A DNA stretch of 64,000 nucleotides from a virus, in the IMG/VR virus record IMGVR_UViG_3300027566_000006, positions 1 through 64,000 of that record, one strand, 5' to 3'. The notes beneath the pieces were generated by a model. That model ran no database searches, was not told the DNA's origin, and saw only the letters and a list, made by a program, of their open reading frames with translations. This document shows, piece after piece, positions 1 to 64,000 of this stretch. The translations under genes were made by a program, and so were the position numbers. How positions within the stretch are numbered: the first letter of the stretch is position 1; every line of letters starts with the position of its first letter.

Positions 1-849
1 AACTTGATACATAAAATTACCTCCTCTCTAAATCTTATAAACCCCAATCTTTAGGCATCTATTTTTTAACCAAATGCGCCTTTGCTCATGATTTTAATAT
101 TAACAAAAACACCAAATTGCTTTATCACATTTATTACAGACAATACCGACTACATCATGCATTTCCCACAAATTAAATTTAGAATGATCTATTGTCGCAT
201 ATTGCCCTTCATCTTCAGTAATATTAGCTTCTAACCCTGTTTCTTCATCAATAGTATTAAACTCCATTTCATTACCACAGTCACATGTAATTTTTATAAT
301 ACTCACTCTCCTTCCTATCTTAATACCACAGGTGTCTTACCCTCATCAATTTCTTGAATCCCTTTCAACTTACCTAAATAATAAGCAAGCGTAATCATTC
401 TCATTATCCTACTACTTTTAGTTTGATGTGATAATTTATCTAAGTAGGGGTTACTCAGTTCTTCTTCTGTAAAACTGTATCTATCTTCTTTTGCGTGTTT
501 TAATGTTCTGTCGTAATGTCGTTTTAGTTTTTCATCGTTCCAGTTATGCAAAAGATCACCTCTTTAATTTTCAATTGGGTTTAACGCTTTAATAACTTTA
601 TTATGTAATTTCTTTGTCATTGCAGATGTTTGAGATTCTGTTGCTACATGAAACATGCACATATTTATTGATTCTCTAATTTTCTCAAACTTTTCAGCTT
701 CTTTACCAAGAGTATAACCTTGTTTATTTGCTTGTTCTTCTAAAGAATCGCCCATAACACCATAACTAAATCCTACATTATTACTCATACAATTTATCTT
801 CCTTATTATTTTATATTTTTGAATGAAATACAGTATTGAATTTAACTAT

Positions 850-1242
850 TTAATCAATAGTCTTAATATCAACAGGAATCCACATTTTAGGATTATAATT
901 CAATGTATATTGATAATTGCTGACATTTTTATACTGCTTTTGCTCAACAACATAGGTAACATTGTCACTAAGACCTATAAAATGTTTTTGGTAAAGTCCA
1001 TTTGCATCTTCTACAGTAACTTCAAGTTGATGGTCTGTGTTGTCTGAGTAAATAGACATCTTTCCTGTCATTTGAAAAAGCACATCTCCTTGGATACAAT
1101 TAATTACTGTTAATTGGCGAACAACATTAAAATTATCAGCTTCTTTAGAAAGGTTAGATGATACTCTTTCTGCTTGTGTGCAACCAGCTAGAGATGTTAA
1201 TAAAACAATACATATAATTAATAGAGATATTTTTTTCTTCAT
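850..1242 (-). CDS. Phage lipoprotein
   Basis: Signal peptide with lipobox LAG-C. Confidence 0.7.
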   Translation of the reverse strand: MKKKISLLIICIVLLTSLAGCTQAERVSSNLSKEADNFNVVRQLTVINCIQGDVLFQMTGKMSIYSDNTDHQLEVTVEDANGLYQKHFIGLSDNVTYVVEQKQYKNVSNYQYTLNYNPKMWIPVDIKTID

Positions 1243-1262
1243 TAATAATTTCCTTCTTTCAT

Positions 1263-1760
1263 TTATATATTTTTATTTCTCTCTTCCATACACTCATTAA
1301 CCACATTTGCTACCGCTATCGCCATCTTCCCTTTAAATATAGCATCTTGCTTCAATTCATTGCTTACCTTATCAAATAATCCACCATTATTACTAATAAG
1401 TGTTCTGGCAATTTTATGTGAAAATCCTTCTCTTATTGCTAACTTAAATTCATCTTTAGAAATTGCTTCATCAAAACTATCTGCAATGATTTTTCTTAAC
1501 TCAGTTGATCTACTTTCAACTACATTGTTAACAAGTTTGGTCAATGGACTGCTATACCCACTTAGACAATCTTGAATTGCTTTTTGCATTGATGCCTGTA
1601 GAACCTGAAGAATATCTCTTTCTAAATAAATTGGTTCATGTTTTTTATCAACTTTTTCATTAACTGATTTAATTTCTTCTATCAGTTTTTTATTTTCTTG
1701 CTGAGTTTTTATAATTAAATTATATAATTCATCTAATGTTTTTTGTTCTTTACTATTCAT
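1263..1760 (-). CDS. Hypothetical helical phage protein
   Basis: 165-aa ORF with RBS. Confidence 0.6.
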   Translation of the reverse strand: MNSKEQKTLDELYNLIIKTQQENKKLIEEIKSVNEKVDKKHEPIYLERDILQVLQASMQKAIQDCLSGYSSPLTKLVNNVVESRSTELRKIIADSFDEAISKDEFKLAIREGFSHKIARTLISNNGGLFDKVSNELKQDAIFKGKMAIAVANVVNECMEERNKNI

Positions 1761-4700
1761 ATTTTACTCCTTTATATTTTTATATTTTAATCAAACACAA
1801 TTTTCATGATGATTTTTAAAACGGAAATGCATTATGATGTATCCCATATTCATCAATCAAATTCATAAATGCTTCTGCATCATAAGCCATTGATTGATAT
1901 AAGATTTCTCTTTGTTTATTTTCCGCTATCATAGAATTCATTGCTATTTCTGCTTGTAATAACTGCATCTTAAAATATAAGAGTTGTTGTAATTTATATG
2001 TATCGTCTGTCATATTATCTACCTTTCTTCTACAACATTATATTTATCTTTTATTCTTCTATATTCAAACAATCCGACATCTGCCAATGGAGTATTACAT
2101 TCCTTACAATAAATCCAATAACAAGTACGATCATAATCCATATAACTTACTGAATAGCTTTCTTTATGTTCACATTTAATAAATTTTAATCCAGCTCCAC
2201 ACTTAGAACAATAATTATCTCCATGCACTACTTCTTTTCCACATTCACAATAATATCTTCCATATGATAATTTTGCTGTTTTAGTTTGACTATGTATTAC
2301 ATTAAATAAATTATTATTTGTTGTTAATTGCTCAATCTTACCTACTTGCATAAGTTACTCCTTTCTTAAAAGTTAACACCAAAGAGAAATTTGGAAGCAA
2401 TATTTTAACACCAAGTATCATGATCATCACATGACCAATCATTATATTCTTGATTCCTATCTCTCTGTTTATTATTTTTTGCCTGTTCATATTTTTCTTT
2501 ATGTAATTTAATAAATTCAATTGCATCTCGTTTTGTTTTACCTTTAAATCCAATTTGATAATATTCATTTAATAAATCTATTGCATACCATTGATTATCA
2601 GTTATCTCGCTCATATATATTCCTTTCTTATTTCATTACTAAACTAACTGTTTATTCATTTTTATTTTAATAGTTTTTCAAAATATTCATTTGTAGTTTC
2701 ATCTTCTCTATTTACTTTGATTATCATGTCAAGATATTCATTACAATCTTTACAAAAATATTTACTAACATCATTTTTAAGGGTCGACAATGCATGAACA
2801 TATCCTAATTTAAATACATTATAAAACTGATCCGATGGATACATTTTATTAAATAATTTACTTATTTCTTGATTAAGTGGATTTGCTTGACGTTTCTTTT
2901 CCATAATTTCTTCAATCATATTTAAGTATTCACTATCCATTATAAACTAGTTCCTCCTTTCAAATAACGTGATAAATCGTAGTTTTCATTTCAATATATT
3001 AACAAAATATGAATACATCATTAAGATCCCAAAAACTAAAACACCTATACAACAAAGCGTATCGAATTTACTAATTGTATCGGTTGGGAAACTAACACAC
3101 TTCATACCACTATAAGGTATGAAATCAGGATGTTGAGCATTAATTTCACATCTATCTAAATATGCTTTATAACTCCAATAAGGATAAGTTTTTATAGCAC
3201 AAGCAAAAAATAAGACGGTAAATATTGTTTTCATAACTTTATAATCTCCTTTCTAAATGAATTGTTAAATTGATCCTAAGTCTTTTTTAATCTGATCTGC
3301 GATAATTTGATCTTCAAGATAAAATAAATCTGTACTTTTCCAACCAGATTTTGTGGCTATTTTAAAAAGCAATTGACATAATCTTAGATCAGGTTGTTTG
3401 CACCACAATTCTTTTAAATTATTAAGCATCGGTTCAATTCTATTTTTGTCTCTCATGTTATTTTTACCTCATATTTATTTTATACTTTTAATGCAATTAA
3501 GTCAATAGGTTTTATTTCATGTTAAAAGGTTTATTTTGAAATGAATTACCATTTTAATTTTTGTCCGCACTTAAAACAAAAACTTATTTTTCCTATACCA
3601 TGAATATCAGTTTTACAAACAGGACAATGCGCTTTACCATAATCAAATATATCAATGTTTATAGGTGTTTGTTTTTCAAGTGATTCTATTGCCTTTTCAA
3701 ATACTTCGTTTAATGCTCCCCATGAACTTTCTGCATAACTTTTCAATTCCTCAATTGCTTCTTTTGAGTCCATAAAATATCTCCTCTCTAATAATGTGAT
3801 CAATCGATTCTTTGGTTTAAAGTTAAAGCCCTATATAATGGGTTTCTTCATATTGGCTTTAACATTCATCTTCCATAATATAACGATGATCTGGATTATT
3901 TCTATCTAACAAAACTTTCCCGTTTTCAACTTTAGGTTTAATTATTATATCTTCATTCAAATAAGTTTTAATTACTTCATTAAGTTCTTCTTGGTTAAAT
4001 TCAAAATCATCATAATATAAAGGTAATTTGCTTCTTTTGCCTCTAATAAATGTTTCATCTATTCTTGATATAAAATCATTCCCATTACATTGTTCACATG
4101 GATATATGTAATAATGTTCGATTTTAGGGTTATTGCTTCTATGAATAACTCTGACGTTATGCTTTAAACATATATGATCTAACCCCTTATCTATTTGTTG
4201 TTTTTCAGTTATATTTATTAGTTTACAATCATTGCAATTTGTCAAGTAATTACCTCCTAAATCATGGCCAATGTTATCTTTGGAAGCGATTTTAATATAT
4301 TGGACTAAAAGACATTGCTTCAATTAAATATCCTTCAAATTCCTCAATAATTTCATCAATATTTAAAATCGAACCGTTTTGTAAATACATTTTTGTTTCT
4401 ATTTCATTATCTTTTAAATTATGAAATTCATTTAATAGTATTTTTATACTATTAATATAACTATCTATAGATCCTTGTGAAACTTTCATAATTATCTCCT
4501 TTCTAAAGGTTAACTGCAAATCACCCATTTATAATAATATTTTATAACGATTAATTAGTTCTTGTCGGACATCCCACATTTTATTGCAAGTCTCACACCA
4601 AGTAATTACTTTACGTTTTGCTCTGTATGAAGAATGAGTTTTACAACCATTAGCTAAAATTATAAGTGATTCTATAATTTCTTTATTTTGCACATATTCA

Positions 4701-7700
4701 TCTATGCGTGTTTGAATTTCATCTTCTGTTGCGTTATCTGAAACTTCTATTTCTTCATAATTATCTCTATTATTTGTATCCCAATAATATTTAATATACA
4801 TTATCTACTCCTTTCATTACCAAATCGCAGTTTTGTGTTGTTTTTAGACTTTAAGAATCCCATTATATCGGGTTTTAAAATTCACTCGATATATTTTCAA
4901 TCCAACATTTATAGCAAATTTTCATATCTTTTAAGTTCTTAGGGAAAGGAAATATGCGACCTTTATGATAAACATCTCTTGTTGAATTTCCACATAAATC
5001 ACATTTTACGTATTCTATTTTACTAGCACTGAACGATGGTTCAAATTCAACATAAACTTCAAATTCTTTTTCACATTTTTCACATTCCCAATCTAATTTA
5101 TTATCGTCACTTAAACCATCATATAATGCATCTGACATATCATTTTCTTTACCACAATACGGGCAATCAACAGTATTCATATATTTTCTCCTTTCATATT
5201 AATACCAAATTGGACTTTTATTCACTTAATGGTTCACCAAAAGCTTTATTTAATTCTTCTTCATTAATTGTCTGATCATCATTTACAAAAGTACAATCTA
5301 AAACCGTATGAAAATACTCATCACCTGTAACTCCACAGCCATTCCATTGATAACCTGATTTATAAAAATCACAATCATAACATTTCATATCTCTTATTCC
5401 TTCCATTTTTATATTAATTTTTTAGAAACATTATTATATTGGCATTTCTATACCCCTACCACTAATATAATAGTAATTTCTTATACCATATGGGGGTATA
5501 CGTTAATTGAATATTTCGGTTATTTGCGGATATTGCAAATCGCCGTAGTTTTTAGCAGCATTTTTATTTTTCTATTTCAATTAGATTATTAATAGAATCA
5601 CAACTATCTATAATATGTTGAATATAAATATCTGTATTTTCCTTTATATTTTGATTCAAATTCTGATACTCTAAAAATCCTTTAAAACTTTCTGCTTCAT
5701 TCTTAATCCACTTTATTTCATCATATATTTTTTGAATTGTATAATTATTTGTAATTACTACTTGTTCCATATAATATCCCTCTTTCCTAATTACAAAATC
5801 CATCAACCAAACATTTAAAAGTAGCATATAACTCTTCCAAACTTTCAAAATCAGTATTAATATTATTTCCGTTAGCAAAAATATCATATATATTTGCTTC
5901 TATTGTTGTATCGTATCCTTTACTAATCATCCACTCAGTCAATTTATTAAATAGATTTTTAATATATAACTTTTCTCCAACCATTCCATTTCTAAATTCA
6001 TATGCAGTTTCGATGCTAACTGAATATGTTTTATCTTTCTTATTATAAGTTATATCAATATTATTCAGAGTATACAGACTTGCTTCACTACTATTGCTTC
6101 GATCATCACTAGATTTAATTCCCCAAATAAATTCATATGTATCTTCATATTCTTGGTTACTTTTATTAATCTGATTTTGATACCATAATTTCTTTAATTT
6201 TTGTAACATAAATAGTCCTTTCTTTTTCTATGTATTATTTGTTTGCTTCGTATCTTTTATGATTAATTGTCTTAAATGCCAACCTAGTAAAATACCCAAC
6301 ATTAAGATACAACTAAATTCTAACCACCACATTTCATGCATGTTTATCACCTCACTATATAATGCGTATTATGGTATTGTGGAATAGGGGTTAAGCGTAA
6401 ATTTAGATAGAATAAATCATTATCTAATCAAACTTTGGTTATGAATTTACATCTCCGTATTTATTATTTTTAGATAAAATACGTCTATATTTACTTTTAA
6501 TATGATCCTCTAATTCTTGTCCTAAAGTCTTAATTATGCCATCCATTAAGTCATCTACTGCTTCTTTTGCTTTTGATTTTAAAGCGTTTGTTACTTCAAA
6601 AGTTTGCGAATATTCTCTAGCGAATTCTAATGCTTCTGCTCTTAATAAATCTTTAATTGTACTATCAATCCAGAGTCCTTTAATTTCCTTCATAACTGCT
6701 TCACTTAATACTTGTTTTTTTAAATCATCACCCATTGCTCCAATAAATTCTTGAGCCATCTTTTGTTTAACAATTTCTAAAATATCCGTATTTTCCATTA
6801 TAATATTCCTTCTTTCTTATATTTTTTTATTTTAATATTGTATCCAAAGGTAAGATTGATGTTGTTTTTATAATATTAAGCATGGATATCCATTAGGATG
6901 AGATTCTTCTGCCTCAATATGAATAATCCACTCATTACCACTAATGCCTGGAAGTCTTTGTCCTTCTTTCATTTGTTTTACTTCTTCAATTATTTCAAAC
7001 ATCCAAAGTTTATCTGTTTCGTAGAAATCTTCTGTATAATATTTACCACTTTCTTTGAAATATGTAAGTTTTATTTTATACACACTTTTCTCCTTTCTAA
7101 GTTGTTACCAATTTCGTATTTGATGCAAAAATGGATGCCTATATATTGGGATTTATGGCATACCTATTTTGAATTTTTTAATATAAATCCTTAGATAAGG
7201 TTTTTAATAATTCTTTTACTTCGTCAATTTCTGATAATCCTTGAATCGAATCTAGTATATCTTTTATTTCATTAACTCTTGTTTCTATATTATCTAATAC
7301 ACCATTCATATCAACACTTAATACATAAGTAGAAATATTATTATTCTTATCAAGCTCATCACTAAAATATGTATTATTATTTAATTTATCTCTATACACT
7401 CAATCTTTCTCCTTTCCAAATAAAATCAGATATTTATATTATTTTTAGTTCACTTAATTTCTTCTCTATAGCAATGCTTAGTTCGGTTCTACAGTTTAAA
7501 CAAGTATCATCAAATCCATATTCTTCAGAATGATCTCCTGGTAATGTAGGAATTTTAACATAAAGGGAACTCCGTGTTTTAAATCCAGCGTCATCCTCTC
7601 CAAATTCTTGACCACATATATCACATTTCCATCTATATATTGTTGCCATTAACAATCTCCTTTCCACTCATAATAAATTTAGGCTTTTATAATGATTTAT

Positions 7701-8213
7701 ATCCCATAGGTTTTAAGTCTTCAATTATTTCTTCATAATAACTTTTATCTTTTTCATATTCGTTTTTAATCTGATTTATTTTATCTTTGTATTTGATTAC
7801 TCTTTCATCTTCTTCCCATGAAATAGGTTGCCAATTTCCTGATGCAGTATAACCAGTAAAACTAACTTCCCCTTCGCCACTTATATATGACCTTCTTAAA
7901 TAACCCTGACCATTAAACCACATATAATAAGCAACTCCATTACTTATTTCTCTAACTTTTTTATCTGGATTTTCTATTAACCATCCAACCGCTTCTAATA
8001 CATTCATTAATTTTATCCTCCTTTTTTATTTTTACGGCTCCCAAACAAACGGTATATAATCATCTGGTTTAAGCACAGGCCATGTACTACTATCATTTCT
8101 CATTTGACTCTGTAAAAACTTTTCAATCTTTTTACCCCAGTATTCATCCACACTATCACAAATTACATATTCACTATAATCATCTCGATCAAAATTACTC
8201 GTAGCTATTATTT

Positions 8214-8594
8214 TCATATTCTCACCTCACTTTTATTTCTCTTTTCACATTCATCCATAGCTTCTTTTAATGTTTTAAAACAATTTTCTTCTTTAAAATA
8301 ATTCCCCGATTCACCCCAAGGAAAATAATTTATTTCCATACCTTTTTTAGTAATTTCAATGTCTATTCTTCTAACTTTACCTGTAGCATAATCATTTTGT
8401 GCTACCCTCCAACATTCAGGTTCATATTTAACTTTATAACCATCACCATAACATTCAGGGCATTCATATTCATTATTATTAAGACTTATTTGTTTCTTCC
8501 CATTACAAACCAGACAAATTTCATGAATTGCATTTGTATTTTGCCAAATTACAAATACTCTTTCACCTATTGCTAATTTTGTTTTTATATCCAT
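8214..8594 (-). CDS. Zinc-finger protein with DnaJ-like CxxCxG repeats
   Basis: CLVCNG and CPECYG motifs; N-terminus resembles ORF 9221..9481. Confidence 0.55.
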   Translation of the reverse strand: MDIKTKLAIGERVFVIWQNTNAIHEICLVCNGKKQISLNNNEYECPECYGDGYKVKYEPECWRVAQNDYATGKVRRIDIEITKKGMEINYFPWGESGNYFKEENCFKTLKEAMDECEKRNKSEVRI

Positions 8595-10331
8595 ATTAAA
8601 CTCCTTTCTCTAAATTTGATCCAATCAACTCTTTCATGCAAACCTATTCCCTGCATCAATCTTAGGTGGTTTTGATAAGTCACCATAAACAATATCGTCC
8701 TTTATTGTCTCTCTACAATTACCGCATATATGAACATCATTCCCACTTTCTATTTCTTCAAGTACACTTAGTCTTGAATTCATACTTTCGCACCATTGGC
8801 ATTTTAATTTCTTTGGTATACATTCTCTTATACAACCAGTTCTTTCCCTACAACTTCTATTATCAAATGCTGTCATAGGAGATGGAGTACAACCTGGAAC
8901 TACCAATGATCCTTTAGATTTATATTGCATATTTACTCCTTTCATTATCGAACAGTTCTTCTATTCTGACTTTACAAACCTCATCCACTTAATACTATCT
9001 TTATGATAATATTCGGATACTCCATCGTTCTCAATGTAATAACCTATTAAATTACATACCTCATCCATCACTGGTTCGATAAAATCAACTAATGTCCCTT
9101 CATGTTCAAAATCAAAACAAATTAATATATTCTCGTAGTTCATTTCATCAAACATTTCTTTAATTTTCATATTTACTCCTTTCTTTAACTCTGAACCTAT
9201 CCAACATTTCCTAATAATTTTTAATCATTTAAATGTAATTCTGCTTCATATTTTGTCACATAAAGTTTCTCCGCAAAAAGATAACGTGGATTATTCAAAT
9301 TATAACTTTCAGAATTTTTACTTATAAAAATTTCCTTTACTAAACCCCTATGTACTTTCTTTATCTCTTTATTTGGCAACCTGCTATTACAACAGGAACA
9401 AATCTCACCATATTCTGTTTCTTCCTCTATAAACCACGCAGTATCTCCAATATTAAATTTTGTTTTGTATCCTTCATTCATTATTATTTAATCCTCCCAT
9501 TCATCATCTTCATCATATTCATCTTTATATATTTCCTGTTTACTCAATTCAATCAACTGATCTAACAACAATCGTGTCAATCTCTTGTTAAAAATGTATT
9601 CATTGTATGCTCCACAACCATAATCAACATGTAATTGAAAACGATTTCCCTGTGATTGTTTTACCTTCTCAATAATATTAAACAGTCCACTACCCTTTAA
9701 ATCCGAGAACCAAACCCCTCTACCATACTGACCAGCAATAATAGAATATGTATAGAGTTTCTTAACTCCTCCGTCATGGATATCTTGACCATGTACGCTA
9801 ACTCTACCAAACCAATAATTAATAAACCGTTCCTTAAAGTTATTAAAGATGTATTGGATAACTTCTACTCTATCTTTCCAACTGGCTTTTAGAAATGCTT
9901 TGATTACTTTAAATACCATATTATCTCCTTTCATATTTATATTATTATTTTAATACCATACGGAATAAATTGCAACCATTATTTATTAATTAACTGCATA
10001 ATTGCTTTATATGTATTAGATCCATTAGTAGTGCTATCAACACTAAACGCTCCGTATTTCTTTTGATTATATCCGCTTTTCATTTCTTTAATTAACTCTT
10101 TAAAATTACCCATTCCATAAAACAGCAAATAAAATGGAAACAAAATAGTTGCTAATATTTTAGTTGGTAGATTTATAAACTTATGAATTAATATTTCATT
10201 TCCATTATAATAATACTCATATTTATCACACCATCTCATCTGCCTATATTTAAATAATTTATTATGTTGTTTCTTAGTTAATTTGAATTGTTTATATCCT
10301 TTGTCTAAGGGGTTGGTGTAAATGTAATTAC

Positions 10332-11099
10332 TCATGCTATCTCCTCTCGTATTTTTACCGCCTTCTTTTTATATTTTCTTTTTAGTTTATTTTCTTCTAA
10401 ATATTTTTTATAATCTTGTTCTATCCATTTATATATTTTTTCTAAAACTTCTTCGCTGTGACTAGAAAAATCATTTTTATAATACCAATCTTCCAGTTTA
10501 GAAGCTCTTTTACTACTATTACAATCCTTACATGACGGTACACAATTATCTAATCCATTACTACCTTCATGATCTACATGTTCTCTATGTAAAGTTTCAT
10601 TATATTTAATTAAATGTTCTTCTAATGTCGTTCCACAATAAGCACAAGAATAATTAAAGTATTTTAAACAGGTTTGCCATTCATTATCAGATATTTTATG
10701 AGTCTTATGTAAACTTCTGTAATTATTATATTCTTTTAACTTATCACGATTATTTGCTTCCCATTCCCTTCTCCCACCATTTTCTTTATATTTAGTATTA
10801 CTATTTCTAAGTCTTTCTCTTCTTCCTTCTTTTGTTTCTTTTAGTTTTTTGTCTGCTATTGCGACACGATCCCTATGGCTACGTCTCCAAGCTAAACTTT
10901 TTTCTAAACTACATTTTTTACATTCAGGATATAAACCATCACTTTTATTTTTCTTATTTTTGTAAAAATATTCTTCTGTACAAGGGAACCAAAAATTCTC
11001 TTCTGGAAATATTTTATGATGATAAGCACATTTCTTATGTAATTCTCCATTTATAATTTTATGATAATCTTCATAGGGATATTTATCTTGATTTCTAAT
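10332..11099 (-). CDS. HNH endonuclease (255 aa) with probable ATT start codon; absent from the ORF track
   Basis: Own translation: open 768-nt frame with CAYCG...HREHVDH...NCVPSCKDCNSSK and no Met; AAGGAGG lies 9 nt upstream of ATT; the stop overlaps the next ATG. Confidence 0.85.
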   Translation of the reverse strand: MRNQDKYPYEDYHKIINGELHKKCAYHHKIFPEENFWFPCTEEYFYKNKKNKSDGLYPECKKCSLEKSLAWRRSHRDRVAIADKKLKETKEGRRERLRNSNTKYKENGGRREWEANNRDKLKEYNNYRSLHKTHKISDNEWQTCLKYFNYSCAYCGTTLEEHLIKYNETLHREHVDHEGSNGLDNCVPSCKDCNSSKRASKLEDWYYKNDFSSHSEEVLEKIYKWIEQDYKKYLEENKLKRKYKKKAVKIREEIA

Positions 11100-12529
11100 G
11101 TTTAATTACCTCCTTTAAATATTAACTTCAAACGAATAATTGATTACATTAATCACAATTCCTAGTCTTTTTCTTCTTTTTGCTCATAGTCTGTTTAATC
11201 AATCTAGCAACATGCGTACCTTTATACATATTCATTAATTCAGATTTCTCAGCATCGTCTAATTGCTTACATTCTTCATCAAACCACTCAAGCATCTGGT
11301 TAAGATTATTAAATCCAAGTATTAAATTATTATGTAAATAAATAACATTATCTTTAGGAATCGAAATAGTTTCATTCCCAATACTATTTTCAACGGCATG
11401 TAATATAGGATATACTCTTTCGTTTAATAAATCATCCACTGTTTTGTCTCCACCTATCGGTACAGTATAAGGGTAATCTTCGAATATTTTCTCATCTGCT
11501 TTGAGATAATTTGGAGTGGTAATTGATAATTTTATACCTTCCACTTTTTCAATTTGTTTAATTAATTCTTTTAGGTTATTCACTTTTGACCTCCTCTTAT
11601 GTATTTATTTATTTTTCTATTTTATTATACCCTTAATTCAATTTTAATTTTAATTGTTCGACTTCTAGTATTTCTCTTGTCTTGCAGAGTTCTTCAATTT
11701 CAATTTCTACTTCTTCCAATCTGACGTTAACAATCTTCAACTTTTCTTCTCTAGATAGTTTCTCCCACATTATGTATTACTCTCTCCTTTCTTTATTTTT
11801 ATATTGATAGCAAATCAATATTTGAAGTTAATTTATTATGATAAATTCAAATCCATTCTTCAAGGGAGAAGAATTCATTGTTTTACTATAAATATAATTT
11901 ATTCTTCCTAAATCATCACGAAAAAACATCTTTTCATCGTGAACCTCAAAACAGTAATATTCTCTACCAACCGTTACGCCTTTTTCAGTAGGACTGTTGC
12001 CACTTATACATTTTATTCTTTCCATAATTCTTTCCTTTCGTTACAGAATGATTCTTTGGTATTAATCCTCTTTCCACACATCTCTTGTTCTCAAATACTC
12101 TAGTATATCTTCTGTTGGTATATTGCGAAGAAATGTTTGCCAATATTTATCACCATAATAATATTTAGTGTATTCTTCCATAGTCGTGAATGTTTTATTG
12201 TTTCGTTTCCCTATTATAATTGCTTCTTTATTTTTCATAAATTTTTACTCCTTTTAACACAAATTAAGTAATTGGTATTAATTATAATGTTGATATATGT
12301 TCCCAATTATAAATATGCATATCATGAAACATTTTGATTATAAATTCATATTCTTTGGTTTCTTGAATATATCTTTCTGCCTCTTCTTTCCCATAAATCA
12401 TATAAGGTTTGAACCATAATCTTTCTTTTAATTCTAATGCTCTTTCTGAGTACCGAATTAGAGTTTTATAAATACCTTCTTGATTTTCTTTCAATATATT
12501 ATCACTCATTACAAAACCTCTATTCTATG

Positions 12530-12724
12530 TTAATTAATTTCTTCTATTGAATTAATTTGTGGTTCACCTGCATCTACTGAAACTAGTTTAAGTTCCATCT
12601 CTATATATTTATCAATAGCCTTTTCTGTAGCTTCATCTTCATCTTTTGCATATACGGTTATATTTCTTTCAATATATCTAGTAACATGTGACCCAACATT
12701 AACTTTATACTTCATAATTTTCAA
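12530..12724 (-). CDS. Small hypothetical protein, paralog of 26758..26943
   Basis: 46/61 residues identical from MKYKV onward. Confidence 0.8.
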   Translation of the reverse strand: MKIMKYKVNVGSHVTRYIERNITVYAKDEDEATEKAIDKYIEMELKLVSVDAGEPQINSIEEIN

Positions 12725-13637
12725 TTCTCCTCCTTTTAATCAATTCTACAATTGGTTCACTTTACACGATGTATATTAACATCATAAATATTATTATCAA
12801 TATATTTTATTTTTCTTCCATATTTCATTAAATCATTTTTATCATCATAATTAATATCAGTAATGAACAAGTCAACAAGATTAAGATTAACTATTCTTAC
12901 ATAATATCCAGTATCAAATTTTGCCTTAAACTCATTAACAAAGGATTCATTTTCAATAAGCCAATAATCATTAATAATCTCTCCTGCTTCGTGTGGTTCA
13001 GTTAGTTGAATAACGTCATATGCATCCATGAAAGATTTACTTTCAGGTGGTATTTTAAATTTAAGTATTTCTCCTATCATTTTAATCCTCCTAACTCGTT
13101 ACACAATGTCTTTTGGTCATATAAGTTAATCGTTTAACTACTCTACATTCATTACCATTTATTGTACGTTCTATTTCTCTTAATTCAAATTTATTAATAT
13201 TATTATCTTTGATAAATTGATTAATTTCTTTTTCAAAATAAATAATCTCTATCGTAGTCTTATCTATAATCCAATTATTTAAATCACCAGTAAATATAAA
13301 ATCTTTTATACCCATTTTTCTTCTCCTCTCAAATCATGATCAACTACCGAATTGGTATTAATATTTATTACCATTCTTCTTCATCCGGCTCCACAAAACT
13401 AAATCCCATACTGACAGTGGTTACTTCTGTCACACCGCATTTGGGACATTTAAAAGTTTTATCAACCAAATGCATAAATACCTCTTCGCTATCTGGAGTT
13501 AATTGTTTAACCTTCCGTATAGGTGAAAGAGTTATAAAATTGTCTGCATTGTCTGTATAACCACACAAATCACATTTACAAGTAATTAAAGTCAAATTAT
13601 TTAACCTCCTTAAAGTTTGATCCAAATATAAGTTAGA

Positions 13638-14492
13638 TCACGAAATATTATGTTCTTCTATGTATTTATTTAGTTCCTGCTTTGTTGCTCCAGTTACCAA
13701 TATCTCAAGAAAATTTCTTTTATCATCTATAGACCATAATTCATGTTGTAAATAATAAGTGCCATCTTCTCTATAAACCCTACTTCTTTTAAATCTATAA
13801 GGAGGTTTTTCTTTTATATAATTTTTATACCCTTCTGTAGTCCACCATATAATTTTATCATATCTTTCTTTGGTGAAATTATCTATATACTTTGCTTCTA
13901 ATAATTCATCTAATGTCATTTCATGTTTAACACTATTACAATTCTTACAAGCAGGAACACAATTTCGTAAATCTAAATAACCATCATTATCTACATGCTC
14001 TTTATGAAATTGCTCATGATTTTCTTGATAATTATCTTCATAAGTCCTCCCACAATAAGCGCATTTCCATTCAAACACTTCACAGCAAGATATCCATTCA
14101 GCACTATTAATATCATGTCTTTTATGTCTTTTAGTTTTAGCGTATCCATTCATTTTGTCTTTATTATTTTTTCTATATAATTTACGATTTTCCTTTTGTT
14201 GAATTTGATTTCTTTTCATTGCCGCTTTACCTTTAGGATTTCTAATATATTTTCTTACATTTTCTATAAACCCATCCCAATGATTATTAATATAATTCAA
14301 TGATCTTTTACTTGTACACTTTTTGCATTCTGTTTGAAAACCTTTTTCTGGTTTACTTTTATTTTTCATGTAAAAATATTCTACGGTTTCAGGAAACCAT
14401 TCTTGACACATTGTACATCTACGTTCTTTTATTTCATTAACTTCTCTAATATTTTTAAAAAATTTAGGATTTGTTTTTGTATATTTACCCAA
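13638..14492 (-). CDS. HNH endonuclease
   Basis: CAYCG...HKEHVD...NCVPACKNCNSVK plus N-terminal zinc ribbon; same family as 10332..11099. Confidence 0.85.
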   Translation of the reverse strand: MGKYTKTNPKFFKNIREVNEIKERRCTMCQEWFPETVEYFYMKNKSKPEKGFQTECKKCTSKRSLNYINNHWDGFIENVRKYIRNPKGKAAMKRNQIQQKENRKLYRKNNKDKMNGYAKTKRHKRHDINSAEWISCCEVFEWKCAYCGRTYEDNYQENHEQFHKEHVDNDGYLDLRNCVPACKNCNSVKHEMTLDELLEAKYIDNFTKERYDKIIWWTTEGYKNYIKEKPPYRFKRSRVYREDGTYYLQHELWSIDDKRNFLEILVTGATKQELNKYIEEHNIS

Positions 14493-15507
14493 TATTTATT
14501 TTTCCTTTCTGTTATTATTGATTCAAATAAAGAATTCATTAAAATGCAGTTCTTAAAAAAGTAATAAGTATTTTATTGCCATCTCTGGTTGCCGAATAAA
14601 TTTTATTACCATCATCATTACAAGATTCATCTGTAGTTTGATACCATAATATTTCTTCAACAACCTTTTCTGTAACTATACCCTTATGGAATCTAGTTTT
14701 AAATTCTTCACCTATAATTAATTCTAAATTTTCTCTCGTAATATCGACAAACTCTAAAATTGTAGCAGTAGTATCATTAAGTTTTGACCATAAAGATTCT
14801 TTTATCTGTTTCATATAATTCATCTCCTTATAATTTAATAGAACATAACTTTTATCTTAACTTAAACTTTCATACTCTTCTTCGGTAATTTCATAACACT
14901 CACAATTCATCTTTTGGAGCCATTCTACAAACAGATCGTTATCACTACACATTATCTTACCAACATACACACCGTTCTTAAATGCTTTCCCGAATCTAAA
15001 ATTTAATTCCATTATAATTCCTCCTCAATTTTATTAAAATATCCTTATTAATATAATACCACTATATTTATATTTGTCAATTATTTATTTTATGCTTTTA
15101 ATTAATTCCTAACTAACAAAAATTCCTTTACCCTCGCTCTTACCCCTTCCCTTTATACCATTGATTAAGTGCTTCTAAACATTCATCAAAAGATTCATAC
15201 TCTAAACCTTGCTCTAACGAATTATAATATATACGTTTATCACAATTATCCCCAGTACATTTGTGTAAACCACACCGTTTAATAAAACAACAAATAACCC
15301 AGTGGTACTTACCATTTGGGTTATAATAAATCGAAGTCAATATCCCTGTTTTTCGGTTCTTGTGTTGCCAAGTTTTGTAAACTTTTCTTTTTTTAATTTC
15401 TTTAAATTTCACATTAATCATTCCCCATCATTTTAATATGTATTATGGGTTTTTGAATGACTTAGTATGTGAAATTTTAACTATAAATATGAATTATGAA
15501 TAATGAT

Positions 15508-15903
15508 TTACAAATTACTTTGAATTAACCCTTTAAGAACGTCAATAGTATCAATAGTAATGTCTTTACAATCTTGATTCATAGTGTAACCATTAAACTT
15601 AATATCGTCTTTTTTAAGTTCAGATTGGAGTTGGTCTAACATCTTATATATGTCATTATCTGGCAATTTGCGTTTTTTGTCAAGAACAGAATTTCCATCA
15701 TCATCCTTTAATAACTCATCAAGTGTCATTTGATTATAATCGGCAATAATTTGTAATCTGGCAATATTAACAATATCTAATGTATCCTTTTTCTTCATAT
15801 CTAAAAGCCAATCACCGGGAAGCCCTATTGCTTCTCCCCATTCTTTATAATTCTTACATCCAGAACGTTCAAATAACATGTTGACTTTTTCACCGAAATT
15901 CAT
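15508..15903 (-). CDS. XRE-like HTH transcriptional regulator
   Basis: N-terminal FGEKV...IADYNQMTLDELL HTH pattern; downstream of the YopR-like gene, as yopS is in SPbeta. Confidence 0.6.
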   Translation of the reverse strand: MNFGEKVNMLFERSGCKNYKEWGEAIGLPGDWLLDMKKKDTLDIVNIARLQIIADYNQMTLDELLKDDDGNSVLDKKRKLPDNDIYKMLDQLQSELKKDDIKFNGYTMNQDCKDITIDTIDVLKGLIQSNL

Positions 15904-15931
15904 TTATTACACCTCACTTATTATTTATTGC

Positions 15932-16321
15932 TTACTGCCATTTGTTAGTTGTATATTTTTGCCCTATATCCTTTTGATTAAATACTAATAATCCTTTACC
16001 TTCCGTAGAAAAAACAAGTGAGTTTTTATCTAACCATCCATTATATTCTTCAACCTTACATAAATTCCATTGATTAGGATGATTGCATATACTCACTAGA
16101 TTTTCAATTCCTTTTTCAATTCCTGTTAAAAGCCTATAGTAAGTTTTCTCAAACAGTAATTTATTTAATACTTCAAAGCTTTCTTCTTTAATTAATTCGT
16201 CTAACAATTTTATTTGAGAATTAAGATAAGAAATATCTTTGAAATTATATCCCTTATCTATTAATCCATTCTTCATAAAATTTAATACTTTATATTTCAT
16301 CCACATTGTTTTTAAAATCAT
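15932..16321 (-). CDS. Hypothetical protein coupled to the repressor gene
   Basis: ATGA overlap with the 16318..17280 stop. Confidence 0.6.
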   Translation of the reverse strand: MILKTMWMKYKVLNFMKNGLIDKGYNFKDISYLNSQIKLLDELIKEESFEVLNKLLFEKTYYRLLTGIEKGIENLVSICNHPNQWNLCKVEEYNGWLDKNSLVFSTEGKGLLVFNQKDIGQKYTTNKWQ

Positions 16322-17280
16322 TTAAGCAACAACTCCTCGTATTGCACAAATTTTTCTTTTAGTTTAAAAGGATAACCATAATCAAATCTATCACAAATAT
16401 CAATATAATCATCTTTTGTGACTTCGCCTTTTTCTCTATATATATCCATAGCCATTTGAATCATTCCTGATTCATAAACTGTTGTTGCTGTAAGATATGG
16501 ATTATCAACCCATTTCTTAATCCTCGTCATACGAGAATTAAATAAAGCTGAATGAAATTTTTCAAATTTGTTTTTACCAGGAATTCTAAAAATAAGATTT
16601 TCAAAACGATTAATTTTACTTTTTCTAGGATCAGCTATTCTAGGATTATTAGTTATCTCTCCGTTATTCTCAACGTAGATTTCTTGCTCAAAGGTATCCT
16701 TAATTAATCCTACAGTTGAAGTTTCAACTTTTATAGTCCTTATATCATCATTGTTATTTTTCCTTAGTTTAATTATATTATTGTCAAAGTCAACATCATC
16801 TATAGAAAGGTTAATAATTTCTTCTAATGTTTCATCTCCGACTGTTCTGCCTCTAACCCCTAAGAAAAGCAATTCTAAAAGCAACTGGTCTTGTTCATTA
16901 TATAAGAGTTTTTGGTAATCTTTCAATTTCTCTTTAGATATAAACTTATTTAATAAAGCTTGCTTGCTAACATGCTTTTTAATATCAATAAACCTTGCTC
17001 TATTCTCTTTGTGCAAAACCAAATTCTTGTTTATGCAAAAATCAATATAAGTTACTAAAATAGATTTATTTTTGTCTCCACTACTTTTTGAAGTATTCCC
17101 AAATTTAGAGAATAACTCGTCTAATTCAGAAATCGTTAAGTTATAAACTGGTTTATTAACCAATTGTTCATACTCATCTATTGTACGCAGAATAAAAGAA
17201 TCTGATTCAGCAGTAGCCGTAGGTTTACTGCTCAAATATTCTTGCTTGATTTCATTGTCTACTTCATAAACCATATCCAT
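16318..17280 (-). CDS. YopR/MrpR-like repressor with a catalytically degenerate tyrosine-recombinase fold
   Basis: 320 aa; box I-like LELLFLGVRG..EEIINLSIDDVDF but no HxxR or LGH..Y; directly follows a DGQHR gene, as yopR follows yopQ in SPbeta. Confidence 0.7.
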   Translation of the reverse strand: MDMVYEVDNEIKQEYLSSKPTATAESDSFILRTIDEYEQLVNKPVYNLTISELDELFSKFGNTSKSSGDKNKSILVTYIDFCINKNLVLHKENRARFIDIKKHVSKQALLNKFISKEKLKDYQKLLYNEQDQLLLELLFLGVRGRTVGDETLEEIINLSIDDVDFDNNIIKLRKNNNDDIRTIKVETSTVGLIKDTFEQEIYVENNGEITNNPRIADPRKSKINRFENLIFRIPGKNKFEKFHSALFNSRMTRIKKWVDNPYLTATTVYESGMIQMAMDIYREKGEVTKDDYIDICDRFDYGYPFKLKEKFVQYEELLLK

Positions 17281-17281
17281 T

Positions 17282-18649
17282 TTAAATCCCCTCCGTTAGT
17301 AAGTTATACAATTTAGTTCTTAGAGTTTTATTAGCATCCTTATTGTTGTTTACCATCCCTAAATCTTTCCATAGTTTATTAGTATTCTTGAAGTTAATAG
17401 ATTTCATCTGTTTCTTTAATATTTCTTTCCAATCTTTATTGTTTTGTAATTTAGCAGATAGAGCAATATAGGCATAGAAAATATTTTTATTATTAATCAT
17501 ACTGGTTTCTCTGATTTTATAGGGATCAGCTATAAATTCTTCTGAATATAACCCCATCAAATAATCAGTAAACTCAACAATCCACTTTCCTATATTTCTA
17601 ATATTACTACTTATTTTTAATTGTTCTTCGTAGCATTCTTTAATGGCTTCAGCAACAATACTCTTTTTAGTTAATGCTTTATTGAGCCTAATATAACTAT
17701 CTTCTTCTTTCATTACTTTAGCAAGTTCAGATAGTTTATCATCCACTATAACATCTATAACTAAATTTTCCGATTTATTATAATCCTTTAATTGTATCCA
17801 TTCTTTCTTCATAGGTTTTTGTTTATCTTTTTGGGTCATATAATCATGAGCAGCCTTTTCGGATAAAAATGTTATTGTGACTTGCCAATTAAACTGTAAC
17901 TCAGGATTTTCCATTAAAGCTAGAGTATTTGCTGTTTTTCGATGAAAACCGTCTACTATGTTGATGATGCTACCTTCATTGATTGTTAAAGTTTCCTTAT
18001 TATCATTATATGAAACGCTAGATTCACCATTGTTTAAAATATTTAAAATAATTGGATCTGGATATTGTTCTCCTGCAAGCATACGATCTTTAATTTCTTT
18101 AATTTTTACTTTATCTATATTTATTTGTTCTCCAAATGCAGTTATTTTAGGATTTCTCTGAGTAGAAAAATTATAAAGGATAGCATTTTTCTCATCTATC
18201 TCTCCTAATAACTGGGCAGACATAGGAAGTTGCCATATTCTACTCTCTGATAAACCTACCCTTTGAGCCTTTTCAAGCACTAGAGGAAAAATATCTTCAT
18301 TATTTTGTTCTTCTTTGTAATCTTTCCATTGATTATATTCTAATTCAGTAAAATAGTCTTGAGGATTAATTCTAAATTCACTATTTACTTTCGCTAATAC
18401 TTTCCCAAGTATAAGCGTAAAAAGAAATAGGAAACGAACATCGGTTTCAGAATCAGTGAGAGTATTTAGAGGGATATTTTCAGATAATACCCAAGTAGCT
18501 CGTAAACTACCATTAGTACTCCTTAACCCTCTTGATATAAACTCTTTTCTAACTTCCTCTTTGATGTCTTTATCGTATCCTATTCCCTTTACGATTTCGC
18601 TTAACTTATTTTTTAATTGTAATTCTTGCTGTTTAATCATTATTGACAC
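17282..18649 (-). CDS. YopQ-like DGQHR/DndB-family (ParB-superfamily) protein
   Basis: QRN motif and IVDGFHR motif; 455 aa; synteny with the YopR-like gene. Confidence 0.7.
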   Translation of the reverse strand: MSIMIKQQELQLKNKLSEIVKGIGYDKDIKEEVRKEFISRGLRSTNGSLRATWVLSENIPLNTLTDSETDVRFLFLFTLILGKVLAKVNSEFRINPQDYFTELEYNQWKDYKEEQNNEDIFPLVLEKAQRVGLSESRIWQLPMSAQLLGEIDEKNAILYNFSTQRNPKITAFGEQINIDKVKIKEIKDRMLAGEQYPDPIILNILNNGESSVSYNDNKETLTINEGSIINIVDGFHRKTANTLALMENPELQFNWQVTITFLSEKAAHDYMTQKDKQKPMKKEWIQLKDYNKSENLVIDVIVDDKLSELAKVMKEEDSYIRLNKALTKKSIVAEAIKECYEEQLKISSNIRNIGKWIVEFTDYLMGLYSEEFIADPYKIRETSMINNKNIFYAYIALSAKLQNNKDWKEILKKQMKSINFKNTNKLWKDLGMVNNNKDANKTLRTKLYNLLTEGI

Positions 18650-18679
18650 ACCTCCGTATTCTTTATTATTATGTAATAC

Positions 18680-18709
18680 ATTCTAATATAAATATACACT
18701 GGTTGTCAA
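18680..18709 (-). promoter_or_regulatory. sigmaA-type promoter for the yopQ/yopR-like operon
   Basis: TTGACA-18-TAGAAT on the minus strand. Confidence 0.6.
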
Positions 18710-18750
18710 TATAATATACATTTAATTTTTATATTTTATTATTAATATGC

Positions 18751-19002
18751 CTATTCTGTATGAATTCTTGCCCCATTTGGAATATCATCTATGTTTATGT
18801 ATTCATGATGAAATTCTTGACCTAACATCTCTAAGTATTTTTTGACAGTATCTTCATTAGCATAATACTTAAAACTTCCTTTCCCATCTACGGGGATTCC
18901 TGAATAAAGCGTGTGATAATACCCTTGGCTTGTTTCTCGTATGTTTACAAAGTTTCCGGCTTGATTTTTAATAACCCAAACTTGTTTGTTTTGCATTGGC
19001 AT
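18751..19002 (-). CDS. Hypothetical protein, probably SOS-regulated
   Basis: 83-aa ORF with AAGGAGG RBS downstream of an SOS box. Confidence 0.6.
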   Translation of the reverse strand: MPMQNKQVWVIKNQAGNFVNIRETSQGYYHTLYSGIPVDGKGSFKYYANEDTVKKYLEMLGQEFHHEYINIDDIPNGARIHTE

Positions 19003-19049
19003 ATGTATAATTCCTCCTTAAATTTAATAATATGATTCAACTAAATTAT

Positions 19050-19063
19050 AGAACACTTGTTCG
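19050..19063. promoter_or_regulatory. LexA/DinR (Cheo) SOS box
   Basis: CGAACAAGTGTTCT on the minus strand (GAAC-N4-GTTC), about 10 bp downstream of an extended -10 TGcTATAAT at 19073-19081. Confidence 0.75.
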
Positions 19064-19224
19064 CTTTTATTTATTATAGCATCTTGGTAAATTAATACAA
19101 TGATAATTTTAAGTTTGAATTTGAAAAATAAATACTTTGTGAAATCCTTTACTTATTAACTATATTTTATATTTTATACCTTTATTTAAATATTACAATT
19201 CAAACCTATCTAAAATATTGGACT

Positions 19225-19962
19225 TTATTCGACTTTTTTAAAGATAGGTAGTGCAATAATACCACTTAATAACACTCCATACATTATAGAATTGCTCACC
19301 CAATTACTATTTATTGACAATTGTAAAATATATAATATGAAAATAATTACTAATGAAATGCCTTTAAACTTTACTTTCTCGTTATCAGTTAACAATCTAT
19401 TCTTATGTTCAACTGGTGCATATACCATAGCAATGACGAAAACTGTCAAAAAAATGGATAAATTTATTATATAATTGTATGGTATTAAAGCCGATAGTAA
19501 ACTGAATAGGGTTAAAGTAGCTAGAGATATCCATGCACATTTCGTATATGAGTTGAAGTGCAGACCCCCTACAAAGACTCTAAGCGACATAAATGCAAGG
19601 ACTACAACAAGCATTTGGGGTAATATTCCAAGAACAAGTCCGACAATTAAAAGGAGCGAACCCTTAATTAAAGCTCCCCATAAAATTTTAAAACCATAAT
19701 AATAAAAGTATTTATAATTGTGTTTTAGATATTTTCGACTTTGATAATCCTCGTTTAATAATTCTATTTTAGATTTTTGTTTTTTAGTTAAACCATCTAG
19801 AAATTTTATTATATTTTCTAATTTATTTATTAGTTTAGTATGTTTTTCTATTTCACCTATTAAACCTTCATGCATTTTTACCTGTAGCCATTTTGCTAAG
19901 ATATAAGAAAACCATTTAACGAATTTTAGAGTGTATAAATATTTTATATTTTTATTTTGCAT
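19225..19962 (-). CDS. agrB: Accessory gene regulator B (autoinducing-peptide processing peptidase)
   Basis: YGFKIL, LRVFVGGLH-x5-C (catalytic His/Cys) and YAPVEHKNRLL motifs; multiple TM helices. Confidence 0.9.
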   Translation of the reverse strand: MQNKNIKYLYTLKFVKWFSYILAKWLQVKMHEGLIGEIEKHTKLINKLENIIKFLDGLTKKQKSKIELLNEDYQSRKYLKHNYKYFYYYGFKILWGALIKGSLLLIVGLVLGILPQMLVVVLAFMSLRVFVGGLHFNSYTKCAWISLATLTLFSLLSALIPYNYIINLSIFLTVFVIAMVYAPVEHKNRLLTDNEKVKFKGISLVIIFILYILQLSINSNWVSNSIMYGVLLSGIIALPIFKKVE

Positions 19963-20266
19963 TTGTTACTATCCTTTTATATGTAAATCTTTTAGGTCTT
20001 CTTAAAACATTGTTATGTTTGTATATACTGTCGTATGTATCATACAGGCTTCGCTTTTGTGCTTGTAAATGATGTTTATTTTTTCGACTATTCCTATTCT
20101 TATGATATAAACAATATTTTTTATATATACAATCTGTTATTTCAATTTCCCATTGCTCAAGGGGTGTCTCCACTATAATTATATTTGCTAATGGAAACAC
20201 CTTAGAGCGAGTTTTGAATAACCTATCAAAATACTTAATTCTCTGTACCATTAATTCATCAATCAT
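19952..20266 (-). CDS. Basic hypothetical protein between the MazF fusion and agrB
   Basis: 104 aa, RBS present, overlaps the agrB start. Confidence 0.6.
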   Translation of the reverse strand: MIDELMVQRIKYFDRLFKTRSKVFPLANIIIVETPLEQWEIEITDCIYKKYCLYHKNRNSRKNKHHLQAQKRSLYDTYDSIYKHNNVLRRPKRFTYKRIVTNAK

Positions 20267-20291
20267 TATTACATCTCCTTAATTTAGAGTG

Positions 20292-21152
20292 CTACAAGGC
20301 GCACACATAACTATTTGTGCTTTCATATTCATAAACTACATTTTCAATATTTCTATTATATTTTTTACAATAGTTAGCCAATCTACCAACTATATTATCT
20401 GATATACTACTTAATCCTCTTGACTTCTTTGTTTGGGGATGACTATTCAATACTTTAATTTGCTCTATCAATTCAAATGCAATATCATCATTAAATAAAC
20501 AGTCAATCAAACCTAATTGCTTCTCGATTGCCGTATTCACTTCAAATATTTTTTCTTCTGACAAGTCTAAAACCTTAATTGGCACTCTATTATAAAACAA
20601 TCTTCTTTTAGTCACTGTTCTTATTTGTTCGAGACAAATAATGCTATCTTGGCGCATACCTTCATTTGTTGTTATTTTTACATGCGTAGGCATTGGTCTT
20701 TTTTGTTTTGTAGTTAAAGGGGCTATGGTTAACATACTACTATTTTCATTGCCCTTATTATTTGAAATAATAAGGCAAGGTCTAATACCCTCTTGTTCAG
20801 AATCTAAGTTATTGAAACCAAGATCAATATAATAAATACTTCCTCTACTGGGATAATAATTTGCCCAACTTTTATCTTCATTAGGATCACACTTTGAATA
20901 ACCACAAATTTGACATAAATGTAAGTATGTAACTCTCCCCTGACTTGCTCTTTCTATAACTCTTAAGACTTCCCTTTCGGGTAACACAGAGATTTTCTTG
21001 TCTAGTATGTTATTGATGTAATTTGCATCCACCATACGGCAATCCTGAGCAAACATTTTTACTGACCTGTGACCTTTTGCAAAGTTTACCATTATTGCTA
21101 ATTCTTCCTTAATTGCTTCTAGGGATTTTTTATCCACCTTTTCAGTTGCCAT
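20292..21152 (-). CDS. mazF: PemK/MazF-family endoribonuclease with N-terminal XRE-like HTH and C-terminal extension
   Basis: RGSIYYIDL..SEQEGIRPCLIISN..TIAPLTT..PTHV..DSIICLEQIRTV matches MazF; the first ~95 aa look like an XRE HTH. Confidence 0.85.
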   Translation of the reverse strand: MATEKVDKKSLEAIKEELAIMVNFAKGHRSVKMFAQDCRMVDANYINNILDKKISVLPEREVLRVIERASQGRVTYLHLCQICGYSKCDPNEDKSWANYYPSRGSIYYIDLGFNNLDSEQEGIRPCLIISNNKGNENSSMLTIAPLTTKQKRPMPTHVKITTNEGMRQDSIICLEQIRTVTKRRLFYNRVPIKVLDLSEEKIFEVNTAIEKQLGLIDCLFNDDIAFELIEQIKVLNSHPQTKKSRGLSSISDNIVGRLANYCKKYNRNIENVVYEYESTNSYVCAL

Positions 21153-21194
21153 TTAAAACCACTCCTTCAATATTTTATATTCTTAATATATGTG

Positions 21195-21223
21195 ATTATA
21201 CTATTTGTTAGAACATATTGCAA
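21195..21223 (-). promoter_or_regulatory. sigmaA-type promoter for the HTH-mazF/orf/agrB unit
   Basis: TTGCAA-17-TATAAT. Confidence 0.6.
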
Positions 21224-21236
21224 TAAATTTATTTTT

Positions 21237-21278
21237 ATATTCTGTATAAACCAAAACAAATTAATTTATACAGAATAT
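21237..21278. repeat. Perfect 14-bp inverted repeat between agrD and the mazF promoter
   Basis: ATATTCTGTATAAA-N14-TTTATACAGAATAT; no U-tract on the minus strand, so an operator or atypical terminator. Confidence 0.7.
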
Positions 21279-21296
21279 TGGAGTTATGTAGTCTAA

Positions 21297-21440
21297 TTAT
21301 TTAGACAACATAGAAGGGGTTTTGGGCTGATTAAGCCACATAAAAGATGCTGTACCAGCTCCAGTTCCAGCATACTTTGCTACAAATCCAACAACGGTAA
21401 TAATAGCTACGGTTAAAACAGGAAACATATACTTCTTCAT
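21297..21440 (-). CDS. agrD: AgrD cyclic-lactone autoinducer peptide precursor (47 aa); absent from the ORF track
   Basis: MKKYMFPVLTVAIITVVGFVAKYAGTGAGTASFMWLNQPKTPSMLSK: hydrophobic leader, S-FMWL ring candidate, QPxxP tail, GAAAGGAG RBS. Confidence 0.9.
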   Translation of the reverse strand: MKKYMFPVLTVAIITVVGFVAKYAGTGAGTASFMWLNQPKTPSMLSK

Positions 21441-21468
21441 AAAATTCTCTCCTTTCTTTTAATTTAAT

Positions 21469-22260
21469 TTATACATCAATATCATCGAGCATATGCTGAT
21501 AAGATTGTTGTAACCCAAACATCTTAGATAATAAATAATTAATAGGGATTATATAAAGAAATATTAAAATTGTTGGTATAGTGGTAAATAAAATACTTAT
21601 CATAATTCGTATTATTGTTGATAATTCATTAAAAATATTGGAACTAGACATCCATTTTACTGCACTTGCTAAAACAAATAAAACTAAGCTAACAAATATT
21701 ACTGTAACTATTGAAAGAACTTTATCTTTAAAAATATTAGACATATACTTCTTTTCAAATATCATTGATTTATAATATATAAAATAAACTAGGAATATTT
21801 GAAATATTTTTACGGGTAATGTCATTAAAAATTTTACCCATATATTAGCATTAATTAATTCTAAAGATTCATTTGATAAGCCTAACATTAATGGAACATA
21901 TACCATTTCCGTGAGAGTTATAGCTATCATCCCAAATACAATTGCAATAATAATTTTATACCATTTAATACTATCTTCAATATAGTTTGTTTTTTCTAAT
22001 ATATATTTTAATGAAATAAATAACATTATTAATGGAATGAAGAATTTTAATACAAAATTAGGAATAATATAAATAAATATATTTATGCTTATTGCAGTTA
22101 AAACAGTAGGCAACGCCAACCATTTAATATTTTCTTTCCATCTATAAGTGTCTACTAAATCATGTCTTTTTAATTGTATTAAACATAATAATACCCAAAC
22201 AAATTCCTCTGGAATTGATATTAACCAAAAATTCAACAAGGCATTAATAACATTCTGCAT
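21469..22260 (-). CDS. AgrC-like multi-TM sensor domain lacking the histidine kinase domain
   Basis: 263 aa, about 7 hydrophobic helices, ends shortly after the last TM; immediately upstream of agrD. Confidence 0.55.
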   Translation of the reverse strand: MQNVINALLNFWLISIPEEFVWVLLCLIQLKRHDLVDTYRWKENIKWLALPTVLTAISINIFIYIIPNFVLKFFIPLIMLFISLKYILEKTNYIEDSIKWYKIIIAIVFGMIAITLTEMVYVPLMLGLSNESLELINANIWVKFLMTLPVKIFQIFLVYFIYYKSMIFEKKYMSNIFKDKVLSIVTVIFVSLVLFVLASAVKWMSSSNIFNELSTIIRIMISILFTTIPTILIFLYIIPINYLLSKMFGLQQSYQHMLDDIDV

Positions 22261-22337
22261 TTACCACACTCTCCTTTTATGTATTATACAATTATTACTA
22301 AATAGAGTATAGCATATATATTATGTTTTGTCTATAT

Positions 22338-22901
22338 TTATTTTATATTTTTGTTAGAATTTTTAATCGCATAGTAAAGGATGATAAATACGTACATTCT
22401 TATCATCAGATCACCGACTGAAACTATTGTCCAACCGAAATCAAAAATGTCACACAAATAAATCATTTTACAATAAGCATTACCTAATACATGTATACCA
22501 TCTTGGATAAATTCAGGTTTAACGTACCCCGTCCAATAAGATAAATCGGGAAATACTGGCATACCACCATTAGCTTTAACTGCAATTTTATTTAAGGTTG
22601 CCCCTAACCATAAGCAAAATGTAGCTATTACCATAGGAGACTTAATTAAACTACCATTTTTATCTTCATTTAGATTGTATTTCAGTATCAACGGTATGTA
22701 ACTCAATAACGTTGCTGTCTTTATGTAATAGGCATAAGGAATAAACCAGTAAATATTATTCCATATTGTGATTTCCAGAAAAATATAGAAAATAGCAAAT
22801 AGGAGTGGCGGGTATATGTGCCACGACTTAAATATTAGACTTAGTTTATATTTGTTTTTTAATTTGGCATATAAAAATGCCCCAATAATAAATTCAATCA
22901 A
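22338..22901 (-). CDS. DUF5317-like membrane protein
   Basis: LN..AVKANGGMPV and CDIFD..SVGDL motifs. Confidence 0.7.
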   Translation of the reverse strand: MIEFIIGAFLYAKLKNKYKLSLIFKSWHIYPPLLFAIFYIFLEITIWNNIYWFIPYAYYIKTATLLSYIPLILKYNLNEDKNGSLIKSPMVIATFCLWLGATLNKIAVKANGGMPVFPDLSYWTGYVKPEFIQDGIHVLGNAYCKMIYLCDIFDFGWTIVSVGDLMIRMYVFIILYYAIKNSNKNIK

Positions 22902-23409
22902 TCAGTTTCCTTCTTTCTTTTTATATTTTAAATATCATTACAAAAGTAATAGTTCATCACAATTTAACCAACCAACCAATCAGCACATTGAATATCGAAA
23001 TGATCATCTTCTCTTATAGCAAAAACTAATAACTTCCCCTTACCCTCTATTTCCTTATAGTAAAAGGCATGGTCATTACAATAAACATTCATTAAGTCTG
23101 GTTGTTCAACTGCTATTTTAATTTCTTCTGGAGTAATTTCTGGTCTTTTCATATTCTCTTTCCTTTCTATATCATCACCAATTCAGGATTTCATTTAATA
23201 TTATCAACTTGTATTAAATAAACTTGTGCCGGATCTTCTGAATTTGCTTTAATCGCTAAATAATAATTACCCTCTAATGCATGAACAATAAGGTATTCTT
23301 CATTTTTATAAATAACTTATTTAGCAAATACCGCTTGTTGCAATAATGTTCCCCACATTTTTATATTCTCCTTTCATTTAATACCAAACCAGAATTTTGA
23401 ATCATTATT

Positions 23410-24063
23410 TTATTTAATTAATTGTGGATAATCATGTAATCCCCACCATCTTTGATAATTATTCACTACAATTTCAAATTCATCATCTTCAATTTCTTCC
23501 ATTGTATTATAAAATTCATCGTCCGCTGTGCATCCTCCGCACCCTTCCCCAATATAAATCATTACGCAAGATGGATTTACCTCTCTCATTTTTTGCAATA
23601 CTTTTAAAGCGATATCATCCATATAAGGCCATGACATAATAATTACATTTGTTTCTCTACCATATTTCTCTACCGCTTTAATAGCATCAATATTTTCAAT
23701 TGTTGTCCATAACCTATTATTACCTTCCCAATCTTCATGAGATTTCCATGAGAAATCATCTGTTGCTATAATATTAATCCCTTGTTGTTGTAATGCATAA
23801 CTTATTACACCTGTACCAGCCATAACCTCAAGACATTTTCTTGTACCAATCCATTTAGATAATGGCTCGATCCAATTTAAAGAAACTAAACTAAAACCAA
23901 TCTGTTTAATAAATTTAGTCCTTTTACTGTATGAATTCCAATCATTCACAAGGTATTCTGGATATGATTCTGGTATTTGTTTATTTTCTATTTGATTTTC
24001 AATATGTAAAATATCATCTTTCATTTCTGTAGTAAGTTCATCATCTTTCAATAAACTCCTCAT
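23410..24063 (-). CDS. Class I SAM-dependent methyltransferase-like protein
   Basis: LEVMAGTG motif I. Confidence 0.55.
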   Translation of the reverse strand: MRSLLKDDELTTEMKDDILHIENQIENKQIPESYPEYLVNDWNSYSKRTKFIKQIGFSLVSLNWIEPLSKWIGTRKCLEVMAGTGVISYALQQQGINIIATDDFSWKSHEDWEGNNRLWTTIENIDAIKAVEKYGRETNVIIMSWPYMDDIALKVLQKMREVNPSCVMIYIGEGCGGCTADDEFYNTMEEIEDDEFEIVVNNYQRWWGLHDYPQLIK

Positions 24064-25200
24064 ATTTACCCACCCGTCTATTCAATTATTATAATCAACA
24101 ACATGATAAATGTGCAATTCTATAATGTTATTTTAATATGACATACCAAAAACAGGATGAGGTACTTTAAATAAATTTATAACTCTATTTCTTTCATCTG
24201 GAGAACTAATATAACCCATTATATATCCCATATTTGAATGAGCAATTTCAGGAGTATCACAATATATTTCATACGCTTTAATAAAATCCAACGCTTCATC
24301 CCTATTCTTACAGTCCGTCATAGCACTCAAAGTTTCTCCAATATTTTTTATTTCTTTACCTTTCCAATTCATAGTCATCCTCCTCTTAAATTTCATTACA
24401 GAAACAATGTTCTATAATGATTTCGCACACTCAATAAATATATTTCTAATTTGTTGTTCGTTTAAATCTTGATTCATAGATGCTGCTCTAAATGCGTACT
24501 TATACCATTCAATTTCAAAACCTGTTGGTTTATACAAGAAGTTTGGTAAGTTTTCTATTTCATCATCTTCTCCCCAATAATAAGGTCTAATAGTAAATAT
24601 CTCGTTGTCAAAACCATAAAAGTCATAATCACTATCAAGAGGATACCCGTAACAAACATCTACATTAATTTTTTCACATAGATTTTCCCACTCATCTGAA
24701 TTAACAATATCTCGATCAGGAAATAAATACTCTCTTTGTTCCATATAACTCCCTCCTCACTTTTAAATCACTTTCAACAAAACACATAATAGGTTATGAC
24801 TTAACGACAAGTAATTTCTTTAACATCAACCATAGTAAACTGTTCACTTTTAATTCCGGCTCTTTTATAAAATTCCAGTATTAAATCTTGTAGTTTACTT
24901 TCTAACCATTCTCTATCTTCCTTAGTTACATCTTCAAATAAGTAATCATCATATTCAAAACAATCTTCTGAATAGTGTTCGTTTAGTCGCTCAAAAATAT
25001 CATCCACATCAAAATAGGTAGGGAGTGGTACTACTTCACATCTACCAATATACATAATTTCTTGTTCAGAACAAAAATATTCTCTTGCTGCTTCTACAGC
25101 TTCTTCTCTGGTTTCAAAATCATCATTACTCCATAAACCATCTTGGGATTCATTAAATGTCCATCTGCCTTCTATATCACTCATTTAATTACCTCACTTT

Positions 25201-25626
25201 CTAAATCTGTTTGAAATACTTCATTAGTATCCTTATAATATTATTTCTATTCCCTTGCCCTTTCAAATTCAATAAACACTCTTGCAAATAATTTCCATTG
25301 TGTTCTGGATATATTGTAGCTCGATATAAATCACAACAATCATTTACTAAACTATCAAAAGACCAAGGATCACAATTCTTACCTCTGTATGTAGGAGTAT
25401 CCCATGCAAGATCATTTTTATAACCCCTTTTATACATTTCTTGCATTACTTTTCTATGATACCTAACTAATTTATAAGGGTTATAACTGAATATATAATC
25501 AACTACACTATGCTTTTTACCCCATCCATTTCCCCTGAGTGCCGCACATTCTCGATGCTGACCTAATAACTGCTGTCTAGGTAAATATGGAATTAATTTT
25601 TCATGCCATAAACGCATTTCAATCAC
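25201..25626 (-). CDS. TIGR02328-like pyrimidine-dimer glycosylase family protein
   Basis: MRLWHEKLIPYLPRQQLLGQHRECAALRGNGWGKKH signature. Confidence 0.8.
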   Translation of the reverse strand: MIEMRLWHEKLIPYLPRQQLLGQHRECAALRGNGWGKKHSVVDYIFSYNPYKLVRYHRKVMQEMYKRGYKNDLAWDTPTYRGKNCDPWSFDSLVNDCCDLYRATIYPEHNGNYLQECLLNLKGQGNRNNIIRILMKYFKQI

Positions 25627-25693
25627 CTCTATTAAATGATAAACTAAGCATTTCTATTTTGTCAACATTTATTTTTTTCTTTTAATAATTTAT

Positions 25694-26137
25694 TTATTCT
25701 TCTATAATCCATACTTTTACACTCTGTCTACCAAATTCGAATGCTTCTTTTTTAGTTTCCATGTAAAGGTCTATTCTATTACCTTTGATTGCCCCACCAG
25801 TGTCTAAAGCTATTGCATGACCATAACCTTCTATATATAACTTAGTCCCTAAAGGAATTATTCTAGAGTCAACTGCAACAGTACCCCTTGATACTCTTGT
25901 ACCACTTCTGGTTATTCCTCTTGAAGTTCCTTCTGAATGTGAGCGAGTATATGCAGTAGCTTTCATTACTATATGACTATTACTTTTTGTTTCTATTATT
26001 GGTTGAGTAATAACTCGGTTTTCTATTTGAGTATTTTTATAATTAGTTTTATAATTTTCATCTGATTGATTTAAGCATGGAGCAAACATTGAAATAAATA
26101 GTATTGTGCATATTACTATAGTTGCTAATTTAATCAA
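25694..26137 (-). CDS. Secreted 3D-domain (lytic transglycosylase-like) protein
   Basis: Signal peptide; ATAY...VAVDSRIIPLGT...DTGGAIKGNRIDLY. Confidence 0.9.
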   Translation of the reverse strand: MIKLATIVICTILFISMFAPCLNQSDENYKTNYKNTQIENRVITQPIIETKSNSHIVMKATAYTRSHSEGTSRGITRSGTRVSRGTVAVDSRIIPLGTKLYIEGYGHAIALDTGGAIKGNRIDLYMETKKEAFEFGRQSVKVWIIEE

Positions 26138-26757
26138 TTAATCACCTCTTTTATATTTATAATTTTAAACTATCCTTAATCATATCTAATAAATCACATG
26201 CATCATATTGTGAATAACTACCACCATCAAATTCTAGTAATATTTTATTTAATTCACAATCATTACAAGAATTATTACATTTAGAACTATCAAAATCTTT
26301 AAGTAGTTGTTTTAATTGAATTATAAAATTATTCATTTTACTCCACGCTCCTTTCAAAACATTATAGAAAGATTATTCTATTTAGTTTTAAAATTAACTC
26401 TGTCAGAATTTAAACCCATATTTTTACATATTCTTCGATAATTATTTCCACTTAAAGTATCATCTTTATCACTCAATGGATTAGTATAAACCCTTTGAAC
26501 ACATTTTTTATTTTCTTCTACTATTATTATAATGCCATTAAATTCATGTTTATATATATTGTTTTCACTATCAATTAATTCTCTCCTCCAATGTGTTGCT
26601 TGAATCATGGCAGTTAATTTTCTCTTTATAATAGGAATAGTTGAATCATCAAATTTTACACGAATACTTCTAAATTCATTAGCTACTCTTGTAGGTACAA
26701 AATATAAACTCATGAATTTATACCTCCTAAATATCATTACCTAATGAGTAATTCGTA

Positions 26758-26943
26758 TCAATCAATTTCGGTTATAAAATCTACTCTTGGTTCGCCAGCA
26801 TCTACAGAGTTTAATTTATATTCCATTTCTATATACTTATCAACAGCTTTTTCTCTGGCTTCGTCCTCATCTTTTGCGTAAACAGTAATAGTTCTTTGAA
26901 CAAATCTAGTAACATGTGAACCAACTTCAACCTTATATTTCAT
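26758..26943 (-). CDS. Small hypothetical protein, paralog of 12530..12724
   Basis: About 75% identity by manual alignment. Confidence 0.8.
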   Translation of the reverse strand: MKYKVEVGSHVTRFVQRTITVYAKDEDEAREKAVDKYIEMEYKLNSVDAGEPRVDFITEID

Positions 26944-29900
26944 TTATTTTCTCCTCCTAACTCATTATAAAATCAAAGATTGGTTACGATCTTCTTTCAT
27001 AAAATTTTTTCCAATAACCATATGGAAATGTGTATTCACTTCCACCATTACATGTTGTACATTTTTTAACATAATCTTTTTCATCATACCAGCATGTACA
27101 ACAATTAGAATAACTTGGAAACGCTCTATCATTCATTACTAATTTTTCAAGTATCTTTAAATCGTTTGTCTTATCCTTATCAGTTTGAATTTTTCCAAGA
27201 CTACATTTTTCTTTAATAAACCATTTAATAATTTTAATTTTATCTTCCTTTTTCATAAAATATCATACCTCACAAATCCCAATATATAGGCATCCAATTC
27301 TGCATAAAAGCATCGTTCTTTCTATTCAAATTATCTTACGCCATAAGCATCTTTCAATTCTTCAAATTCATCAATATATCTTTTCAGCATATTTATGAAA
27401 CCATTTCTAAAACTTTTGGTTCTAAGAATAAATTGTTTATCTTCGGTACAATAATATTGCATATCATCAAATAACAATCTTGCTTTCTTTTCAAATTTTT
27501 CATTCATCTTTTCTTCTAATGTTTTATCCATTTTATATACTCCCTTTCTATTTATTGGCTTAACATTATTATACAGTTTCACTCACCTAAAACAATAGAA
27601 ATTAGTTTTTAAAAAGTGAGGGGATGATTACCCCCTCTAGTGCTAGATCACATTTATCAAATAACACTTAAAAGTGTCTGATAACTAATTAAGTTTAATT
27701 TGTAAGAACAACTTTACAACCTAAATATTCTGCATCTAATATTGCTTGTTTGTTTGTAGCATCTTTGTAACAAAATACTCCAGATAAATATTGTTCATCA
27801 TTAATAGTTAATATATAACCATTTTCAATCGACATAACCTTTATAGTTTTCATAATTTACCCTCCTAGTTGTTTATTTTTGTATCACTACATTTATTTTA
27901 TTCTTTTGTATGATAAATGTCAAGAAAATATTTAAACCAAATTGACTATTGATTTTTAACTTATATCTTCAACGTAATAATTTTTATAATGATCTATATA
28001 ATCATCTTCTCGATTCCATTCAATTATAGGAAGATTATCTCTAAGTTCTTTAAGACGTTTCATATTTTCATCAACTTGCTTACACCATTGATTATAAGTA
28101 TACCAAAAATATTTTTGTTTAAGTTTCTTTTCCCATACTAATTTCATTATTTTTCGTTTATCTTTTCTATTCTCTAATTTCCATTTTAAAGCATAATACC
28201 AACCCACAAAATAATTTCTATCTGGTTTAATTTCACTCATAAACTTGTAACCTCCTTTGATTTCGTGATAAATCGAATCTTTTATTCTATAATCTCCCAA
28301 CTAATATTATCTGATAATAAATCTCTATCAAATAACATTTCTCTATCGTCTGTTTCTGCATCCATCTGAGCCATTTCTTCAAGAGTATATCCATCAGGAT
28401 AATATTCTGGAACAAGTTCGTATTCAATTACCATTGTTCTTGTCATTTTAACTTTTGCCATTTTTATATTTCTCCTTTCAATAATTCAATAAAATGAAAC
28501 ATTGGATCAAACTTTTATACCATATTCATTTAATACCGTTACACATATTGCTCTGCATAAAGACTTATCTTTAGCCCATTGTTTATTATTAGTTGTACCT
28601 ACATATGTAATATCTCCATGCGTACCTGAAGCATTACACCAAGCAGTTTTCCAACCATCGAATGTAGGATGTATAGTAATGTTGCACTTTTTAGCAAGTT
28701 TTATTGATTCTTCTATATCATTTAAATAATTAGGACAATAACGTCCAAATTCATAATTTTCAACTCCTTCATCTTCTGGATACCAGTAAGAAATCATATC
28801 ATAACAACTTGAATTCGGATGTTTATCTTTATCTTTAATCATACCCATAATATTTACAGCAATAAAGTCAATCTCATAATCCAACATTTTTATTTTCCTC
28901 CTATCTTAAAATCAAATCTCTCTTTGGATCAAACTTTACCAACTAAACTTAATAAAAACACAAGCAACTTGTATTACAAAATCTTGTTGATTATAACTTC
29001 CTATATAATTTTGAATGGCAATCGGAAAAGCAAATTCATGTGTATTTAAAGTTATCCTAATATTTAATTTACCAATATCAAAACCTTTTGTTAACATTTT
29101 TAGAACCTCCTAACTCAGTATAAAATCCGTCTTTGGAATTAACTTTCTAATAATACCGATTTACCAGAATAATTATCAAAAACCATATATTCTCCTTGTG
29201 GATCGGATTTAACAATAACTTTACTAAAAGGTACTTCGTCTACTCTTGACTTATATCCTTCCAACCAAGAAATACTAACTAATTTTGCATCTTCTCTTAC
29301 ATAAATTACACTACCATCTTCATATACTTCATCTTCATATATATCATTATATCTTTTAAATAAAACTATATCTCCTTGTTTTAATTCTGAATATTTCAAA
29401 ATATTTACCTCCCTCAATCTTTCATTTACTCGCTTATACTTCATCATACAAAGCAAATATCATGATGAAATTCACATTTGGTATTAATACGCCATTGAAT
29501 ATATTTTATGTACTTCTGCACTACAGTATTGAGTGCTATATTCCATCGGTTCACAGTATTTCATCATACAAAACATAATTTGATTATTATTAGGATATTC
29601 TTTAAAATATTCTTTCCCTATTAATTGTTCTTGGCCATCATATATATCCACTCTAAATGAATGCCCAAAATTTTTCATATTCAATTCGGATATTTCAACT
29701 GCATCACTTGAAAGATTAATTATATTACCTTCATGATTAATATATTTTTTCATATTAATTCCTCCTCAATAATTATTTTATGGCTGTTATATCGTGATCA
29801 ACCTTGCATTGTGTATTAACTATATAAAGATTCATTAATAGCATTTGTCATTATATTGTGATATTTATTAATAGCATCATTAATTTTACTTGTCACAACG

Positions 29901-32268
29901 TTAGCAACATAATCAACAATATCATCGTTACTAAATTTTTTCATTCTATCTTTTATTAGTTTATCTCTTGTTTTTATTTCCTCTTGAGTTTCACAATTTT
30001 TCATTATCCTTATTAACTCATCCTTTAAATTATCTTTTGCTAATTCAATAGAAAAATTCTTTTCACATTCTTTAAATAAATATAGTAAGTATTCATTCAA
30101 TTGTTTAGAATCCATATTTTTAATTAATTTAGGTGGGTGATTACCCCATCCAGAAACATAACCATATGCTTTATATATTCCTTCTTTAATTTCATTAGTA
30201 TATGGATGATCTGAATTAATTTTATAACCACACCATCCTGCTCCACCAATAAATACTTCCATTTTATCTTCTTCTCCTTCCTTCCTGTTATTATCAAATA
30301 ACCATTTCATCAATTATTATTATTATTAACTTCATCATAATCTTTTGCCATATTTTTTAAATGCTCTGTTAAAAGATTTTTATTAATTTCTGAAAAACAT
30401 CCACATATAGGACATATAAAACCATAATCTGTTCCACCATCATCTGGATATTTAAACCATGCTCTTTTAATTAAATCGTTTGCGTTTATTTCTAGCAATG
30501 AACCACACGGCACTTTCTTATCTTGCCTCCAATTCCCACCAGTACATTTAATTTCCAAAGTCCAATTTTCAAAAGGTTTCTTTGCATGTATTACTTTCAT
30601 GGTTTCTCCTCCAATCTCATGATCAATTATGCTTTTGGTTTAATTTTAATAAGTTTTCATCCAATCTTTTAAAATCTCTCCAGCTTTATCTTTTGTTAAT
30701 TCTGGAAATGTATTTATCAAATATGGTACTGCTCCAAACATATTTGTTTCTCCGCTTTCTCTAAGATTATCAAGATATTTAAAATACATATTTTTGTTTT
30801 CCCTTTTTGTTTCAGTAAAACCTTGTTCTGGATCACCATAACTGTATGTTTCTAAATCTTCATATGTTCCCTGATAAGATGCTGAAACAAGTTTTAAAGG
30901 ATATTTCAATTTATCTATTTGTTTATCATAACATCCTATATCTATACCTAAAATACGATTATTATCTGTATAATTATCTATCTCTTTTATTTTAGGAAAT
31001 TCCCCATCATATTTTAACTCTCCATTAATAATTAATTCATTATTCCAAAATGCAAGTAATTCATACATATCGTGTTTAGGCTCTCCGTTTTTTTGACCTA
31101 AGTAGCCATAATCTTGATAAATATCTTTTATAAATCCACCACCGAACTCTTTTGGAATTAAAAATTTAAAGGATTTACCATATGCAACATTTGCCACCTT
31201 CGTTAAATTGTCTGCTTTTAACCAACTAAAACTTCCCATTAAAAATTCCTCCTTTTATTATGCGATCAATCCGTCCATTGATTTAAACTTGTTCTAACAC
31301 TTCTCCTACATTATAACCTAATAAATAAAAATACTGTTTAATCCATTCTATTTTGTTATTATAACAATCTATTGGGATTCTCAAACTTTTGTTTTTTAAT
31401 TTTCCATCAAGTTCAATTTTAAATCTAATTTTTACTTCTTGCATGTGATATTATCTCCTTTCATTTAACTTGATTAATTATACCATGCTAATAATATGAA
31501 TTGCAAGCTATAATTATGATTATTTTTATTTTTTATATTTAATTCCACCCAATAATAACATCACCTTTTGCCCCTTTACCCTTTAAGATAAATTCTGCCG
31601 ATTCTCTCCAGCCTGTAGATAGAGAATATAAATCAAATTTAGTTATACTGTTGAGTAAGTCTAATATTTCCTGATTGGTTAATTTTAAAAATGTATCTCG
31701 GTTAAAAATGTAATCCATTTTATTTACTCCCTTCATAATATCGTTGTAGAATCATTCCAAGTAGTTGTTTGTTTGGGTATAGTTCCCATTGCTTTTTTAT
31801 ACTATCAATTGAATGAATATCTTATTTAGAAACGATTTCTTGAATCATTAAGATATCACCCTTCATTAATCTCATTCTTGGTTCTACGTTTCTTTCTGTA
31901 CCATTATCAACTTCAATTGTTATTTGGTGTTTTTTCATATATTTATCTAACTCGACAAGTCCACTAATTTCTTCAGCCTCAAAAAGTACCTCTCCTAAAT
32001 TGGTATAATCTCGTTTGACCTTAATTTTCAGCATTTAAAATCCTCCTTAAAAATATCGTTTTCAAATCCACCTTTCATTAAAAGTTAATCTTCTTTGCCT
32101 GTACTCTTACAATACTATTAATATTCTCTTTTAAGGCAAAAATCCATTTAGCTGATTTCATGTTTTCTGCTTCTATAAATTCGCCATTATTGGTTCCCAG
32201 CCAGTAAACCCAAAACTTCATTTACCCTAACCCCTTTCAATTAATTATAACTAACTTCCAGTAATTAA

Positions 32269-32297
32269 AGTATAGCAAATTAAAACCATGCTGTCAA
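32269..32297 (-). promoter_or_regulatory. sigmaA-type promoter
   Basis: TTGACA-17-TATACT. Confidence 0.7.
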
Positions 32298-32323
32298 TAA
32301 GATAATTTATTTTATTCTTTTAA

Positions 32324-32656
32324 TTATGGTATCTGATCCCTAGTTAATTCCCTTACATCAAAATCAAGCATAACCGACAAATGTAAAGCTTGGTTAAACA
32401 TTGGAATATTAGAATTTACATTTGCAAACCAAGAATAAATATTTGAACTTGAATAACCTAAGTTTAATATATCATTTCTTTTCAGTTTTAAATTAGCAAA
32501 AATACGCTTTAAATTATCTTTAATTACTTTGCGATCTGTGTCATTGTATTGATTGATTAATTGTAACATTTCAGTTTGATAAGGATATTTACTATCAGGA
32601 TTTATGTCTAATTTTACATTATATTTATTGCGTGTTCTTCTCCACATTCTTTGCAT
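32324..32656 (-). CDS. Possible HTH regulator
   Basis: C-terminal LGYSSSNIYSWF..P....ALHLS..LDFDVREL resembles an XRE HTH. Confidence 0.45.
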   Translation of the reverse strand: MQRMWRRTRNKYNVKLDINPDSKYPYQTEMLQLINQYNDTDRKVIKDNLKRIFANLKLKRNDILNLGYSSSNIYSWFANVNSNIPMFNQALHLSVMLDFDVRELTRDQIP

Positions 32657-32670
32657 ATACTTTACCCTTT

Positions 32671-34302
32671 CTATGCTAACATTAGCAATTTACTTGTCTC
32701 AACTATATAATCCTGAGTATTATTCATGACATTTTTGTAAGATACTTCACCTTCAAACTCCCTGACCACACGTTGCTCTTCTTCATCCATCTCATTATAG
32801 GTTTTCTTACCATAACTAGGAGGTAAGGCATTTCGATTCTGACTAGCAAAAATGTTGAATCTGTGAACCAACTCAGGATATTTCCATTCTAAATGGCATG
32901 TGCCTTTCTTGTAGAATGTACAATAGAAGTATGTCAATTCTATCTTTTTACTATCACTATATTGTTCTGCAAAGTTTAAAGCAGTTTTCATATCAATTTC
33001 ATTAATATCCATACTAGTACCTGTTGATAGATAATTAAATACTTTCTCAATATCCGATAATTTATTAACTACCCCATAATCTGTTGGTCTAAATCTATCA
33101 CTACTCCATTCATTAAAACCATTAAGTCTTATAATAACTTTTTTAGGATTTATTTTCCAACACTTGTTCGTGTACCAACCACTATAGTAATGAATATTGC
33201 TCCCGAATTCTGGGTTCCAAGAACTTTGCACACTAAACTCATCAAAAAGTTTCAGTATTGTATCCTGTACCCCTTGCAACATTTCTTTACTCAATTCAAT
33301 TCTAATAGTATAAATATTAAAAAGCGAAAAATCATAGTCCCTAAGTTCTTTTATTTTATCCATGTATTTTTGTCTAAGGTTAGAAGTAAACAATCCTATA
33401 AATTCTTTATTGGTGAATAACGCTTTCCAGTATTTTGTGCGTACCTGTTTAATATAAGAATTTTTTAAACTACAATTACCATCATCATCTTTATAATGTA
33501 AGGATAATTCCAATATAGGACTTTTACTATAATCATCCTTATCAAAGGTACTGATCATTAAAGGTTGTAATGCTTCATATTCGGCAATTAATTTTAATCC
33601 TGTTTGTACTTCAAAATTATACTGTTCTACAATTCCTTTTATGTAATCAGCATTAACCATTTGATTAGTATATTTATTTTGTGATTCATTGTTGACTCTA
33701 TATTGTTCTTGCCTTTTTAAATCATCGAGTATAATGCTATCATCAGTTAATTTGGGTATTACCAATGAGATTAAGGCCACCTCAACGCTTGTGGTGCGCT
33801 CTGCATCATAAAAAGCATCCTGTATATATTCAATCTCTGCATTATATTTTTCTAACTTCTGCGCTAATTCCTTTCTTATATTGCTATATGGATTACGCAA
33901 GGTTTCAGCATTCAGTAATGATACAATTTGGCCACCGTTCTGCTGCATCTCAATAGCCTTAATTAAAAATTTATCCCCTATACTAAAAGGTGGATTCATA
34001 ATTATAGCATCGTATGATTTATATGAATTAAAAGTTAAATAATCGTCTGCTACTACTCTATAACCTTTGCCCGATAAGATAAGTCTAAGATTATCATCAA
34101 TCTCAATTGTGTCAATGTCCCATTTAATTTCTTTATTATAATAATTATTACGAGAATATTTAAACTTGTCCGTTATTGCTTTTATTAAATCACCTTTGCC
34201 TCCTGCTGGCTCTAATACGCTTGAGACAGTACGGAAGTCAATTTTAGACAACATCTTATTTATTAAATGGGATGGTGTTGGATAAAAATCATCATTAAAC
34301 AT
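32671..34302 (-). CDS. Amino (N6-adenine-type) DNA methyltransferase, DUF4942-like
   Basis: DFYPTP, VLEPAGGKG and IMNPPF motifs; C-terminal FYKKGTCHL. Confidence 0.8.
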   Translation of the reverse strand: MFNDDFYPTPSHLINKMLSKIDFRTVSSVLEPAGGKGDLIKAITDKFKYSRNNYYNKEIKWDIDTIEIDDNLRLILSGKGYRVVADDYLTFNSYKSYDAIIMNPPFSIGDKFLIKAIEMQQNGGQIVSLLNAETLRNPYSNIRKELAQKLEKYNAEIEYIQDAFYDAERTTSVEVALISLVIPKLTDDSIILDDLKRQEQYRVNNESQNKYTNQMVNADYIKGIVEQYNFEVQTGLKLIAEYEALQPLMISTFDKDDYSKSPILELSLHYKDDDGNCSLKNSYIKQVRTKYWKALFTNKEFIGLFTSNLRQKYMDKIKELRDYDFSLFNIYTIRIELSKEMLQGVQDTILKLFDEFSVQSSWNPEFGSNIHYYSGWYTNKCWKINPKKVIIRLNGFNEWSSDRFRPTDYGVVNKLSDIEKVFNYLSTGTSMDINEIDMKTALNFAEQYSDSKKIELTYFYCTFYKKGTCHLEWKYPELVHRFNIFASQNRNALPPSYGKKTYNEMDEEEQRVVREFEGEVSYKNVMNNTQDYIVETSKLLMLA

Positions 34303-34580
34303 AATTAATCATCTCCTTTTATAATATTAATTCACAATCACCTTTACACAGATATCCATTTGTCATAGGCACATCTATATCAGTCAATGTTGCTATATAA
34401 TCATCTGCATATTGTTGTTCTTTTATTTTTATAGTTTCTCCTACTAGATTTTTATACCACCAATCAGGACTACTACACTTTACTATTTTTACTTTTCTCA
34501 ATTATAAAACCTCCTTTTTATAATTTATAAATCCCAATATAACGGCATCTATCTTTGCACCAAAACCCAGGTTTTGTAAT

Positions 34581-34716
34581 GATTTTAATATAAATCAATT
34601 TACTGCCCACCTCAGTAATTTGACTTATATTAAAACGTCCTAAGTAAACCCTAACCGTATATGAGAGGTTTATTATATTATTTCTTTGGTGGGTGAGGTA
34701 GCCAACCTCAAAAGAA
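34581..34716 (-). ncRNA. Putative structured cis-RNA with a loop-loop pseudoknot
   Basis: Three hairpins; loop GGUGGG is complementary to an unpaired CCCACC in another hairpin. Confidence 0.35.
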
Positions 34717-35130
34717 TTAATACCTATATTGGCCTAAACTGAAATGTTAACTCTAAGTTTATTTAATTTATCTTGTAATTCTTCGACTACCCTTTCTACA
34801 TCTTCCTTACCTATCAAATTACAAGAAACGTTAATAGTAAGTTCATCTTTGCTTTCTTCTTCATTATTTTCAAGTAAGTTACCTATATAATTTAAACTTT
34901 TAATCCCACCACCGTAATCTGCCACTATATTTAAATCGCATTCTTTAATAATTAATATAGGTTTTCTACCTAAATTTATATATTTTCCATAATAATCATT
35001 GTGACATACTTTATAATATACCATTTCCATTATTGTTTCGGATTTAACATCAAAAAATTCAATACTATATACCTGCATAATACTAATTCCTTCTTTCTTT
35101 TCATAGTTTTATTTTATTTTTTTAATATAA

Positions 35131-35949
35131 TTAACCTTCTAATTTATATCCCAATCTTGTTTTTACTGTTTGTTTTTTGTTGTAACATTCTAATATTGCC
35201 TTAGCATATTTTAAATCTCCTCTTGCACTCATATCACTATTACCCATTCTTTTAATCATCATTGGTTCATATTTACTCAAATTTTTAACAAATATTTTTT
35301 CTTCAATATCATCACCATATATTTTTACTAACAGATATGTACCCATAAGAATATGTCTATCTAAAGAAGATGAAACACCAAACCATGTTTCTTTAATTAA
35401 TCTTAAAACTCTTTCTAATCCTTCTTCTCCTAAATCATTATAAATAACTTCTATTGCTTTAAGAGCAATAATTTTGTTATTACCCTTACCTCCAGAAAAC
35501 GGCATTTCTAAACCAACTTTTTTTGCAGTATTCGCCATAGCAACTACATCCTTATCTCCACCAATATATAATGCTTTTAAACTATCCATTAATGAAAAAG
35601 AACTGGTATTTTTTCTAATTCTTCCTACTAAAATAGCTTCTTCTTCTTTTGTAAGACCATAATGAACTATGCAAGGTACTAAAAATTCTTTCCCTTCGTG
35701 AATTTTCTTTAAAGCTGAAAATCTGTTTTGACCATCAAATATATTATACTTGCCATCTCTATAACTAACACTGATAATTCCTAATTGGTGAGGATCGTAA
35801 TTTTTTATAATTCTTTTAATTACCAAAGGTTTTAATAATCTTTGATATTCTTCACCTGAAGTTAAACTTTTAGATGATATTAATTGTAATTGAGTATAAG
35901 TTCCTTGCTCCACTAAACTAACAACTTTTTTATTCAACATATTAATCAT
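35131..35949 (-). CDS. ParB/Srx-superfamily (DUF6551-like) protein
   Basis: YQR and IFDGQNR motifs. Confidence 0.65.
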   Translation of the reverse strand: MINMLNKKVVSLVEQGTYTQLQLISSKSLTSGEEYQRLLKPLVIKRIIKNYDPHQLGIISVSYRDGKYNIFDGQNRFSALKKIHEGKEFLVPCIVHYGLTKEEEAILVGRIRKNTSSFSLMDSLKALYIGGDKDVVAMANTAKKVGLEMPFSGGKGNNKIIALKAIEVIYNDLGEEGLERVLRLIKETWFGVSSSLDRHILMGTYLLVKIYGDDIEEKIFVKNLSKYEPMMIKRMGNSDMSARGDLKYAKAILECYNKKQTVKTRLGYKLEG

Positions 35950-35955
35950 TCTCCT

Positions 35956-37062
35956 TTAAATTAATTTATTTTTTAATTCGTTTATTGTCATTTCAATATT
36001 ATTTATCGCAGTAAGTAATTTGTTTTTACATATTAATTCCATATCTTCATATGAATCGCCCCCTTCTACATATCTTTTTACTGAAAAAACAAATGTGTTT
36101 ATTGCTGCTTCTATTTCCATAGTTATATCTTCATCGTCATAATCATTAATACTTTTATTGAGATTTTTTACATCTGCTTCTAAAGCTTCCATATCAATCC
36201 CTTCAAACATTTTTTTCTTTGCCTTTGGCTTATCATGACAATCCCTGCATTCTGCTCTACCTTTATAAAATTCTAATATTGATTTTGTTTGTCCACATTG
36301 ACTACATACTTTCTCACTTCCTTCTTCTTTTCCATTATTTTTTTTCATCCCATCATTAACGATCCCTAAGTCTTTCCTTATTGTTTGTACTGCTTTCTGA
36401 ACAGGTATTTCTTTATTAATTACCTGTTTTTTTATTTCTTCTGATATATCTTCTAATGAATCTAACTCTGCTAAATCACTAGCTCCTCTAGCAGATTCAT
36501 TAAGAACAGTTTTAAGAAACTCTGCGTCCTTTTCATTACCTTGTTTTTTTAAATTATCTATTTTTTTTACTGCTGATTTTGCTCTGTCATATGTCTTACC
36601 TGAACCGATACCAACTTTTTCGGCAAGAATTTCACGTACTTCACCTTTATTTGCTTCCGGTACATTGTCCGTAAGCAAAATACCACCCTGACCTCCAGAT
36701 TGTCTCTGTCTAGCTTTCTCTTTTTCAATTACCTCCCAAACTTCCGCTTCTTTCATTTTTTGATATGTAGATTTATCTCTATATTGATTCTCAAGAAGTA
36801 ATCTTTCAAGTTCTTCATTTTCATTACTAAATGTAATTTTCTCACATGGCAATTCTTTTTTACCTAAACTTACACAAGCATAATATCGCCTATGACCACT
36901 AATTATTATATTATCTTGATTAACAATTAGATTAGTAATTATATTACTTTTCTTTATCTGTTCTGCTAACTCTTTTATATTTTCTTCACCGTATATATCC
37001 TTGTTCATTGGATGAGGTTTCAACTTACTTATATTTATATTGTTCATTTTTACTCCTTTCAA
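35956..37062 (-). CDS. ParB N-terminal domain protein with HTH and zinc ribbon
   Basis: LKPHP.N, IISGHRR, ENQYR; LAEKVGIGSG; CSQC..CRDC. Confidence 0.8.
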   Translation of the reverse strand: MKGVKMNNINISKLKPHPMNKDIYGEENIKELAEQIKKSNIITNLIVNQDNIIISGHRRYYACVSLGKKELPCEKITFSNENEELERLLLENQYRDKSTYQKMKEAEVWEVIEKEKARQRQSGGQGGILLTDNVPEANKGEVREILAEKVGIGSGKTYDRAKSAVKKIDNLKKQGNEKDAEFLKTVLNESARGASDLAELDSLEDISEEIKKQVINKEIPVQKAVQTIRKDLGIVNDGMKKNNGKEEGSEKVCSQCGQTKSILEFYKGRAECRDCHDKPKAKKKMFEGIDMEALEADVKNLNKSINDYDDEDITMEIEAAINTFVFSVKRYVEGGDSYEDMELICKNKLLTAINNIEMTINELKNKLI

Positions 37063-38051
37063 CTTGCAAAATCAATTAAACTATTATTAGCCAATTCAAT
37101 CCGTTTTATTATTTTATCTTTATGGGTACTCCCTTGCCCACAGTATTGAGCATATTCACATTGAGGGTTATAATCTACTATAAAACCATTTACCCATTTA
37201 ATAAATTGCTCAAATGATATCGTTAAATCTTGACAAGTCTTTAAAGTCATAATGAATATTGGTATATTAATCTTTTTAATTTGTTTATGTTTCTCTTTAA
37301 AAGCCGAATCAAGTAATCTAAATAACTCCTGGCATTGCTCTAATTCTTCTTCTTTGTAATTGTTTCTATATTGTTCAGCAAACTCTAAAACATCGTCATT
37401 GTTAAATGTTTTATATTTATAATTTGTTAGAAGAATTAATGATTGTAGTACACAAGTTTGATCTTCTCCTCTTCTTAATTGATGAGGTGTAAAATATGCT
37501 TTCGTTTTGAAAAAATCTAATTCTAATATTTCATCTATAAACTTAGCTAACCTATCACCTAATCTAATTCTTGTTTTTTGATCTTTAGTAAGTGCAGTTC
37601 CGTTATTAAGTCTAAAAAATATTTCTTCAATTTCATCATCCGTACAATCTTCAAATATATACATAAGTAAATTTGCGGTTGTTAGTTCTTCTTTTACTTC
37701 TTCAGGCAATTGAGAAAATTTCATTTTACTTATATCATATACTTGATCGTCAATTGTTGTCTCTGGCATACCTTTTATCAATGCCCATTCACCTTTAATA
37801 TAGCTTTTTATAGTGGTTAACCTTTGCTTTCCATCTAGTATTGAATACTTCCCTGCATTCTCTCCTTGCTCTTGTATCGCATATAGAGGGGGTACAGGGT
37901 AATCAGATAATAAACTATGTATTAATAGACTTTTTTGCTCATCTGACCATTGCCCTGCTTTTCGTTGTATTGGATGATTAAATAATACATTCTCCTTGTC
38001 TATATTTTGGATTATTTTTTTAATAGTCCAAGATATGTTTAGTTTCTTCAT
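37059..38051 (-). CDS. DUF262 (GmrSD N-terminal-like, ParB-superfamily) protein
   Basis: IQR..QWS, LIHSLL..YPVP, ILDGKQRLTTI and IFFRLNNG motifs. Confidence 0.85.
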   Translation of the reverse strand: MKKLNISWTIKKIIQNIDKENVLFNHPIQRKAGQWSDEQKSLLIHSLLSDYPVPPLYAIQEQGENAGKYSILDGKQRLTTIKSYIKGEWALIKGMPETTIDDQVYDISKMKFSQLPEEVKEELTTANLLMYIFEDCTDDEIEEIFFRLNNGTALTKDQKTRIRLGDRLAKFIDEILELDFFKTKAYFTPHQLRRGEDQTCVLQSLILLTNYKYKTFNNDDVLEFAEQYRNNYKEEELEQCQELFRLLDSAFKEKHKQIKKINIPIFIMTLKTCQDLTISFEQFIKWVNGFIVDYNPQCEYAQYCGQGSTHKDKIIKRIELANNSLIDFAS

Positions 38052-38083
38052 AATTATATTTCCTTTCTATAATTTTTGTTACA

Positions 38084-38292
38084 TTATTTTTTAATATATT
38101 CCACTATATCGCCTGGTTGACAATCTAAAACTTTGCAAATCTTATCAATCACCTCAAGAGATACATATTCATTTGAACTTAATCTAGCCAAAGTGGAAGA
38201 AGAAATACTTATCATATCTTTAAGTTGTGTTTTTTAATATCCCTATCAATCAATAGTTTTTGTAATTTTTTATAGCTAATCGTAGGTATCAC
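38084..38292 (-). pseudogene. Frameshifted Cro/C1-type (HTH_26-like) regulator
   Basis: ISYKKLQKLLIDRDIKK continues in another frame as TQLKDMISISSSTLARLSSNEYVSLEVIDKICKVLDCQPGDIVEY; one base missing in an A6 run at 38230-38235. Confidence 0.7.
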
Positions 38293-38314
38293 CTCTTTTA
38301 ATTACATTTATATT

Positions 38315-38343
38315 ATTATACAAATATAATTTAGATTAGTCAA
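38315..38343 (-). promoter_or_regulatory. sigmaA-type promoter for the HTH/ParB-family operon
   Basis: TTGACT-17-TATAAT. Confidence 0.65.
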
Positions 38344-38965
38344 ACTTATTTGATCCAAATGATTGTTTGACGTTGTTATTTACCATCCACTAATATGCAT
38401 TCCTTCTGTACTGTATATTCTTACATATTTATATTGTTGTTCTAAACAACTGTTATTGTTTATGTAATCAATTGCTTCATCCTCTGTTTTAAATTCCTCT
38501 GATACCTGTTGAAAGTCTCCACCATTATCTTCTTTAACTCTTACGTTATACCCCGTTGCGGTTCTGTTTGCTTTGCTAGTATAGCTCTCTATATGTTTTC
38601 CTTCTGGTAATCCATCAAAAGGCATACTTAAACACGGTTGAATTGCTTTATTTCTACGTTTATTAAACTTCATTGCTTTAGCATAACTCATTTGTTTGCC
38701 CCTTCCCTGTTATTGATCCAAATACCTATTTGGTTTAAATATATGCTTCCCACCATACCATATCATAATTAAATCCACCAACTATAGTTTCACATCTTTG
38801 ACAATAAAACTTATTATCTTTAAAACTTAAATAATCTCTTTGTGTCCAATAAGCATCCCAACAATGTTCATTTTCCATAAGGTAATCTATTAATTCTTGT
38901 TTAGTTTGAAAATGTTCCCACATCATCATTTATCACTCCTTTAATTTATTATATCTTATAATATA

Positions 38966-38994
38966 ATTATAAGTCTATATGTTGCTATTGTCAA
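38966..38994 (-). promoter_or_regulatory. Consensus sigmaA promoter
   Basis: TTGACA-17-TATAAT. Confidence 0.8.
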
Positions 38995-39010
38995 CATGAT
39001 TTTTATACTT

Positions 39011-39883
39011 TTATTTTAATATGTATTTAAAAATATGTGCTATAACATCAACAGTCCAGCCATTACCAAGCATTTTATATCTTTGTGTATTGCTTACCCC
39101 TTCAGTATAATTATCAGGTAATGTTTGAAGTCTTTCACATTCTACAGGTGTTGCCATTCTTAAATCCTTTGCTAAAATTACACTTCTTTTTCCGTCTGCT
39201 CCTTTAAAATAATTAGCATCTAAACATAAAAATTTACTATTATTAAGATCATCAATAATACAATCTTTATATCCTAATCCTTTTTCTTTTGCTCTTATGT
39301 TTATTTTAACTAATCTTTCTACTGCTATGTCGGTAAGATAATATTTATTTTCAATTTCTAAATCATCTTGTAATATATCAACAACATATATATTTTTATT
39401 TTCTGGTTGAATAATATTAGGTATGTTAGTCCAATATAATCTTTCCCTATTTAAAGCTGATACTAATGATGAATTGATTGATATTGGTTGCACTCCTAAT
39501 TCTTTTGAAATTATATCTCTATCTATCTTCTTCATACTTGCTACATTTTCAAAAAGAAAATATTTTGGTTTGACACTTTTCAATGCTTCGATATATTTCC
39601 AAAACAGACCACTTTTACTTCCATTAATACCCTGCCTGTCTTTTTTAGCAATACTTAAATCTTGACAAGGGCTACCTCCTATAAGTAGATCAATATTATC
39701 AAATTGCTTCAAATTAATGTTGTTTATATCTCCTAATTGTATAGTGCCAGGATAGTTCTTTTGAGTAATCTGTATAGCATACTTATCAATTTCACTAGCA
39801 TAATATGTATCCACTTTAATTCCTGCTCTTTCGAGAGCAATCTGGCCGCAACTCATACCATCGAATAAACTTAAAACATTCAA
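39011..39883 (-). CDS. Orphan DNA (cytosine-5) methyltransferase
   Basis: LSLFDGM, GGSPCQ, FENV, RERLYW, ERLQT and LGNGW motifs. Confidence 0.92.
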   Translation of the reverse strand: MNVLSLFDGMSCGQIALERAGIKVDTYYASEIDKYAIQITQKNYPGTIQLGDINNINLKQFDNIDLLIGGSPCQDLSIAKKDRQGINGSKSGLFWKYIEALKSVKPKYFLFENVASMKKIDRDIISKELGVQPISINSSLVSALNRERLYWTNIPNIIQPENKNIYVVDILQDDLEIENKYYLTDIAVERLVKINIRAKEKGLGYKDCIIDDLNNSKFLCLDANYFKGADGKRSVILAKDLRMATPVECERLQTLPDNYTEGVSNTQRYKMLGNGWTVDVIAHIFKYILK

Positions 39884-39984
39884 TTAAATATTTTACCCTC
39901 CTTATATTTATATTATATAACTATTAAATATTTATAAATACTTTCAATAAGCCTCACATCCTTTAATATTTATCTTTAAACGCA

Positions 39985-40046
39985 AAAAAGCGGTATTGGT
40001 TTTATTAATCTAAATGTTATCAGACTAAATCCACCAATACCGCTTT
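39985..40046 (-). terminator. Intrinsic terminator-like hairpin
   Basis: AAAGCGGTATTGGT...ACCAATACCGCTTT with a U-tract on the minus strand. Confidence 0.6.
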
Positions 40047-41970
40047 AAGTCTAATATATTCAATTTTATTTTAAACTTATATTACATTCTTGTTTATACT
40101 TGCCTTTTATCGTATTCTGCTTTAGTAATTTCTACATAAGTCATTAACTCATCTTTCTCTAAGGTAAATTCATCTAAACCTATTTCATTGACCATGATGA
40201 TTTTATTACCTTCTTCTTTGCCTCTATACACCCATCCGAATTCACATGAATCTTTGTTGATATCCATAAAATATTTATAAGGCATGATTCAACACTCCTT
40301 TTTATTTATTCTAAAGGCATATTATTAAAATGTCAACCATATTTATTTTTACCCTTTAATATCATATTTTTAACTTAGTTACATTCTTTACAAAAATAAC
40401 ATTCTTCGTTATCATGAATTTCAATAGTATAATCTTTATTTAAAATTAAATTATTTAAATCAATTTTTCTTCCACATTGGCTGCATTCAACATAAAAACT
40501 ATCTAACATTTTAAATCTCCTTCAATCTCCTTTATACTCTATTATACTATGTTTTTCCAAACTCAAAATCGTTACAAAATGCCTGATTTATTTTGTTATG
40601 CTTTTAGTAATTCAATAATATAGTCTACTGCTCCGCTAAAATCATCATATCTGAAATATTTAGAACTACTCCAAAATTTATCCGAATATTGAAAAGCACT
40701 TGATTCATGTTTCACACTACTATAAACAACAATTTCATCACTGTTTCTATTCTCACTAAAAGCAATTGTTTGAATTTTTGCTTCATCGTTATAATTGCAA
40801 ACTCTATACCCTTGCTCTCTGCAATTTTCAAACATTTCAAAACTGGACTTAATATTTTGTGTGCGGGTATCCTCCATTAGCATATTTTTAATCTTTTCAG
40901 CATATTCAATCTTTCCTAATTCTAACATTTCAAATCCCTTCCTTTCATCCTTATAAAATATTAGTTTTATCCAATGTCCATTAATTCTGCCGTAATATTT
41001 AATGTTTTTCCGTTTATATCATACTGTGTAAACACTGTCCCGCCATCTGCAACATATCCTAATTCGTCTTCTCCTCTTAGAATTATGTTTAGGAATGTGT
41101 TATCCTCAACACCTTTTAAAAACTCTTTCAGTTCTCCAACTGTTGTAATATTAACATTACATTCTTTGTATAATTCTTTCCGGTCTGCCTTTTTAGTTGT
41201 TTTTCTTTCCTCTTTAAATTCTTCTATTGAATATGGTAACATTTCAATACACTTCCTTTCAATTCGTTATAGAATCTGAATTTCAAACAAATATTTATTA
41301 TGCTGTCAATACTGGCATTTCTGTGATTTTAACTTTTAAGGTGTATTTATCAAAATCATGTGTCCCGCAAATTACTTTAAATAACTTTGTAGTTACCGTC
41401 ACATCCTCTGAATACTTAACTGTTTTTTCTTCTAAATATTTTACTTTTATTTCTTCTGCTTTTTTAGACCACTTGTTCATTAAAGTTTCTACAATGGCCT
41501 TTTTTAATTTTTGATTAGATGGAATTTTATTGTAGACTAAAATTGTTGAGTATTTAAATTCTAACTCCACATATTGAATGGTTCTACTCATTTTCTACCC
41601 TTCCTTTCTTGATAAAAAAGTTATTTGGTTTTGATGTATTAATTATACCATACTCACAACATGATATGCAAGCACATTCTTTATTTTATTCTTTTGTTTA
41701 CGCTACCCTCTTGAGGTAACTTTGTCTCGCTGTTATATGCCTATTCATTCTTGTTTTCTTTATCTCTAGAGCGTTTTTCATTGATAAGTAATTAACCATA
41801 AAGCAACTAAATACAATTAGTATCCATCCGGCTGCAAAGTATTTAATGACTAGGGAAGAGACTGTTATTATATCATTCATTGTTATACCTCCTTTAGTTT
41901 ATTTTTTATATTATAGTTATAAGGTTTTTGAATTAAGCAGAACCTTTTAAACTGCTGTTATTGTTTTAGT

Positions 41971-43539
41971 TTACATTGCCGAACTATTTATATTTAACCT
42001 GTTCATCTCTTTTAATATCCTTTTAAATGCTTCTTGATAATCTGTATCGCATGCTTTAGTACCCCATGCCATTTTACCAGTTATGTGATTCTTAATTATT
42101 GTTATTGCCTGTTCAAAGGTTTTATACTCGGCTGATTCTTTAATCATTGGGAATTTATAACCTTGTTGTAATACTTCTTTTAATGCCTTACCTGTTATAA
42201 TAGTTTCCCAATTTCCCATATTGATAAAACGCTGATCATCATCAAAATGCGGTCTGTTATAGAAGTTAGAGATAGTATATATTTTATTCTCAATTATATT
42301 ATGGTTTTCTATTGCTGTTACTTTACGGTTACATTTATAAATAATTGTCGGTTCTGTATCATTTCCAGTATATACTTCATCCTCCCAAAACAATTCTGAT
42401 CCTGTTAATAGTTCGGAGATTTTATGATATTTCTTGCTGTTATTATCCATTTTTAAGTAAGTTACTGTATATAGAGTATTTTCTTCAACATCTTCTGGAG
42501 TGATATTTTTAACTTCTGCCAACATACTGTTATTGTAATTTTCAAGTTCTTCTGCTTCTTTTCTTCTTCTCTGTTCTCCTTTTTTTATATTGCAGTTCTC
42601 ATCAAAGTATAATGTATTGCTGTCAAAACTATGGCAATTAAAGCTTAACGGTGTTATACCTTCTTTTGTTTCTCCTGCTGATACCCACCAACCTGAAGAA
42701 CTTTCGATTATTCTTTCTGCTAAATGTATTAAATCAAGTGATGAGCCTCTTCCATAATTACATGCTGCATCATAAGCATAATCATCTGAATAATACCCGT
42801 CTTTTACTCCTTTGAATATTTGACCTGATAAAATAGCTTTCCAAACATGAGCAATAGTCCATTTTTTTGGTGTTTTAATTGGTTTGATTTCAACGAATGG
42901 AGAAAAGGTATTAATTCCTTTTTGTGAACCTTTGTCTATCTCTAAAGTTTCAATATTCAATGAATCGGTTATTATTGCGTTATGAAATGCTTTTACGGTT
43001 TCAATTTCGCCGATGTTCCACAATTCTGTTAATACAGATTTATGGTCATCCCATACATTTTTACGGATTGAATAACGATTACATTCTTTACCAATTTTTA
43101 ATGCATTGGTAAGGTCGATTAATACTGCACTATCAGCATAAAAATGAATATATGCGTTAATATCTGCAAAGTAGCCGGAAACTCTGCTATTCAATTCTAT
43201 ATCGCTTGATTTAAAGATTTCTGTACTACCTACAGTATTGTAAGAGGGAAAATAAGATTGTTCTGGTTTGGTTGTTGTGGTCTGGTTGCTATTATCTGTT
43301 ATTACTAATTCTTGATCCTGGTTAATTTCTCCGCTTAATTCTTGAGCCAATTTTAAAGTTTTTTCTGATTGTTTGGCATACCACAATTCTTTTTTCCATG
43401 AGAATCTAAATCCTGCATCTTTTAGAATGTTTTTAATGGTGTTATTTGGTTTCTCATCTTTAGGCCAATATAATTCCACTCCGTTTAATTCCTCATTGAT
43501 TGCCATTTTAATACTGTTATTGTCTGACATTGCCAACAC
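41971..43539 (-). CDS. Large early protein with an N-terminal domain typical of phage/plasmid polyvalent proteins
   Basis: NEELNGVELY..KP..LKDAGFRFS..K.LWYAK; remainder unknown. Confidence 0.5.
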   Translation of the reverse strand: MLAMSDNNSIKMAINEELNGVELYWPKDEKPNNTIKNILKDAGFRFSWKKELWYAKQSEKTLKLAQELSGEINQDQELVITDNSNQTTTTKPEQSYFPSYNTVGSTEIFKSSDIELNSRVSGYFADINAYIHFYADSAVLIDLTNALKIGKECNRYSIRKNVWDDHKSVLTELWNIGEIETVKAFHNAIITDSLNIETLEIDKGSQKGINTFSPFVEIKPIKTPKKWTIAHVWKAILSGQIFKGVKDGYYSDDYAYDAACNYGRGSSLDLIHLAERIIESSSGWWVSAGETKEGITPLSFNCHSFDSNTLYFDENCNIKKGEQRRRKEAEELENYNNSMLAEVKNITPEDVEENTLYTVTYLKMDNNSKKYHKISELLTGSELFWEDEVYTGNDTEPTIIYKCNRKVTAIENHNIIENKIYTISNFYNRPHFDDDQRFINMGNWETIITGKALKEVLQQGYKFPMIKESAEYKTFEQAITIIKNHITGKMAWGTKACDTDYQEAFKRILKEMNRLNINSSAM

Positions 43540-44053
43540 TCCTTTTATTTTTATTAATTAAACTCTTATTTTGGGATACTACTTAGAGCATCCCAACTAT
43601 AAGAATTCACTTAATTATTTTCGTAAAATTCTATAGTCTCAGCTATTGCAACTTGATACTCTTCAATGCTGTTATACTGATTTACCGTTATATCACCTTC
43701 GCAGTATGTGTATATATTATATGCGTTGTTATCGGCTAATACTGCTCTATATCCGTCAACAAAGAGACAACTGGTGTTATAATGTTTATTTACTATGGAT
43801 TGGAATGTGTAACAATCTCCGCATATATGGCCTCCATAATATAGAATAGAATTATCTTCTTTAATTCTGGAATGTAAGCATATATCAATTATTTTATTAC
43901 CTGTTAAGGGATAGTCTGGAATGATTTCATATTTATTAAAATTGATTCCCTTATAGTTATTATCACTTAGAATAGTTTGAAATTGTTCTGCTGTTACCTT
44001 AATTATATTTTCCATTTTATAACACTCCTTTTTTCTTTAAACTTTATATTATA

Positions 44054-44082
44054 ATTATAATGGTTTAGTTTCATGTTGTCAA
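44054..44082 (-). promoter_or_regulatory. Consensus sigmaA promoter
   Basis: TTGACA-17-TATAAT; shares TTGACAACATGAAA with the promoter at 45465-45494. Confidence 0.8.
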
Positions 44083-47000
44083 CATTATTTTCTTAGCCTG
44101 TAGGCTCAAGATTATATTTTTCACACCATGAGCAAAATACATCAATATTAGCTTTTACTCCTTGCTGCTGTCTTACTGCTTGATATTGGTTATAATCTGC
44201 GTACCAACATCCTGCTACCTTATAAGCCTTTACCCCGTTAATGTGTCTTGTTTTCTTTTCCATTATTTCCAACTCCTTTTTTGTTTTTTATTTTTATTTA
44301 AGCTTAACACTTACAGAGGTTAACACTGGCTGTTATTATATTTTGTTTGTGTTATGTGTTAACCTTTAAAATGTTAATTCGTTATTTGGTTACATACCAT
44401 GCCACAAATTTATTTTCTGTTCCATCTTGACTACTCCAAGGCGTATAATGTGCCTTATGATTTTTTCTAATATAGGTATTTAGATTTTCATTATTGCAAA
44501 ATATTTTTGCTTGTTCTTCAGTATCAAAAAACTTAAATGTTGACTTATATCTGATGCTCATAATATAAACATACTCCTTTTTATTTTTTGTTCTGTACTA
44601 ATTTGTTTTAATGGCAGGAATATTATATAAAACAATTTTCCCACTATCATTATATATATTATTGCAAACGCTCATTTTAAAATATTTTTTACCTTTTTTG
44701 ATTCCTTCTATTACAAAGGATAATCCTTTTTCCTCCGCTTCTTTTAGTTCTAATTCCTCGAAAGATGTATTGTTGCTCCATCCATCTTTTATGAATTTAT
44801 TTGTTATTTGTTCCACTGTTTTAAACATTATTGTTATACCTCCTTCCATTTTTTCACTTTGAATCAAATTTGCTATTGGTTTTGTTATTTGCATATTTCG
44901 CATATGCAATGTTGTGATCCACCTGTAAATATTCCTTTGTATACATCTGATTCAAGAATAAGACTCTTATAATTTCTTCTTGAATCTCCTGTATACATTA
45001 CTTTAATTATGCCAGAAACATAATTCCGTAAAGTATACCCAGTAGCAAGGATTTTATTATCATCCATGCATCTAATTTGATATTTAAAGAAGTTTACCTT
45101 CTCACATACCAAATTTTGATTACCTAAGTATTTTTCGAGTTCTCCTGCTTTTAAAGTTTTCATTCCTATCCACTCCATTCTGTTATTATTTTTATTTCCT
45201 TTTAATACCCTCAATTATGCCCAAATTGGGCATACTGGAAGGTACTGCTGTTATACTAAATAAATTTTAATTCCTAAATATATTTGTGAATCAATTCTAA
45301 TTTTCTCAATTTCCCGTTCCTTGTATTCTTTTGGTATTTTGTGCCGTAAAATGTAATTGCAGACCATCAACATGCAATTCTATATTTTCTTTACCATCAA
45401 GAGTTTTTAATAAGTCATCAAATTTCATTCTGCTCCACTCCTTTTTTAATTCTGTTATTACCTAATTCTAACAGATTTACTTTCATGTTGTCAATAGTAT
45501 TTTATGCTTACAATTATATCTTTATTCTGTTATTTAGTGATAAAATCAATCTTTCATCACAAGTATAGTTTAACTGCTGTTATACCGCTTGAGGGTAAAG
45601 TTTGCAGTATTCATCAAACAATTTCTCTGTTTCCCTTTTTGCATCTTTTAGCAGTTTAAACCTTCCAATAATATCTTGAGATTCTTTTTCCGTATTTTCT
45701 ACTATGCCATAATAAAAAGGTCTTTTGATTGAATCGTGACTGTATTCTTTTTCCATTTCTTGATATACAACTACTCTAATGGTTTCTAATGTATTGCAGG
45801 GATCACGGGCTTCAAAAGTATAACGGGGAGAATCGTCTAACCAGTCATAACCTTTTGTCCATTTTTTAGTCATATGATTTTCACTCCTTAATTATTTTAT
45901 TAATCTGGTTATTGCTGATATGCACAAATAACCTTGTCACCTAAATCAATGGCAAATCCTTTTTTACTCGGTAAAGGTTTGATCATATCAATAAATTTAG
46001 ACTTTGTGTTATACTCAATTCCTGCTGCATCGATAAAATTATCATTGAAATAATCCCAGGTTTTATAATTCTTATTGATAGTCTGCTCTAAGTAACATAC
46101 TAGAGCTTTGTTGGCTGGTAAAGTGTATAGCGCATGGTCTGTTATAGTTCCCTGCTCGTCAATAGACTTGATAATTGATTTTTGGTTGTTCATTATGTTT
46201 CCTTCTTTCTTAATAATTATTTTTAGTTTGTTATACTGCGTATGAATATCTTCTACCTTCTTCATCTATTAGATAAATATATTTGACTGAAGTTATTTTG
46301 TATTCTGCTCCTTTTGTTTTATGCCATTCAAATGTTCGGTCAACATGAATTATATATTCATTGTTATAAATTAGCATGTATTCAAATGTATCATACTCAG
46401 TTTTTTCTATTTCTAATAATTTCTCAAGGTCTTTTATTTTGATTTTTCCTTTTATTGATTCGGGCATAGATTTTTTATTGATATACATTATGTTTTTACC
46501 TCCTTCCCTTATTACTATTCTGTTATTATTAATTCCTCTATAGAATATTAAAATCTGTTATATCTTATTTATAGTTTGATTTTAACACTCTAACAAAAAT
46601 TAATTGCTTGCTGTTATTGTGCGCTTGATCCGCTAACATGAGCATAATTAGTTAAAAACCATTCTGTATATTTTTCAGCTTTAAACCATTTCGCTAGTTT
46701 ATAATAACTTAATTCTCCTATTCCTGGTATTGGTTGCGGTTTTATTAATGCTTTTTTAGGTATCCAGCAAGTATATTTTGATAATTCCATGCTTTTAGAT
46801 TCCATGTTATAACCTTGTAATTGTATAGCCTTATCTGTTATTGCCGTTATACGTCCATGAAACATTCTACTAAATATTGCCGTCTCTGCTATTGCTCCAC
46901 CTAAAGAAATGCTGATTTCTTGATATTCTCTAAAATCCATTATTGTTATTCCTCCTCTATAAATTCAACTATGTGCAAACCTTTATTCCAATTGTATTTA

Positions 47001-48212
47001 CATATTTGACCACTAAAAATGTTATTGTCTGCATCAAGAAATAAGGTAATGTTATTAACATCTTTTTTCATTCCTTCCCGATATGGTTTGATATATGTTC
47101 TACAGATTAAGTGGGGAATGGTTCCTGCTACATTGTATAGGTCTGCAAACTGTCCACCTGGAGTAAATACGCTAGTTCTGATTTCTTCAATATTTACCAT
47201 ATTTATCCTCCTTTATATTTTTGTTTTACTACTAATAAGCCTTGACAAGTGGTGCTAATTGTTATTTGTTATTAGTACCACTTAATAAGAATTATTGTTA
47301 TTGATTTTTAGATGATATCCGACTGATATAGTTTTGAAAATCCAGTATTGATATTTTAGTCATTGGCTGAGATGATATTTTATTTTTAGCTTTATATACC
47401 TTTAAATTTGTTTCTCTGGTGTCAAACTTGTATTCGCCTATATGATACATTCCCCACCTATCAATGGTAGCTCCTGCTTGCTCTAGGATGGTATTAAGAT
47501 CATTAATATGTTTTAACCTTTGGATTTTTGTCAATGTTATCGACTCCCTTTATTTATTTTATGCCTCATTATATCATACTGGTAATATGATTGTAAAGAG
47601 TGGATATTTATTTTTATTAAATGATATACTGCTCGTGATAGGATAAGTCTGTTATATCATTTCTATTTTAATATCATTATGTTTTTCTTTATCTTTCATT
47701 ACATCAACTATAAAGTGCATATTTGGAGTAATAGTTTCATATTTTGTAGCATCTTCTATGTCGTCTACCATTTTGGGGAACACTTCTCGAACAATAAATT
47801 TTAAGTATTGATTTTCACATTTAATCACATACATATAATAACCTCCTTTTCACTTGATTCCAAACGGTTATTTTATGCTGAGTGCTAATTTATTTTTACA
47901 AATTTTAATATACTTGATTCAACCCAAGTTTTCAATTCTTTATCTGTTATAGTCTTTTCCCAAATAAAACTTTTAAAATCTGTACTATAACAATGTAATT
48001 GACAACGGCCTATGATCCATAGATTATCTTGTAATACTTCATATATTCCATTATAGCAATCAAATTGATTTTGAATAATTACATGATTTATTTTTATATT
48101 GTCTTTTTCAGTTACCAAAATATATTTTACATTATTTTTACCACAAAAGTCTGGTAGTATATCATTGTTATTGTTATTCATTTTTATTCCTCCAATTCAT
48201 TTTTTTAATCTG

Positions 48213-48557
48213 TTATAGATTTACCGCTATAGTTCCGCTTTTAATCCAGCAATCACAATTAGCAATGACTGTTATTATTGTTATGGTATTATTTGTAATA
48301 TTGCAAACTATCGAAAAATTGTTTGGTTTATCTTGTATAAAAATATCTCTGTTGCTACCAGCATAGGCTGTTATTGTTTTTTCTCCTAGACTGAGTATTG
48401 ATCCTGTTACTTGGTAAAGATCAATTTGTCGTTGCTGTAGTCTGAGTTCTGCATGGTTTGTTAAGCGGATAGAATAGGTATTATTATTAATAGTGAATGT
48501 ATTAATGGAAGTTCCCGCCTTTCTTTTGTGGTTGTGGTTGGTTGTGGTGTTATACAT
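48213..48557 (-). CDS. DUF4258-like (RelE/BrnT-fold) protein
   Basis: LTNHAELRLQQRQI N-terminal motif and terminal ITIITV strand. Confidence 0.45.
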   Translation of the reverse strand: MYNTTTNHNHKRKAGTSINTFTINNNTYSIRLTNHAELRLQQRQIDLYQVTGSILSLGEKTITAYAGSNRDIFIQDKPNNFSIVCNITNNTITIITVIANCDCWIKSGTIAVNL

Positions 48558-49656
48558 TTATTATACTCCTTTCTTTTGTTATTTGTAATTGTATTCGGTT
48601 TATAATCTTTGACAATGGGTATTATATTTATTTTGATTCTATAATACCTATTAATAAGGATTATATTGTGATAGTGTTATGCAGGTCTTACAATTAGTTC
48701 ATTATTCTTAATTTCTACTACTTGGAGCTTGCAAGTAGTGTTTTTTAATTTAAAGGTATCATTCACTTTATAATCCTTTTTAACCTTGCCTATTAGATTT
48801 AGACAACCGGGTGATCTAAAATATACTTTTTTCATTTTGTTGTGCTCCTTCCATTAGTCTGTTATATCATTCCAAGATATTCGCAGTATTCGCCACCATG
48901 ATTATTATATAGTTTAGTTTGTTTCATTAGTGTATAGTCTTCTAATATGCTACATTGTACTAATAGTGTTAATTCTTTTAATGTTGCGTGTACTTGTATT
49001 CTCTTTGTGGCCATTTTAGATTTTAGGTTTCTGGCTTGGTTTGTTATTGTCTTTTGGTCTTTTGTCATTTTGTTATTTCCTTCTTTCTTTTTATTATTGT
49101 TCTGTTATTGTGTTTTAAATATTCTCTATAGAGCTAATTTTATTTTATACTTCTAATTAGCTCTAACAAAATATTATTTGGTGTTATGCTGCCGTTATGG
49201 TTTGTTCTGTTATTGTTTGTTCAGCTAATTGAATTAATTCTTTTAGGCTAAATCTATTACTTTCTTTTAGTTCGGTTTCTTTGTGTTCTTTTGTTATGCT
49301 CCATATGTTGCCATCATTGTTCTTAGTGGCTGAATAGGTTTCCGTAAAATATTTACCAATTCCATTACAATACTTAAAATAATAAAACCTAGTGTATTGT
49401 TTTTCCGTTTCCGTCTCGTTTGTTAATTTGATTAATGAAGGGTATTCATGATCATGCGATGGATTATAGATATAATTTGCTAGATCAATTTTAAAATTAT
49501 TTGCGGTTTGGATTTGAGATAGTTTTTTAAGGTTTTCCTTTTTGAGATTTCTTGCCATTTTAATTCCTTCTTCCTTTTATTTGTTATTTTGTGTATCTGT
49601 TATATCCTCTATAAAGCATATACTTAACTGTTATAGGTATATGCTTTAACAAGATA

Positions 49657-50040
49657 TTAAGATATGAAATGTAATTCCCCATTAACTTCTAAACTTATTG
49701 CATCTTGATTAGCCATTGTTAGTAATTGTTCGCCTATTTCAATAGCTGACTCAATTGCAATTTCTAGGTTATTTGTGTAGCTGAATACTACGGTAATTTT
49801 TTCTTTTATCAATTCCCCTGATGCTGATTTCCAGTAACCTAGTGCGGATGTAGAAGTAGCTCCCCCATTAACCTGGGAGAACGTAGAAGCTGTTAAGTCA
49901 ACCATTTTATTAATTAGTTCCTGTGATAATTCAATATTGTTTTTGTCTTTTGTCGGAACGTATAAAGAGATTTTATGGGATAATTTGAATAGGTTTTTCA
50001 AGGTTTTTTTGTTTTCCATTAGTGTTATTCCTTCTTTCAT
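49657..50040 (-). CDS. DUF3574/PII-like small protein
   Basis: GGATS..ALGYW...KE...QDAI pattern. Confidence 0.4.
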   Translation of the reverse strand: MKEGITLMENKKTLKNLFKLSHKISLYVPTKDKNNIELSQELINKMVDLTASTFSQVNGGATSTSALGYWKSASGELIKEKITVVFSYTNNLEIAIESAIEIGEQLLTMANQDAISLEVNGELHFIS

Positions 50041-50609
50041 TTTTTGTTATTTTAGCATCAAATCTCGGTTTTATACTGAGTGATATTAATTATTCTTCGT
50101 TTATTACTACTCGTTCTATTATATTACTAATTACATTTTGCAATCCAAAAAGTTCTTTTAATGTTAGGGTTCCTTCCTCTTCAACTAATTTTTCTAATAT
50201 GCTTTGATTTCTTAATATTTCGCTAGCTCTTTCTAGTGTTATATGTTGTTTATTTGCCATTTTGATATCTCCTTTCATTTTATTTTAGACTTCTAAAAAC
50301 CTTCAAGCAAGATAATGTTTGTTGGTTGTTATCTTGATTCAAGATTCTCTATTCTCGGTTACTGCACTCTGTTCATATCTTTCAATTTATCTCTACTATA
50401 CTTGTGCCGGGTCAATGCCTCCAGCTATACGGCTTAGTAGGTTAGAGTGCTATATTAGTATTTATATCCTCCACGATTCAATAAATACTTTTTGTATTAG
50501 AGCTTGCATGAGGTAAAGGTAACTCGAATCTGAATCGGCTGGCCTTTAGGTCTAAGCGGTCTAGGCTGTCGGCCTGTTGTTCGTGTGTCTGTATCTCTTA
50601 TCTGAATTC

Positions 50610-50638
50610 AGTATATCAGGTTGGGAATATGAAGTCAA
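50610..50638 (-). promoter_or_regulatory. sigmaA-type promoter at the head of the early region
   Basis: TTGACT-17-TATACT with an AT-rich UP element. Confidence 0.7.
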
Positions 50639-50891
50639 TAGTTTTTTTGAATATTTTTATATTTTTATTTTGATGATTGATTGAGAATAGGTTGGTATTA
50701 GATTGATAATATAATGGTGGTTGCAGCATGATTTGATTGTATAGGTGGTTATATGGCTCAAGGTTGGACGGTAGTATGTTTTATGATGTTTTGTATTCAG
50801 TTGGTTGGTTTATGGTGGTTGTTGGGGAGTATGAGAGGAGGTAATTTAATAGAAGATAAAAAATTGAACATTTACACGGTATAATAAGAGA

Positions 50892-50962
50892 ATTAAAAAA
50901 GTTGTCCGTCAAAACCTATATAGAAATAAATCTATTATATAGTATTCGACAGACAACTTTTA
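50892..50962 (-). terminator. Terminator downstream of ORF 50979..52016
   Basis: AAAAGTTGTC...GACAACTTTT stem with U-tract. Confidence 0.6.
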
Positions 50963-50978
50963 TTTTATATTCATAATA

Positions 50979-52016
50979 TTATAGTTTAATCAATAATTCC
51001 GCTAACTCTTGTTGAGCATATAAATATACATCATTCAATCGGAAAAATTTACTCAATGACATTTCGGACGGTTTGCCGATAATATGATTCATATATTCTT
51101 CTACTTGCTGATCATATTGTTCCTGACTTTTATCATATTTCTTTTGTGCTTGCTCATTTACCGCAAGAACTATCTTATCATTTAACATTCTCTTTTGTAT
51201 TAATAATTCTGCTTGCTGCAAGGCATCATCTATATATTTTTTGGTGAATGATATCTTAATATCTTTATAGGTATAATTTATATTATGCCTTTCTTTTAAT
51301 AATTGGTTGACTCTAGAATAAAATTCTTTTTGCTTAAATTTGAGATGCATTATAGTAATGCTTTCAAGATTCATATTAATTAATGTTTCCTTTTCAATAT
51401 CTCTTATAATATCCTTTTCTTCTTCTGTGGCCTCACGTTCTATTGTTGCATTGGTTGTATTTACTTCTCTTATATTAATCATTGTCAATTCTTCATAGTC
51501 TATTAACCGTCTATTCTTTAAGTTATTTAAAGTGCTGAATATTATTTCCCTTAGTTTTTGGTAAGTTCTTTGGTAAAAATGATTAATATGGTAATCGGTA
51601 ATAAAATCAGAGTCAGCTTTTATATTTTCCTTATCCTCTTGTATATAGTTAATATTGATCATACCTAATAATAAGAATAACTTTTTAAGTGTAATTCTTG
51701 TTTGTTTTCCATCTTGTCTGGATAGATGATTCAATAATAATAATTCAATGTGTTTGATATAAATAGAGTTATTACCATATAAATAATTATCATCTTTGGG
51801 TAATGGAGTGCTATGTATTTTAGTGATTATATATTTTTGTTTATCCTTTTCATAATCAAAATATCTGAGCCATTCTTTTACTTGATAGATTTTTGCATTC
51901 CCGGTCTTTGGTTCTTCGGATAATAGAGTGCATAAAGTCTTATAATTCTTTATTGTTTGGCCTATTGTTAGGTTGGTTTGGATAAGGTTGTATAATGGGT
52001 CTTGTTGTGGTGTCAT
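50979..52016 (-). CDS. Hypothetical protein, possibly DNA-binding
   Basis: 345-aa ORF with own promoter (TTGCAA-17-TACAAT near 52064-52092) and terminator. Confidence 0.6.
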   Translation of the reverse strand: MTPQQDPLYNLIQTNLTIGQTIKNYKTLCTLLSEEPKTGNAKIYQVKEWLRYFDYEKDKQKYIITKIHSTPLPKDDNYLYGNNSIYIKHIELLLLNHLSRQDGKQTRITLKKLFLLLGMININYIQEDKENIKADSDFITDYHINHFYQRTYQKLREIIFSTLNNLKNRRLIDYEELTMINIREVNTTNATIEREATEEEKDIIRDIEKETLINMNLESITIMHLKFKQKEFYSRVNQLLKERHNINYTYKDIKISFTKKYIDDALQQAELLIQKRMLNDKIVLAVNEQAQKKYDKSQEQYDQQVEEYMNHIIGKPSEMSLSKFFRLNDVYLYAQQELAELLIKL

Positions 52017-52773
52017 GGTTTATTAGTCTCCTTTATTATTTATTTGTTTACATAGTTATTATTATTGTATCATGTATGGTATTGGTTTGCAAGTATATTT
52101 ATATTGTGGTTTTGTTAGAGTAAGACCAGACACAATGTTACTCATATTGTATTATTATTTTGTATATATGACGCATATATAGTTTAATGTGCTATACTAA
52201 TTAAATTATTATATGGTAATATGAGTATTATTTGTTTAGATGTGAGGCATATATGGTGTAATATAGGATTAAATAGGTTTAATATGATGTAATGTGATGT
52301 TTAATTGTGTGATATTGTGGTTATTATGTATCATATATGATGATTAATTAGTTTAATGTGTGTCATATTTAAGTTAATGTGATATACTATTTGTATGTCT
52401 TCCATAGTTGATTCCCTGTTATCATCCCCGAAAATTTGTCAAGTAATTTCCCTTGGCAGACTCCAACCGATAGCAATGAACAGTATCAAAACACATCAAG
52501 ACCAGCCAAACTGATCCTATTAGTATAGTTTGCTCTATTCGGCTTATTTCTATCCATATTTCATGCTATCGGCAGCAAATATCAGTACAAAATACCTCTT
52601 TCATAGCGTCCATAATCAAATATAGAGGTACAACACATATTCTGTAGTATTATTTCATGGTCTATAAATCCCATTATATCGGTATTCTTAGCACTTTAAG
52701 TAAGATTAACAGATTATCAATATAATTGACTAGGTATGCCCGCCCTACTTTACAAACTTTAGGGTAAAATTAT

Positions 52774-52787
52774 CGAACACATGTTCT
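52774..52787. promoter_or_regulatory. LexA/DinR SOS box
   Basis: CGAACACATGTTCT, matching GAAC-N4-GTTC. Confidence 0.65.
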
Positions 52788-53032
52788 ACATCTCTTCCCT
52801 ATCGACATCGCGGTTCATTCCGATTCCGAGTAACAACGGTAAATATAAAATTCTAATAAATTTAATTCAAAATACATTCACTATGTAATCGTAAAACATA
52901 CCAAAAATATTATAGTTTTAACCCTAAACACCACAGGGGTATATTAATAAATTTCAATAGATTTTTAATAATAACACCATACTAACTAACCCTCAATCCC
53001 TTATAAATCTACTTCTAACCTATTTACTTAAT

Positions 53033-53075
53033 AAAAAATAGTAGTTAATATACGAACCCATACATTAACTACTAT
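53033..53075 (-). terminator. Intrinsic terminator
   Basis: ATAGTAGTTAAT...ATTAACTACTAT plus U-tract after ORF 53094. Confidence 0.7.
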
Positions 53076-53093
53076 CGAATATACTATATATCT

Positions 53094-54860
53094 TTATTTT
53101 ATTAGTTTAATCTTTTCATAAAATCCTTTCCAATCGCCTTTTATATCATTTGGATACAAATATATCATCTCTCCATAAGGTAGTGTACGATATTTTTCCA
53201 TCTTATTTTTCATCTTATCAATATAATATTTAATTCTAGTATTATATTGTTGCTGTTCTAAAGCAATTCCAAAATACTCAACAATATAAATATTATTATC
53301 AGTAAGTATAATCCAATCTGGGTTCATATTTTTTACAGTAATTTCATTTTCGCTGTTTCTATTATTATAAATAACCGTTTGAAATTCTTTTCTTAACATT
53401 TCATCTATAATACTTTCTTCCACTGAATCAAATTTATTCCTAATAATACCGATATCAAAATCCTGTTCAATAAACTTATCTGGATATAATCTATTAATCC
53501 ATTCAAATAAAGAGTTGTCAAATCTTTTTTTATAAAGAATATTATATAAGGTATCAGATTGCTTTCTTATGCCGTACTTAGTGATATATAAAGGTATTTT
53601 CTCAATTGGTAGTTGCATATCTTTTTCAATTAAATACCGCATAGCTTGATCTACATTATCTCTACTTTGCCAGTATTTTTGTCCTGTTATTGATTTGAAC
53701 TTATAAGCTCCGTACTCATTATTAAAATATTTCATAATAAATCCTAATTTATCTTTTTCAACATTAATCACATACCAATAAGCCTTAGATTCTTTAAGCA
53801 AAGTATTATAATCATATGTATATACATCGTCTATATTTATATTATTATTTTGTAGATACATATTAATAAGTTCTACTGCATCTTCAAACGTTATTTTTTG
53901 AATTATCTTTTTATTTTTTTCTCCTAAATTACTTTTTAGTATTTCTTTATTTTTCAATTTTTTATAAAAGTATTTGTCTACTGATTTCATACTTATGTAT
54001 TCAATAGGTATTTTTGTTATTTCACTTAAAAACTCTTGATTACATTTGTCTAAATTCTCTAATATTATTTCTTTATAAAATTTATTAAGTATGTTAACAA
54101 CATTCAAACTATTATGTAATATGGACGGATAATAAATAATCTTACCTTTTAAATACAATTCATATGTTTCATATATATTTTTGTTTTTATATTTATATAT
54201 ATTATATAGATCCTCCCCACCTTCGTAATAAGCTTTTGTAAATTCTTTATTGTTAATATATTCAATATGTAATTGTTCGCAATTATTACATGTAGTTCTT
54301 AAAGGTTTCTTATTATTTTTATTTACTTCTTTAACCCAAAAGTTTTTATGATAGGGATAATATTTATTACACTTATTACACCTTTGCCATATAATTTCTC
54401 CTTCAAATTCTTTTATAAATGCATTAATACATTCTTTAGACCAGAAGTCATGTTGCTCTATTTCTTCTTCAGTTATACAATCTTTAAATTTCTCATTAAA
54501 GTTTATATCCACTTCTAAGTGTAAATAATCACATGCCTCTTTCATAGCTTTCCTTTGTTCAACAGATAACCTACCAATCTTGCTATTTCCTAATACAACC
54601 TTTAAACCATCTTTAGATATACAATATGTATTTTGTAGCCCACCAGTATTTTCTCCATAATCAATTTGAAATTCTTTTATGTATTCTCCATATCCATTCT
54701 GTTTTAATTGTGACGGTGATAAATTCTTTAATAATACTTTACTACCTATATAACTTAATGGATACCATACACCTCCTTCCTCCATTATCGGAACATTTGT
54801 TCTATTAATTACTATTTCCTTCTGCAAACTATAATAATACCTCCTATTATTTCTAGGCAT
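53094..54860 (-). CDS. Multidomain putative endonuclease (antirepressor-N-like start, zinc ribbon, C-terminal PD-(D/E)xK-like domain)
   Basis: CNKC..CNNC; FDSVEE...PDW...IVEYFG. Confidence 0.5.
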   Translation of the reverse strand: MPRNNRRYYYSLQKEIVINRTNVPIMEEGGVWYPLSYIGSKVLLKNLSPSQLKQNGYGEYIKEFQIDYGENTGGLQNTYCISKDGLKVVLGNSKIGRLSVEQRKAMKEACDYLHLEVDINFNEKFKDCITEEEIEQHDFWSKECINAFIKEFEGEIIWQRCNKCNKYYPYHKNFWVKEVNKNNKKPLRTTCNNCEQLHIEYINNKEFTKAYYEGGEDLYNIYKYKNKNIYETYELYLKGKIIYYPSILHNSLNVVNILNKFYKEIILENLDKCNQEFLSEITKIPIEYISMKSVDKYFYKKLKNKEILKSNLGEKNKKIIQKITFEDAVELINMYLQNNNINIDDVYTYDYNTLLKESKAYWYVINVEKDKLGFIMKYFNNEYGAYKFKSITGQKYWQSRDNVDQAMRYLIEKDMQLPIEKIPLYITKYGIRKQSDTLYNILYKKRFDNSLFEWINRLYPDKFIEQDFDIGIIRNKFDSVEESIIDEMLRKEFQTVIYNNRNSENEITVKNMNPDWIILTDNNIYIVEYFGIALEQQQYNTRIKYYIDKMKNKMEKYRTLPYGEMIYLYPNDIKGDWKGFYEKIKLIK

Positions 54861-54875
54861 AGTATGCCTGATATT

Positions 54876-54904
54876 ATTATATTACTATTATAATACAATG
54901 TCAA
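54876..54904 (-). promoter_or_regulatory. Consensus sigmaA promoter
   Basis: TTGACA-17-TATAAT. Confidence 0.75.
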
Positions 54905-55622
54905 CTATTTTATTTATATATTTATATTTTATTTTTAATACTTATTTTAATCACAAATTCCTCTCCAAAAACCCTTCCAATTTCTCAACCTAACCTTTCA
55001 TACCACCCAACATCTTTCCTCTCAACCTTGAACCAATTTTATAATAAAATACAATAGTTTTTACCTATAAAAATCACACACTTAACTTTCTCTTTATCTC
55101 TGGTCAAATCACATATAAATCAATCCTAAATCTCATACCATAATTTACTATGATTAAAATTAATCAATCCATTCTATTTCAGTTCTAATTTCACACACGC
55201 CCACATATATTTGCTATGCAATAGTAAATAACATAGGATATTTCTAACCTATTAACACTTTTAATCCTTTACCCCTCAATACACCTTTCTATTACCTTTC
55301 AATTACTCACTATTTATTAATCATAGTCATAAACATATTCATTTCATTTAAACGTACTCATACTATTATCTATTTCTTCATATCATTCATTTCTAATACC
55401 CTTTACCCATTAACATTCTTATTGCACAATAACATTTCTAACATTTCAATTGTTACTATTTAAAATTAATGTTAATTATACCTTCACATCTCACCAATTA
55501 AACTTTAACATAATTCCACTATTTACCCTTCTAATCTACTTATATATTTCGTATATATCACTAACCACACAATATATAAAAAGTATATAAACCACAAATC
55601 CAATAGAAAGGAGCAATTTAAA

Positions 55623-56543
55623 ATGACCCAATCAGTAGCTATAGATAACGGATTTCATACAACAAAAATTTACCAACAATCCCCTATCCCTAAATCTTAT
55701 TCTTTTCGCTCTAAATTTCAATCTACCACCTCCCCACTCACTTATCCTAATACTCATTCAATCACTTATAAAAATAATAATTATCTTATAGGAGATCATG
55801 CAGAAGAGATTGATATTAATCTGAATAAAAATAATTCTCTTTTACACTATCTCACAACTCTCACTGGCTTAGGTTTATTATCATCCACACTAACACAACA
55901 CATACAATATAATCTTGTTGCAAATATCCCTATTAATCTTTATAACCAATCTAACAAGGAAGCATTTGAAAATTATCTACGTTCCACTACTCCTATCACT
56001 TATTCATTAAATAATAAACCCATATCCATCTCAATCCCAAATGTAGTGGTATTTCCTCAAGCACTATCGTGTATTTATGTCAACCACATTAAATCAAACC
56101 TTATAGGTATTCTTGATTGTGGAGGAATCACGATCCAAGGGTGTATATGTGAAAACAAAAATCTTATCCATTCAACCGTGTTCACTGAAAATCAAGGAAT
56201 ATTAATTTTATTAAATAAAATAAAGAAAGCACTCAATGCTCAATACAACATCAATATCAATGATTATGAACTAGAATCAATCCTCAAAAATGGTTTATTA
56301 CAAGATAAAGAAAAATCTCTACAAATAATATCCTCTATATGCACTTCTCATATTGAACAAATAATTAAAATAATGAAGTTATCAGGCTGGAATCTTGAAA
56401 ACACTGAAATCCTTTGTGTAGGAGGTGGTTCTTTATTATTAGAGCAATATCTATTAAAATTATTACCTAAATACCGTATATCCAATAATCCAGCTATGGA
56501 TAATGTTCTTGGTTTGTGGGAGGTAGCTAAGAATGTATTCTAA
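55623..56543 (+). CDS. parM: ParM/StbA-family actin-like partition ATPase
   Basis: AIDNGFHTTK, VFPQ, ILDCGGIT and VGGGS actin-fold motifs. Confidence 0.85.
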   Translation: MTQSVAIDNGFHTTKIYQQSPIPKSYSFRSKFQSTTSPLTYPNTHSITYKNNNYLIGDHAEEIDINLNKNNSLLHYLTTLTGLGLLSSTLTQHIQYNLVANIPINLYNQSNKEAFENYLRSTTPITYSLNNKPISISIPNVVVFPQALSCIYVNHIKSNLIGILDCGGITIQGCICENKNLIHSTVFTENQGILILLNKIKKALNAQYNININDYELESILKNGLLQDKEKSLQIISSICTSHIEQIIKIMKLSGWNLENTEILCVGGGSLLLEQYLLKLLPKYRISNNPAMDNVLGLWEVAKNVF

Positions 56544-56820
56544 AAAGAAATTATTTATCTTTCATAATAAAGAGGTAATTGATTATTTAGAGCAACAATC
56601 AAATCAAAGTTATTATGTTGAAAATTTAATATTAAATAATATGAATAATACTACTAATAATGATATAAACATTAATTCAAATGTATATTACTTACTCAAT
56701 GAAATTAAACAGCATATCAATAAAGTATCAATAACCCCAATAAAAAATGAAGAGATAGAATTAAATAATAATGATAACTCTACATCTTCATCTATAATGA
56801 ATATCTTAAATTTTAAATAA
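56533..56820 (+). CDS. ParR-like adaptor (RHH-type)
   Basis: Overlaps the parM stop; YLEQQSNQSYYVENLI motif. Confidence 0.6.
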   Translation: MYSKKKLFIFHNKEVIDYLEQQSNQSYYVENLILNNMNNTTNNDININSNVYYLLNEIKQHINKVSITPIKNEEIELNNNDNSTSSSIMNILNFK

Positions 56821-56838
56821 ACACAAGGAGGAACCCCT

Positions 56839-57066
56839 ATGGAAGAAATGCAAAAATTATTAAATATTATGTTTAATGTAAGTGATCATTTAGAAAATTA
56901 TGATGATAAATTAACAAACACTAACCTACCCGATATCGCTAATGAATCTTATGAATTACTAACTGATTTATTTATAGAAATAACCCCATATCTAACTATT
57001 ATAAAAAATGCTAAATTTAAAGAAGATTTAGAAAGTATGGTAAAAAATATTATTAAGGAGGATTAA
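56839..57066 (+). CDS. Hypothetical protein
   Basis: AAGGAGG RBS. Confidence 0.6.
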   Translation: MEEMQKLLNIMFNVSDHLENYDDKLTNTNLPDIANESYELLTDLFIEITPYLTIIKNAKFKEDLESMVKNIIKED

Positions 57067-57068
57067 TA

Positions 57069-57194
57069 ATGGAAGAAAAACTTACTATCGAAGGTCTTCT
57101 TATATTTACATTTAGAGGTTTATTTCTTTATTGTTTTTTGAATTTAATAACTGGAACTACATTTATTCATTGGATATTAAAATTAACTCAATAA
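57069..57194 (+). CDS. 41-aa hydrophobic peptide
   Basis: MEEKLTIEGLLIFTFRGLFLYCFLNLITGTTFIHWILKLTQ; AAGGAGG RBS. Confidence 0.55.
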   Translation: MEEKLTIEGLLIFTFRGLFLYCFLNLITGTTFIHWILKLTQ

Positions 57195-57215
57195 TAAATT
57201 TAAGGAGGTATATTT

Positions 57216-57311
57216 ATGAATATATTAATAGGAACAGGTAAGGTTTTATGTCTTTGTTCAATATTTTATGGCATATTCTATTTGTTTAAAATTAAAAAAC
57301 AAAGTAGGTAA
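57216..57311 (+). CDS. 31-aa hydrophobic peptide with basic tail
   Basis: MNILIGTGKVLCLCSIFYGIFYLFKIKKQSR; TAAGGAGG RBS. Confidence 0.6.
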   Translation: MNILIGTGKVLCLCSIFYGIFYLFKIKKQSR

Positions 57312-57316
57312 TTCTT

Positions 57317-57589
57317 ATGACAAATTCAAACACAAAATCATCACGCAAAAATATAATTCTACACGAAGAAAAGGCTATTACTCACTTAGAGCAACAGCCT
57401 AATCAATCCAGGTATATAGAAAATCTTATTCTTAGTGATCTTATATCTACTGAATTCAACGATATATTTCAACATTTGAGAAAGTTAAAACAACATTTCA
57501 ATAGTTTACCAGAATCTAATAATCAAAATACTACTACCATTAACTCAGATATTCAAGATTCAATCTCTAGTATTTTATCGTTAGTTTAA
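57317..57589 (+). CDS. Second ParR-like paralog
   Basis: HLEQQPNQSRYIENLI, homologous to 56533..56820. Confidence 0.6.
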   Translation: MTNSNTKSSRKNIILHEEKAITHLEQQPNQSRYIENLILSDLISTEFNDIFQHLRKLKQHFNSLPESNNQNTTTINSDIQDSISSILSLV

Positions 57590-57735
57590 ATCTAATCAAT
57601 TAAATAAAATGACTAATTCCATCCAGAATCATCATACCACCGACACCAATAACTAACCAAATCATATTCTCACTTCCTTTCGTATCATTATTTTAACCAA
57701 TTAAAAAATCATTTATTCATAAGGAGGTTATAAAG

Positions 57736-57825
57736 ATGTTAGATAATCTCATTGGAGCTGGTAAAATCATATGTGGAGTTTTATTCATCATTTTTAGTAT
57801 ATCGGTTATTAGGAAAGGAAGATAA
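57736..57825 (+). CDS. 29-aa hydrophobic peptide, paralog of 57216..57311
   Basis: MLDNLIGAGKIICGVLFIIFSISVIRKGR; AAGGAGG RBS. Confidence 0.6.
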   Translation: MLDNLIGAGKIICGVLFIIFSISVIRKGR

Positions 57826-57828
57826 AAT

Positions 57829-58083
57829 ATGGATATTTGTATATTTGGCGAAGGCGCAGGTTTATATGATGCTTTTAGATCAGGTATTGCTCCTATTTTT
57901 GCTGATATAGCTAAAACTTTATTTTGGTGTTCTACTGTTTACGGTGCTTATTATGTAATACAGATGAGATATACAGAAGGTATAAATAGAATTAAATATG
58001 CAGCAATAGGATATATAATTTTTAGAATGGCAGATAATTTCTTAGTATTGGTTGATAGAATAGCTGACAACATGAAAGTGTAG
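57829..58083 (+). CDS. Small two-TM membrane protein (VirB2/TrbC pilin-like size and topology)
   Basis: Two hydrophobic helices separated by GINRIKYAAIGY. Confidence 0.4.
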   Translation: MDICIFGEGAGLYDAFRSGIAPIFADIAKTLFWCSTVYGAYYVIQMRYTEGINRIKYAAIGYIIFRMADNFLVLVDRIADNMKV

Positions 58084-58086
58084 AAG

Positions 58087-58383
58087 GTGATTCAAATGGA
58101 TATTATATCCAATAAACTAAATGAAATAGTAACTAATTTTACCAGTAATATTCATACTTCTTTAATAGATAAATTTAATGATGCAGAATTATTTGTAATG
58201 GTTACTTTTTGGCAAAATGTTACTGATTTATTACTTTGTATATTAATGATTTATATATATTGGTGCTGTTTTTGTATCATTATGTCTAGAGAAAAAGTTT
58301 CTCTACCGCCATTTGGTGACGCAAAACCCTCTGACCAACTATTTTTTTTATTTTGTTTCTATTTCATTATTAAGTTAGTTTAA
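58087..58383 (+). CDS. Small membrane protein
   Basis: Two hydrophobic segments. Confidence 0.55.
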   Translation: MIQMDIISNKLNEIVTNFTSNIHTSLIDKFNDAELFVMVTFWQNVTDLLLCILMIYIYWCCFCIIMSREKVSLPPFGDAKPSDQLFFLFCFYFIIKLV

Positions 58384-58397
58384 GGAGGTTATAAACA

Positions 58398-60968
58398 ATG
58401 GAATTAACATTACCTGTACCTGTACCTGTACCTAATACCTTCCCCATACCTTTACAATTACCAAAACAAATAGAATTACCTACTTGGGACAAGTTAAAAT
58501 CAATTAAATCTATAAATCTTGAATCAATTAAATCATTAATAGAAATACAAACAGAACCACAAGTTTGTCTACAAATAATTCCTCATTTTAATGTTACCAA
58601 TGGCTTAAAAATAGAGAAAATATTAGATGGTATTCATTCACTTGATATTCCAATTCATCAACGCTTTAAATACCAGGACAATAAACTAATCTACACTACT
58701 AAACAAACATTCTCATATGCAATTCTACTTGAATCAACTAATATCTCTTTCTACTATACAATACCTCAATCAATCCAAGATTGGTTTATACAACGTGTAT
58801 ATTCAAACTGGACTAATCAAGTAACTATTATACCTGCTACTATCCCCTATTTATCTAAATTTAACAACACTAATCTTATTGAATGGCAATTAAAACCTAA
58901 ATACCCAACCTACAAATCTCTACGGGACGATTATCGTGATACCCCTATACCATCTATATTATCTTGTTCAAAAGATTTATCAGATACTACTAATGATCGT
59001 ATATTATTAGAATTTACTTTCTCTCCTATTCATGATTCATTTTGGAAAGAGAAAACCCTAGAGAATCAACAAAAATATAGAAAAGGTTTATTACCCGATA
59101 ATATTAGAACGGGTATAGGTTGGTCTTTTGGTGATTGGGTAATGAAATTTTTTGATGGTGTATTTGAATTTTCTAATATCCTATTTGAAGTTAAACCTAA
59201 AAAGAGATCCTATTATTATTCTCACTCAACCAATGAAATGCTTGAATCTTATAATCCTAAAACTAATGAGGTTAAATATAATATGAATAAAAATAGACTA
59301 GAATCATCTTCTCGCCAAAAGATTAATCATAATGGTTTTATTGGTAAGTTAAGAATCTTATCTCAATCTGAGGACAAGGTTAAGAGAGATATATTTGCTA
59401 AAACAATGCAAGTAGCACTAAGAGAATTACATGATGATAATGAGTTTGTGGTGAGTAAGAAGAAAGTATTGAATAATGAAAAAGACAAGCATAAGAATGG
59501 TAAGAATAATGATGATAATAATAATAATGATGGTAAGAATGAAATAAAACCAATGAAAGTTAATTTCTTATTTGATAACTTTGTATATTCATCAAAAGAA
59601 ATAGGTCAATTATTACAACTCCCTACTAAACAATGGCAGACAGAATATAAGATTGAGAAAGTTGATACACAAGAAATTAACCTACCGCCCGTACTTTTAA
59701 AAGGTGGTATACAACAAGGTACTGCTAAATATAAGGGACAAGTACAAACAGTATATTGGAATAATACTGATCGGGATGTTGCATGTTTACCTAAGTGCTG
59801 GTTTGGTATACAAGGATCAGGTAAAACTAAAGCACTAACTAGATATGGAGTTGAATCAGTTGAAAATGGTAGAGGTTTAATAGTATTGGATGGAATACAA
59901 GAATGTGAATTGTCAAATGAAATTAGAGATCACTTACCTGCTGATTTCCCCGAAGATAAAATTATAGAACTTAACTTCTCAGATTTAGAAAATGTAATAC
60001 CTTTATCTTGGAATGAAATTAATATTAATAAACTAACTAAAGAAACAGATAGATTAAAATTCTCTAATAATCTCTCCCAAGAATTAATTAAATTTCTTGA
60101 TTCTATGGTAGAAGATAATTCACAAAAGTTATCACCTAAGATGAAAAGATATTTAAGTAATGCTGGATTATTATCATTCTCAGTAAGCAATACTACTATA
60201 ATGGATGTTTTAATGTGTTTGATTGAATTCGATAAACGTCATGAACTAATAGATAAGAGTGGTTTGTCACAAGATAATCGTATTGTACAATCATTATTAG
60301 AATTGGATGATAAGAATGGAGATACTAAATTAAACTTAGTACAAGGTATTATTGATAGATTAGATTTATTGCTAGGTGATTATGTATTAAGTAATTTATT
60401 CTCTACTAAAGGTACTAATAAAATAGATTTTACAAAATGGATAACCGAGGGATGTGCGGTATTCTGTAAAATGCCACAATCAGAATTAAATGATGCTACT
60501 ATTAAAACTTTAACAACATTCCTTATAAGTAAGATATGGTTTGCTAAATTAATGTTAGGCAAAGATATTCACCATACGGTTGTAATTTGTGATGAAGTGC
60601 ATCGTACTTCGCTTAAATTTGAGAATATCAGAGAAATGAGAAAATATGGTTTAGAATATATATTTTCAGCACATCAACCTAGTGATTTTAAGCATATATT
60701 GAATACTCTTAAATCTGCTGGATGTTCATTTACTTTACTTACAACAACAAAAGATAATGTAAAACATTTTGAGTCAGAGATAAAACCTTATACTATTGAT
60801 GAGGTTTTAGATTTAAAGAAATATCATGGATTAAGTATATGTAATTATGATAAGGCATATATAGCATTTGAAATTACTTTGCCCGATATATATGGTAAAG
60901 ATAGATTTATTAATAGAAGTTATTTAAGTAATAAATGTGCCGAAAAATATGGAATTAAACAAGGATAA
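58398..60968 (+). CDS. VirB4/VirD4/FtsK-HerA-superfamily ATPase
   Basis: Walker A GIQGSGKT, Walker B VVICDEVH, MRKYG and AHQ motifs. Confidence 0.75.
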   Translation: MELTLPVPVPVPNTFPIPLQLPKQIELPTWDKLKSIKSINLESIKSLIEIQTEPQVCLQIIPHFNVTNGLKIEKILDGIHSLDIPIHQRFKYQDNKLIYTTKQTFSYAILLESTNISFYYTIPQSIQDWFIQRVYSNWTNQVTIIPATIPYLSKFNNTNLIEWQLKPKYPTYKSLRDDYRDTPIPSILSCSKDLSDTTNDRILLEFTFSPIHDSFWKEKTLENQQKYRKGLLPDNIRTGIGWSFGDWVMKFFDGVFEFSNILFEVKPKKRSYYYSHSTNEMLESYNPKTNEVKYNMNKNRLESSSRQKINHNGFIGKLRILSQSEDKVKRDIFAKTMQVALRELHDDNEFVVSKKKVLNNEKDKHKNGKNNDDNNNNDGKNEIKPMKVNFLFDNFVYSSKEIGQLLQLPTKQWQTEYKIEKVDTQEINLPPVLLKGGIQQGTAKYKGQVQTVYWNNTDRDVACLPKCWFGIQGSGKTKALTRYGVESVENGRGLIVLDGIQECELSNEIRDHLPADFPEDKIIELNFSDLENVIPLSWNEININKLTKETDRLKFSNNLSQELIKFLDSMVEDNSQKLSPKMKRYLSNAGLLSFSVSNTTIMDVLMCLIEFDKRHELIDKSGLSQDNRIVQSLLELDDKNGDTKLNLVQGIIDRLDLLLGDYVLSNLFSTKGTNKIDFTKWITEGCAVFCKMPQSELNDATIKTLTTFLISKIWFAKLMLGKDIHHTVVICDEVHRTSLKFENIREMRKYGLEYIFSAHQPSDFKHILNTLKSAGCSFTLLTTTKDNVKHFESEIKPYTIDEVLDLKKYHGLSICNYDKAYIAFEITLPDIYGKDRFINRSYLSNKCAEKYGIKQG

Positions 60969-61128
60969 TCTTTGATATTTTTAATTATGTCGATTTTATT
61001 TTATGAATATTTTTAAATATTTATTTTATAATTTTCTTGACTTCAATAATATTCTATAGTATTATTTAATTACACCAAGCATATACTAAATTATATTACT
61101 ACTATAAAGAATTGAAGGAGAGTTAAAT

Positions 61129-62019
61129 ATGAATACAAATACTACTAATAATACTATTGAGGTCAACTTTTTACCCTTATACACCCAACATCTAACCACT
61201 AATGGTAAATCAACCAATACAATAAAATCCTATACTCATGATATTGAATTATTCTTTAATCACTTTAACCTATCCCCTAGTATTGTGCAAAGAGATCAAG
61301 TAATTCGTTATAAAGATTATCTTTTGAATACTAAAAATAATGATGCTAAAACGGTTAATCGGATTCTAAGTGCTATTAAGAGTTATAATGAGTTTTTGGT
61401 ATTGGATGGGTTGCAGGAGAATTTGGTTGTACTGTCTCAAGACTATAGAAAGGTTCAAAAATCATCTTCTTCTCCGGTTAAAGTATCAACACCTGAAGTA
61501 TTTAAATTTCTTAATAAACTTAAAGATAATGAACCGTATAGAAATTATGCAATAGCAGTAGTGCTTGCTAATACTGGTTTAAGGATATCTGAAATATTAA
61601 ATATTAAATTGAATAAACTAGTTACTTTAAAAGATGATGAATTAACTATCATAGGTAAAGGAAATAAGCAAAGACTTATTATAGTTAATCCTAAAGCAAT
61701 TGGAGTTATTAAGGAGTATATTGCTAATCATAGGAGCAAATCAAAATATGCTAGTGAATCAGAATATTTATTTGTTAGCAATAAAGGTGAAAAACTTAAT
61801 ACTTTTACAATACAAAGAATATTTAATAAATATAGCAATAAAATTACACCACACCAATTACGTCATCGTTATGCATCAGATATATTAGAAAATAAAATAT
61901 GGGATGTTCGACAATTGCAGGATCAGTTAGGCCACGCACAATTAAATACAGTTATGATATATACCCATACAAGTAAAGAAAAGATGAAAGAGAATTTGAG
62001 TGGATTTAGTATTGGGTAA
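61129..62019 (+). CDS. Intact XerC/D-type tyrosine recombinase
   Basis: TGLRISE, GKGNKQR, HQLRH and LGHA...IYTH catalytic set; promoter TTGACT-17-TATTAT at 61037-61065. Confidence 0.92.
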   Translation: MNTNTTNNTIEVNFLPLYTQHLTTNGKSTNTIKSYTHDIELFFNHFNLSPSIVQRDQVIRYKDYLLNTKNNDAKTVNRILSAIKSYNEFLVLDGLQENLVVLSQDYRKVQKSSSSPVKVSTPEVFKFLNKLKDNEPYRNYAIAVVLANTGLRISEILNIKLNKLVTLKDDELTIIGKGNKQRLIIVNPKAIGVIKEYIANHRSKSKYASESEYLFVSNKGEKLNTFTIQRIFNKYSNKITPHQLRHRYASDILENKIWDVRQLQDQLGHAQLNTVMIYTHTSKEKMKENLSGFSIG

Positions 62020-62048
62020 ATTAATGCAAAAATATTTTAATACTACGC

Positions 62049-62077
62049 TTGACATATATTTATATTAGTATTATAAT
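62049..62077 (+). promoter_or_regulatory. Consensus sigmaA promoter
   Basis: TTGACA-17-TATAAT. Confidence 0.75.
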
Positions 62078-62188
62078 AATGTTAAGTATAGTATTATGAG
62101 GTGATAATTATAAAAACATAAGTAAAAATTCCATTAAAAGCATAATATAAATATTAGGAAATTTAATCAATTATGAAAGAAGGATTAT

Positions 62189-63028
62189 ATGACTAAAGGT
62201 ATCTACAAAATAGAAAATATATGGGATGGTAAGGTCTATATAGGCGAAAGTAATGATATTGAAACCAGATGGCAAGTACATAAAGAAGATTTAAATAATA
62301 ATAAACATCATTCATATAAACTTCAGCAAGCTTGGAATAAAGATGGTGAAATTAGTTTTGTATTTGAAATAATTCAAGAAGTTAATAATTCAAATCAATT
62401 TATGTTGCAATGTTTACTATTTATATATGAAGATTTTTATATTAAACAATATAATAGTATTAATAATGGGTATAACATTGAAGATACACTAAAATTAATT
62501 TTCAATGATAAAAAACCAATTATTGATGGGCAAATAGTAACATATAAAAATAAATCTATATTAAAACAATTAATAAAAAATATAGAAAAAAATAATGGTG
62601 TGTATATTCCATCTGTAAATGTCAAAAAAGAAATTACATTAACACAAAATGATATTATAAACATAGTAAATAAATATAGAGATTATGAGTTCAAACAGGA
62701 ATATGAAGAAATGAGTGAAGTATTTAAGGAAAATGGTTTAAATATTGGTAAGACATTTCGGTTATTAAGAGATATTAATATATTAGATATTCAAAATAAA
62801 TGTTTAATAAATGATGAAAATATGTTTAAATCTTATAAACACACAATAGTACATAAAGAAACAAATGAAATTACAAATGAATACTATATTACATATATAA
62901 CTAAGAAAGGTTTTAAATATCTCTTGCATAAAATTTTAACAGAATATAAAAATAATAATATTATGGTATTTACGCAACAATTTATTAAGGAAATTAAATC
63001 AAATAATAATAAAAAAATAATAGTATAA
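62189..63028 (+). CDS. GIY-YIG endonuclease with a C-terminal antirepressor(KilA-C)-like region
   Basis: GIYKI...VYIGES..R...H; C-terminal YITKKGFKYL. Confidence 0.8.
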   Translation: MTKGIYKIENIWDGKVYIGESNDIETRWQVHKEDLNNNKHHSYKLQQAWNKDGEISFVFEIIQEVNNSNQFMLQCLLFIYEDFYIKQYNSINNGYNIEDTLKLIFNDKKPIIDGQIVTYKNKSILKQLIKNIEKNNGVYIPSVNVKKEITLTQNDIINIVNKYRDYEFKQEYEEMSEVFKENGLNIGKTFRLLRDINILDIQNKCLINDENMFKSYKHTIVHKETNEITNEYYITYITKKGFKYLLHKILTEYKNNNIMVFTQQFIKEIKSNNNKKIIV

Positions 63029-63109
63029 TTAACAACAAGGAATAATTTTATTAGTTATTTTAATTTATTTAATATTATGTATATATTACTACACTTACAT
63101 CTTGGGGTA

Positions 63110-63198
63110 GTTTTGGTTCGTGATTTTACATATGTGTGTCACCGTTTTGGTTCGTGATTTTCAATAAACATATATTTTTGGAACCATATTGGTGACAC
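63110..63198. repeat. Iteron-like repeats (candidate replication origin/operator)
   Basis: GTTTTGGTTCGTGATTTT at 63110 and 63144; inverted GTGTCACC/GGTGACAC at 63136 and 63191; AT-rich tract upstream. Confidence 0.6.
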
Positions 63199-63239
63199 AC
63201 CAACTTTTAGGCATTTCAAAATAGAAAGGAATATAAACT

Positions 63240-63428
63240 ATGAATTATCGGGTAATACATAAGAAATATCTAGCAGAAGCATTATCATTTTTAGGATTTA
63301 ACTATTATAAATTTAATGAGTTTGACCAAAACAATAAGCAGATAATTAAATATTCATTTGTTGAAACTCCAGAATTTAATAGTGCGGTAAATGATTTATT
63401 AACATTAAAACAAAAATACAGTAATTAA
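63240..63428 (+). CDS. Small DUF5659-like protein
   Basis: LAEALSFLGF...YSFVETPEF pattern. Confidence 0.45.
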   Translation: MNYRVIHKKYLAEALSFLGFNYYKFNEFDQNNKQIIKYSFVETPEFNSAVNDLLTLKQKYSN

Positions 63429-63450
63429 GATAAGGAGATATTTGTATTTT

Positions 63451-64000
63451 ATGAATAACGATTTACAAGAAGGATTTATTAGAATACCTAATGAATGGCA
63501 TGATGATCGGAATATAACTAATGAAGAATTGTCTATACTCACATTGCTCTATCGCAATTATTTACACTATCAATCAATAAGTTTATGTAGTGTTGAAATA
63601 CTTTGTGATTATATGTATATTAATAGCAATACTAATAAACGTATTACAAAATCTTTTTTAGATTCGATATCATCTTTAAAGAATAAGAATTTTATAGTTG
63701 ATATGTATGATTTGCATTATAATAGTATTTCTGTTGATGATATATTGAATAAGAACTATGTTTTTTATGTTGAGTTACCCCTTCCCCCAGAGAGCGCATT
63801 TTTTATTGTTAAAAATATTGATATTGATAAAATATTTAATTATCTGAAAAATTCTAATCTGGGCAAATTCAATCTTATTAGATATTTTATTGCTTGTAGA
63901 CGAACATGTAGTAATGAAAGCAAACTTGGTTATTTGGCTCAAAATAAACTTAAAAAACTAGTCACCAATACTCAATCAATACAGAGGTATAATAAGATTC
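63451..64000 (+). CDS. Partial ORF, possible wHTH replication-initiator-like protein (runs off the window)
   Basis: MNNDLQEGFIRIPNEW...; AAGGAG RBS; follows the iteron-like repeats. Confidence 0.45.
   Translation, partial: MNNDLQEGFIRIPNEWHDDRNITNEELSILTLLYRNYLHYQSISLCSVEILCDYMYINSNTNKRITKSFLDSISSLKNKNFIVDMYDLHYNSISVDDILNKNYVFYVELPLPPESAFFIVKNIDIDKIFNYLKNSNLGKFNLIRYFIACRRTCSNESKLGYLAQNKLKKLVTNTQSIQRYNKI

Follow-up and report, generated by a model that had tools for sequence, protein, structure and literature searches.

Junction dyads with individually distinct centres in the early array of a large SPbeta-like phage suggest addressed crossover points for gene exchange

MrpR of SPbeta recognises a repeated element found at ten early promoters (PMC10516654), and SroF of phi3T, a member of the same family, acts as a monomer on a long asymmetric box of 24-26 bp (bioRxiv 10.1101/2025.11.27.690993). 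Stoperators occupy short intergenic spaces (PMC9283540), and PeSL regulatory cassettes mediate shuffling (PMC2839356). The attC sites of integrons span 57-141 bp, whereas the dyads described here measure 18-28 bp. The window, i.e. the whole stretch of 64,000 nucleotides under study (positions 1 to 64,000 of IMG/VR record IMGVR_UViG_3300027566_000006), belongs to a large, SPbeta-like phage. In an initial annotation its small early genes had been presented as an integron-like array of promoterless cassettes, each boxed by a palindrome lying between one stop codon and the next ribosome-binding site (RBS).

For 118 minus-strand genes, the preceding 70 nt were submitted to a MEME-like EM run, in which the positions of the initial annotation were not used. 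Two motifs were obtained, the ribosome-binding site and a dyad with a posterior above 0.5 at 55 of the 118 junctions of the minus-strand early array, so that the palindrome was borne out by unbiased discovery. Forty-one of the 47 positions originally listed score at least 9 bits, while those at 22941, 24107, 24399, 26365, 27596 and 34560 are weaker; twelve sites had been missed (2378, 4515, 6422, 8947, 9195, 11809, 26739, 30293, 32061, 44863, 50057 and 52587; these and the dyad coordinates below are lower by 1 than those of the initial annotation). The consensus, AYMAAA-N6-TTTKRT, describes an 18-bp core with a weak extension to 28 bp; relatives additionally have TT ... RA placed symmetrically around the centre at +/-13-14, outside the scored core, which indicates an 11-6-11 layout. 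With the position weight matrix (PWM) of the 18-bp core, 37 matches were found at 12 bits or more against 4.3 +/- 2.2 in first-order Markov simulations, and 60 against 19.3 at 10 bits or more. Between 1 and 55 kb, intergenic DNA (11.1 kb) holds 59 of the 73 matches of at least 9 bits and coding DNA (approximately 44 kb) the other 14, which gives an intergenic density within the early array approximately 17 times that of coding DNA. From 55 to 98 kb only 4 of 25 PWM matches are intergenic, and thus there is no enrichment in that part. Junction dyads were found neither in the late (plus-strand) region nor in the lysogeny module. In agreement with the initial annotation, the PWM scan at 9 bits or more returned no junction site in the ParB operon and none in the lysogeny/agr block (14.9-23.1 kb) except for two weak or RBS-overlapping matches. 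In about 40 of 57 sites the dyad starts between -4 and +13 nt from the upstream stop codon, which it overlaps in 9 of the 57 (e.g. 7673, 8620 and 40953), as had been noted for the right arm, and it ends 16-34 nt ahead of the next start codon. Most dyad-bearing junctions lack a sigma-A promoter of their own, consistent with the genes having been described as promoterless.

At coordinates below the lysogeny module, dyads (centres in brackets) are found at 69-86 (GGCGCA on the gene strand; intergenic, 16.9 bits), 823-840 (ACTGTA, identical in the related locus L048), 1790-1807 (ATTGTG), 2378-2395 (TTTCTC; 15.5 bits), 2972-2989 (ACTACG; upstream stop overlapped), 3799-3816 (GAATCG; 15.4 bits), 4515-4532 (GGGTGA), 4819-4836 (CTGCGA; 15.7 bits), 5204-5221 (GTCCAA), 6422-6439 (GTTTGA, also in L048, where a homologue of gene 5787-6209 lies downstream of it), 6843-6860 (CTTACC), 7107-7124 (TACGAA; 15.1 bits), 7420-7437 (ATCTGA), 7673-7690 (GCCTAA; overlapping the stop of gene 7687-8007), 8620-8637 (GAGTTG; overlapping the stop of gene 8634-8930), 8947-8964 (GAACTG) and, as a weak site of 9.7 bits, 9195-9212 (TGTTGG). 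They continue at 11127-11144 (TATTCG, centre and order common to L015), 11809-11826 (TATTGA, centre and order common to L048), 12043-12060 (GAATCA), 12259-12276 (TACTTA), 12511-12528 (TAGAGG) and 12739-12756 (TGTAGA), the last two forming the downstream and upstream edges, respectively, of a paralogue cassette (12530-12715). The TGTAGA site is also a recurrent address (L024, L044, L072-L074), as are 13339-13356 (TCGGTA; L015, L078, L081, L087), 13621-13638 (CTTATA; 12 loci in 7 unrelated contexts) and 14522-14539 (TCTTTA; 9 loci in 5 unrelated contexts). The first site downstream of the lysogeny module is 14838-14855 (GTTATG), and the first strong one upstream of the lysogeny/agr block is 23177-23194 (TCCTGA; 15.5 bits). 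Beyond it lie 23383-23400 (TTCTGG), 24777-24794 (TATGTG, with centre, order and spacing common to L081), 26739-26756 (TACTCA, centre and order common to L081) and 26967-26984 (CTTTGA), the latter two bounding the other paralogue cassette (26758-26943). Further sites are 28268-28285 (GATTCG), 28489-28506 (GTTTCA), 28911-28928 (GAGAGA; 16.1 bits), 29120-29137 (GACGGA; 15.3 bits), 29465-29482 (TGTGAA; 15.1 bits), 30293-30310 (TGGTTA), 30622-30639 (AGCATA), 31265-31282 (GGACGG, identical in L071), 32061-32078 (GGTGGA; 14.2 bits), 38717-38734 (TAGGTA; 15.1 bits), 40953-40970 (CTAATA; overlapping the stop of gene 40967-41242), 41269-41286 (TTCAGA), 41612-41629 (TAACTT), 44863-44880 (AGCAAA), 47859-47876 (TAACCG) and 50057-50074 (CCGAGA; 14.8 bits), by which the array reaches past 47875. 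Promoters or promoter-like sequences accompany some dyads: 27936-27953 (AGTCAA) precedes a sigma-A-like promoter (-10 at 27900), 38354-38371 (CAATCA) a strong one (-10 at 38320) and 40574-40591 (CAGGCA) a promoter-like site, and 45540-45557 (GATTGA) lies upstream of a strong promoter (-10 at 45470). An isolated dyad at 52587-52604 (GAGGTA; 14.1 bits) is found in the ORF-poor gap at 52.0-53.1 kb.

The two arms of the dyad have like base frequencies, covariation between them is absent (paired combinations are as frequent as expected, both in this genome and in 89 sites of relatives) and predicted RNA hairpins are negligible, at 0 to -4.1 kcal/mol and z-scores close to 0. Taken together, these properties identify the junction dyad as a double-stranded DNA site for two protomers, and a dyad with a variable centre is indeed the geometry of a recombinase core site, as the initial annotation had held. 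Seventy-nine metagenomic loci that encode an MrpR-like protein preserve both the motif and its context; these loci were found by a search on the MrpR-like gene, which is therefore present in every relative by construction.

All 57 centres of this genome are distinct and without consensus, although chance predicts only approximately 1.6 identical pairs among 57, so that distinctness alone is not significant. Sharing of centres between phages was measured within approximately 13 kb of the MrpR-like gene, the span of the relatives' loci, on 200 sites taken from 42 loci under strict removal of redundancy. It amounted to 68 same-centre pairs against 15.7 +/- 4.1 expected (500 column shuffles, maximum 32), with 12-30 same-hexamer pairs for control hexamers taken from the flanks. 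Arm identity was 0.668 in same-centre pairs and 0.667 in all pairs (at degenerate arm positions, 0.564 versus 0.57 overall), and this lack of extra arm similarity indicates that the centre is conserved by itself and not through recent descent of whole sites. The order of shared centres between phages was concordant in 31 cases and discordant in 2, as exemplified by TCTTTA > CTTATA > TCGGTA > TGTAGA at 14522, 13621, 13339 and 12739. By BLASTP (E<=0.01), the array genes flanking shared-centre sites in L048, L074, L078, L081 and L088 had no match anywhere in this genome; some flanks scored as unrelated by ungapped comparison are homologous with indels (e.g. in L078 and L088). The 143-kb relative G001 has five shared centres, which are not collinear. 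On this comparative evidence the variable centre behaves like an overlap region, conserved position by position between phages.

The outer edge of the dyad is precisely where homology between relatives stops. Among 20 non-redundant pairs in which one flank alone is related, identity is 0.81-1.00 through both arms and the centre and drops to baseline directly outside the dyad in the unrelated flank. Two insertions, of 1037 bp and 1396 bp, and one gene replacement have dyads at both ends, and L072 combines the left flank of L074 with the right flank of L073, joined at the TGTAGA site. Edges of gene gain, loss and replacement among relatives thus fall at dyads, but of 60 indel boundaries no more than 13 are found 25 nt or less from one (5.2 for random positions). 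Breakpoints occur at 27 of 39 junctions with the motif versus 175 of 357 without (odds ratio 2.3, p = 0.018, with some pseudo-replication). In the single paralogue pair present among 168 genes, homology stops at the flanking dyads, and each copy has a site-to-site length of 228 bp. An 85-bp insert devoid of ORFs lies between two dyads in L076. The excised circles proposed as a check were not detected, and no deletion joint was credible in the contigs examined, where all joint sides were shorter than 30 nt and rare forms are invisible.

The dyad-free lysogeny core comprises the MrpR/YopR/SroF-family protein of integrase fold (16318-17280, minus strand; Pfam PF22822, 2.7e-11; PDB 9rd5, 3.5e-35, and 8a0a, 4.5e-20), its conserved partner, a YopQ-like DndB-domain protein (17282-18640, minus strand; Pfam PF14072; 41-84% identity in relatives), and, completing it, three small conserved genes (orf129, orf131 and orf90; 15140-16321, minus strand) with homologues in L015, L048, L074, L078 and L081. 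The MrpR-like protein is probably catalytically dead; since the catalytic Arg and His residues are missing from it by alignment, and its characterised relatives bind asymmetric boxes as monomers, the YopR-like protein is unlikely to be the enzyme for which it had been considered. The other candidate, an XerA/C/D-like tyrosine recombinase (61129-62019, plus strand; Pfam PF00589, 6.6e-34), has the complete Arg-Lys-His-Arg-His-Tyr set (TGLRISE, GKGNKQR, HQLRH, LGH, IYTH), and scores 165-177 bits against NCBIfam Xer models, all under cut-off; its gene is in the late region, 11 kb off the array. As an integron integrase it was rejected (92 bits versus a cut-off of 265).

Several other readings of the dyads can be weighed against these data. 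An mRNA hairpin acting in processing or stability, or in translational control of the following gene, would agree with the location of the dyad on the transcribed strand, between cistrons and at a fixed distance from the RBS. This reading is close to refuted: pairing does not exceed expectation in either data set, folding is no better than that of shuffles, the third arm pair is mismatched in approximately 40% of sites and no Rfam family matched. It is very improbable that the array is a true integron-like system, with promoterless cassettes excised as circles and re-inserted by an IntI- or Tn916-like integrase tolerating mismatched cores. Small, mostly promoterless genes each flanked by dyads, the paralogue pair and the L076 insert would be in keeping with it, but neither an integron integrase nor an attC-type structure nor an attI/Pc platform was seen, one paralogue pair is little for such a system, circles and deletion joints did not emerge from the contigs and a conserved order of addresses is the opposite of free shuffling. 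In none of its defining features does the array resemble an integron, and the pattern points to reciprocal same-centre exchange between different phages instead of cassette shuffling inside one array.

Two further readings are regulatory. The dyads might be operators of the master repressor at 16318-17280, i.e. a multiplied, SPBRE-like element forming a stoperator-like silencing array, an improbable proposal: a family member is encoded in every motif-bearing locus (which follows from how the loci were found), MrpR acts on a repeated element that in SPbeta is often directly upstream of the RBS, and an integrase fold suits a site shaped like a recombinase core. However, SPBRE, like the SroF box, is asymmetric, whereas the dyad arms are equally and symmetrically conserved; most dyads are away from promoters, and the conserved centres are left unexplained. 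Thus the dyads are probably not the boxes of the phage repressor. Operator or roadblock sites of a dimeric regulator (e.g. helix-turn-helix) that silence or time early operons between cistrons, after the model of L5 stoperators and of CcpA/CodY roadblocks, are possible, if on the unlikely side, with gene exchange as a passive by-product of a dispersed repeat. Both the symmetry and the 12 bp that separate the half-site centres suit a dimer, the dyads are mostly within operons, 8-10 nt ahead of the RBS, they are restricted to early-lytic arrays and missing from the late operon and from the lysogeny module (whose expression a lysogen has to maintain), and stoperators and PeSL cassettes are precedents for the location and for the shuffling, respectively. 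Against it, no candidate regulator was identified, drifting arms offer too little identity for homologous recombination, and consensus-free centres kept by position and order, despite differing arms and neighbouring genes, find no explanation.

Tyrosine recombinase core sites with heterospecific overlaps appear to fit these sequence comparisons better than an operator. It is tentatively proposed that the dyads are core-type DNA sites, each bound by two protomers of a single protein, for which a tyrosine recombinase is the likeliest candidate, and that the centre is the overlap region; as an argument against, strong conservation covers just 6 bp in either arm, which is little for the arm of a recombinase site. 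In each site, a 6-bp centre acting as the strand-exchange region would be framed by two degenerate arms of 11 bp, whose inner hexamer AYMAAA is strong and whose outer TT is weak. With all centres different within one genome, its own sites would not recombine and the array would be stable. Where a related phage or prophage residing in the same cell has the same centre at the corresponding junction, a crossover could take place between the two sites, and two such crossovers would replace the intervening genes. We infer recombinase binding to the dyads, strand exchange in the centre and the identity of the enzyme, which could be the phage's own Xer-like protein (61129-62019) or a host Xer; the protein bound to the dyads may also have a second, regulatory role. 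The dyads would thus be fixed, individually 'addressed' crossover points for gene swapping between phages, as the conserved centres and homology edges suggest, and such exchange can be likened to Xer-dependent dif modules and regarded as nature's equivalent of recombinase-mediated cassette exchange between heterospecific lox sites.

The full viral contig (98,339 bp, 27% G+C, CheckV completeness 56%), of which the window represents the first 64 kb, originates from a groundwater metagenome. Approximately 118 small genes, every one on the minus strand, occupy the region between 1 and 55 kb, while the plus-strand region from 55 to 98 kb, with a ParB-like gene, the Xer-like recombinase, homing endonucleases, an exonuclease, terminase and portal, is the SPbeta-like late arm. 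The genes of GIY-YIG and other homing endonucleases are scattered through the late arm, beside that of the Xer-like recombinase and ahead of terminase (62189-63028 in the window; 11154-12362 in the related metagenomic locus L094), and a likeness of the 856-aa late protein to YonO was not detectable by BLASTP. At the end of the contig, beyond the window, a 73-bp segment is perfectly tandem-repeated (98193-98265 and 98267-98339), which reflects either a genuine array of repeats or an artefact of the assembly at its end. The early genes are interrupted at 15-23 kb by a lysogeny block that encodes a MrpR/YopR-family protein (16318-17280, minus strand), a YopQ-like DndB protein (17282-18640, minus strand), an AgrB homologue (19225-19962), an HTH-MazF (PemK) fusion (20292-21152) and a DUF5317 protein (21469-22901), the last three adjoining the YopQ/MrpR-like pair and being conserved in several relatives (loci L078 and L088).

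An EM motif search, run on the 70-nt stretches preceding each of the 118 minus-strand genes and without the positions listed in the initial annotation, yielded two motifs, namely the ribosome-binding site (RBS) and a dyad, the latter with a posterior >0.5 at 55 junctions. With a PWM of the 18-bp core of the dyad, 37 matches of at least 12 bits were obtained against 4.3 ± 2.2 in Markov simulations, confirming the earlier claim that the element is concentrated at gene junctions. In the early arm 59 of 73 PWM matches fall within 11.1 kb of intergenic DNA and 14 within approximately 44 kb of coding DNA, whereas the late arm exhibits no intergenic enrichment (4 of 25). Forty-one of the 47 sites originally listed score at least 9 bits, six fall short and 12 further sites were found; at the 47 positions, the bases that the original definition of the motif did not fix carry information too. 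The PWM scan detected no good copy at any junction of the lysogeny block, with its agr genes, or of the ParB operon, as had been noted, and the array, previously taken to end at 47875, continues to 50,074.

The start of the dyad lies at −4 to +13 nt relative to the upstream stop codon, which the dyad overlaps in nine cases, and its end 16-34 nt ahead of the next start codon, the typical junction gap being filled entirely by dyad and RBS. Strong sigma-A-like promoters are found in the array only every 3-5 kb or so (a dozen, dispersed). Most dyads have none within 60 nt, and those accompanied by a promoter are found upstream of its −35 element. Thus, most dyads are inside operons, the array genes are mostly promoterless, as initially suggested, and a promoter-associated element was discarded for lack of association with sigma-A-like promoters. 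A strand-polarised signal separate from the dyads is the heptamer CTGTTAT (ATAACAG on the gene strand), with 39 copies on the plus strand and none on the minus strand (shuffles, 13.9 ± 3.8). Thirty-one of the copies lie inside 8 kb (41730-49634), many within coding sequence, and the others at 14509, 20134, 29784, 30285, 38450, 38707, 52416 and 53684; several sit between a dyad and the following RBS.

On the gene strand the consensus reads A-Y-M-A-A-A, six variable bases, T-T-T-K-R-T, with base frequencies that are mirror-matched between the arms (C 0.48/G 0.58; A 0.32/T 0.35). Standard pairs between the arms reveal no covariation (41 observed and 42.3 expected at one arm pair; 31 and 27.5, respectively, at the next pair), which is likewise absent in 89 independent sites from relatives. 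Ten dyads folded as RNA gave 0 to −4.1 kcal/mol with z-scores of approximately 0, and an Rfam search gave no match, so that an RNA hairpin or cruciform stem was rejected. Because the arms mirror each other in composition, do not covary and do not fold, the dyad is interpreted as a site in double-stranded DNA for a pair of equivalent protomers. Sites from relatives have symmetric T-T at −5/−4 and R-A at +21/+22, beyond the scored core (±13-14 from the centre), which extend the dyad to 28 bp with an 11-6-11 layout. Two protomers on an 11-6-11 site are the standard arrangement for tyrosine recombinases such as Xer, Cre and Flp; the sequence of the arms is, we presume, unlike that of B. subtilis-type dif. 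The 6-bp centres have a G+C content of 43%, as opposed to 27% for the genome, and often start with T and end with A.

At the DNA level, the phage, plasmid-free genome and viral collections contain nothing similar to this phage apart from one IMG/VR contig: a 24-kb megablast query had no match among 50,697 phage records, and no relatives were found by searching genome contigs with the 577-aa protein or viral contigs with the 284-aa protein. A 139-bp stretch (10509-10646) of the ORF-poor gap at 10.3-11.1 kb is 71% identical to 13926-14063, within the 284-aa gene at 13638-14492, and resembles a degraded copy of that part of the gene. The only IMG/VR relative is G001, a 143-kb contig with 21 of 168 proteins in common and a MrpR-like protein 54% identical to that of the window, which is too distant for fine mapping of breakpoints. 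It carries 26 junction copies of the dyad with the same flanks, as detected with the PWM, although the dyad was not the top motif in a de novo EM run on this contig.

A search of the protein collection gave 134 homologues of the MrpR-like protein, and scanning JGI/ENA metagenome contigs with their alignment led to 79 loci, mostly from digesters, fermenters and bioreactors, judging by sample names. PWM matches of at least 11 bits occur in these loci at 0.88 per kb of intergenic versus 0.107 per kb of coding DNA, and their context is that found in the window, namely the dyad, approximately 10 nt, and then the RBS. The recurrence of the same dyad, enrichment and context across the 79 loci indicates that the dyad characterises an entire clade of SPbeta-like phages with mostly different accessory genes. 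In SPbeta itself, 13 of 47 PWM matches in 100 kb are intergenic, an approximately 2.7-fold enrichment, so that the element is sparse there at best. A few PWM matches are coincidental, as in locus L056, where the match at 13094-13111 (with homologues in L053, L055 and L076), which directly follows the lysogeny module, belongs to a GC-containing terminator-like hairpin (AAACCCTT ... AAGGGTTT) and the genuine dyad is found 26 nt further on. This locus and the near-identical L055 lie approximately 270 kb apart on one contig of 540,969 bp (Ga0209518_1000004, 1-14,885 and 265,913-286,881), which reflects either two related prophages in one host genome or joining by assembly.

The 57 centres of the dyads in this genome are all different, which is not significant alone, as chance would give approximately 1.6 identical pairs. 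Certain centres are nevertheless found again in other genomes (CTTATA in 12 loci, TCTTTA in nine, TAGACA in eight, TGTAGA in six, TCGGTA in five); the recurrence of TATTGA was discounted, since it is mostly inside conserved MrpR coding sequence. After removing every site that shares either 45-nt flank at 60% or more with a site already kept, 200 sites from 42 loci were left, among which 68 pairs have the same centre, as compared with 15.7 ± 4.1 in 500 column-preserving shuffles (maximum, 32) and with 12-30 identical pairs for control hexamers taken from the flanks. The ungapped flank test overlooks some homology with indels, for example in L078 and L088. The arms of same-centre pairs are no more alike than those of random pairs (identity, 0.668 and 0.667 overall; 0.564 and 0.57 at the degenerate positions), so that the centre is conserved on its own and not through the youth of the whole site.

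The order of the shared centres is also maintained, with 31 concordant and two reversed cases, both reversals being one event seen twice, within the approximately 10 kb on either side of the MrpR-like gene to which the extent of the loci limits the comparison. Thus, the series TCTTTA (14522), CTTATA (13621), TCGGTA (13339) and TGTAGA (12739) recurs partly in L072, L074, L078, L081 and L088, and the series TACTCA (26739) and TATGTG (24777) in L081. Outside the conserved lysogeny core, the array genes of L074, L078, L081 and L088 have no BLASTP match (E ≤ 0.01) in this genome, and those of L048 have only three, which are collinear. G001 and this genome have only five centres in common, and these are non-collinear.

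That gene gain and loss would have its breakpoints at the motif, as anticipated in the initial annotation, turned out to be correct in part: breakpoints are enriched at dyads but not restricted to them. In pairs of close loci an alignment breakpoint was found at 27 of 39 motif junctions versus 175 of 357 non-motif junctions (odds ratio, 2.3; p = 0.018, with some pseudo-replication), and, in 30 distinct indel or replacement events, 13 of the 60 boundaries are within 25 nt of a dyad (random positions, 5.2 ± 2.3). Both ends coincide with dyads in three events, namely a 1037-bp one-gene insertion (L071 versus L070), a 1396-bp insertion (L072 versus L075) and a gene replacement (L072 versus L074). 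At the TGTAGA site of L072, the upstream flank is that of L074 and the downstream flank that of L073, and in L076 an ORF-less insert of 85 bp is flanked by two copies of the dyad where L056 has one. Within this genome, the homology of the sole pair of paralogues (12530-12715 and 26758-26943, 75% identical) ends at the flanking dyads, with 228 bp from site to site in both copies. In 20 non-redundant pairs of sites with only one related flank, identity is 0.81-1.00 across both arms and the centre and, on the side of the unrelated flank, reaches baseline no more than 5 nt beyond the dyad. The phage is present in the source run and in one other groundwater run, the contigs of which, in assemblies of a kind that drops rare forms, contain only joints 20-27 nt long on each side and a single joint of 57 nt, which is inside a gene; no joint in the two runs is at a pair of dyads, and these contigs show no recombination product.

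A candidate enzyme is encoded at 61129-62019. The 296-aa product matches the XerA/C/D models at 165-177 bits, below their equivalog cut-offs, and shows all of the catalytic R-K-H-R-H-Y motifs (TGLRISE, GKGNKQR, HQLRH, LGH and IYTH). Host Xer proteins are an alternative candidate, by analogy with the dif modules of Acinetobacter (PMC6449649, PMC13141974). The MrpR-like protein (PF22822, 44.4 bits, cut-off 27; PDB 9rd5, 3.5e-35; 8a0a, 4.5e-20) was the obvious protein to consider first, and had been put forward for binding and recombination assays under the name YopR-like. By alignment it lacks the His-x-x-Arg box, and it probably lacks the first catalytic Arg as well; with catalytic residues missing, it is an unlikely enzyme. 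It is far closer to the 'core-binding domain-containing protein' of PDB 9rd5 and 9rgl, which is probably the phi3T SroF of a 2025 preprint, than to SPbeta MrpR (8a0a). SPbeta MrpR is a protein of integrase fold that no longer acts as a recombinase; the repeated SPBRE to which it binds is found at ten early promoters (PMC10516654). The phi3T homologue SroF is reported to clamp an asymmetric box of 24-26 bp as a monomer (bioRxiv 10.1101/2025.11.27.690993). A fully symmetric dyad is not predicted from this mode of binding, and the MrpR-like protein is not a good candidate for the dyad binder either. The SPBRE derived from the SPbeta record is an asymmetric word of approximately 22 nt, often abutting the RBS, with no sequence likeness to the dyad beyond AT-richness.

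The initial annotation had interpreted the region as an integron-like array of cassettes shuffled by site-specific recombination, which the data do not sustain. The product of 61129-62019 is not an IntI-type integrase (92.4 bits with TIGR02249, cut-off 265; 54 with NF011946, cut-off 435), its best matches being the XerA/C/D models; the dyads, of 18-28 bp with neither arm covariation nor folding, are not attC sites, which have R''-L''/L'-R' repeats over 57-141 bp; and no attI/Pc arrangement is present, the recombinase gene being 11 kb from the array on the opposite strand and the array being fed by dispersed promoters. Shuffling within the array is contradicted by the conserved order of the centres between phages.

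Homology that breaks at the edges of the dyads and centres that are kept independently of the arms form a pattern that fits recombinase core sites. The reading ranked first, which is put forward tentatively, is that the dyads may be core sites of a tyrosine recombinase with the centre as the overlap region, since it predicts a conserved centre, drifting arms and changing neighbours. The arms would need only to match the consensus, whereas the overlap region would have to be identical in both partners; the products of crossover would keep the centre and combine the flanks of the two partners, and the array would remain stable because no two centres of a genome are alike. Recombinase binding and strand exchange at the dyads, with a requirement for identity of the centres, are thus candidate activities, proposed from sequence comparisons. 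Homologous recombination at the sites would need more identity than the differing arms provide. The second-ranked reading, that the dyads are operator or roadblock sites, accounts for where they lie, but offers no reason why a centre with no consensus should be kept at each position while the arms drift and the neighbouring genes change, and is considered rather unlikely; the two readings are compatible. Building on the recombinase reading, it is conceivable, if doubtful, that SPbeta-like phages of anaerobic habitats have a built-in system for orderly gene exchange, in which each accessory-gene slot in the early arm would be bounded by recombinase core sites with shared 6-bp addresses as their overlap regions. 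Such addresses would be unique within a genome and common to the phage population, so that co-resident phages could swap the contents of a slot by site-specific recombination with gene order unscrambled, much as heterospecific sites are used in recombinase-mediated cassette exchange, of which this would be a natural form.

How phage genomes remain collinear in spite of the fast turnover of accessory genes is an old question, addressed by the modular theory and its 'linker' sequences. Here, the joints between exchangeable genes become visible as discrete predicted protein-binding sites, with consensus-free centres kept position by position across phages that have almost no neighbouring genes in common. 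If a recombinase does read the centres as overlap regions, mobile genes in viruses would be organised in a way that forms a class of its own, new but akin to dif modules and engineered cassette exchange, and the dyads would be a ready supply of orthogonal recombination sites. If the dyads are instead operators, they would form an unusually dense intra-operon silencing array, the conserved centres of which would still need explaining. A limited literature search retrieved no published description of junction dyads with position-specific centres in phage early regions, while the components, namely Xer-type sites, dif modules, SPBRE/MrpR, stoperators and PeSL cassettes, are already known.

As in integron attC/IntI systems, the small genes of the array run in one direction, mostly lack promoters and are each followed by an imperfect palindrome, but the dyads are short, do not adopt the single-strand attC fold and are conserved in order rather than shuffled. 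The PeSL cassettes of T4-type phages (PMC2839356, PMC4122927) are similar in that a short conserved motif flanks small non-essential genes in hyperplastic regions, where the motifs delimit the insertions, deletions and replacements that distinguish relatives. However, PeSL consist of a sigma-70 promoter and a terminator stem-loop and recombine by homology into mini-circles, whereas the dyads have no promoter at most sites, no stable stem-loop and degenerate arms, only the 6-bp centre being common to exchange partners. The stoperators of cluster A mycobacteriophages such as L5 (PMC9283540) are also found in temperate phages, with dozens of repressor-type sites in the short intergenic spaces of operons, comparable to the 59 intergenic matches reported here, which leave only a few nt to the stop codon and to the RBS. 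They are 13-bp asymmetric, orientation-dependent sequences bound by a monomer, in contrast with the symmetric core and flanks of the dyad. To our knowledge, the stoperator sequence has no role as a positional address.

The SPBRE/SroF boxes (PMC10516654; bioRxiv 10.1101/2025.11.27.690993) belong to the same phage lineage, and a member of the family that binds them is encoded here; they too are repeated early-region elements, often just before the RBS, with a binder of integrase fold. They are asymmetric (15-26 bp), present at promoters in approximately 10 copies per genome and bound by a monomer, whereas the dyads, of other sequence, are symmetric, number approximately 55 and are mostly inside operons. 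Parallels also exist with Xer/dif and the pdif sites of Acinetobacter plasmids (PMC6449649, PMC13141974), which also measure 28 bp, with two arms of approximately 11 bp and a 6-bp centre, are present in many copies per replicon bounding small accessory-gene modules that vary between related replicons with breakpoints at the sites, and have a Xer-family recombinase available. At variance with dif, which is characterised by distinct XerC and XerD arms with alternating orientation, the arms of the dyad are equivalent, with mirror-identical base frequencies. Furthermore, almost all gene junctions in the early operon of a phage have a dyad, immediately ahead of the RBS, the centres of the dyads are unique per position and collinear between genomes whereas dif modules move freely, and the enzyme acting on the dyads may be encoded by the phage.

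Follow-up and report, generated by a model that had tools for sequence, protein, structure and literature searches.

Promoter-early stem-loops (PeSLs) are mobile regulatory cassettes of T4-type phages (Arbiol et al. 2010, PMC2839356; PMC4122927). The stoperators of cluster A mycobacteriophages, the sites of the L5 gp71 family, are 13 bp long, asymmetric and bound by a monomer (PMC9283540), and in SPbeta the repressor MrpR (YopR), which has a recombinase fold, recognizes a repeated intergenic binding element named SPBRE (PMC10516654). The early arms of SPbeta-like phages hold about a hundred small orphan genes, many of them anti-defence genes, and the question we addressed is how such genes are gained and swapped. 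The window that we analysed, a stretch of 64,000 nt, represents the early arm of a temperate phage of the SPbeta-like type, uncultivated and of 28% GC. Most of its small early genes appear to follow a single layout of stop codon, 16-bp dyad, T.AYGA tail, RBS and start codon, with the dyad lying about 40 nt before the start.

A single paralog pair is present in the early region, and since it is the only internal duplicate of this arm it offers a natural test of the palindromes as the ends of a moving unit. Paralog A (12530 to 12715, minus strand, MKYK...EEIN) and paralog B (26758 to 26943, minus strand, MKYK...TEID) are ORFs of 61 aa, stop codon included in the coordinates, and are the only two copies of the gene in the 98-kb contig. 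The initial annotation had described them as 46/61 identical with unrelated neighbours, and our comparison bore this out: 46 of the 61 amino acids are shared, A's immediate neighbours have no similarity to B's, and the ORFs align without indels over 144 identical nucleotides out of 186, with 41 of the 62 third positions (66%) conserved. The protein family also has the members P0003 to P0010; scans of viral, metagenome and genome contigs and of GenBank phages retrieved DNA loci for P0004 only (L003 and L004, the latter a metagenome contig), and the gene has no homolog in five related records. A megablast of 8 kb against phages gave no match, and a search through the YopQ-like protein did not find a close relative.

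The predicted fold of paralog A is beta-beta-alpha-beta (mean pLDDT of 85), so the gene is predicted to encode a small early protein of this architecture. Searches for its function in Pfam, PHROGs, Foldseek (PDB and BFVD) and the ESM Atlas returned only sub-threshold leads. In Pfam no family scored above its cut-off, the values being 23 bits for DUF4288 (cut-off 27), 21 bits for DpnD-PcfM (25) and 16 bits for RNA_pol_inhib, the T7 Gp2-type family (PF16857; 27), while the Foldseek matches to Gp2 and YkzG had E values of only 0.6 to 1. With profile scores below the cut-offs and insignificant fold matches, an assignment of the protein as a T7 Gp2-type RNA polymerase inhibitor, a DUF4288 protein or a DpnD/PcfM protein is not supported.

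Next, we considered the junction motif across the phage. It consists of a 16-bp YSAAW-N6-WTTKR dyad with a T.AYGA tail on its 3' side, and a 24-nt position weight matrix (PWM) found 59 matches at 12 bits or more where about 8 were expected from Markov shuffles. Fifty-five of these fall in the first 52.6 kb, and early-region spacers account for nearly all of the matches; over the whole contig 41 matches are sense and 18 antisense, and 36 of the 39 sense matches of the early arm are intergenic. Congruently, 15 of the 91 spacers contain CCAAW no more than 12 nt downstream of a stop, where the expectation was 0.83. Plain genome-wide counts of CCAAT and similar patterns were not enriched, the signal being confined to the spacers and to the PWM. 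The arms of the dyad do not covary, as Watson-Crick counts for the pairs 1-16, 2-15 and 5-12 equalled the column-shuffle expectation, and on this ground we rejected reading the dyads as hairpins or attC sites. The lack of covariation indicates that the arms are sequence-specific half-sites and therefore most likely protein-bound. No sigma70 promoter or terminator was detected in the four sites that flank the paralogs, and promoter-like counts in two scanned regions were equal to the shuffled expectation; on these scans we rejected a promoter or terminator role for the junction sites. The centres of the dyads are unique within the genome, and some retain their map order in relatives; those of the four flanking sites all differ (TGTAGA, TAGAGG, CTTTGA and TACTCA).

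Both paralogs had been proposed to be flanked by junction palindromes, which holds for three strong sites out of the four. The upstream site of A (CCAAT TGTAGA ATTGA, 12740 to 12755, minus strand; 14.8 bits with the 24-nt PWM, 12.9 bits for the core) begins 1 nt past the stop of the gene at 12757-13080, and the upstream site of B (CCAAT CTTTGA TTTTA, 26968 to 26983, minus strand; 17.0 bits) abuts the stop of the gene at 26984-27256. In both cases the first base of the site lies 40 nt before the ATG. The downstream site of B (CGAAT TACTCA TTAGG, 26740 to 26755, minus strand; 17.2 bits) is followed by TAATGATAT, and position 26713, preceded by AGGAGG, is the probable start of the next gene. The downstream site of A (TAGAA TAGAGG TTTTG, 12512 to 12527, minus strand) is degenerate and, as a palindrome, stands at chance level. 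Its 24-nt score is 9.6 bits and its 16-bp core scores 5.0 bits, which has a null probability of 0.0024 per position in a genome that is unenriched at that score. Only its right arm and its TGTAATGA tail resemble the motif, and the ATG in this tail starts the gene at 12282-12509; the site is 17/20 identical to the L004 spacer.

The spacing of 228 bp between sites at both loci, with gaps of 2 nt to the stop and 24 nt from the ATG, was likewise confirmed, positions 12512, 12740, 26740 and 26968 being the low ends of the 16-bp cores. This length is the sum of 40, 186 and 2 nt. A site-to-ATG distance of 40 nt is the mode of the whole family (5/25 sites, with 16/25 between 37 and 44 nt), and the stop-to-site distance is between -3 and +3 nt in 16 of 31 cases. 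The two loci are thus equal in length because the commonest phasing was combined with an ORF free of indels. The equal spacing reflects a fixed junction layout and is no proof that a site-bounded cassette moved; it would be a by-product of the indel-free ORF, of common descent of the downstream spacer and of the set phasing between site and start.

To establish where the homology ends, we aligned both loci at the nucleotide level. The tract common to A, B and L004 lies at 12506 to 12729 in locus A and at 26734 to 26957 in locus B (both minus strand) and comprises the RBS/ATG, the ORF, the stop, a 20-nt spacer and GTAATGA. The repeat itself is 75% identical between 12506-12715 and 26734-26943, and outside the common tract identity falls to background. 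On the 5' side homology begins at the ATG between A and B and 14 nt before the ATG between B and L004, that is, 10 to 24 nt inside the upstream site. On the 3' side it takes in the entire downstream site and ends with GTAATGA, 24 nt beyond the stop and 8 nt beyond the site, where the next gene has its ATG. Homology is therefore confined to about one gene, as the initial annotation anticipated, but its 5' end does not coincide with a core. Since it ends at the RBS/ATG, the shared unit includes neither the 24-nt leader nor the upstream palindrome. The leaders of A and B have an ungapped identity of 9/24, compared with 66% at third codon positions; at that level neutral flanks copied together with the gene would stay recognisable, yet the upstream leader is at background. 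Moreover, the upstream spacers scored 0.78 and 0.75 against the spacers of non-homologous neighbouring genes and 0.675 against that of the paralog, with an all-pair mean of 0.60. The proposal that the moved unit is precisely the site-bounded cassette is thus not supported: the upstream site and leader are excluded from the homology, while the downstream site is included and overrun as far as the next ATG. Comparable limits were seen in three paralogs of ~275 aa from a related phage, in which nucleotide homology ends at the ORF ends and not at the sites, 30-46 nt off.

The L004 copy is a mosaic, with a B-like 5' half and an A-like 3' half and downstream spacer. Its neighbours are unrelated to those of A and B (a hint of similarity between a 75-aa neighbour and an L004 gene disappeared under composition-corrected BLASTP), it has only an upstream half-site and its downstream site is weak. 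As the one outside homolog compared at the DNA level it agrees with the expectation that neighbours differ, and its half-site and weak site do not support a precisely site-bounded unit. What does stand is a roughly one-gene unit in differing contexts, at two positions here and one in L004, with unrelated neighbours at all three.

Taken together, our results lead us to favour, with modest confidence, a gene-sized module that would be exchanged through the short spacers, the dyads being an expression-linked junction signal and not folded recombination sites. The module would consist of RBS, ORF and downstream spacer, and would have been copied or exchanged into two slots here and one in another phage. 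Recombination within the spacers that separate the genes would have produced its joints, the 5' one at the RBS and the 3' one at the ATG of the next gene. Copies would also have recombined with one another, which would explain the L004 mosaic. The dyads are most likely bound by a protein, and we infer a roadblock, operator-like or other expression-linked junction signal. These proposals draw on one early-region paralog pair and one outside locus at the DNA level, and the A/B pair does not appear to show precise site-to-site mobility. Some observations run counter to the favoured module. The B/L004 breakpoint on the 5' side and the A/L004 breakpoint on the 3' side are both found 8-10 nt beyond a site's right arm, and this equal relative position could mean that the junction motif takes part in the exchange. 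In addition, unique centres are kept in map order in phages with differing intervening genes, a conservation not expected of a simple operator whose N6 is free to vary.

The breakpoint position and the conserved centres bear on an alternative that we regard as rather unlikely: the junction motif (dyad, tail and RBS, ~30-40 nt) would itself be the substrate of homologous or microhomology recombination, so that a gene travels together with a single junction, and related phages, by exchange in register, swap the genes lying between conserved junctions. The precedent is the PeSL (PMC2839356), and on either side the breakpoints do coincide with the 3' edge of a junction motif. The gene at 11633-11770 has a homolog in phage X with which it has the upstream site (with an identical TATTGA centre), the RBS and the ORF in common, while the genes upstream differ. 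Eight centres match exactly in X, L005 and L004 where 2.65 were expected, collinear with four conserved genes; downstream of the 61-aa gene two conserved centres come in the same order here and in L004 with unrelated genes between them, and adjacent spacers resemble one another. Joints at or beside motifs were thus seen in the three contexts of the 61-aa gene and for gene 11633-11770 against phage X, but in spacers this short such a pattern is not distinguishable from chance: filled by site and RBS as they are, any viable joint must fall near a site. Identical centres at orthologous sites are also expected by plain descent at ~75% identity, and the sole orthologous pair defined without its centre, the downstream site of A and L004 site 481, kept 9/10 arm bases and 4/6 of the centre. 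Quite improbable, in turn, is a role of the dyads at the mRNA level, where they would signal processing or couple translation across the gap from stop to RBS; the geometry of the paralogs would then simply mirror that signal and have no link to DNA mobility. Such a signal would be in keeping with dyads that are placed strictly from stop to RBS, biased to the sense strand and set at a fixed distance from the start codon, and with a tail that, read from the spacers, often contains an ATG with a stop within 2-5 codons. However, a symmetric dyad whose arms do not covary is better explained by half-sites in double-stranded DNA than by an RNA hairpin, 5-bp A/U-rich stems would be only marginally stable, and some sites are antisense or lie in the late arm.

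Finally, a tyrosine recombinase of the phage (61129-62019, or contig positions 93935-94981) could cut the dyads and move site-to-site cassettes as in integrons or Xer/dif modules, which we consider very improbable. In its geometry the 5-6-5 dyad corresponds to a tyrosine-recombinase core site, many sites are spaced by single genes, and a dyad with an accessory motif directly follows the 93935-94981 gene. Both recombinases scored above the PF00589 cut-off, and the catalytic residues were read for 61129-62019 only. This Xer-like enzyme (plus strand, 119.6 bits) has an intact R..K..HxxR..H..Y set and so could be catalytically active; its distance from locus B is 34 kb, and it is encoded on the opposite strand; among NCBIfam models the Xer ones were best, all below their cut-offs, and the integron-integrase model TIGR02249 gave 92.4 bits against a cut-off of 265. 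The exclusion of the upstream site and leader from the homology and the chance-level site downstream of A also speak against it, and an expression role is suggested by the fixed 40-nt distance from site to start codon. Four differing centres would block Xer- or Cre-type exchange between the two positions, and the sites, at just 16 bp and with no hairpin covariation, are unlike attC; differing centres and non-covarying arms together do not indicate a site-to-site recombinase acting between both positions. A long shot is that the dyads are "addressed" crossover joints, in which a unique 6-bp centre pairs only with the same-numbered joint of a related phage. If so, a phage recombinase of Xer-like type, or else recombination under the guidance of a site-binding protein, would use them to swap the genes lying between joints during co-infection, and the 61-aa gene would be a cassette occupying two slots of identical geometry.

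For the gene-sized module that we favour, then, the test provided by the paralogs suggests that the exchanged unit is a single gene with its downstream spacer, that copies recombine, and that the layout is tightly phased to translation starts. It narrows the palindromes to putative protein-recognised half-sites in double-stranded DNA, at a fixed position to the start codon, rather than attC-like hairpins. The promoterless single ORFs with a site just after the stop, and a shared unit of ORF and downstream site, resemble integron cassettes. In contrast, attC sites are folded, 55-140 nt long, conserved in structure and not in sequence, and used by IntI beside attI/Pc; with a recombinase scoring far below the cut-off of the integron-integrase model, no attC-type fold and no unit ending at the sites, the comparison does not support an integron cassette array. 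The likeness to PeSLs is in a short motif repeated where small early genes, mostly orphans, meet in a hyperplastic region, and perhaps in single-gene units that vary among related phages, whose joints would fall at the motif or next to it. PeSLs, however, are strong sigma70 promoters with terminator stem-loops, and the sites here carry neither, nor a covarying stem. Stoperators act as roadblocks, bound by the immunity repressor and stopping elongation according to their orientation. As with stoperators, a temperate phage carries one short site dozens of times in its narrow intergenic spaces, with a transcription-biased orientation; unlike them, the core is a 16-bp dyad with a centre unique to each copy. 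The SPBRE system belongs to the same phage type, and the window encodes a YopQ-like protein and an MrpR/YopR-like repressor with a tyrosine-recombinase fold (16318 to 17280, minus strand; Pfam MrpR_N_CB; aligned to PDB 8a0a with E 2e-13 and 9rd5 with E 1e-17), in which the H-II and R-II catalytic positions are replaced. The SPBRE that we recovered from seven SPbeta upstream regions, AAAAATATGTATATA, is an asymmetric, promoter-proximal 15-bp element in ~10 copies; the dyads differ from it in sequence and do not overlap sigma70-like promoters in the two scanned regions, and we rejected on sequence that they are MrpR/SPBRE operators. SPbeta also carries dyads of the same 5-6-5 design, as strict TAAAA-N6-TTTTA occurs there in 21 copies against 1.8 expected and in this genome in 3 against 3.7, the arms in this phage being C/G-capped instead (YSAAW/WTTKR).

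The window spans the opening 64 kb of an IMG/VR viral contig of 98,339 bp (28% GC; CheckV completeness 56%). Some 130 genes, most of them small, occupy the minus strand between position 1 and ~54.9 kb and are followed by a plus-strand module. Two SPbeta-type phage proteins are encoded by the contig: an MrpR/YopR-like protein (16318-17280; PDB 8a0a, E 2e-13), whose gene has its closest annotated carriers in SPbeta, phi3T and other large Bacillus phages, and a YopQ-like protein (17282-18649; 28% identity to SPbeta yopQ, E 4e-32). We read the contig as probably that of a temperate phage, distantly SPbeta-like, whose host is low in GC. An unbroken ORF of ~255 codons at 10336-11108(-), falling in an 813-nt gap left by the ORF caller, encodes an HNH-endonuclease-like protein (CxxC ... 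HVDH ... CxxC). Its head has neither ATG, GTG nor TTG, and an AGGAGG 9 nt ahead of an ATT suggests that the latter is the start codon.

All spacers were printed in gene orientation and subjected to an EM motif search, which yielded the junction motif YSAAW-N5-ATTTGRT.AYGA. Its 24-nt PWM gave 59 matches at ≥12 bits against ~8 in Markov shuffles, 55 of them within the first 52.6 kb and 41 in gene sense. Many matches pair across both strands with an offset of 8 nt, indicating that the core is a 16-bp dyad. Moreover, CCAAW lies within 12 nt past the stop codon in 15/91 spacers, where 0.83 were expected. At arm pairs 1-16, 2-15 and 5-12 no covariation was found, the Watson-Crick counts equalling the column-shuffle expectation; we therefore rejected a folded hairpin and regard the dyad as two half-sites read as sequence. 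At 41000-50100(-), in the early arm, dyads are sparse and the stop codon typically has CAG, CAA or CAC behind it (a junction of the ATAACAG type), a signature different from that of 1-32 kb. We also observed a composite element in which an accessory motif, AAATCCCAATnTATAGGCATC, and a junction dyad are spaced ~9-10 nt apart, in either orientation (window 30-85, 7100-7157, 27265-27309 and 34520-34584; contig 94982-95040, directly 3' of the tyrosine recombinase gene 93935-94981). Exact copies of its core were found in 14 stretches of IMG/VR, and six of these are also dyad-rich (L005, L008, L011, L014, L015 and L016).

The paralogs A (12530-12715(-)) and B (26758-26943(-)) are real ORFs, the sole copies within the contig, and have 46/61 residues and 144/186 nt in common; with 41/62 third codon positions identical, synonymous sites are far from saturated. 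The initial annotation took the pair for cassettes bounded by junction palindromes and proposed that precisely this 228-bp unit had moved. Its measurements were right: the 228-bp spacing, the 2-nt site-to-stop gap and the 24-nt ATG-to-site gap are exact at both loci, and the flanking genes are unrelated. The dyads are 16 bp long, and the positions 12740, 12512, 26968 and 26740 mark their low ends (in this order CCAAT-TGTAGA-ATTGA, TAGAA-TAGAGG-TTTTG, CCAAT-CTTTGA-TTTTA and CGAAT-TACTCA-TTAGG). Three of these palindromes are strong (14.8, 17.0 and 17.2 bits), but the core at 12512-12527 is at chance level (5.0 bits), with the right arm and tail alone kept. A scan of all four junctions found neither a sigma70-type promoter nor a terminator. 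Upstream of B, between 27.6 and 27.9 kb, lie a strong terminator-like hairpin (27618-27637(-)) and an 11/12 sigma70-like promoter (27895-27923(-)). For the gene that follows B, two start codons lie in frame (26713-26737(-)), an ATG within the site tail at 26737 with a weak RBS and an ATG at 26713 behind AGGAGG.

The protein family is small, with 10 clusters among 5.8 billion proteins, all of 35-69 aa, and its invariant residues are M1, K2, Y3, K4, S9, T12, R13, R17, T20, A23, K24, A29 and K32. The predicted fold is beta-beta-alpha-beta (mean pLDDT 85), and profile and fold searches returned only sub-threshold matches to DUF4288, DpnD/PcfM and T7 Gp2 or the RNA polymerase epsilon subunit.

Contrary to the cassette reading, homology between the copies does not end at the dyad cores: the likeness of A and B begins at the ATG and runs to a GTAATGA, and the upstream palindrome lies outside. 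Beyond this contig, a single copy with DNA was recovered, P0004, on the JGI contigs L003 and L004. In a three-way comparison L004 and B are identical starting 14 nt ahead of the ATG, and 85-95% so over the 5' two-thirds of the ORF, while to A it is 85-90% identical over the last third of the ORF, its stop codon and the entire 20-nt spacer as far as the same GTAATGA, whose ATG starts the next gene and past which identity drops abruptly to background. The L004 copy (293-504) is therefore a mosaic, B-like in its 5' part and A-like in its 3' part and downstream spacer. The unit in common consists of the RBS, the ORF and the spacer downstream; at no copy does it take in the upstream palindrome, save for a motif-level AACCAAT. 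The upstream spacers of A and B are closer to those of non-homologous neighbours (0.78 and 0.75) than to the paralog's (0.675; mean over all pairs 0.60). Neighbours are unrelated at all three copies. In L004 the gene is preceded by no more than a right half-site and followed by a weak site (10.9 bits). The ATG of the tail serves as start codon of the next gene both at locus A and in L004.

The equal spacings follow from the distances observed elsewhere. Among sites with a nearby start codon, the first base lies 40 nt from the ATG in 5/25 and 37-44 nt in 16/25, and stop-to-site distances fall between -3 and +3 nt in 16/31 cases; 228 is therefore 40 (the commonest phasing) plus 186 (an indel-free ORF) plus 2. 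Two sites drawn from this distribution would agree about one time in ten. The 24-nt leaders of A and B can be aligned only with compensating 4-nt indels around a common AGGAGGAGAA, and ungapped they are identical at 9/24 positions, which is background, so their equal length reflects a layout constraint and not descent.

Whether the sites are exchange joints was also considered across relatives. All 57 centres in the contig are distinct, and exact matches to phage X (a related phage), L005 (an IMG/VR stretch) and L004 number 8 against 2.65 expected. Early-arm matches are collinear with the four conserved early genes. Past the end of the 61-aa gene, this phage (11810-12059) and L004 (678-1176) have the centres GAATCA and TATTGA in the same order, with unrelated genes between them, so that locus A corresponds in position to the L004 copy. 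Phage X also keeps TATTGA, 5' of its homolog of 11633-11770; for this gene the upstream site, RBS and ORF are common to both phages, and the genes upstream differ. Against joints at the sites, homology among three ~275-aa paralogs of phage X is lost where the ORFs end rather than at sites 30-46 nt away, and plain descent at such divergence would also be expected to leave orthologous sites with identical centres. The two contigs of L021-L029 (IMG/VR 3300009671_000358 and 3300009647_000134) are 99.99% identical across a 51-kb overlap and therefore represent one phage of at least 113 kb, whose early arm is rich in the same dyads and holds three ~275-aa paralogs. The contig does encode a Xer-like recombinase (61129-62019; catalytic set intact in sequence) and a second recombinase (contig 93935-94981), both above the PF00589 cut-off. 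The four centres around A and B all differ, so exchange of the Xer or Cre type between these loci would be blocked.

The movement of a site-bounded cassette is only partly supported. The pair most likely reflects ordinary mosaic exchange of gene-sized pieces, which would proceed through stereotyped spacers, with the phasing constraint producing the equal 228-bp length. The sites may serve as exchange joints, of which the paralog pair is not proof.

Over its first 100 kb, SPbeta carries 21 copies of TAAAA-N6-TTTTA against 1.8 expected. MrpR of SPbeta has lost recombinase activity (PMC10516654), and in the MrpR-like protein T and Y align where MrpR has substitutes for H-II and R-II. From seven SPbeta upstream regions named in PMC10516654 we recovered the SPBRE as AAAAATATGTATATA. 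Being unlike the dyad, it led us to reject the dyad as an MrpR operator: the SPbeta operator and the dyads of this phage differ in sequence.

Follow-up and report, generated by a model that had tools for sequence, protein, structure and literature searches.

To our knowledge, arbitrium, which is found in phages of the Bacillus group only, is the one phage-to-phage peptide system for which control of the lysis-lysogeny decision has so far been shown. Agr-type genes also occur in a phage genome: the C. difficile phage phiCDHM1 carries agrB, agrD and agrC, which are presumed to be host-derived accessory genes (PMC3901668). In phi3T, the activity of the host MazF promotes lysogeny (PMC10769878), and induction runs through a LexA-Sar-SroF switch (10.1101/2025.11.27.690993).

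Here we describe a locus in a large, SPbeta-related phage from groundwater (record IMGVR_UViG_3300027566_000006, G000), of which a stretch of 64,000 nucleotides (the window) was analysed. As the initial annotation had proposed, an agr-type cassette lies directly upstream of a yopQ-yopR pair, the position that aimR-aimP-aimX occupy in phi3T. We found no paper in the literature describing a kinase-less agr-MazF module beside yopQ-yopR. On its anatomy, the cassette is a strong candidate for a second way, next to arbitrium, in which viruses communicate with one another, and we put at about even the chances that a phage-encoded, kinase-free peptide-signalling cassette of the agr type feeds an SPbeta-type lysis-lysogeny switch.

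Gene content and conservation of the locus

All eleven genes of the initial annotation are present on the minus strand (Table 1), and its parts list holds, with HMMs recognizing DUF5317, AgrD, PemK/MazF, AgrB and the YopQ-like and YopR/MrpR-like proteins. The proposed YopQ and YopR homologies are thus borne out at the profile level, and BLASTP further ties the two proteins to phi3T_96 (5e-20) and phi3T_97 (1e-22), respectively. The two genes lie 1 nt apart, with yopQ immediately upstream of yopR. Homologues of orf129 follow yopR in relatives L016, L017 and L021 at 29-57% identity, and the last gene is conserved in the same three. Its reading as a helix-turn-helix (HTH) protein stands as a lead: no HMM matches it, while its ten best Atlas matches all belong to the HTH_3/HTH_26 clan (scores 0.90-0.92), with residues 1-70 aligning to HTH_3 models.

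Table 1. Features of the locus, in transcription order (positions in the window)
Feature	Position	Strand	Basis
DUF5317 polytopic membrane protein, 187 aa, first cassette gene	22338..22901	-	PF17248 4.9e-15
Kinase-less AgrC-type sensor (TM263), 263 aa, 7 predicted TM helices, N-out/C-in	21469..22260	-	hhalign
agrD, 47-aa precursor, predicted lactone ring S-F-M-W-L then N-Q-P-K-T-P	21297..21440	-	TIGR04223
12-bp perfect inverted repeat (hairpin) just 3' of agrD	21239..21276	-	sequence
Promoter-like site TTGCAA-17-TATAAT before HTH-MazF	21195..21223	-	consensus match only, 10/12
XRE-HTH / MazF RNase / three-helix tail fusion, 286 aa	20292..21152	-	PF02452 4e-24, residues 103-212
orf104, small basic protein, pI 10	19952..20266	-	no family
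agrB, predicted AgrD-processing membrane peptidase	19225..19962	-	PF04647 2.4e-34
LexA (SOS) box CGAACAAGTGTTCT	19050..19063	-	CGAACAAGTGTTC at 19051-19063, then T at 19050
orf83, small protein under LexA box	18751..19002	-	no family
Promoter-like site TTGACA-18-TAGAAT before yopQ-yopR	18680..18709	-	consensus scan, 11/12
YopQ/SroE-like protein (DndB-like), 455 aa	17282..18649	-	phrog_5732 3e-60; DndB PF14072 1.4e-10
YopR/MrpR/SroF-like integrase-fold repressor, 320 aa	16318..17280	-	PF22822 (MrpR_N_CB) 2.7e-11; phrog_5830 2e-51
orf129, conserved partner, overlaps yopR stop	15932..16321	-	no family
Probable XRE-type HTH protein, 131 aa	15508..15903	-	Atlas structure matches

The linkage, whose loss in relatives the initial annotation had named as grounds for abandoning its reading, is conserved in 13 of the 18 informative (YopQ-bearing) IMG/VR loci, and in one MAG contig counted besides. 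The order DUF5317, sensor, agrD, HTH-MazF, agrB, LexA-controlled small gene, yopQ, yopR recurs among proteins of 25-60% identity; because phage families generally keep their gene order, adjacency by itself may stem from shared ancestry. Relatives that have no agr genes still keep MazF, the small ORF and yopQ-yopR, so that the repressor module appears to have MazF as its core partner and agr as an additional input. Protein divergence resolves the locus into two blocks: DUF5317, the sensor, AgrD, MazF and AgrB co-diverge (rho 0.4-0.85), as do YopQ and YopR (rho 0.86), and the divergence of one block is uncorrelated with that of the other, yet the two stay adjacent.

The SOS box called in the initial annotation is real: the window contains two copies of CGAAC-N4-GTTC where 0.02 would be expected, and the box lies directly 3' of a TATAAT and 5' of the orf83 ribosome-binding site. 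An exact GAAC-N4-GTTC is found at the equivalent position in 10 relatives, and none of these loci has a second copy. In nearly all relatives, agr-less ones included, yopQ follows a small ORF with the motif V-x-V-I-K-D-x-x-G-N-F. The orf83 protein has a pI of 6 and is not markedly acidic; by analogy to Sar (10.1101/2025.11.27.690993), it is a candidate SOS-induced antirepressor.

The predicted signal and sensor, and the MazF fusion

AgrD scores 21.2 bits against TIGR04223 (cut-off 19). The ring is hypervariable around an invariant Ser, and since every one of the eight AgrD homologues keeps this Ser, four variable residues and x-Q-P-[KE]-x-P, the ring S-F-M-W-L predicted in the initial annotation is reasonable. 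In AgrB, H135-x6-C142 is invariant across eight homologues, a spacing that we take to be that of the catalytic pair of S. aureus AgrB. The hairpin after agrD is found in every relative with a different stem sequence each time, which indicates that its structure is conserved and its sequence is not.

Neither Pfam nor NCBIfam contains a family that matches the 263-aa membrane protein. Its description as an AgrC-like sensor consisting of transmembrane (TM) helices only is nonetheless borne out by profile-profile comparison with the N-termini of AgrC-type kinases (hhalign Prob 96%, P 1.9e-9, 236 columns; reversed, AgrB and DUF5317 controls all at Prob <=2%) and by structural matches to HATPase_c_5 kinases in the ESM Atlas (TM 0.60-0.68; AF2 pLDDT of the sensor 78.8). 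It aligns end to end with the AgrC sensor region and ends where the dimerisation helix of the kinase would begin. It has 214 relatives, and among the 150 listed all are of <=326 aa and, like the sensor itself, contain no kinase domain. Lys and Arg residues are confined to loops 1, 3 and 5, and conservation is highest in TM helices 1-2 and in loop 1, which is basic and presumably cytoplasmic, the remainder being variable. The sensor is the most diverged protein of the cassette (31-55% identity), including where identity reaches 76-78% for AgrB or MazF, and its hypervariability together with that of the AgrD ring resembles agr specificity groups. Its homology does not extend to transporters or CPBP proteases, and it has neither an invariant His nor an EExxxR motif. 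Chromosomal relatives of the sensor lie in housekeeping neighbourhoods with no agr genes and do not adjoin kinases, so the fold need not bind an autoinducing peptide.

A DUF5317 homologue occupies the first position in 7 of 8 relatives (38-58% identity) and co-diverges with AgrB at rho 0.85. The family has no known function, and we found no paper in the literature that mentions it.

In the 286-aa fusion, an XRE-type HTH (residues 11-97) is followed by the MazF core and a three-helix tail (AF2, pLDDT 82). Structure comparison places the core with S. aureus MazF (Z 18, 41% identity) and matches the fusion to XRE regulators (Z 8-9.5), and the core matches B. subtilis EndoA at E 1e-17. R124 is invariant and Ser or Thr is kept at 146-147, so that the catalytic Arg and Ser/Thr are retained. 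No MazE/AbrB-type antitoxin was matched among the module proteins, nor was any conserved antitoxin found for this MazF; orf104, the sole small gene adjoining it, has homologues only in relatives L014 and L015 and is missing from most. All clusters of the fusion family, of which there are at least 40, come from metagenomes or MAGs. Complex prediction lends weak support to a contact between the sensor and the fusion, with a score of 0.45 against 0.01 for the best control, runs agreeing in >=75% of contacts and a partner pLDDT >=75. Of 80 solved complexes, 58 reached this mark, as did 2 of 110 mismatches; at scores <=0.60, only 7 of those 80 reached it, together with both mismatches, a range in which such a prediction is more often wrong than right.

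A proposed switch and its alternatives

The cassette anatomy fits a peptide-gated lysis-lysogeny switch and lends partial support to the interpretation of the initial annotation. We propose the following sequence of events:

(i) From AgrD, AgrB would make a secreted Ser-lactone pentapeptide ring (S-F-M-W-L), whose level would rise with the number of cells that carry the phage or are infected by it.

(ii) The lactone would be sensed at the outer face of the seven-TM, kinase-less sensor, perhaps together with DUF5317. With no phosphorelay available, the sensor would act directly on the neighbouring XRE-HTH/MazF/tail fusion, holding or releasing it.

(iii) Active MazF would cut UACAU-containing mRNAs, the UACAU-poor yopQ-yopR message would escape and the decision would tip to lysogeny, a step that would parallel what active host MazF does in phi3T when arbitrium is high.

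(iv) Separately, the LexA-controlled orf83 protein would likely serve as the antirepressor for induction.

Step (iii) draws on a pentamer count in eight loci. The closest characterised MazFs cut at UACAU, which may not be the cut site of this one. This motif is the most depleted of 556 pentamers in yopQ plus yopR (9 observed versus 23.4 expected, P 6e-4), a depletion of about 2.6-fold that is not a purge and does not survive Bonferroni correction over the 556 pentamers (0.35). The cassette genes show no depletion (61 versus 55.4 expected); in yopQ plus yopR of this window alone, the count is 0 versus 2.3 expected, which is not significant. The complete pathway, in which a phage lactone binds a kinase-less AgrC sensor that gates a DNA-binding MazF, the repressor mRNA has evolved to escape this RNase, and phages of the same 'pherotype' count each other and choose dormancy with no phosphorelay between receptor and RNase, is possible and, in our estimate, doubtful as a whole.

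An unlikely alternative, and the best-surviving one, is a lysogenic-conversion or defence cassette with no part in the lysis-lysogeny decision: agrBD and the sensor would manipulate or eavesdrop on host agr, and HTH-MazF would be a fused toxin-antitoxin acting in superinfection exclusion, abortive infection or prophage addiction. The presumed accessory status of the phiCDHM1 genes agrees with this, as does the frequency of MazF-like genes as phage morons (101 GenBank phages and phrog_1936). Canonical agrB-agrC loci, several in number and with an aromatic-rich AgrD, also occur in the MAG that holds a related phage contig, so that cross-talk with the host is possible. Furthermore, MazF and YopR do not co-diverge (rho -0.02), so no specific pairing of MazF with the repressor is visible. 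However, morons are usually sporadic, whereas this cassette keeps one place across strongly diverged relatives and MazF stays before yopQ-yopR even after agr loss; UACAU depletion is limited to the repressor genes, and hypervariable, Ser-type AgrDs with a phage-encoded sensor are more in keeping with a private channel than with imitation of a single host signal.

AgrC-type kinases function as dimers, and likely hosts have 5-14 HATPase_c_5 kinases per genome. The phage sensor, which matches AgrC sensor regions up to the point where the dimerisation helix would begin, could therefore pair with a host kinase as a heterodimer or a dominant negative, with readout via host AgrA and HTH-MazF regulated only transcriptionally. 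We consider such a hijack quite unlikely: a protein that needed to fit a host kinase is extremely diverged among these phages, its stand-alone chromosomal relatives do not adjoin kinases, and the weak complex signal favours HTH-MazF over a missing partner. That the sensor and DUF5317 are instead export, maturation or immunity factors for an AgrD peptide acting as a toxin or exclusion signal, with no phage-encoded sensing, agrees with their orientation along with agrD upstream of the hairpin, with a ligand binding that is predicted only and with the lack of a known DUF5317 function, but is very unlikely given the homology to a sensor domain, rather than to transporters or CPBP proteases, and a conserved TM1-2 and loop 1 beside a variable remainder, as expected of a receptor.

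If the complete pathway is correct, it would constitute a second phage communication system, chemically and mechanistically independent of the first, with specificity groups like those of bacterial agr. Phage communication would then reach large phages of anaerobic, Clostridia-type hosts. The chemistry of the cassette (a lactone ring made by AgrB) and its receptor logic (a kinase-free membrane sensor) would both be different, and the sensor would be a naturally occurring case in which an AgrC sensor domain signals with no phosphotransfer. Whereas phi3T borrows its RNase from the host, this phage would use a copy of its own, and a repressor message poor in cut sites offers a testable explanation for why MazF activity favours lysogeny. 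The cassette family supplies at least 40 natural peptide/sensor variants for studies of specificity.

Comparison with known systems

The agrBDCA systems of Staphylococcus and Clostridia share with this cassette the AgrB His/Cys pair, an AgrD with a five-residue ring, the hypervariability of ring and sensor and the homology of the sensor domain. They differ from it in three respects: the phage has Ser instead of Cys in all eight precursors; its gene order is sensor-agrD-(HTH-MazF)-agrB; and its sensor lacks the HPK10 histidine kinase domain, with both this domain (HATPase_c_5) and the LytTR regulator domain of AgrA (PF04397) absent from G000 and five relatives, two of them complete. The agr3 locus of phiCDHM1 likewise combines agrB and agrD in a phage genome and lacks agrA, but it encodes a full AgrC kinase, belongs to a myovirus of ~54 kb and is not tied to a repressor module. 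A tblastn search with the AgrB described here gave no match in 50,697 GenBank phage records. With type II MazEF/PemIK (B. subtilis EndoA, S. aureus MazF), the fusion shares the MazF fold and the catalytic Arg and Ser/Thr, whereas in place of a MazE gene it carries an N-terminal XRE HTH and a C-terminal three-helix tail in cis.

Kinship with SPbeta and phi3T extends beyond the switch, to the terminase YonF (48% identity) and to YonG, YonJ, YoqL, YorM and YoqD. As in the LexA-Sar-SroF switch, an integrase-fold repressor of the YopR/SroF type adjoins a small gene under a LexA box, but that gene lies upstream of yopQ here and downstream of yopR there, and no sequence similarity of the orf83-type protein to phi3T_99 was detected. 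The SPbeta-type repressor module (sro, or yopP-Q-R) also differs in its yopP/SroD gene, which resembles tyrosine recombinases and lies upstream of yopQ: no ORF of G000 matches phi3T_95, and orf83 occupies that place.

A BLAST-level search with phi3T AimR found no credible homologue in G000 or in relatives G001-G004, two of them complete, the single match (E 1e-3) having 6 internal stops. The slot contains no linear AimP with a signal peptide, and agrD is the only small secreted-peptide gene there; the position of the cassette suggests that it may have replaced arbitrium in this phage. Both systems, the one here by prediction, place a secreted phage-encoded peptide immediately upstream of yopQ-yopR. 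AimP, however, is linear and imported by Opp, whereas the predicted AgrB-processed cyclic lactone would be sensed outside the cell by a membrane protein; and where phi3T uses a host MazF that is inhibited by AimX/YosL, the MazF described here is phage-encoded and fused to an HTH.

Module composition and conserved gene order

The most likely reading of the module, on which our confidence is evenly balanced, is that kinase-free agr-type phage communication would feed into an SPbeta-type switch by way of a MazF that the phage itself owns. All eleven ORFs listed in the initial annotation were found as described, and profile searches matched the DUF5317 protein (PF17248, 4.9e-15), AgrD (TIGR04223, 21.2 bits with a cut-off of 19), AgrB (2.4e-34), a PemK/MazF domain (4e-24; residues 103-212 in a protein of 286 aa), the YopQ-like protein (phrog_5732, 3e-60; DndB, 1.4e-10), and the YopR/MrpR-like protein (MrpR_N_CB, 2.7e-11; phrog_5830, 2e-51). 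The proposed YopQ/YopR homology was obtained both by HMM and by BLASTP against phi3T (phi3T_96, yopQ, 5e-20; phi3T_97, yopR, 1e-22), while the description of the last gene as an HTH gene stands as a lead and nothing firmer. We found no mention of DUF5317 in the literature, and the DUF5317 genes of bacterial genomes do not adjoin chromosomal homologues of the sensor, the 263-aa membrane protein of the module. In phi3T, the gene order is aimR, aimP, aimX, three small genes, yopP, yopQ, and yopR, and the agr/MazF genes therefore stand here in the arbitrium position. No yopP homologue was found in the record, nor did phi3T AimR as a query match anything credible there or in four relatives, of which two are complete.

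The window makes up the first 64 kb of an IMG/VR virus record of 98,339 bp (56% complete by CheckV; GC 26-31%), with nearly all genes on the minus strand up to ~47 kb. Among public sequencing runs, the single full holder of this DNA is a groundwater metagenome, possibly the source sample, and no RNA runs containing it are listed. The terminase YonF is 48% identical to that of phi3T across 583 residues, and YonG, YonJ, YoqL, YorM, YoqD, and one methylase also match phi3T; judged by these proteins, relatedness to SPbeta-group phages extends past the lysogeny module. A YoqL-like HNH endonuclease, among the few others in common with phi3T (35% identity to phi3T_115), lies ~1 kb past the HTH gene. 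Of five phage records, a single one was found to encode a large serine recombinase.

Collection scans returned eight loci from IMG/VR, six of them distinct, and a MAG contig of 170 kb from a Bacillota bacterium, at 25-58% identity. They have in common the order DUF5317, sensor, agrD, HTH-MazF, (orf), agrB, small ORF, yopQ, yopR, in many cases with orf129 and the HTH gene next in line. Eight aligned YopR homologues proved too diverged as a seed for such a scan; a YopQ alignment yielded 19 loci, 18 of them with sufficient upstream DNA. Unconserved linkage had been named beforehand as grounds for refutation, which fails, since 13 of the 18 loci (and the MAG contig) keep the cassette, three of the 13 with agrB at the front. 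In four agr-less loci, yopQ-yopR is preceded by the small ORF and, ahead of that, by a stand-alone MazF; one locus without MazF still has the small ORF. On this pattern, the core associate of the repressor pair seems to be MazF, to which agr is often added for sensing. At 90% identity, the HTH-MazF fusions fall into at least 40 clusters. Some of these are NCBI MAG records with the label Clostridium sp. or Bacilli, which encode 58-60% identical HTH-MazF proteins on contigs of up to 149 kb; no GenBank phage has this AgrB or a full-length HTH-MazF fusion. Three loci (L091, L092, and L099) show the variant order agrB, DUF5317, sensor, MazF fusion, second sensor, yopQ, with no AgrD found by BLAST.

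Coordinates of features in the window and in related loci (L handles)
Feature	Position	Strand	Remark
SOS box			CGAACAAGTGTTC plus T; after TATAAT, before RBS of orf83
Second LexA-type box	52774-52786	+	perfect CGAAC-N4-GTTC, within ORF-free stretch 52300-53093
Inverted repeat after agrD	21239-21276		12 bp
HTH gene	15508-15903		last gene of module
YoqL-like HNH endonuclease	13638-14492	-
Chromosomal sensor relatives	L042:8710-9639, L044:8442-9422, L045:8030-8905, L046:8472-9431, L047:8334-9290
Second sensor paralogue	L018:12611-13432, L021:12824-13687		also in L089, L091, L092, L099
Stand-alone MazF	L014:7216-7638, L015:7341-7790, L018:7021-7443, L021:7194-7625, L022:15927-16580

The repressor pair and its SOS arm

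That the agr/MazF genes are an accessory or defence cassette is a rather unlikely alternative, though one that fits the lack of co-divergence between MazF and YopR. In Mantel tests, DUF5317, sensor, AgrD, MazF, and AgrB form one co-diverging block (rho 0.38-0.85), YopQ and YopR form a second (0.86), and there is no correlation between the two. Judging from these divergences, the blocks are reshuffled relative to one another and still adjacent. The presence of agrB loci with AgrC-type kinases in the host MAG itself (G006, which holds the related phage contig) also favours a cassette of this kind, whereas its occurrence in most surveyed loci, and the position of MazF before yopQ-yopR even where agr is missing, argue for a tie to the repressor pair.

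So does the distribution of UACAU, the site of the closest characterised MazFs and a candidate site for this one. The window has none in yopQ, yopR, and orf129 against 2.3 expected from synonymous-codon shuffles, which alone is not significant. Pooled over eight loci, yopQ and yopR hold 9 against 23.4 expected, whereas the cassette genes hold 61 against 55.4. In an unbiased pentamer scan, UACAU is the most depleted of 556 testable pentamers in yopQ and yopR (P 6e-4, a value that fails correction as a blind search), and this first rank is notable for a motif chosen beforehand; in the cassette genes, it ranks 489th of 625. None of the module genes is depleted in ACA, the site of E. coli MazF. 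In yopQ and yopR of the eight loci, GGATC (1 vs 9.0 expected) and GATCA (7 vs 16.2 expected) rank second and seventh in depletion, which suggests avoidance of a GATC-type restriction site.

The SOS box claimed ahead of orf83 is present, and the LexA core pattern CGAAC-N4-GTTC has two copies in 64 kb where 0.02 would be expected. In the window and ten relatives, the small ORF has an exact GAAC-N4-GTTC between its RBS and a -10 box. This copy is single in each of the ten relatives' loci, and one further locus has a LexA box with one mismatch. The small ORFs before yopQ have a common motif, V-x-V-I-K-D-x-x-G-N-F, also found in agr-less relatives. In phi3T/SPbeta, the LexA-controlled small antirepressor Sar inactivates SroF/YopR (10.1101/2025.11.27.690993); by comparison, orf83 is the putative positional and regulatory analogue of Sar, although it has no detectable sequence similarity to it and is not acidic. 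The second LexA-type box lies in ~0.8 kb without an ORF of at least 40 aa, shortly past the 3' end of a minus-strand gene for 588 aa and near the strand switch, and may mark another SOS-controlled promoter or RNA.

The predicted sensor, the candidate peptide, and the MazF fusion

Profile searches matched the sensor to no curated family, and comparison with PDB folds did not rise above background (at best E 0.38 in Foldseek and, on partial helices, Z 7.2 in VIA). Its AlphaFold model (pLDDT 78.8) has seven long helices, with Lys/Arg confined to loops 1, 3, and 5, which points to an N-out/C-in topology; conservation peaks in helices 1-2 and loop 1 (presumably cytoplasmic). A word-indexed search found 16 relatives, each of 259-286 aa, and a profile search found 214 in 1.84 billion representatives; the 150 matches listed have no kinase domain, since all are of at most 326 aa. 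The top matches in an ESM Atlas structure search were AgrC-type kinases (HATPase_c_5 and SPOB_a, 418-436 aa; TM 0.60-0.68 over 212-232 residues). We then compared the phage family with 13 AgrC-type kinases from Clostridia-class genomes, aligned after removal of their last 200 residues, and hhalign matched the two end to end (Prob 96%, P 1.9e-9, 236 columns), whereas the controls (reversed profiles; AgrB and DUF5317 polytopic profiles) all gave Prob of at most 2%. Because this match stands clear of its controls and the Atlas lead agrees, the original label of an AgrC-like TM-only sensor is supported, and the protein is a predicted kinase-less AgrC sensor.

A caveat to this label is that chromosomal sensor relatives of 290-326 aa, with the same N-terminal S-I/V-P-E-E motif, occur in five of 399 sampled genomes, all Clostridia-class. 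They lie among genes for housekeeping or sporulation (YabP/YabQ/MazG-like, SleB/YpeB-like, LCP) with no agr gene close by, and no Pfam family covers them. Some phage loci carry a second sensor paralogue between agrB and yopQ, beside which no second agrD was detected.

All eight AgrD homologues have a Ser and four variable residues (SFMWL, SFMGL, SAWTF, SWYLL, SAAWL, SWAFS, SMFFS, SWLFY) followed by x-Q-P-[KE]-x-P, and H-x6-C is invariant in AgrB. Of the cassette proteins, the sensor has diverged furthest (31-55% identity), even where AgrB or MazF is 76-78% identical. This recalls bacterial agr loci, in which AgrD and the sensor part of AgrC are hypervariable, and with the varied rings and the co-divergence within the cassette block it would be a sign of a private signal. 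At least three agrB loci belong to the host MAG itself (contigs C148, C278, and C133; L026-L029, L049, L053, L065), and one of the MAG's AgrD peptides has a Cys in an aromatic-rich ring, so host-phage cross-talk is possible.

The AlphaFold model of HTH-MazF (pLDDT 82) comprises an XRE-type HTH (11-97) resembling SinR, ImmR, and the P22 c2 repressor (Z 8-9.5), a MazF barrel (105-212) matching S. aureus MazF (Z 18, rmsd 1.9 A, 113 residues, 41% identity), and a three-helix tail (222-285). It also matches B. subtilis EndoA by sequence (1e-17), with an invariant catalytic Arg and a retained Ser/Thr position. No MazE-type gene occurs among the module proteins and orf104 is missing from most relatives, so antitoxin function would come in cis or from another partner. 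The fusion is preceded by its own promoter-like site, before which an inverted repeat forms a hairpin whose structure is kept while its stem sequence differs in each relative (L014-L022). We rejected this repeat as an HTH operator on account of these differences and because it recurs in the window no more often than by chance; it is more likely to be a terminator or an RNA element. The tract that follows is A-rich, not T-rich. Across the module, shared operator-like repeats were AT-rich noise only. Most relatives encode a second, stand-alone MazF (140-217 aa, PF02452 ~1e-24), placed either ~2.5 kb ahead of the cassette or immediately behind yopR; the present record has the fused copy only.

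A complex prediction for sensor and HTH-MazF scored 0.45 (runs 0.42-0.47; best control 0.01), with at least 75% of contacts agreeing between runs and partner pLDDT of at least 75. Of 80 solved complexes, 58 reached the mark, as did 2 of 110 mismatched pairs, and scores of at most 0.60 took in seven of the solved complexes and both mismatches, so the result is a hint of coupling and no proof of binding. It points away from a signal read through a host kinase, a doubtful explanation against which the divergence of the sensor among phages also speaks; in its favour, the sensor ends about where the kinase dimerisation helix would begin. Neither LytTR nor HATPase_c_5 domains occur in the record or in five relatives, two of which are rated complete (a genome of 167 kb with terminal repeats and a record of 230 kb). 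That the membrane proteins (sensor and DUF5317) act other than as receptors is improbable given the homology to the AgrC-type sensor region.

Relation to known communication systems

The initial annotation read the module as a non-arbitrium signal into the lysis-lysogeny decision. Homologies, gene order, and the missing AimR support this in part, and its functional side stands as a proposal. In phi3T, AimX and YosL inhibit the host MazF when AimP is low, and active MazF promotes lysogeny when AimP is high (PMC10769878). On agr genes in phages, we found only phiCDHM1 and reviews, and the present arrangement was not found described. The phage-borne agr genes of phiCDHM1, already known, include a full AgrC kinase and have no link to a repressor module (PMC3901668), whereas the phage studied here carries a predicted kinase-less sensor in the cassette before yopQ-yopR.

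Follow-up and report, generated by a model that had tools for sequence, protein, structure and literature searches.

In peptide quorum sensing, the genes for the signal and for its receptor are normally linked. The AgrC-type (HPK10) histidine kinases, including S. aureus AgrC, clostridial AgrC-like kinases, VirS and FsrC, combine a seven-helix sensor with a phospho-acceptor histidine and an ATPase domain, and have an AgrA/LytTR partner; the canonical gene order is agrBDCA. MroQ, a polytopic CPBP/Abi protease required for AIP maturation in S. aureus, belongs to the agr-peptide pathway but lies outside the classical four genes (10.1101/516906; 10.1101/516914). The precursor encoded by the C. thermocellum orphan agrD (Clo1313_2818/Cthe_3383) yields a tail-less lactone pentapeptide, identified by LC-MS/MS (A24|S25...F29, Y30, P35); around this gene no agr operon was found, and no receptor was named (PMC5322536).

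Phages also carry peptide signaling genes. In phi3T, the arbitrium genes aimR-aimP-aimX are located just upstream of yopP-yopQ-yopR (locus L063). The phi3T arbitrium acts through the host MazF (PMC10769878). The Clostridioides difficile phage phiCDHM1 encodes agr3, organized as agrC-agrB-agrD, with a full AgrC kinase and no agrA (PMC3901668). Here, we describe a phage agr cassette in which agrD is preceded by a gene for a kinase-less membrane protein, hereafter X. A literature search found no description of a conserved kinase-less AgrC-type family.

Organization of the phage agr cassette

The window, i.e., the whole stretch of DNA analysed, covers positions 1–64,000 of an IMG/VR virus record of 98,339 bp, whose completeness is estimated at ~56%. 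The sequencing runs that contain this DNA are groundwater metagenomes, and no RNA run is listed. The phage has the appearance of a temperate, SPbeta-type virus infecting a low-GC clostridial host. The genes around X are all encoded on the minus strand, and the transcription order is DUF5317-X-agrD-HTH-MazF-orf104-agrB:

22338..22901, minus strand: DUF5317 membrane protein, 187 aa, first gene of the cassette (PF17248)
22306..22334, minus strand: promoter-like site TAGACA-17-TATACT, TG-extended, in the DUF5317-X spacer (consensus scan)
21469..22260, minus strand: X, kinase-less AgrC-type seven-helix sensor, 263 aa (ORF and ribosome-binding site)
21449..21453, minus strand: AGGAG ribosome-binding site of agrD, 15 nt past the X stop codon (read from the sequence)
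21297..21440, minus strand: agrD precursor, 47 aa, ATG at 21440 (TIGR04223)
20292..21152, minus strand: HTH-MazF fusion, 286 aa, candidate output (PemK_toxin)
19952..20266, minus strand: orf104, small basic protein overlapping the agrB start (ORF list)
19225..19962, minus strand: agrB, AgrD-processing membrane peptidase, 245 aa (PF04647)
17282..18649, minus strand: YopQ-like gene, directly downstream of the cassette (BLASTP, phrog_5732)
16318..17280, minus strand: YopR-like integrase-fold protein, SPbeta-type repressor homolog (tblastn, phrog_5830)

The DUF5317 gene scores 56.3 bits on PF17248 (E 4.9e-15; cut-off 25), agrD scores 21.2 bits on TIGR04223 (cut-off 19), and agrB matches PF04647 with an E-value of 2.4e-34. 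His135 and Cys142 of AgrB are invariant in the homolog alignment and lie seven residues apart, which we take to be the spacing of the catalytic pair in S. aureus AgrB. Orf104 shows no Pfam or PHROG family match, and among the related phage-type loci a homolog was seen only in locus L003. The promoter-like site is weak, as the region as a whole is no richer in such sites than shuffled sequences.

An AGGAG of its own precedes the ATG of X by 9 nt. Its C-terminus (...HMLDDIDV) lies 22 residues beyond the last predicted helix (helix 7), and the AGGAG and ATG of agrD follow 15–28 nt after the stop codon. The original prediction, which held that the membrane protein beside agrD ends after its helices with a clean stop followed by the agrD ribosome-binding site, is correct in this respect (TAA at 21469, AGGAG at 21449–21453). 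It also held that kinase and AgrA are missing, and indeed no HATPase_c, HATPase_c_5, LytTR or Response_reg domain was found in the window or in the ~56% complete record. Compared with canonical agrBDCA, AgrB and AgrD are thus both recognized in the phage cassette, whereas AgrA (receiver plus LytTR) is absent from the record at that completeness. The remainder of the phage genome may still encode a kinase or AgrA, or those of the host could be used.

The cassette in the arbitrium slot

The product of the YopQ-like gene matches phi3T_96, a yopQ homolog (BLASTP, E 5e-20), and this gene is syntenic in all related loci. The YopR-like protein shares 25% identity over 94% of the query with phi3T_97, a yopR homolog, and with other SPbeta-like phages (tblastn), and it matches phrog_5830 with an E-value of 2e-51. 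Given the position of aimR-aimP-aimX in phi3T, the agr cassette, located upstream of yopQ/yopR-like genes, occupies the arbitrium slot. The comparison is one of genomic position: both systems have this slot, a secreted phage peptide and a MazF ribonuclease in common. They share no homology, however. Arbitrium uses a linear imported peptide, a cytoplasmic TPR receptor and the host MazF, whereas the cassette has a cyclic agr peptide, a predicted membrane receptor and a phage-encoded MazF fused to an HTH-like domain.

Both phiCDHM1 agr3 and the present cassette are phage-borne agr systems without a response regulator. Unlike agr3, the cassette has a putative receptor devoid of any kinase, and DUF5317 and the HTH-MazF fusion are added. 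A tblastn search with X gave no match among 50,697 deposited phage records, and no DNA or protein match to the cassette was found in deposited phages.

X is a complete member of a kinase-less family

X shows no match to any Pfam, NCBIfam or PHROG family. Neither the phospho-acceptor DHp helix (SPOB_a, HisKA) nor the ATPase domain (HATPase_c_5, HATPase_c) was detected in it. The AF2 model (mean pLDDT 78.8) has seven long helices, the last spanning residues 215–261. A Foldseek search with this model against the PDB gave nothing at E ≤ 0.001, the best VIA-align wide hits in the PDB (Z 7.2) were on unrelated helical proteins, and a PDB sequence profile search with X gave no match; we know of no solved structure for an AgrC sensor domain. 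The topology was predicted from the positive-inside rule and the analogy with AgrC, and the first loop would be cytoplasmic if the N-terminus is outside. This loop is the most conserved segment of X (mean column conservation 0.82), and the acidic tail is kept across the phage clade.

A word-indexed search retrieved 16 close clusters of 259–286 aa with 35–60% identity to X and no relatives among longer proteins. An exhaustive phmmer search of 1.84 billion representative proteins retrieved 85 relatives, all ≤339 aa, and no Pfam domain was found in those scanned. Homologs of about 260 aa had been anticipated; the relatives are consistently about 260–340 aa, too short for a GHKL ATPase domain, and none is a kinase. 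Judged by sequence, X is a member of a stand-alone kinase-less family, and a recent truncation is therefore excluded.

Like MroQ, X is a polytopic protein associated with the agr-peptide pathway outside the classical four genes. Unlike MroQ, it gave no PF02517 match even with the E-value limit set at 1. Of the EExxxR, FxxxH and HxxxN motifs of CPBP/Abi proteases, the 16- and 72-sequence alignments show only an EE pair, with no conserved R or His motif. A CPBP/Abi protease assignment was therefore rejected.

Relationship of X to the AgrC-type sensor domain

Profile comparison by hhalign of the X family with 33 HPK10 kinases gave 97.4% (E 9e-12) over 144 columns covering helices 1–5, and comparison with the sensor halves of ten AgrCs adjacent to agrB/agrD gave 91.9% (E 7e-7). 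The latter score is about as good as that between two groups of real kinases (93.4%), while reversed alignments, column-shuffled alignments and AgrB gave ≤0.4%. A 72-sequence X-family profile was run over 400 genomes of the class of a cassette-carrying MAG. It also matched the N-terminal membrane region of two 452–453-aa kinases that contain SPOB_a, HATPase_c and HATPase_c_5 and adjoin receiver plus LytTR regulators. The ESM Atlas model of X is nearest to clusters of 418–436-aa HATPase_c_5 kinases, with TM scores of 0.60–0.68 over residues 7–263. Three motifs are common to X and the kinases, namely VS[IV]PE in helix 1, E..xP in helix 4 and LP in helix 5. These alignments and models identify X as a true relative of the AgrC-type sensor domain, and its description as AgrC-like and kinase-less is upheld.

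Bacterial members of 290–320 aa align with the kinases over 255 columns, reaching into the DHp hairpin (95.3%), but are without the RHDFxNH phospho-acceptor motif that is invariant in the aligned kinases. As far as the alignments indicate, the X family is devoid of both the phospho-histidine and the ATPase domain, and the phage forms also lack the DHp-like hairpin. X thus has a seven-helix sensor homologous to that of AgrC/HPK10 kinases and differs from them in lacking the phospho-acceptor histidine, the ATPase domain and an AgrA/LytTR partner. The genes for X and AgrC both adjoin agrD and agrB; the X gene precedes agrD, whereas the AgrC gene follows it.

Coupling of X to agrD in phage-type and bacterial loci

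Nine related large phage-type contigs, comprising eight IMG/VR contigs (42–230 kb) and a 170-kb contig in a Bacillota MAG, share the order DUF5317-X-agrD-HTH-MazF-(orf)-agrB with two conserved genes after it. As the cassette proteins are only 31–55% identical across these contigs, the recurrence is far beyond chance. The pairing of X with DUF5317, noticed originally in the window alone, therefore recurs with it.

The X family is also chromosomal, with matches in 26 of the 400 genomes, and neighbourhoods were counted in 20 bacterial loci. An agrD-like ORF lies directly downstream of X in all 10 phage-type loci and in 17 of the 20 bacterial loci; in both sets it begins only a few bases from the end of X, and in the bacterial set it often overlaps the stop codon. 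The agrD-like ORFs encode a hydrophobic leader followed by [C/S], four residues, one spacer residue and QPxxP. agrB adjoins X in eight bacterial loci, either as agrB-X-agrD or divergent from X-agrD, and locus L045 holds agrB, DUF5317, X and agrD together. XRE proteins of one family, each containing a pair of HTH-like repeats and a common C-terminal motif, flank X-agrD in 7/20 bacterial loci, and no HTH gene adjoins X in the other 13/20.

Some X genes stand without agrD. This is the case in L035–L037, and in L006–L009 a second X paralog follows agrB with no second agrD. The diverged paralog (~8611–9687, plus strand) may be a receptor for a foreign peptide. Upstream of the 320-aa X subgroup, L033, L035 and L036 encode a conserved protein of ~125 aa (123–131 aa) with no Pfam family, with AMP-binding enzymes near these genes.

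The linkage to agrD, the copies without agrD, which suit a listener, and the motifs in common with kinases point to X as a receptor. With moderate confidence, we propose that X is the cognate autoinducing-peptide receptor and signals without phosphotransfer, likely via an HTH partner and with a lysis-lysogeny output.

The main alternative is that X assists in AgrD maturation or export: it would present the precursor to AgrB, aid leader removal or carry the cyclic peptide through the membrane, and would reuse the AgrC fold without any sensing. We consider this doubtful, although the tight X-agrD coupling fits such a helper equally well: the two genes are translationally coupled or overlapping nearly everywhere, as is typical of enzyme-substrate pairs. 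X lies between agrB and agrD in L046–L048, and other X-agrD pairs lack a neighbouring agrB, which would suit X being the less dispensable of the two. To our knowledge, the export route of the peptide is unknown in all agr systems, which leaves room for a helper of this kind. A C. perfringens agrB mutant was not complemented by agrB and agrD alone, whereas a clone adding two upstream hypothetical genes complemented it (PMC2706048); were these two genes X-like, the result would also fit an accessory. On the other hand, the S-x-P-E, E..xP and LP motifs of X are those of kinases, which sense rather than process, and X has no conserved Cys/His or CPBP-type motif. The X copies without any agrD (L006–L009, L035–L037) are a better fit to a listener than to a biosynthetic enzyme. 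Moreover, C. thermocellum has its AgrB elsewhere in the genome, so its orphan agrD needs no new cyclase (PMC3880215).

A role of X in modulating AgrC-type kinases was also considered, in which it would act as a peptide sponge or decoy, or as a dominant-negative or dominant-positive partner in mixed oligomers formed via the membrane domain. The retained sensor fold is compatible with this, as is the His-less DHp-like hairpin of the long forms, a dimerization and regulator-docking element. X-carrying host genomes also have several full AgrC/AgrA sets, and the reliance of a phage on agr parts of its host has a precedent in phiCDHM1 (PMC3901668). However, phage X is without the DHp-like hairpin, and bacterial X adjoins its own agrD rather than kinases: 19 of the 20 bacterial loci have no adjoining kinase, and in L037 one kinase-like ORF lies ~3.7 kb away. 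The idea of a decoy that jams the host AgrC, part of the original prediction, is likewise weakened by bacteria carrying X natively, coupled to their own agrD. Modulation of kinases therefore appears improbable, and less likely than an accessory in maturation or export.

The predicted peptide

The AgrD of the window has a predicted core S-F-M-W-L, followed by N-QPKTP. In 10/10 phage-type AgrDs a Ser is located five residues before x-QP[KE]xP, mostly with an Ala before it. The phage AgrD shares with the C. thermocellum orphan agrD the Ala|Ser-x4 ring followed by x-QPxxP. From the C. thermocellum lactone peptide (PMC5322536), we infer the ring and the leader cleavage site of the phage AgrD; read in this way, the phage product is probably SFMWL, a Ser-lactone pentapeptide with no tail.

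Genome G207, probably that of C. thermocellum or a close relative, has an agrD with the published numbering (A24|S25, F29, Y30, P35) 36 nt downstream of an X gene. The papers on the C. thermocellum orphan agrD leave its receptor unnamed and the upstream membrane gene unmentioned (PMC5322536; PMC3880215). The X genes of G207, a draft genome with no AgrB match, are at L064 (G207:C66), 6082–7125, and L042 (G207:C170). The two X-agrD pairs without an AgrB match raised the idea that X replaces AgrB. The case is weak, G207 being a draft, and the AgrB located elsewhere in the C. thermocellum genome counts against it (PMC3880215). A canonical agrB-agrD at L054 (G180:C6, 5456–5596) has the core CWFWSL, one residue off the R. 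cellulolyticum Rc-AIP1 core CWFWSY (PMC8251862), which gives a hint of the taxon of G180.

X might alternatively be an immunity protein against a growth-inhibiting cyclic peptide, in the manner of bacteriocins. Growth was slowed by 50 uM of the C. thermocellum lactone pentapeptide, which closely resembles the predicted phage peptide (PMC5322536), and the X gene is tightly paired with the peptide gene. The homology of X, however, is to a signaling sensor, agr peptides are signals in all studied cases, and toxicity of the phage peptide is without support. We regard immunity as very improbable, and as less likely than a role in maturation or export.

HTH-MazF and DUF5317

HTH-MazF is composed of an HTH-like domain, a MazF domain and a ~70-aa helical tail, with no mazE nearby. 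Residues 103–212 match PemK_toxin (E 4.2e-24), and a PHROG MazF-like match was also obtained. The N-terminus weakly matches a PHROG transcription regulator (E 2e-4, residues 15–67) and aligns in register with the bacterial XRE family by hhalign, at 4% only. The fusion contains the only PemK domain in the record and is present in all phage-type loci. A separate 140-aa MazF-like gene is located ~3 kb upstream in L002, L003 and L006–L009 and is absent from this record. No MazF was found in the 20 bacterial X loci examined; MazF is therefore not a general partner of the X family. Complex prediction of X with HTH-MazF gave a median of 0.46, compared with 0.37 for the control.

DUF5317 adjoins X in the phage-type loci L002–L004 and L006–L010 and, among the 20 bacterial loci, only in L045. 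It is otherwise not linked to agr, being found also in Thermus and Thermotoga and, elsewhere, beside secA. DUF5317 was originally suggested as a possible co-receptor; it accompanies X in phage loci but in only one of the 20 bacterial ones. The AF2 model of DUF5317 has a pLDDT of 80.4, the matching ESM Atlas clusters are 94–100% DUF5317, and no fold match to this model was found in the PDB. The residues N104, N111, M114-P115, H137, D151 and S161-x-G163-D164 (window numbering) are invariant in DUF5317, and such motifs could suit a membrane enzyme. A literature search found no paper mentioning DUF5317.

Proposed role of X

X would descend from the polytopic, peptide-sensing part of AgrC-type (HPK10) histidine kinases and stand alone, in a lineage from which the phospho-accepting histidine and the ATPase domain have presumably both disappeared. 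The phage AgrB would cut and cyclize AgrD into the SFMWL lactone, which would then bind to X and be read by it. Because X has no kinase, its signal would have to pass by protein contact, and we suggest a ligand-dependent protein-protein contact as the relay. The conserved first loop, predicted to be cytoplasmic, and the conserved acidic tail are the likely contact surfaces.

The most likely partner would be the XRE-type HTH protein encoded beside X, represented in the phage by the HTH-MazF fusion. The recurrent XRE neighbour in bacteria and the occurrence of HTH-MazF in every phage locus make the HTH protein the leading candidate. As the cassette sits in the arbitrium slot, the output is probably the lysis-lysogeny decision.

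A broader scheme can be drawn more tentatively. X and the XRE-type HTH protein would form a new, phosphorylation-free agr-peptide pathway that supplies the missing receptor of clostridial orphan agrD/agrBD genes. It would have been recruited by SPbeta-like clostridial phages for an arbitrium-like lysis-lysogeny switch, with a membrane-held HTH-MazF ribonuclease under the control of peptide-bound X. This whole scheme is possible, and we put it forward as speculative.

Many Clostridia carry agrD or agrBD without a linked AgrC/AgrA, for example C. difficile agr1 and the highly expressed C. thermocellum orphan agrD. A kinase-less AgrC-type protein tied to agrD is a concrete candidate for the reader of such orphan agr peptides. 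The cassette also suggests that large clostridial phages may run a cyclic-peptide counterpart of arbitrium with a membrane receptor, and the phage-borne MazF in this circuit recalls the recent finding in Bacillus phages that arbitrium is linked to MazF. If its proposed role is true, X would be an uncommon example of a histidine-kinase sensor domain that functions by itself.

Follow-up and report, generated by a model that had tools for sequence, protein, structure and literature searches.

Why should a single short word crowd the coding strand of one block of early genes in a large phage genome? We addressed this question in a window of 64,000 nt, the whole stretch of DNA analyzed here, which is part of a 98-kb contig. 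The window belongs to a large SPbeta-like Clostridium phage, and a gene for an MrpR/YopR-like master repressor (16318..17280, minus strand) places the element with the SPbeta-like phages.

A polar word in an early-gene block

The first-pass annotation had reported 31 exact copies of CTGTTAT on the plus strand between 41730 and 49634, about eight elsewhere and essentially none in the opposite orientation. Our recount agrees: the window holds 39 exact copies, all on the plus strand, while dinucleotide shuffles yield 13.9 ± 3.8 copies with both strands summed and never more than 24. In the reading direction of the genes, which lie on the minus strand, the word is ATAACAG, and its core, ATAACA, occurs 63 times between 41.7 and 49.7 kb compared with 28 times in the remaining 56 kb; only two reverse complements of the core lie inside that interval. 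About 32 of the 63 copies are non-C NTGTTAT variants, in line with the roughly 30 claimed before. A local scan statistic over the whole 98-kb contig ranks the ATAACA block as the top hexamer by far (30.8 vs ~10-12 for background words). The dense region described earlier is therefore real, but its limits were drawn slightly too narrow, as the ~15-fold enrichment of ATAACA extends from ~40.9 to 50.45 kb.

This block (40900..50450, minus strand) contains ~25 small early genes and one 522-aa gene. Its sense strand, which is unusually G-poor and C/A-rich, carries 68 copies of ATAACA, 38 of TAACAG and 31 of ATAACAG, vs 2, 1 and 0 on the other strand, so that ATAACAG recurs about once per 150-300 bases throughout these 9.5 kb, on the coding strand only. 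The MrpR(YopR)-like and YopQ-like genes, previously noted as free of the word, indeed have no TAACAG and one ATAACA each. On either arm outside the block, a bias against the inverted word tracks gene direction, and the inverted word is rarer there than expected (CTGTTA, 5 vs ~18; CTGTTAT, 0 vs ~6.6). The directions of transcription and replication are inseparable in these data. No paper on ATAACAG in a phage context was found in the literature searched.

The upstream edge of the block is a sigma-A-type promoter (TTGACT-17-TATACT, with TG before the second hexamer; 50610..50638, minus strand), and the first sense ATAACA (TGTTAT on the plus strand at 50327) lies ~280 nt downstream of it. This promoter is located in 700 gene-free nucleotides (50279..50978, minus strand) made up of a C/A-rich, G-poor tract, then the promoter, then a ~330-nt leader, for which we found no match in Rfam or in the fetched relatives. 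The 522-aa gene (41971..43539, minus strand) anchors the block and contains 12 copies of [TG]AACAG; the N-terminal ~70 aa of its product are common to LPD29-domain proteins of Bacillaceae prophages and phage SPR. A perfect consensus sigma-A promoter (44054..44082, minus strand) lies within the block, upstream of a 134-aa gene and the 522-aa gene. Another perfect consensus promoter (54876..54904, minus strand) serves the upstream operon of 588-aa and 345-aa genes, which has the same orientation as the block yet is word-poor. No recognizable terminator was found at the block's end in the window.

Selection for the word, and its conservation among relatives

Such a pattern might arise without selection, through biased codons or dipeptides, through duplicated cassettes or because the block is of foreign origin. 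The codon usage of the block is in fact shifted, with more C-ending codons and more Thr, and some relatives have repeated intergenic cassettes. However, the enrichment, which the first-pass annotation had allowed might vanish under a null aware of composition and codons, persists under all of the codon-aware nulls. Coding sequences of the block contain 39 copies of ATAACA, whereas synonymous resampling gives 12.1 ± 3.4 if codon usage is taken from outside the block and 16.3 ± 3.4 if it is taken from the block itself, and codon-order shuffling gives 8.6 ± 2.6; none of these nulls reached 39. Moreover, of the TAACAG copies at 12 loci, 187 lie in one open frame and 92 in the other, 21 overlap stops and 116 are intergenic. 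Two thirds of the copies are within coding sequence, and we found no fixed spacing and no flanking information beyond (A)TAACAG. Ten overlaps with stop codons that had been listed before are all real, and 14 of the 22 TAA stops in the block read TAAC, vs 6 of 112 in the rest of the genome. The EQTITEQTITAA tail, cited before as an example of the effect on protein sequence, is real as well. Given this spread of copies over frames, stops and intergenic DNA, and since the codon-aware nulls are beaten, the word is a nucleic-acid signal and not a protein signal, and the general claim of a strand-polar selected signal imposed on the codons and stop codons of the early region holds.

Several placements involve RNA structure or translation signals. 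The word is unpaired to a slightly greater degree than words of matched composition (0.646 vs 0.602, p = 0.003), and some copies fall between a Shine-Dalgarno sequence and the start codon. Predicted intergenic hairpins on the minus strand carry it as well. At 49585..49656 (z = -4.7), a stem of 12-13 bp has ATAACAG in its loop and is followed by two more copies; at 47225..47297 (z = -3.6), the loop has two ATAACA; and at 44300..44381 (z = -4.2), a 10-bp stem closes a loop with ATAACA and ATAACAG. The hairpin at 46520..46600 (z = -4.4) has ATAACAG in its interior, partly paired in the predicted fold, and another copy just after it.

The homologous block is marked by the same word in metagenomic relatives and in Cytobacillus, Sporosarcina, Heyndrickxia and Robertmurraya prophages (Bacillaceae), and in the window and every related locus the word lies on the coding strand. 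Phages SPR and phiFN37 show no enrichment. Because related phages with hosts of two bacterial classes use the same word, it is a selected control signal. Among the relatives rich in TAACAG, orthologues of the 522-aa gene retain 6-14 copies, whose positions differ in part; sites thus turn over while their number is kept, which suggests that selection acts on the density per transcript. The Sporosarcina block starts at a promoter (9920-9948, with a terminator at 9832-9854 before it) and ends at a terminator (15308-15324), and only two copies occur in the 3 kb beyond. In four relatives (L054, L058, L051 and L067), copies are packed most tightly in arrays of 2-4, often with 19 nt from one to the next, that follow strong intrinsic terminators upstream of the next promoter; some copies sit inside promoter spacers. 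Terminator loops carry copies in relatives, and some of the intergenic cassettes are repeated there.

A gene for a Dam-like + DUF4942 methyltransferase separates the effect of position from that of the protein. The window's gene (32671..34302, minus strand) lies outside the block and contains no ATAACA. Its orthologues in four Bacillaceae prophages, 54-60% identical, have 5-10 copies, whereas those of SPR and phiFN37 have 0-1; copy number is thus 5-10 in or beside the block and 0-1 outside it or where there is no block. As the count follows the location of the gene, position decides and not the protein. The word could alternatively be a cluster of target sites for this same conserved enzyme, the most conserved protein that the window's phage shares with the Bacillaceae prophages, and its gene adjoins the LPD29 gene within the block in three of the four. 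Methylation at AACAG would be a strand-specific mark, because its adenines lie on one strand only. Yet SPR and phiFN37 encode the same methyltransferase (56% and 45% identity) with no enrichment of the word, and we regard this explanation as very improbable.

The same word in unrelated genes and in phages of two host classes, the turnover of positions with counts kept, and the gain or loss of the word by orthologous genes according to location also argue against an unselected by-product, an origin that we strongly disfavor and give next to no chance. These results together show that ATAACAG, with its core TAACAG/ATAACA, is a selected, position-dependent, conserved and orientation-specific cis signal.

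Candidate readers of the word

The explanation that we tentatively favor, while granting it clearly less than an even chance, is that a factor supplied by the phage reads the word as a tag of the first early transcription unit, at the level of RNA or transcription. The word would mark the first early transcription unit or units in a clade of SPbeta-like phages, that is, the LPD29/yonX-type accessory-gene block, which by analogy with SPbeta may adjoin pac. During transcription or after it, a trans-acting factor from the phage would recognize the word on the sense strand, as a tag of single-stranded RNA in every cistron, and so control the whole early class. Possible outcomes are timed cleavage or decay, translational shut-off at the early-to-late switch, or the clearing of leaky lysogen transcripts. 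Consistent with such a tag, the word is limited to early transcripts and their sense strand and is often near translation signals. The block also matches a transcription unit, from promoter to terminator in Sporosarcina and from ~280 nt past the promoter in the window, and the copies in hairpin loops, in the Shine-Dalgarno-to-start interval and at TAA stops would suit an RNA reader. On the other side, the post-terminator arrays of L054, L058, L051 and L067 would be transcribed by read-through alone, and the effect on accessibility is small. Late genes would be expected to show sense depletion, because an RNA tag predicts purging there, but the sense 7-mer is not clearly depleted in them (3 vs ~5 expected); ATAACA is at 17 vs 27-35 expected, and the inverted word is more strongly depleted.

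A weak candidate for the reader is a PIN-PhoH (PhoH2-like) nuclease-helicase, encoded at contig positions 70290-71519 beside a YonO-type RNA polymerase. The window's phage and the Cytobacillus, Sporosarcina and Heyndrickxia prophages (G001, G002 and G003) have this gene, and it is missing in SPR and phiFN37, both of which are without the word. The co-occurrence is imperfect: phage D-1873 has the gene and no enrichment in the 50 kb examined, and the Robertmurraya prophage contig has the word, with no PIN-PhoH gene found in it. Mycobacterial PhoH2 is a sequence-preferring RNase-helicase that favors 5'-AC[A/U][A/U][G/C] (PMC7390352).

The first-pass annotation had instead suggested that the phage's own HTH-MazF (Pfam PemK_toxin; 20292..21152, minus strand) would cut at the word and thereby silence early lytic mRNAs. 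The PemK/MazF domain is intact, MazF enzymes recognize single-stranded words of 3-7 nt that often include ACA, and the Robertmurraya prophage has a MazF gene 21 kb downstream of its LPD29 gene. However, the Cytobacillus gottheilii and Sporosarcina globispora prophages, whose blocks are the densest, keep dense TAACAG without a phage mazF, their sole MazF homologue lying megabases away on the chromosome, an outcome that the first-pass annotation had named as fatal to its proposal. Word and mazF do not co-vary across these relatives, and a syntenic MazF gene is present in the Robertmurraya prophage only. The Bacillota MazF (EndoA), which has been linked to arbitrium control of lysis and lysogeny in SPbeta and phi3T, reads UACAUA (10.64898/2026.08.06.743204; PMC10769878), a word unrelated to AUAACAG. 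An enrichment of host MazF sites on lytic transcripts, cited earlier as known, was not found in the arbitrium/MazF papers searched. HTH-MazF is an unlikely reader, and a cleavage code of its own is a slim prospect.

Reading at the DNA level could also account for the polarity. Near the packaging end, ATAACAG or its complement CTGTTAT might be read on one strand by a helicase-nuclease or motor moving from the pac-proximal end, either as a Chi-like stop that ends degradation or as a start for recombination that circularizes or replicates a headful-packaged genome, with a reader other than the host's ordinary AddAB. The word is fully polar, dense and confined to one block, it occurs wherever the strand tolerates it, including untranscribed-looking spots after terminators and promoter spacers, and its inverted form is depleted elsewhere. 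Chi clusters offer a precedent for polar terminal words: in LLS, 20 of 23 sites have the same orientation and gather at one end, and in MD8 the two orientations count 32 vs 0 (PMC12315714). The SPbeta genome opens where the early operon begins, between yonR and yonP (10.1101/2021.11.22.469490), so the homologous block would be terminal, a pac position that is here taken from SPbeta. Against this, four Bacillaceae host genomes show no over-representation of ATAACAG (444-543 copies forward and 442-552 in reverse, vs 364-472 for a reversed control word), which makes a host Chi unlikely. Phages of Clostridia and of several Bacillaceae genera also use one word, whereas Chi words differ among genera, that of B. 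subtilis being AGCGG. The density is ~10 times that of known Chi clusters, and beyond the block the polarity is weak and changes sign at ~55 kb together with gene direction, so it does not follow one direction along the whole molecule. The polar DNA signal that had been raised earlier is a possible, if rather unlikely, explanation, while its host-Chi form is disfavored by the host genomes and by the shared use of the word in phages of Clostridia and Bacilli. A translocase guide of the KOPS/SRS type was rejected, as the enrichment is in one block and the 98-kb contig (56% complete) has no match to the FtsK family (PF01580).

A protein bound to the DNA might also act on transcription itself. In a stoperator-like roadblock, a DNA-binding protein on the asymmetric word would slow or block RNA polymerase through the early block in an orientation-dependent manner, so that the block is silenced in lysogens or late in infection. 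The sites are numerous, asymmetric and in one orientation relative to transcription; some copies lie within promoter spacers and others form arrays that precede promoters, and the closest described analogue is the stoperators of cluster A mycobacteriophages. But a 7-bp site occurs ~1000 times per host genome, and most copies here are in coding sequence at irregular spacing. We found no conserved candidate binding protein for the word. The master repressor MrpR/SroF binds 15-24-bp SPBRE operators at ~10 promoters, as a monomer reading 24 bp (PMC10516654; 10.1101/2025.11.27.690993); judging from these published sites, which are not ATAACAG, an MrpR-like repressor would not be the reader, and we rejected it. 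A roadblock of this kind seems improbable.

Comparison with known systems

Large temperate Firmicute phages may possess a previously undescribed class-tagging system, in which a 7-nt sense word in every cistron of the first early (anti-defense) unit is read by a dedicated phage factor; we give this nearly an even chance. If so, the word would serve gene expression as an address label defined by position, acquired by genes that recombine into the block and lost by genes that leave it, and this label would be conserved in phages of Clostridia and Bacilli alike. With an RNA tag, one factor could control the whole early mRNA class.

The T4 endoribonuclease RegB provides a model of such control, as one phage nuclease inactivates the whole early class through GGAG targets in early mRNAs. 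There too, early transcripts bear a short word that is often close to a ribosome-binding site. GGAG is at the same time the core of the Shine-Dalgarno sequence, a dual function that ATAACAG does not have, and we saw no RegB homologue here. Cluster A stoperators, reportedly described by Brown et al. in 1997, are the sites of the L5 gp71 repressor; they are 13-14 bp long and mostly intergenic, number ~25-35 per genome, occupy both arms and bind the immunity repressor. They resemble ATAACAG as many asymmetric sites in a single orientation relative to transcription, but ATAACAG has 7 nt, is two thirds coding and fills one block, and the repressor of this phage family binds another site of 15-24 bp. 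The KOPS/SRS words, which orient FtsK/SpoIIIE, are likewise short and polar with the inverted orientation avoided, but they are genome-wide and their skew switches at dif, whereas ATAACAG is limited to one block.

Like the Chi sites of LLS, MD8 and P1 (PMC12315714), ATAACAG is a short over-represented word in near-single orientation that is concentrated in one part of the genome and cuts across codon usage. Chi, however, is over-represented in the host, which ATAACAG is not in any of the four host genomes; ATAACAG is also ~10 times denser and is one word across host classes. Bacillota MazF/EndoA shares with it the SPbeta-like phage family, sequence-specific single-strand RNase activity and an exact 6-nt word, but that word is another one, and phages with ATAACAG need not encode MazF. 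Finally, SPBRE, bound by MrpR (SroF), is also a repeated SPbeta-like element of early promoters, among them that of yonX at the head of the homologous operon; it is, however, a 15-24-bp element at ~10 promoter sites, in contrast to a dense 7-mer that runs through coding sequence (PMC10516654).

A one-strand word over the early genes

We examined the distribution of ATAACAG, read in the sense of the minus-strand early genes (CTGTTAT on the + strand), across the window and the whole record. The 31 CTGTTAT copies that the first-pass annotation had counted at 41730-49634 are all present, out of 39 in the window, every one on the + strand. The shorter form ATAACA occurs 63 times in 8 kb against 28 times in the remaining 56 kb, with 2 reverse complements, and the ATAACA block, which extends over ~40.9-50.45 kb, is the top local hexamer signal across the entire contig. 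Codon-aware nulls, under which the enrichment might have vanished, leave it standing in all three versions (39 copies within coding sequences versus 12.1, 16.3 and 8.6 expected). Across twelve loci, copies of TAACAG are spread over both open frames (187 and 92), stop codons (21) and intergenic DNA (116), with no flanking information beyond (A)TAACAG and a roughly exponential copy spacing (median 120-140 nt). The reported overlap with stop codons is also real: TAAC is found at 14 of the 22 TAA stops in the block versus 6 of 112 elsewhere. Since relatives show this overlap far less often than the window does, it looks like a cheap site for a copy rather than the function itself. The signal is genuine and under selection, depends on position and is conserved between host classes; the literature searched contains no mention of ATAACAG in a phage context. 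The block also encodes a DUF4258-domain protein of 114 aa (48213-48557).

The window comprises bases 1-64000 of a 98,339-base IMG/VR record (~28% G+C, estimated completeness 56%) of an SPbeta-like temperate phage that encodes an MrpR/YopR-like repressor and a DndB-like YopQ. Genes run leftward from ~55 kb and rightward past that point. The right arm carries a large terminase and a YonO-type single-chain RNA polymerase (Pfam RdRP; 911 aa) adjoining AP2-domain (234 aa) and PIN-PhoH (409 aa) proteins, in a four-gene cluster, AP2/YonO-type polymerase/zinc-ribbon/PIN-PhoH, that lies beyond the window at contig positions 65703-71519 (L149:1703-7519). The AP2 protein is 41-46% identical to its Cytobacillus and Sporosarcina prophage counterparts, was not found in phage SPR, and could be a specificity factor for the YonO-type polymerase. 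A single close match was obtained among named genomes, a Clostridium MAG, and a 588-aa protein has Clostridium phage D-1873 as its sole relative in the phage database.

Distribution of the word among relatives

The 522-aa LPD29-related gene of the block (41971-43539) has 68 homologues. In metagenome loci with a 53-80% identical orthologue, TAACAG is the top or a near-top over-represented hexamer, and its reverse complements are virtually nil; locus L051, for example, has 52 copies versus 6 expected, and L050 has 37 in 5.4 kb. Within the orthologous gene itself some sites recur and many others vary between clades, with 6-14 copies retained in the TAACAG-rich relatives. The surroundings of the LPD29 gene are marked by this word in prophages as well, those of Cytobacillus gottheilii, Sporosarcina globispora, Heyndrickxia camelliae and Robertmurraya siralis; for Cytobacillus and Sporosarcina, where 160 kb was scanned, enrichment is confined to a single 4-8-kb spot. 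No such enrichment is seen in B. subtilis phage SPR, Clostridium phage D-1873 (50 kb examined) or Fusobacterium phage phiFN37, and ATAACA is not enriched in the distant LPD29 viral contigs L010-L044 (GC 33-58%). One of these distant LPD29-family loci, L041 (viral contig, 55% G+C), has ACCTGAGCG about 20 times on one strand within 11 kb and 1-4 times as the reverse complement. An apparent GAACAG lineage variant (L063, L065, L066, L121) was not relied on as a co-evolved word, most copies being in frame 0 (Glu-Gln). The Heyndrickxia prophage carries six TAACAG in tandem at a period of 37-39 nt (L125:6763-6954), ~3 kb upstream of its LPD29 gene.

A Dam-like/DUF4942 methyltransferase, 54-60% identical among the window's phage, the Bacillaceae prophages and SPR, separates position from protein. 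In the four prophages, where the gene lies in or beside the block, it contains 10, 9, 9 and 5 ATAACA copies; the window's gene, 8 kb outside the block, has none, SPR one and phiFN37 none. Copy number thus differs with location, and the word follows position or transcription unit, not protein. The Sporosarcina block lies between a terminator-plus-promoter pair (9832-9948) and a second terminator (15308-15324). In the Robertmurraya prophage, ~3 kb of small genes nearly without the word (L127:12750-15800) lie between the LPD29 and methyltransferase zones, with word-rich flanks on both sides; this gap could have arisen by recent insertion or could form its own transcription unit.

Candidate readers and level of action

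The first-pass annotation had proposed that the word is the target code of the phage's own HTH-MazF (20292-21152; 286 aa with a PemK/MazF domain). By the criterion set out with it, this proposal falls, as the Cytobacillus and Sporosarcina genomes each have a single MazF homologue, far from the word-carrying prophage; only in Robertmurraya is a MazF gene situated downstream of LPD29, at a distance of 21 kb. Bacillota MazF reads UACAUA, and the arbitrium and MazF papers searched yielded no site-related terms. We regard a MazF cleavage code as very unlikely. A cluster of methyltransferase target sites is likewise very unlikely, since SPR and phiFN37 carry the enzyme but show no enrichment. The PIN-PhoH gene is a lead only: in the comparison of gene families with the block, which covered eight elements, it occurs in the window's phage and three of the four word-carrying prophages, and SPR and phiFN37 lack it. 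Against this, D-1873 has the gene too, and none turned up on the Robertmurraya prophage contig. Mycobacterial PhoH2 prefers 5'-AC[A/U][A/U][G/C]. A scan of the collection for triple ATAACAG arrays returned 119 loci, which were left out of the co-occurrence statistics because many are unrelated (giant-virus contigs, or repeats in one huge ORF as in L268).

Several other candidates were set aside. The HNH protein (13638-14492) is shared with two word-carrying prophages and is missing from SPR, a pattern of three genomes only and otherwise unsupported. TGTTAT fits a half-site of WalR/PhoP-type direct repeats (TGTWAH-N5-TGTWAH), but there is no 11-bp spacing peak. For promoter-linked transcription-factor sites, only a weak rise was seen 40-100 bp upstream of -35 hexamers. 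A structural model of the 522-aa protein (pLDDT 85.5) retrieved nothing from the PDB with Foldseek at E <= 0.001, its best rows being weak and sliding-clamp-like.

As to level of action, we tentatively prefer a reading in which the word would serve as an RNA- or transcription-level class tag. It is strictly confined to the sense strand, and the block, whose sense strand is G-poor and C/A-rich, matches a transcription unit. Copies lie in the loop regions of four intergenic hairpins (z -3.6 to -4.7), likewise in terminator loops of relatives, and between Shine-Dalgarno sequences and start codons; the word is also slightly more unpaired than matched words. The alternative suggested earlier, a polar DNA signal, is unlikely in its host-Chi form: in four host genomes the counts of ATAACAG and its reversed control are similar, and phages of two bacterial classes share the one word. 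A polar signal near pac that is not host Chi survives as a rival, one we hold to be rather doubtful. It draws on the SPbeta pac at the head of the homologous operon, on the densest arrays of L054, L058, L051 and L067, which stand after strong terminators and ahead of the next promoter, with some copies in promoter spacers, and on the inverted word, which outside the block is depleted beyond the sense word (CTGTTA 5 vs ~18, CTGTTAT 0 vs ~6.6). Residual polarity outside the block flips with gene direction at ~55 kb, which argues against one travel direction along the whole molecule and does not separate transcription from bidirectional replication. No FtsK-type motor was found in the contig. The MrpR/SroF repressor recognises SPBRE boxes of 15-24 bp, located at some ten promoters; stoperator-like roadblocks as an account of the word are unlikely, and the chance that it is a by-product is next to negligible.

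Regulatory neighbourhoods and known systems

On the sense strand of the block (40900-50450), the canonical MazF word UACAUA occurs 0 times, where Markov models of orders 1-3 predict 8.4, 6.4 and 3.9 copies and its density over the remainder of the arm predicts ~10. The closest relatives L045, L047, L068, L074 and L083 also have few copies (0-1 each), and the 54%-identity clade and the Bacillaceae blocks show no depletion. In the window's lineage, early transcripts may therefore resist MazF. The 345-aa gene is followed by a gene-free stretch of 700 nt (50279-50978), consisting of a ~350-nt C/A-rich, nearly G-free tract that looks rut-site-like, a promoter, and a ~330-nt leader richer in G+C. 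Searched as a possible known or conserved RNA, the stretch has no Rfam match and no counterpart in the fetched relatives.

SPbeta-like phages are a main model of phage decision-making (arbitrium, MrpR/SroF, MazF, YonO), and a conserved word, extremely dense and kept to one strand across the first early genes, points to a control layer outside all current models. Because the word tracks position and not the identity of the gene, it gives a direct handle on what keeps mosaic accessory and anti-defence genes under a common regime, and because several cultured lysogens (C. gottheilii Marseille-P3555, S. globispora DSM 4, H. camelliae 7578-1 and R. siralis 171544) carry the block, it is bench-testable now.

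The point where the two gene arms diverge is occupied by a partition protein of the actin-like ALP/ParM type and a Xer-like tyrosine recombinase (55623-56543 and 61129-62019), which suggests a plasmid-like prophage similar to that of the C. botulinum converting phages. In L054 (1900-3140), and also in L058, L051 and L067, successive small genes are preceded by repeated regulatory cassettes, each with a strong terminator, a ~60-nt conserved stretch, 2-4 ATAACAG (often 19 nt apart), a consensus sigma-A promoter and a ribosome-binding site, an arrangement that recalls the promoter-stem-loop cassettes of T4-type phages.
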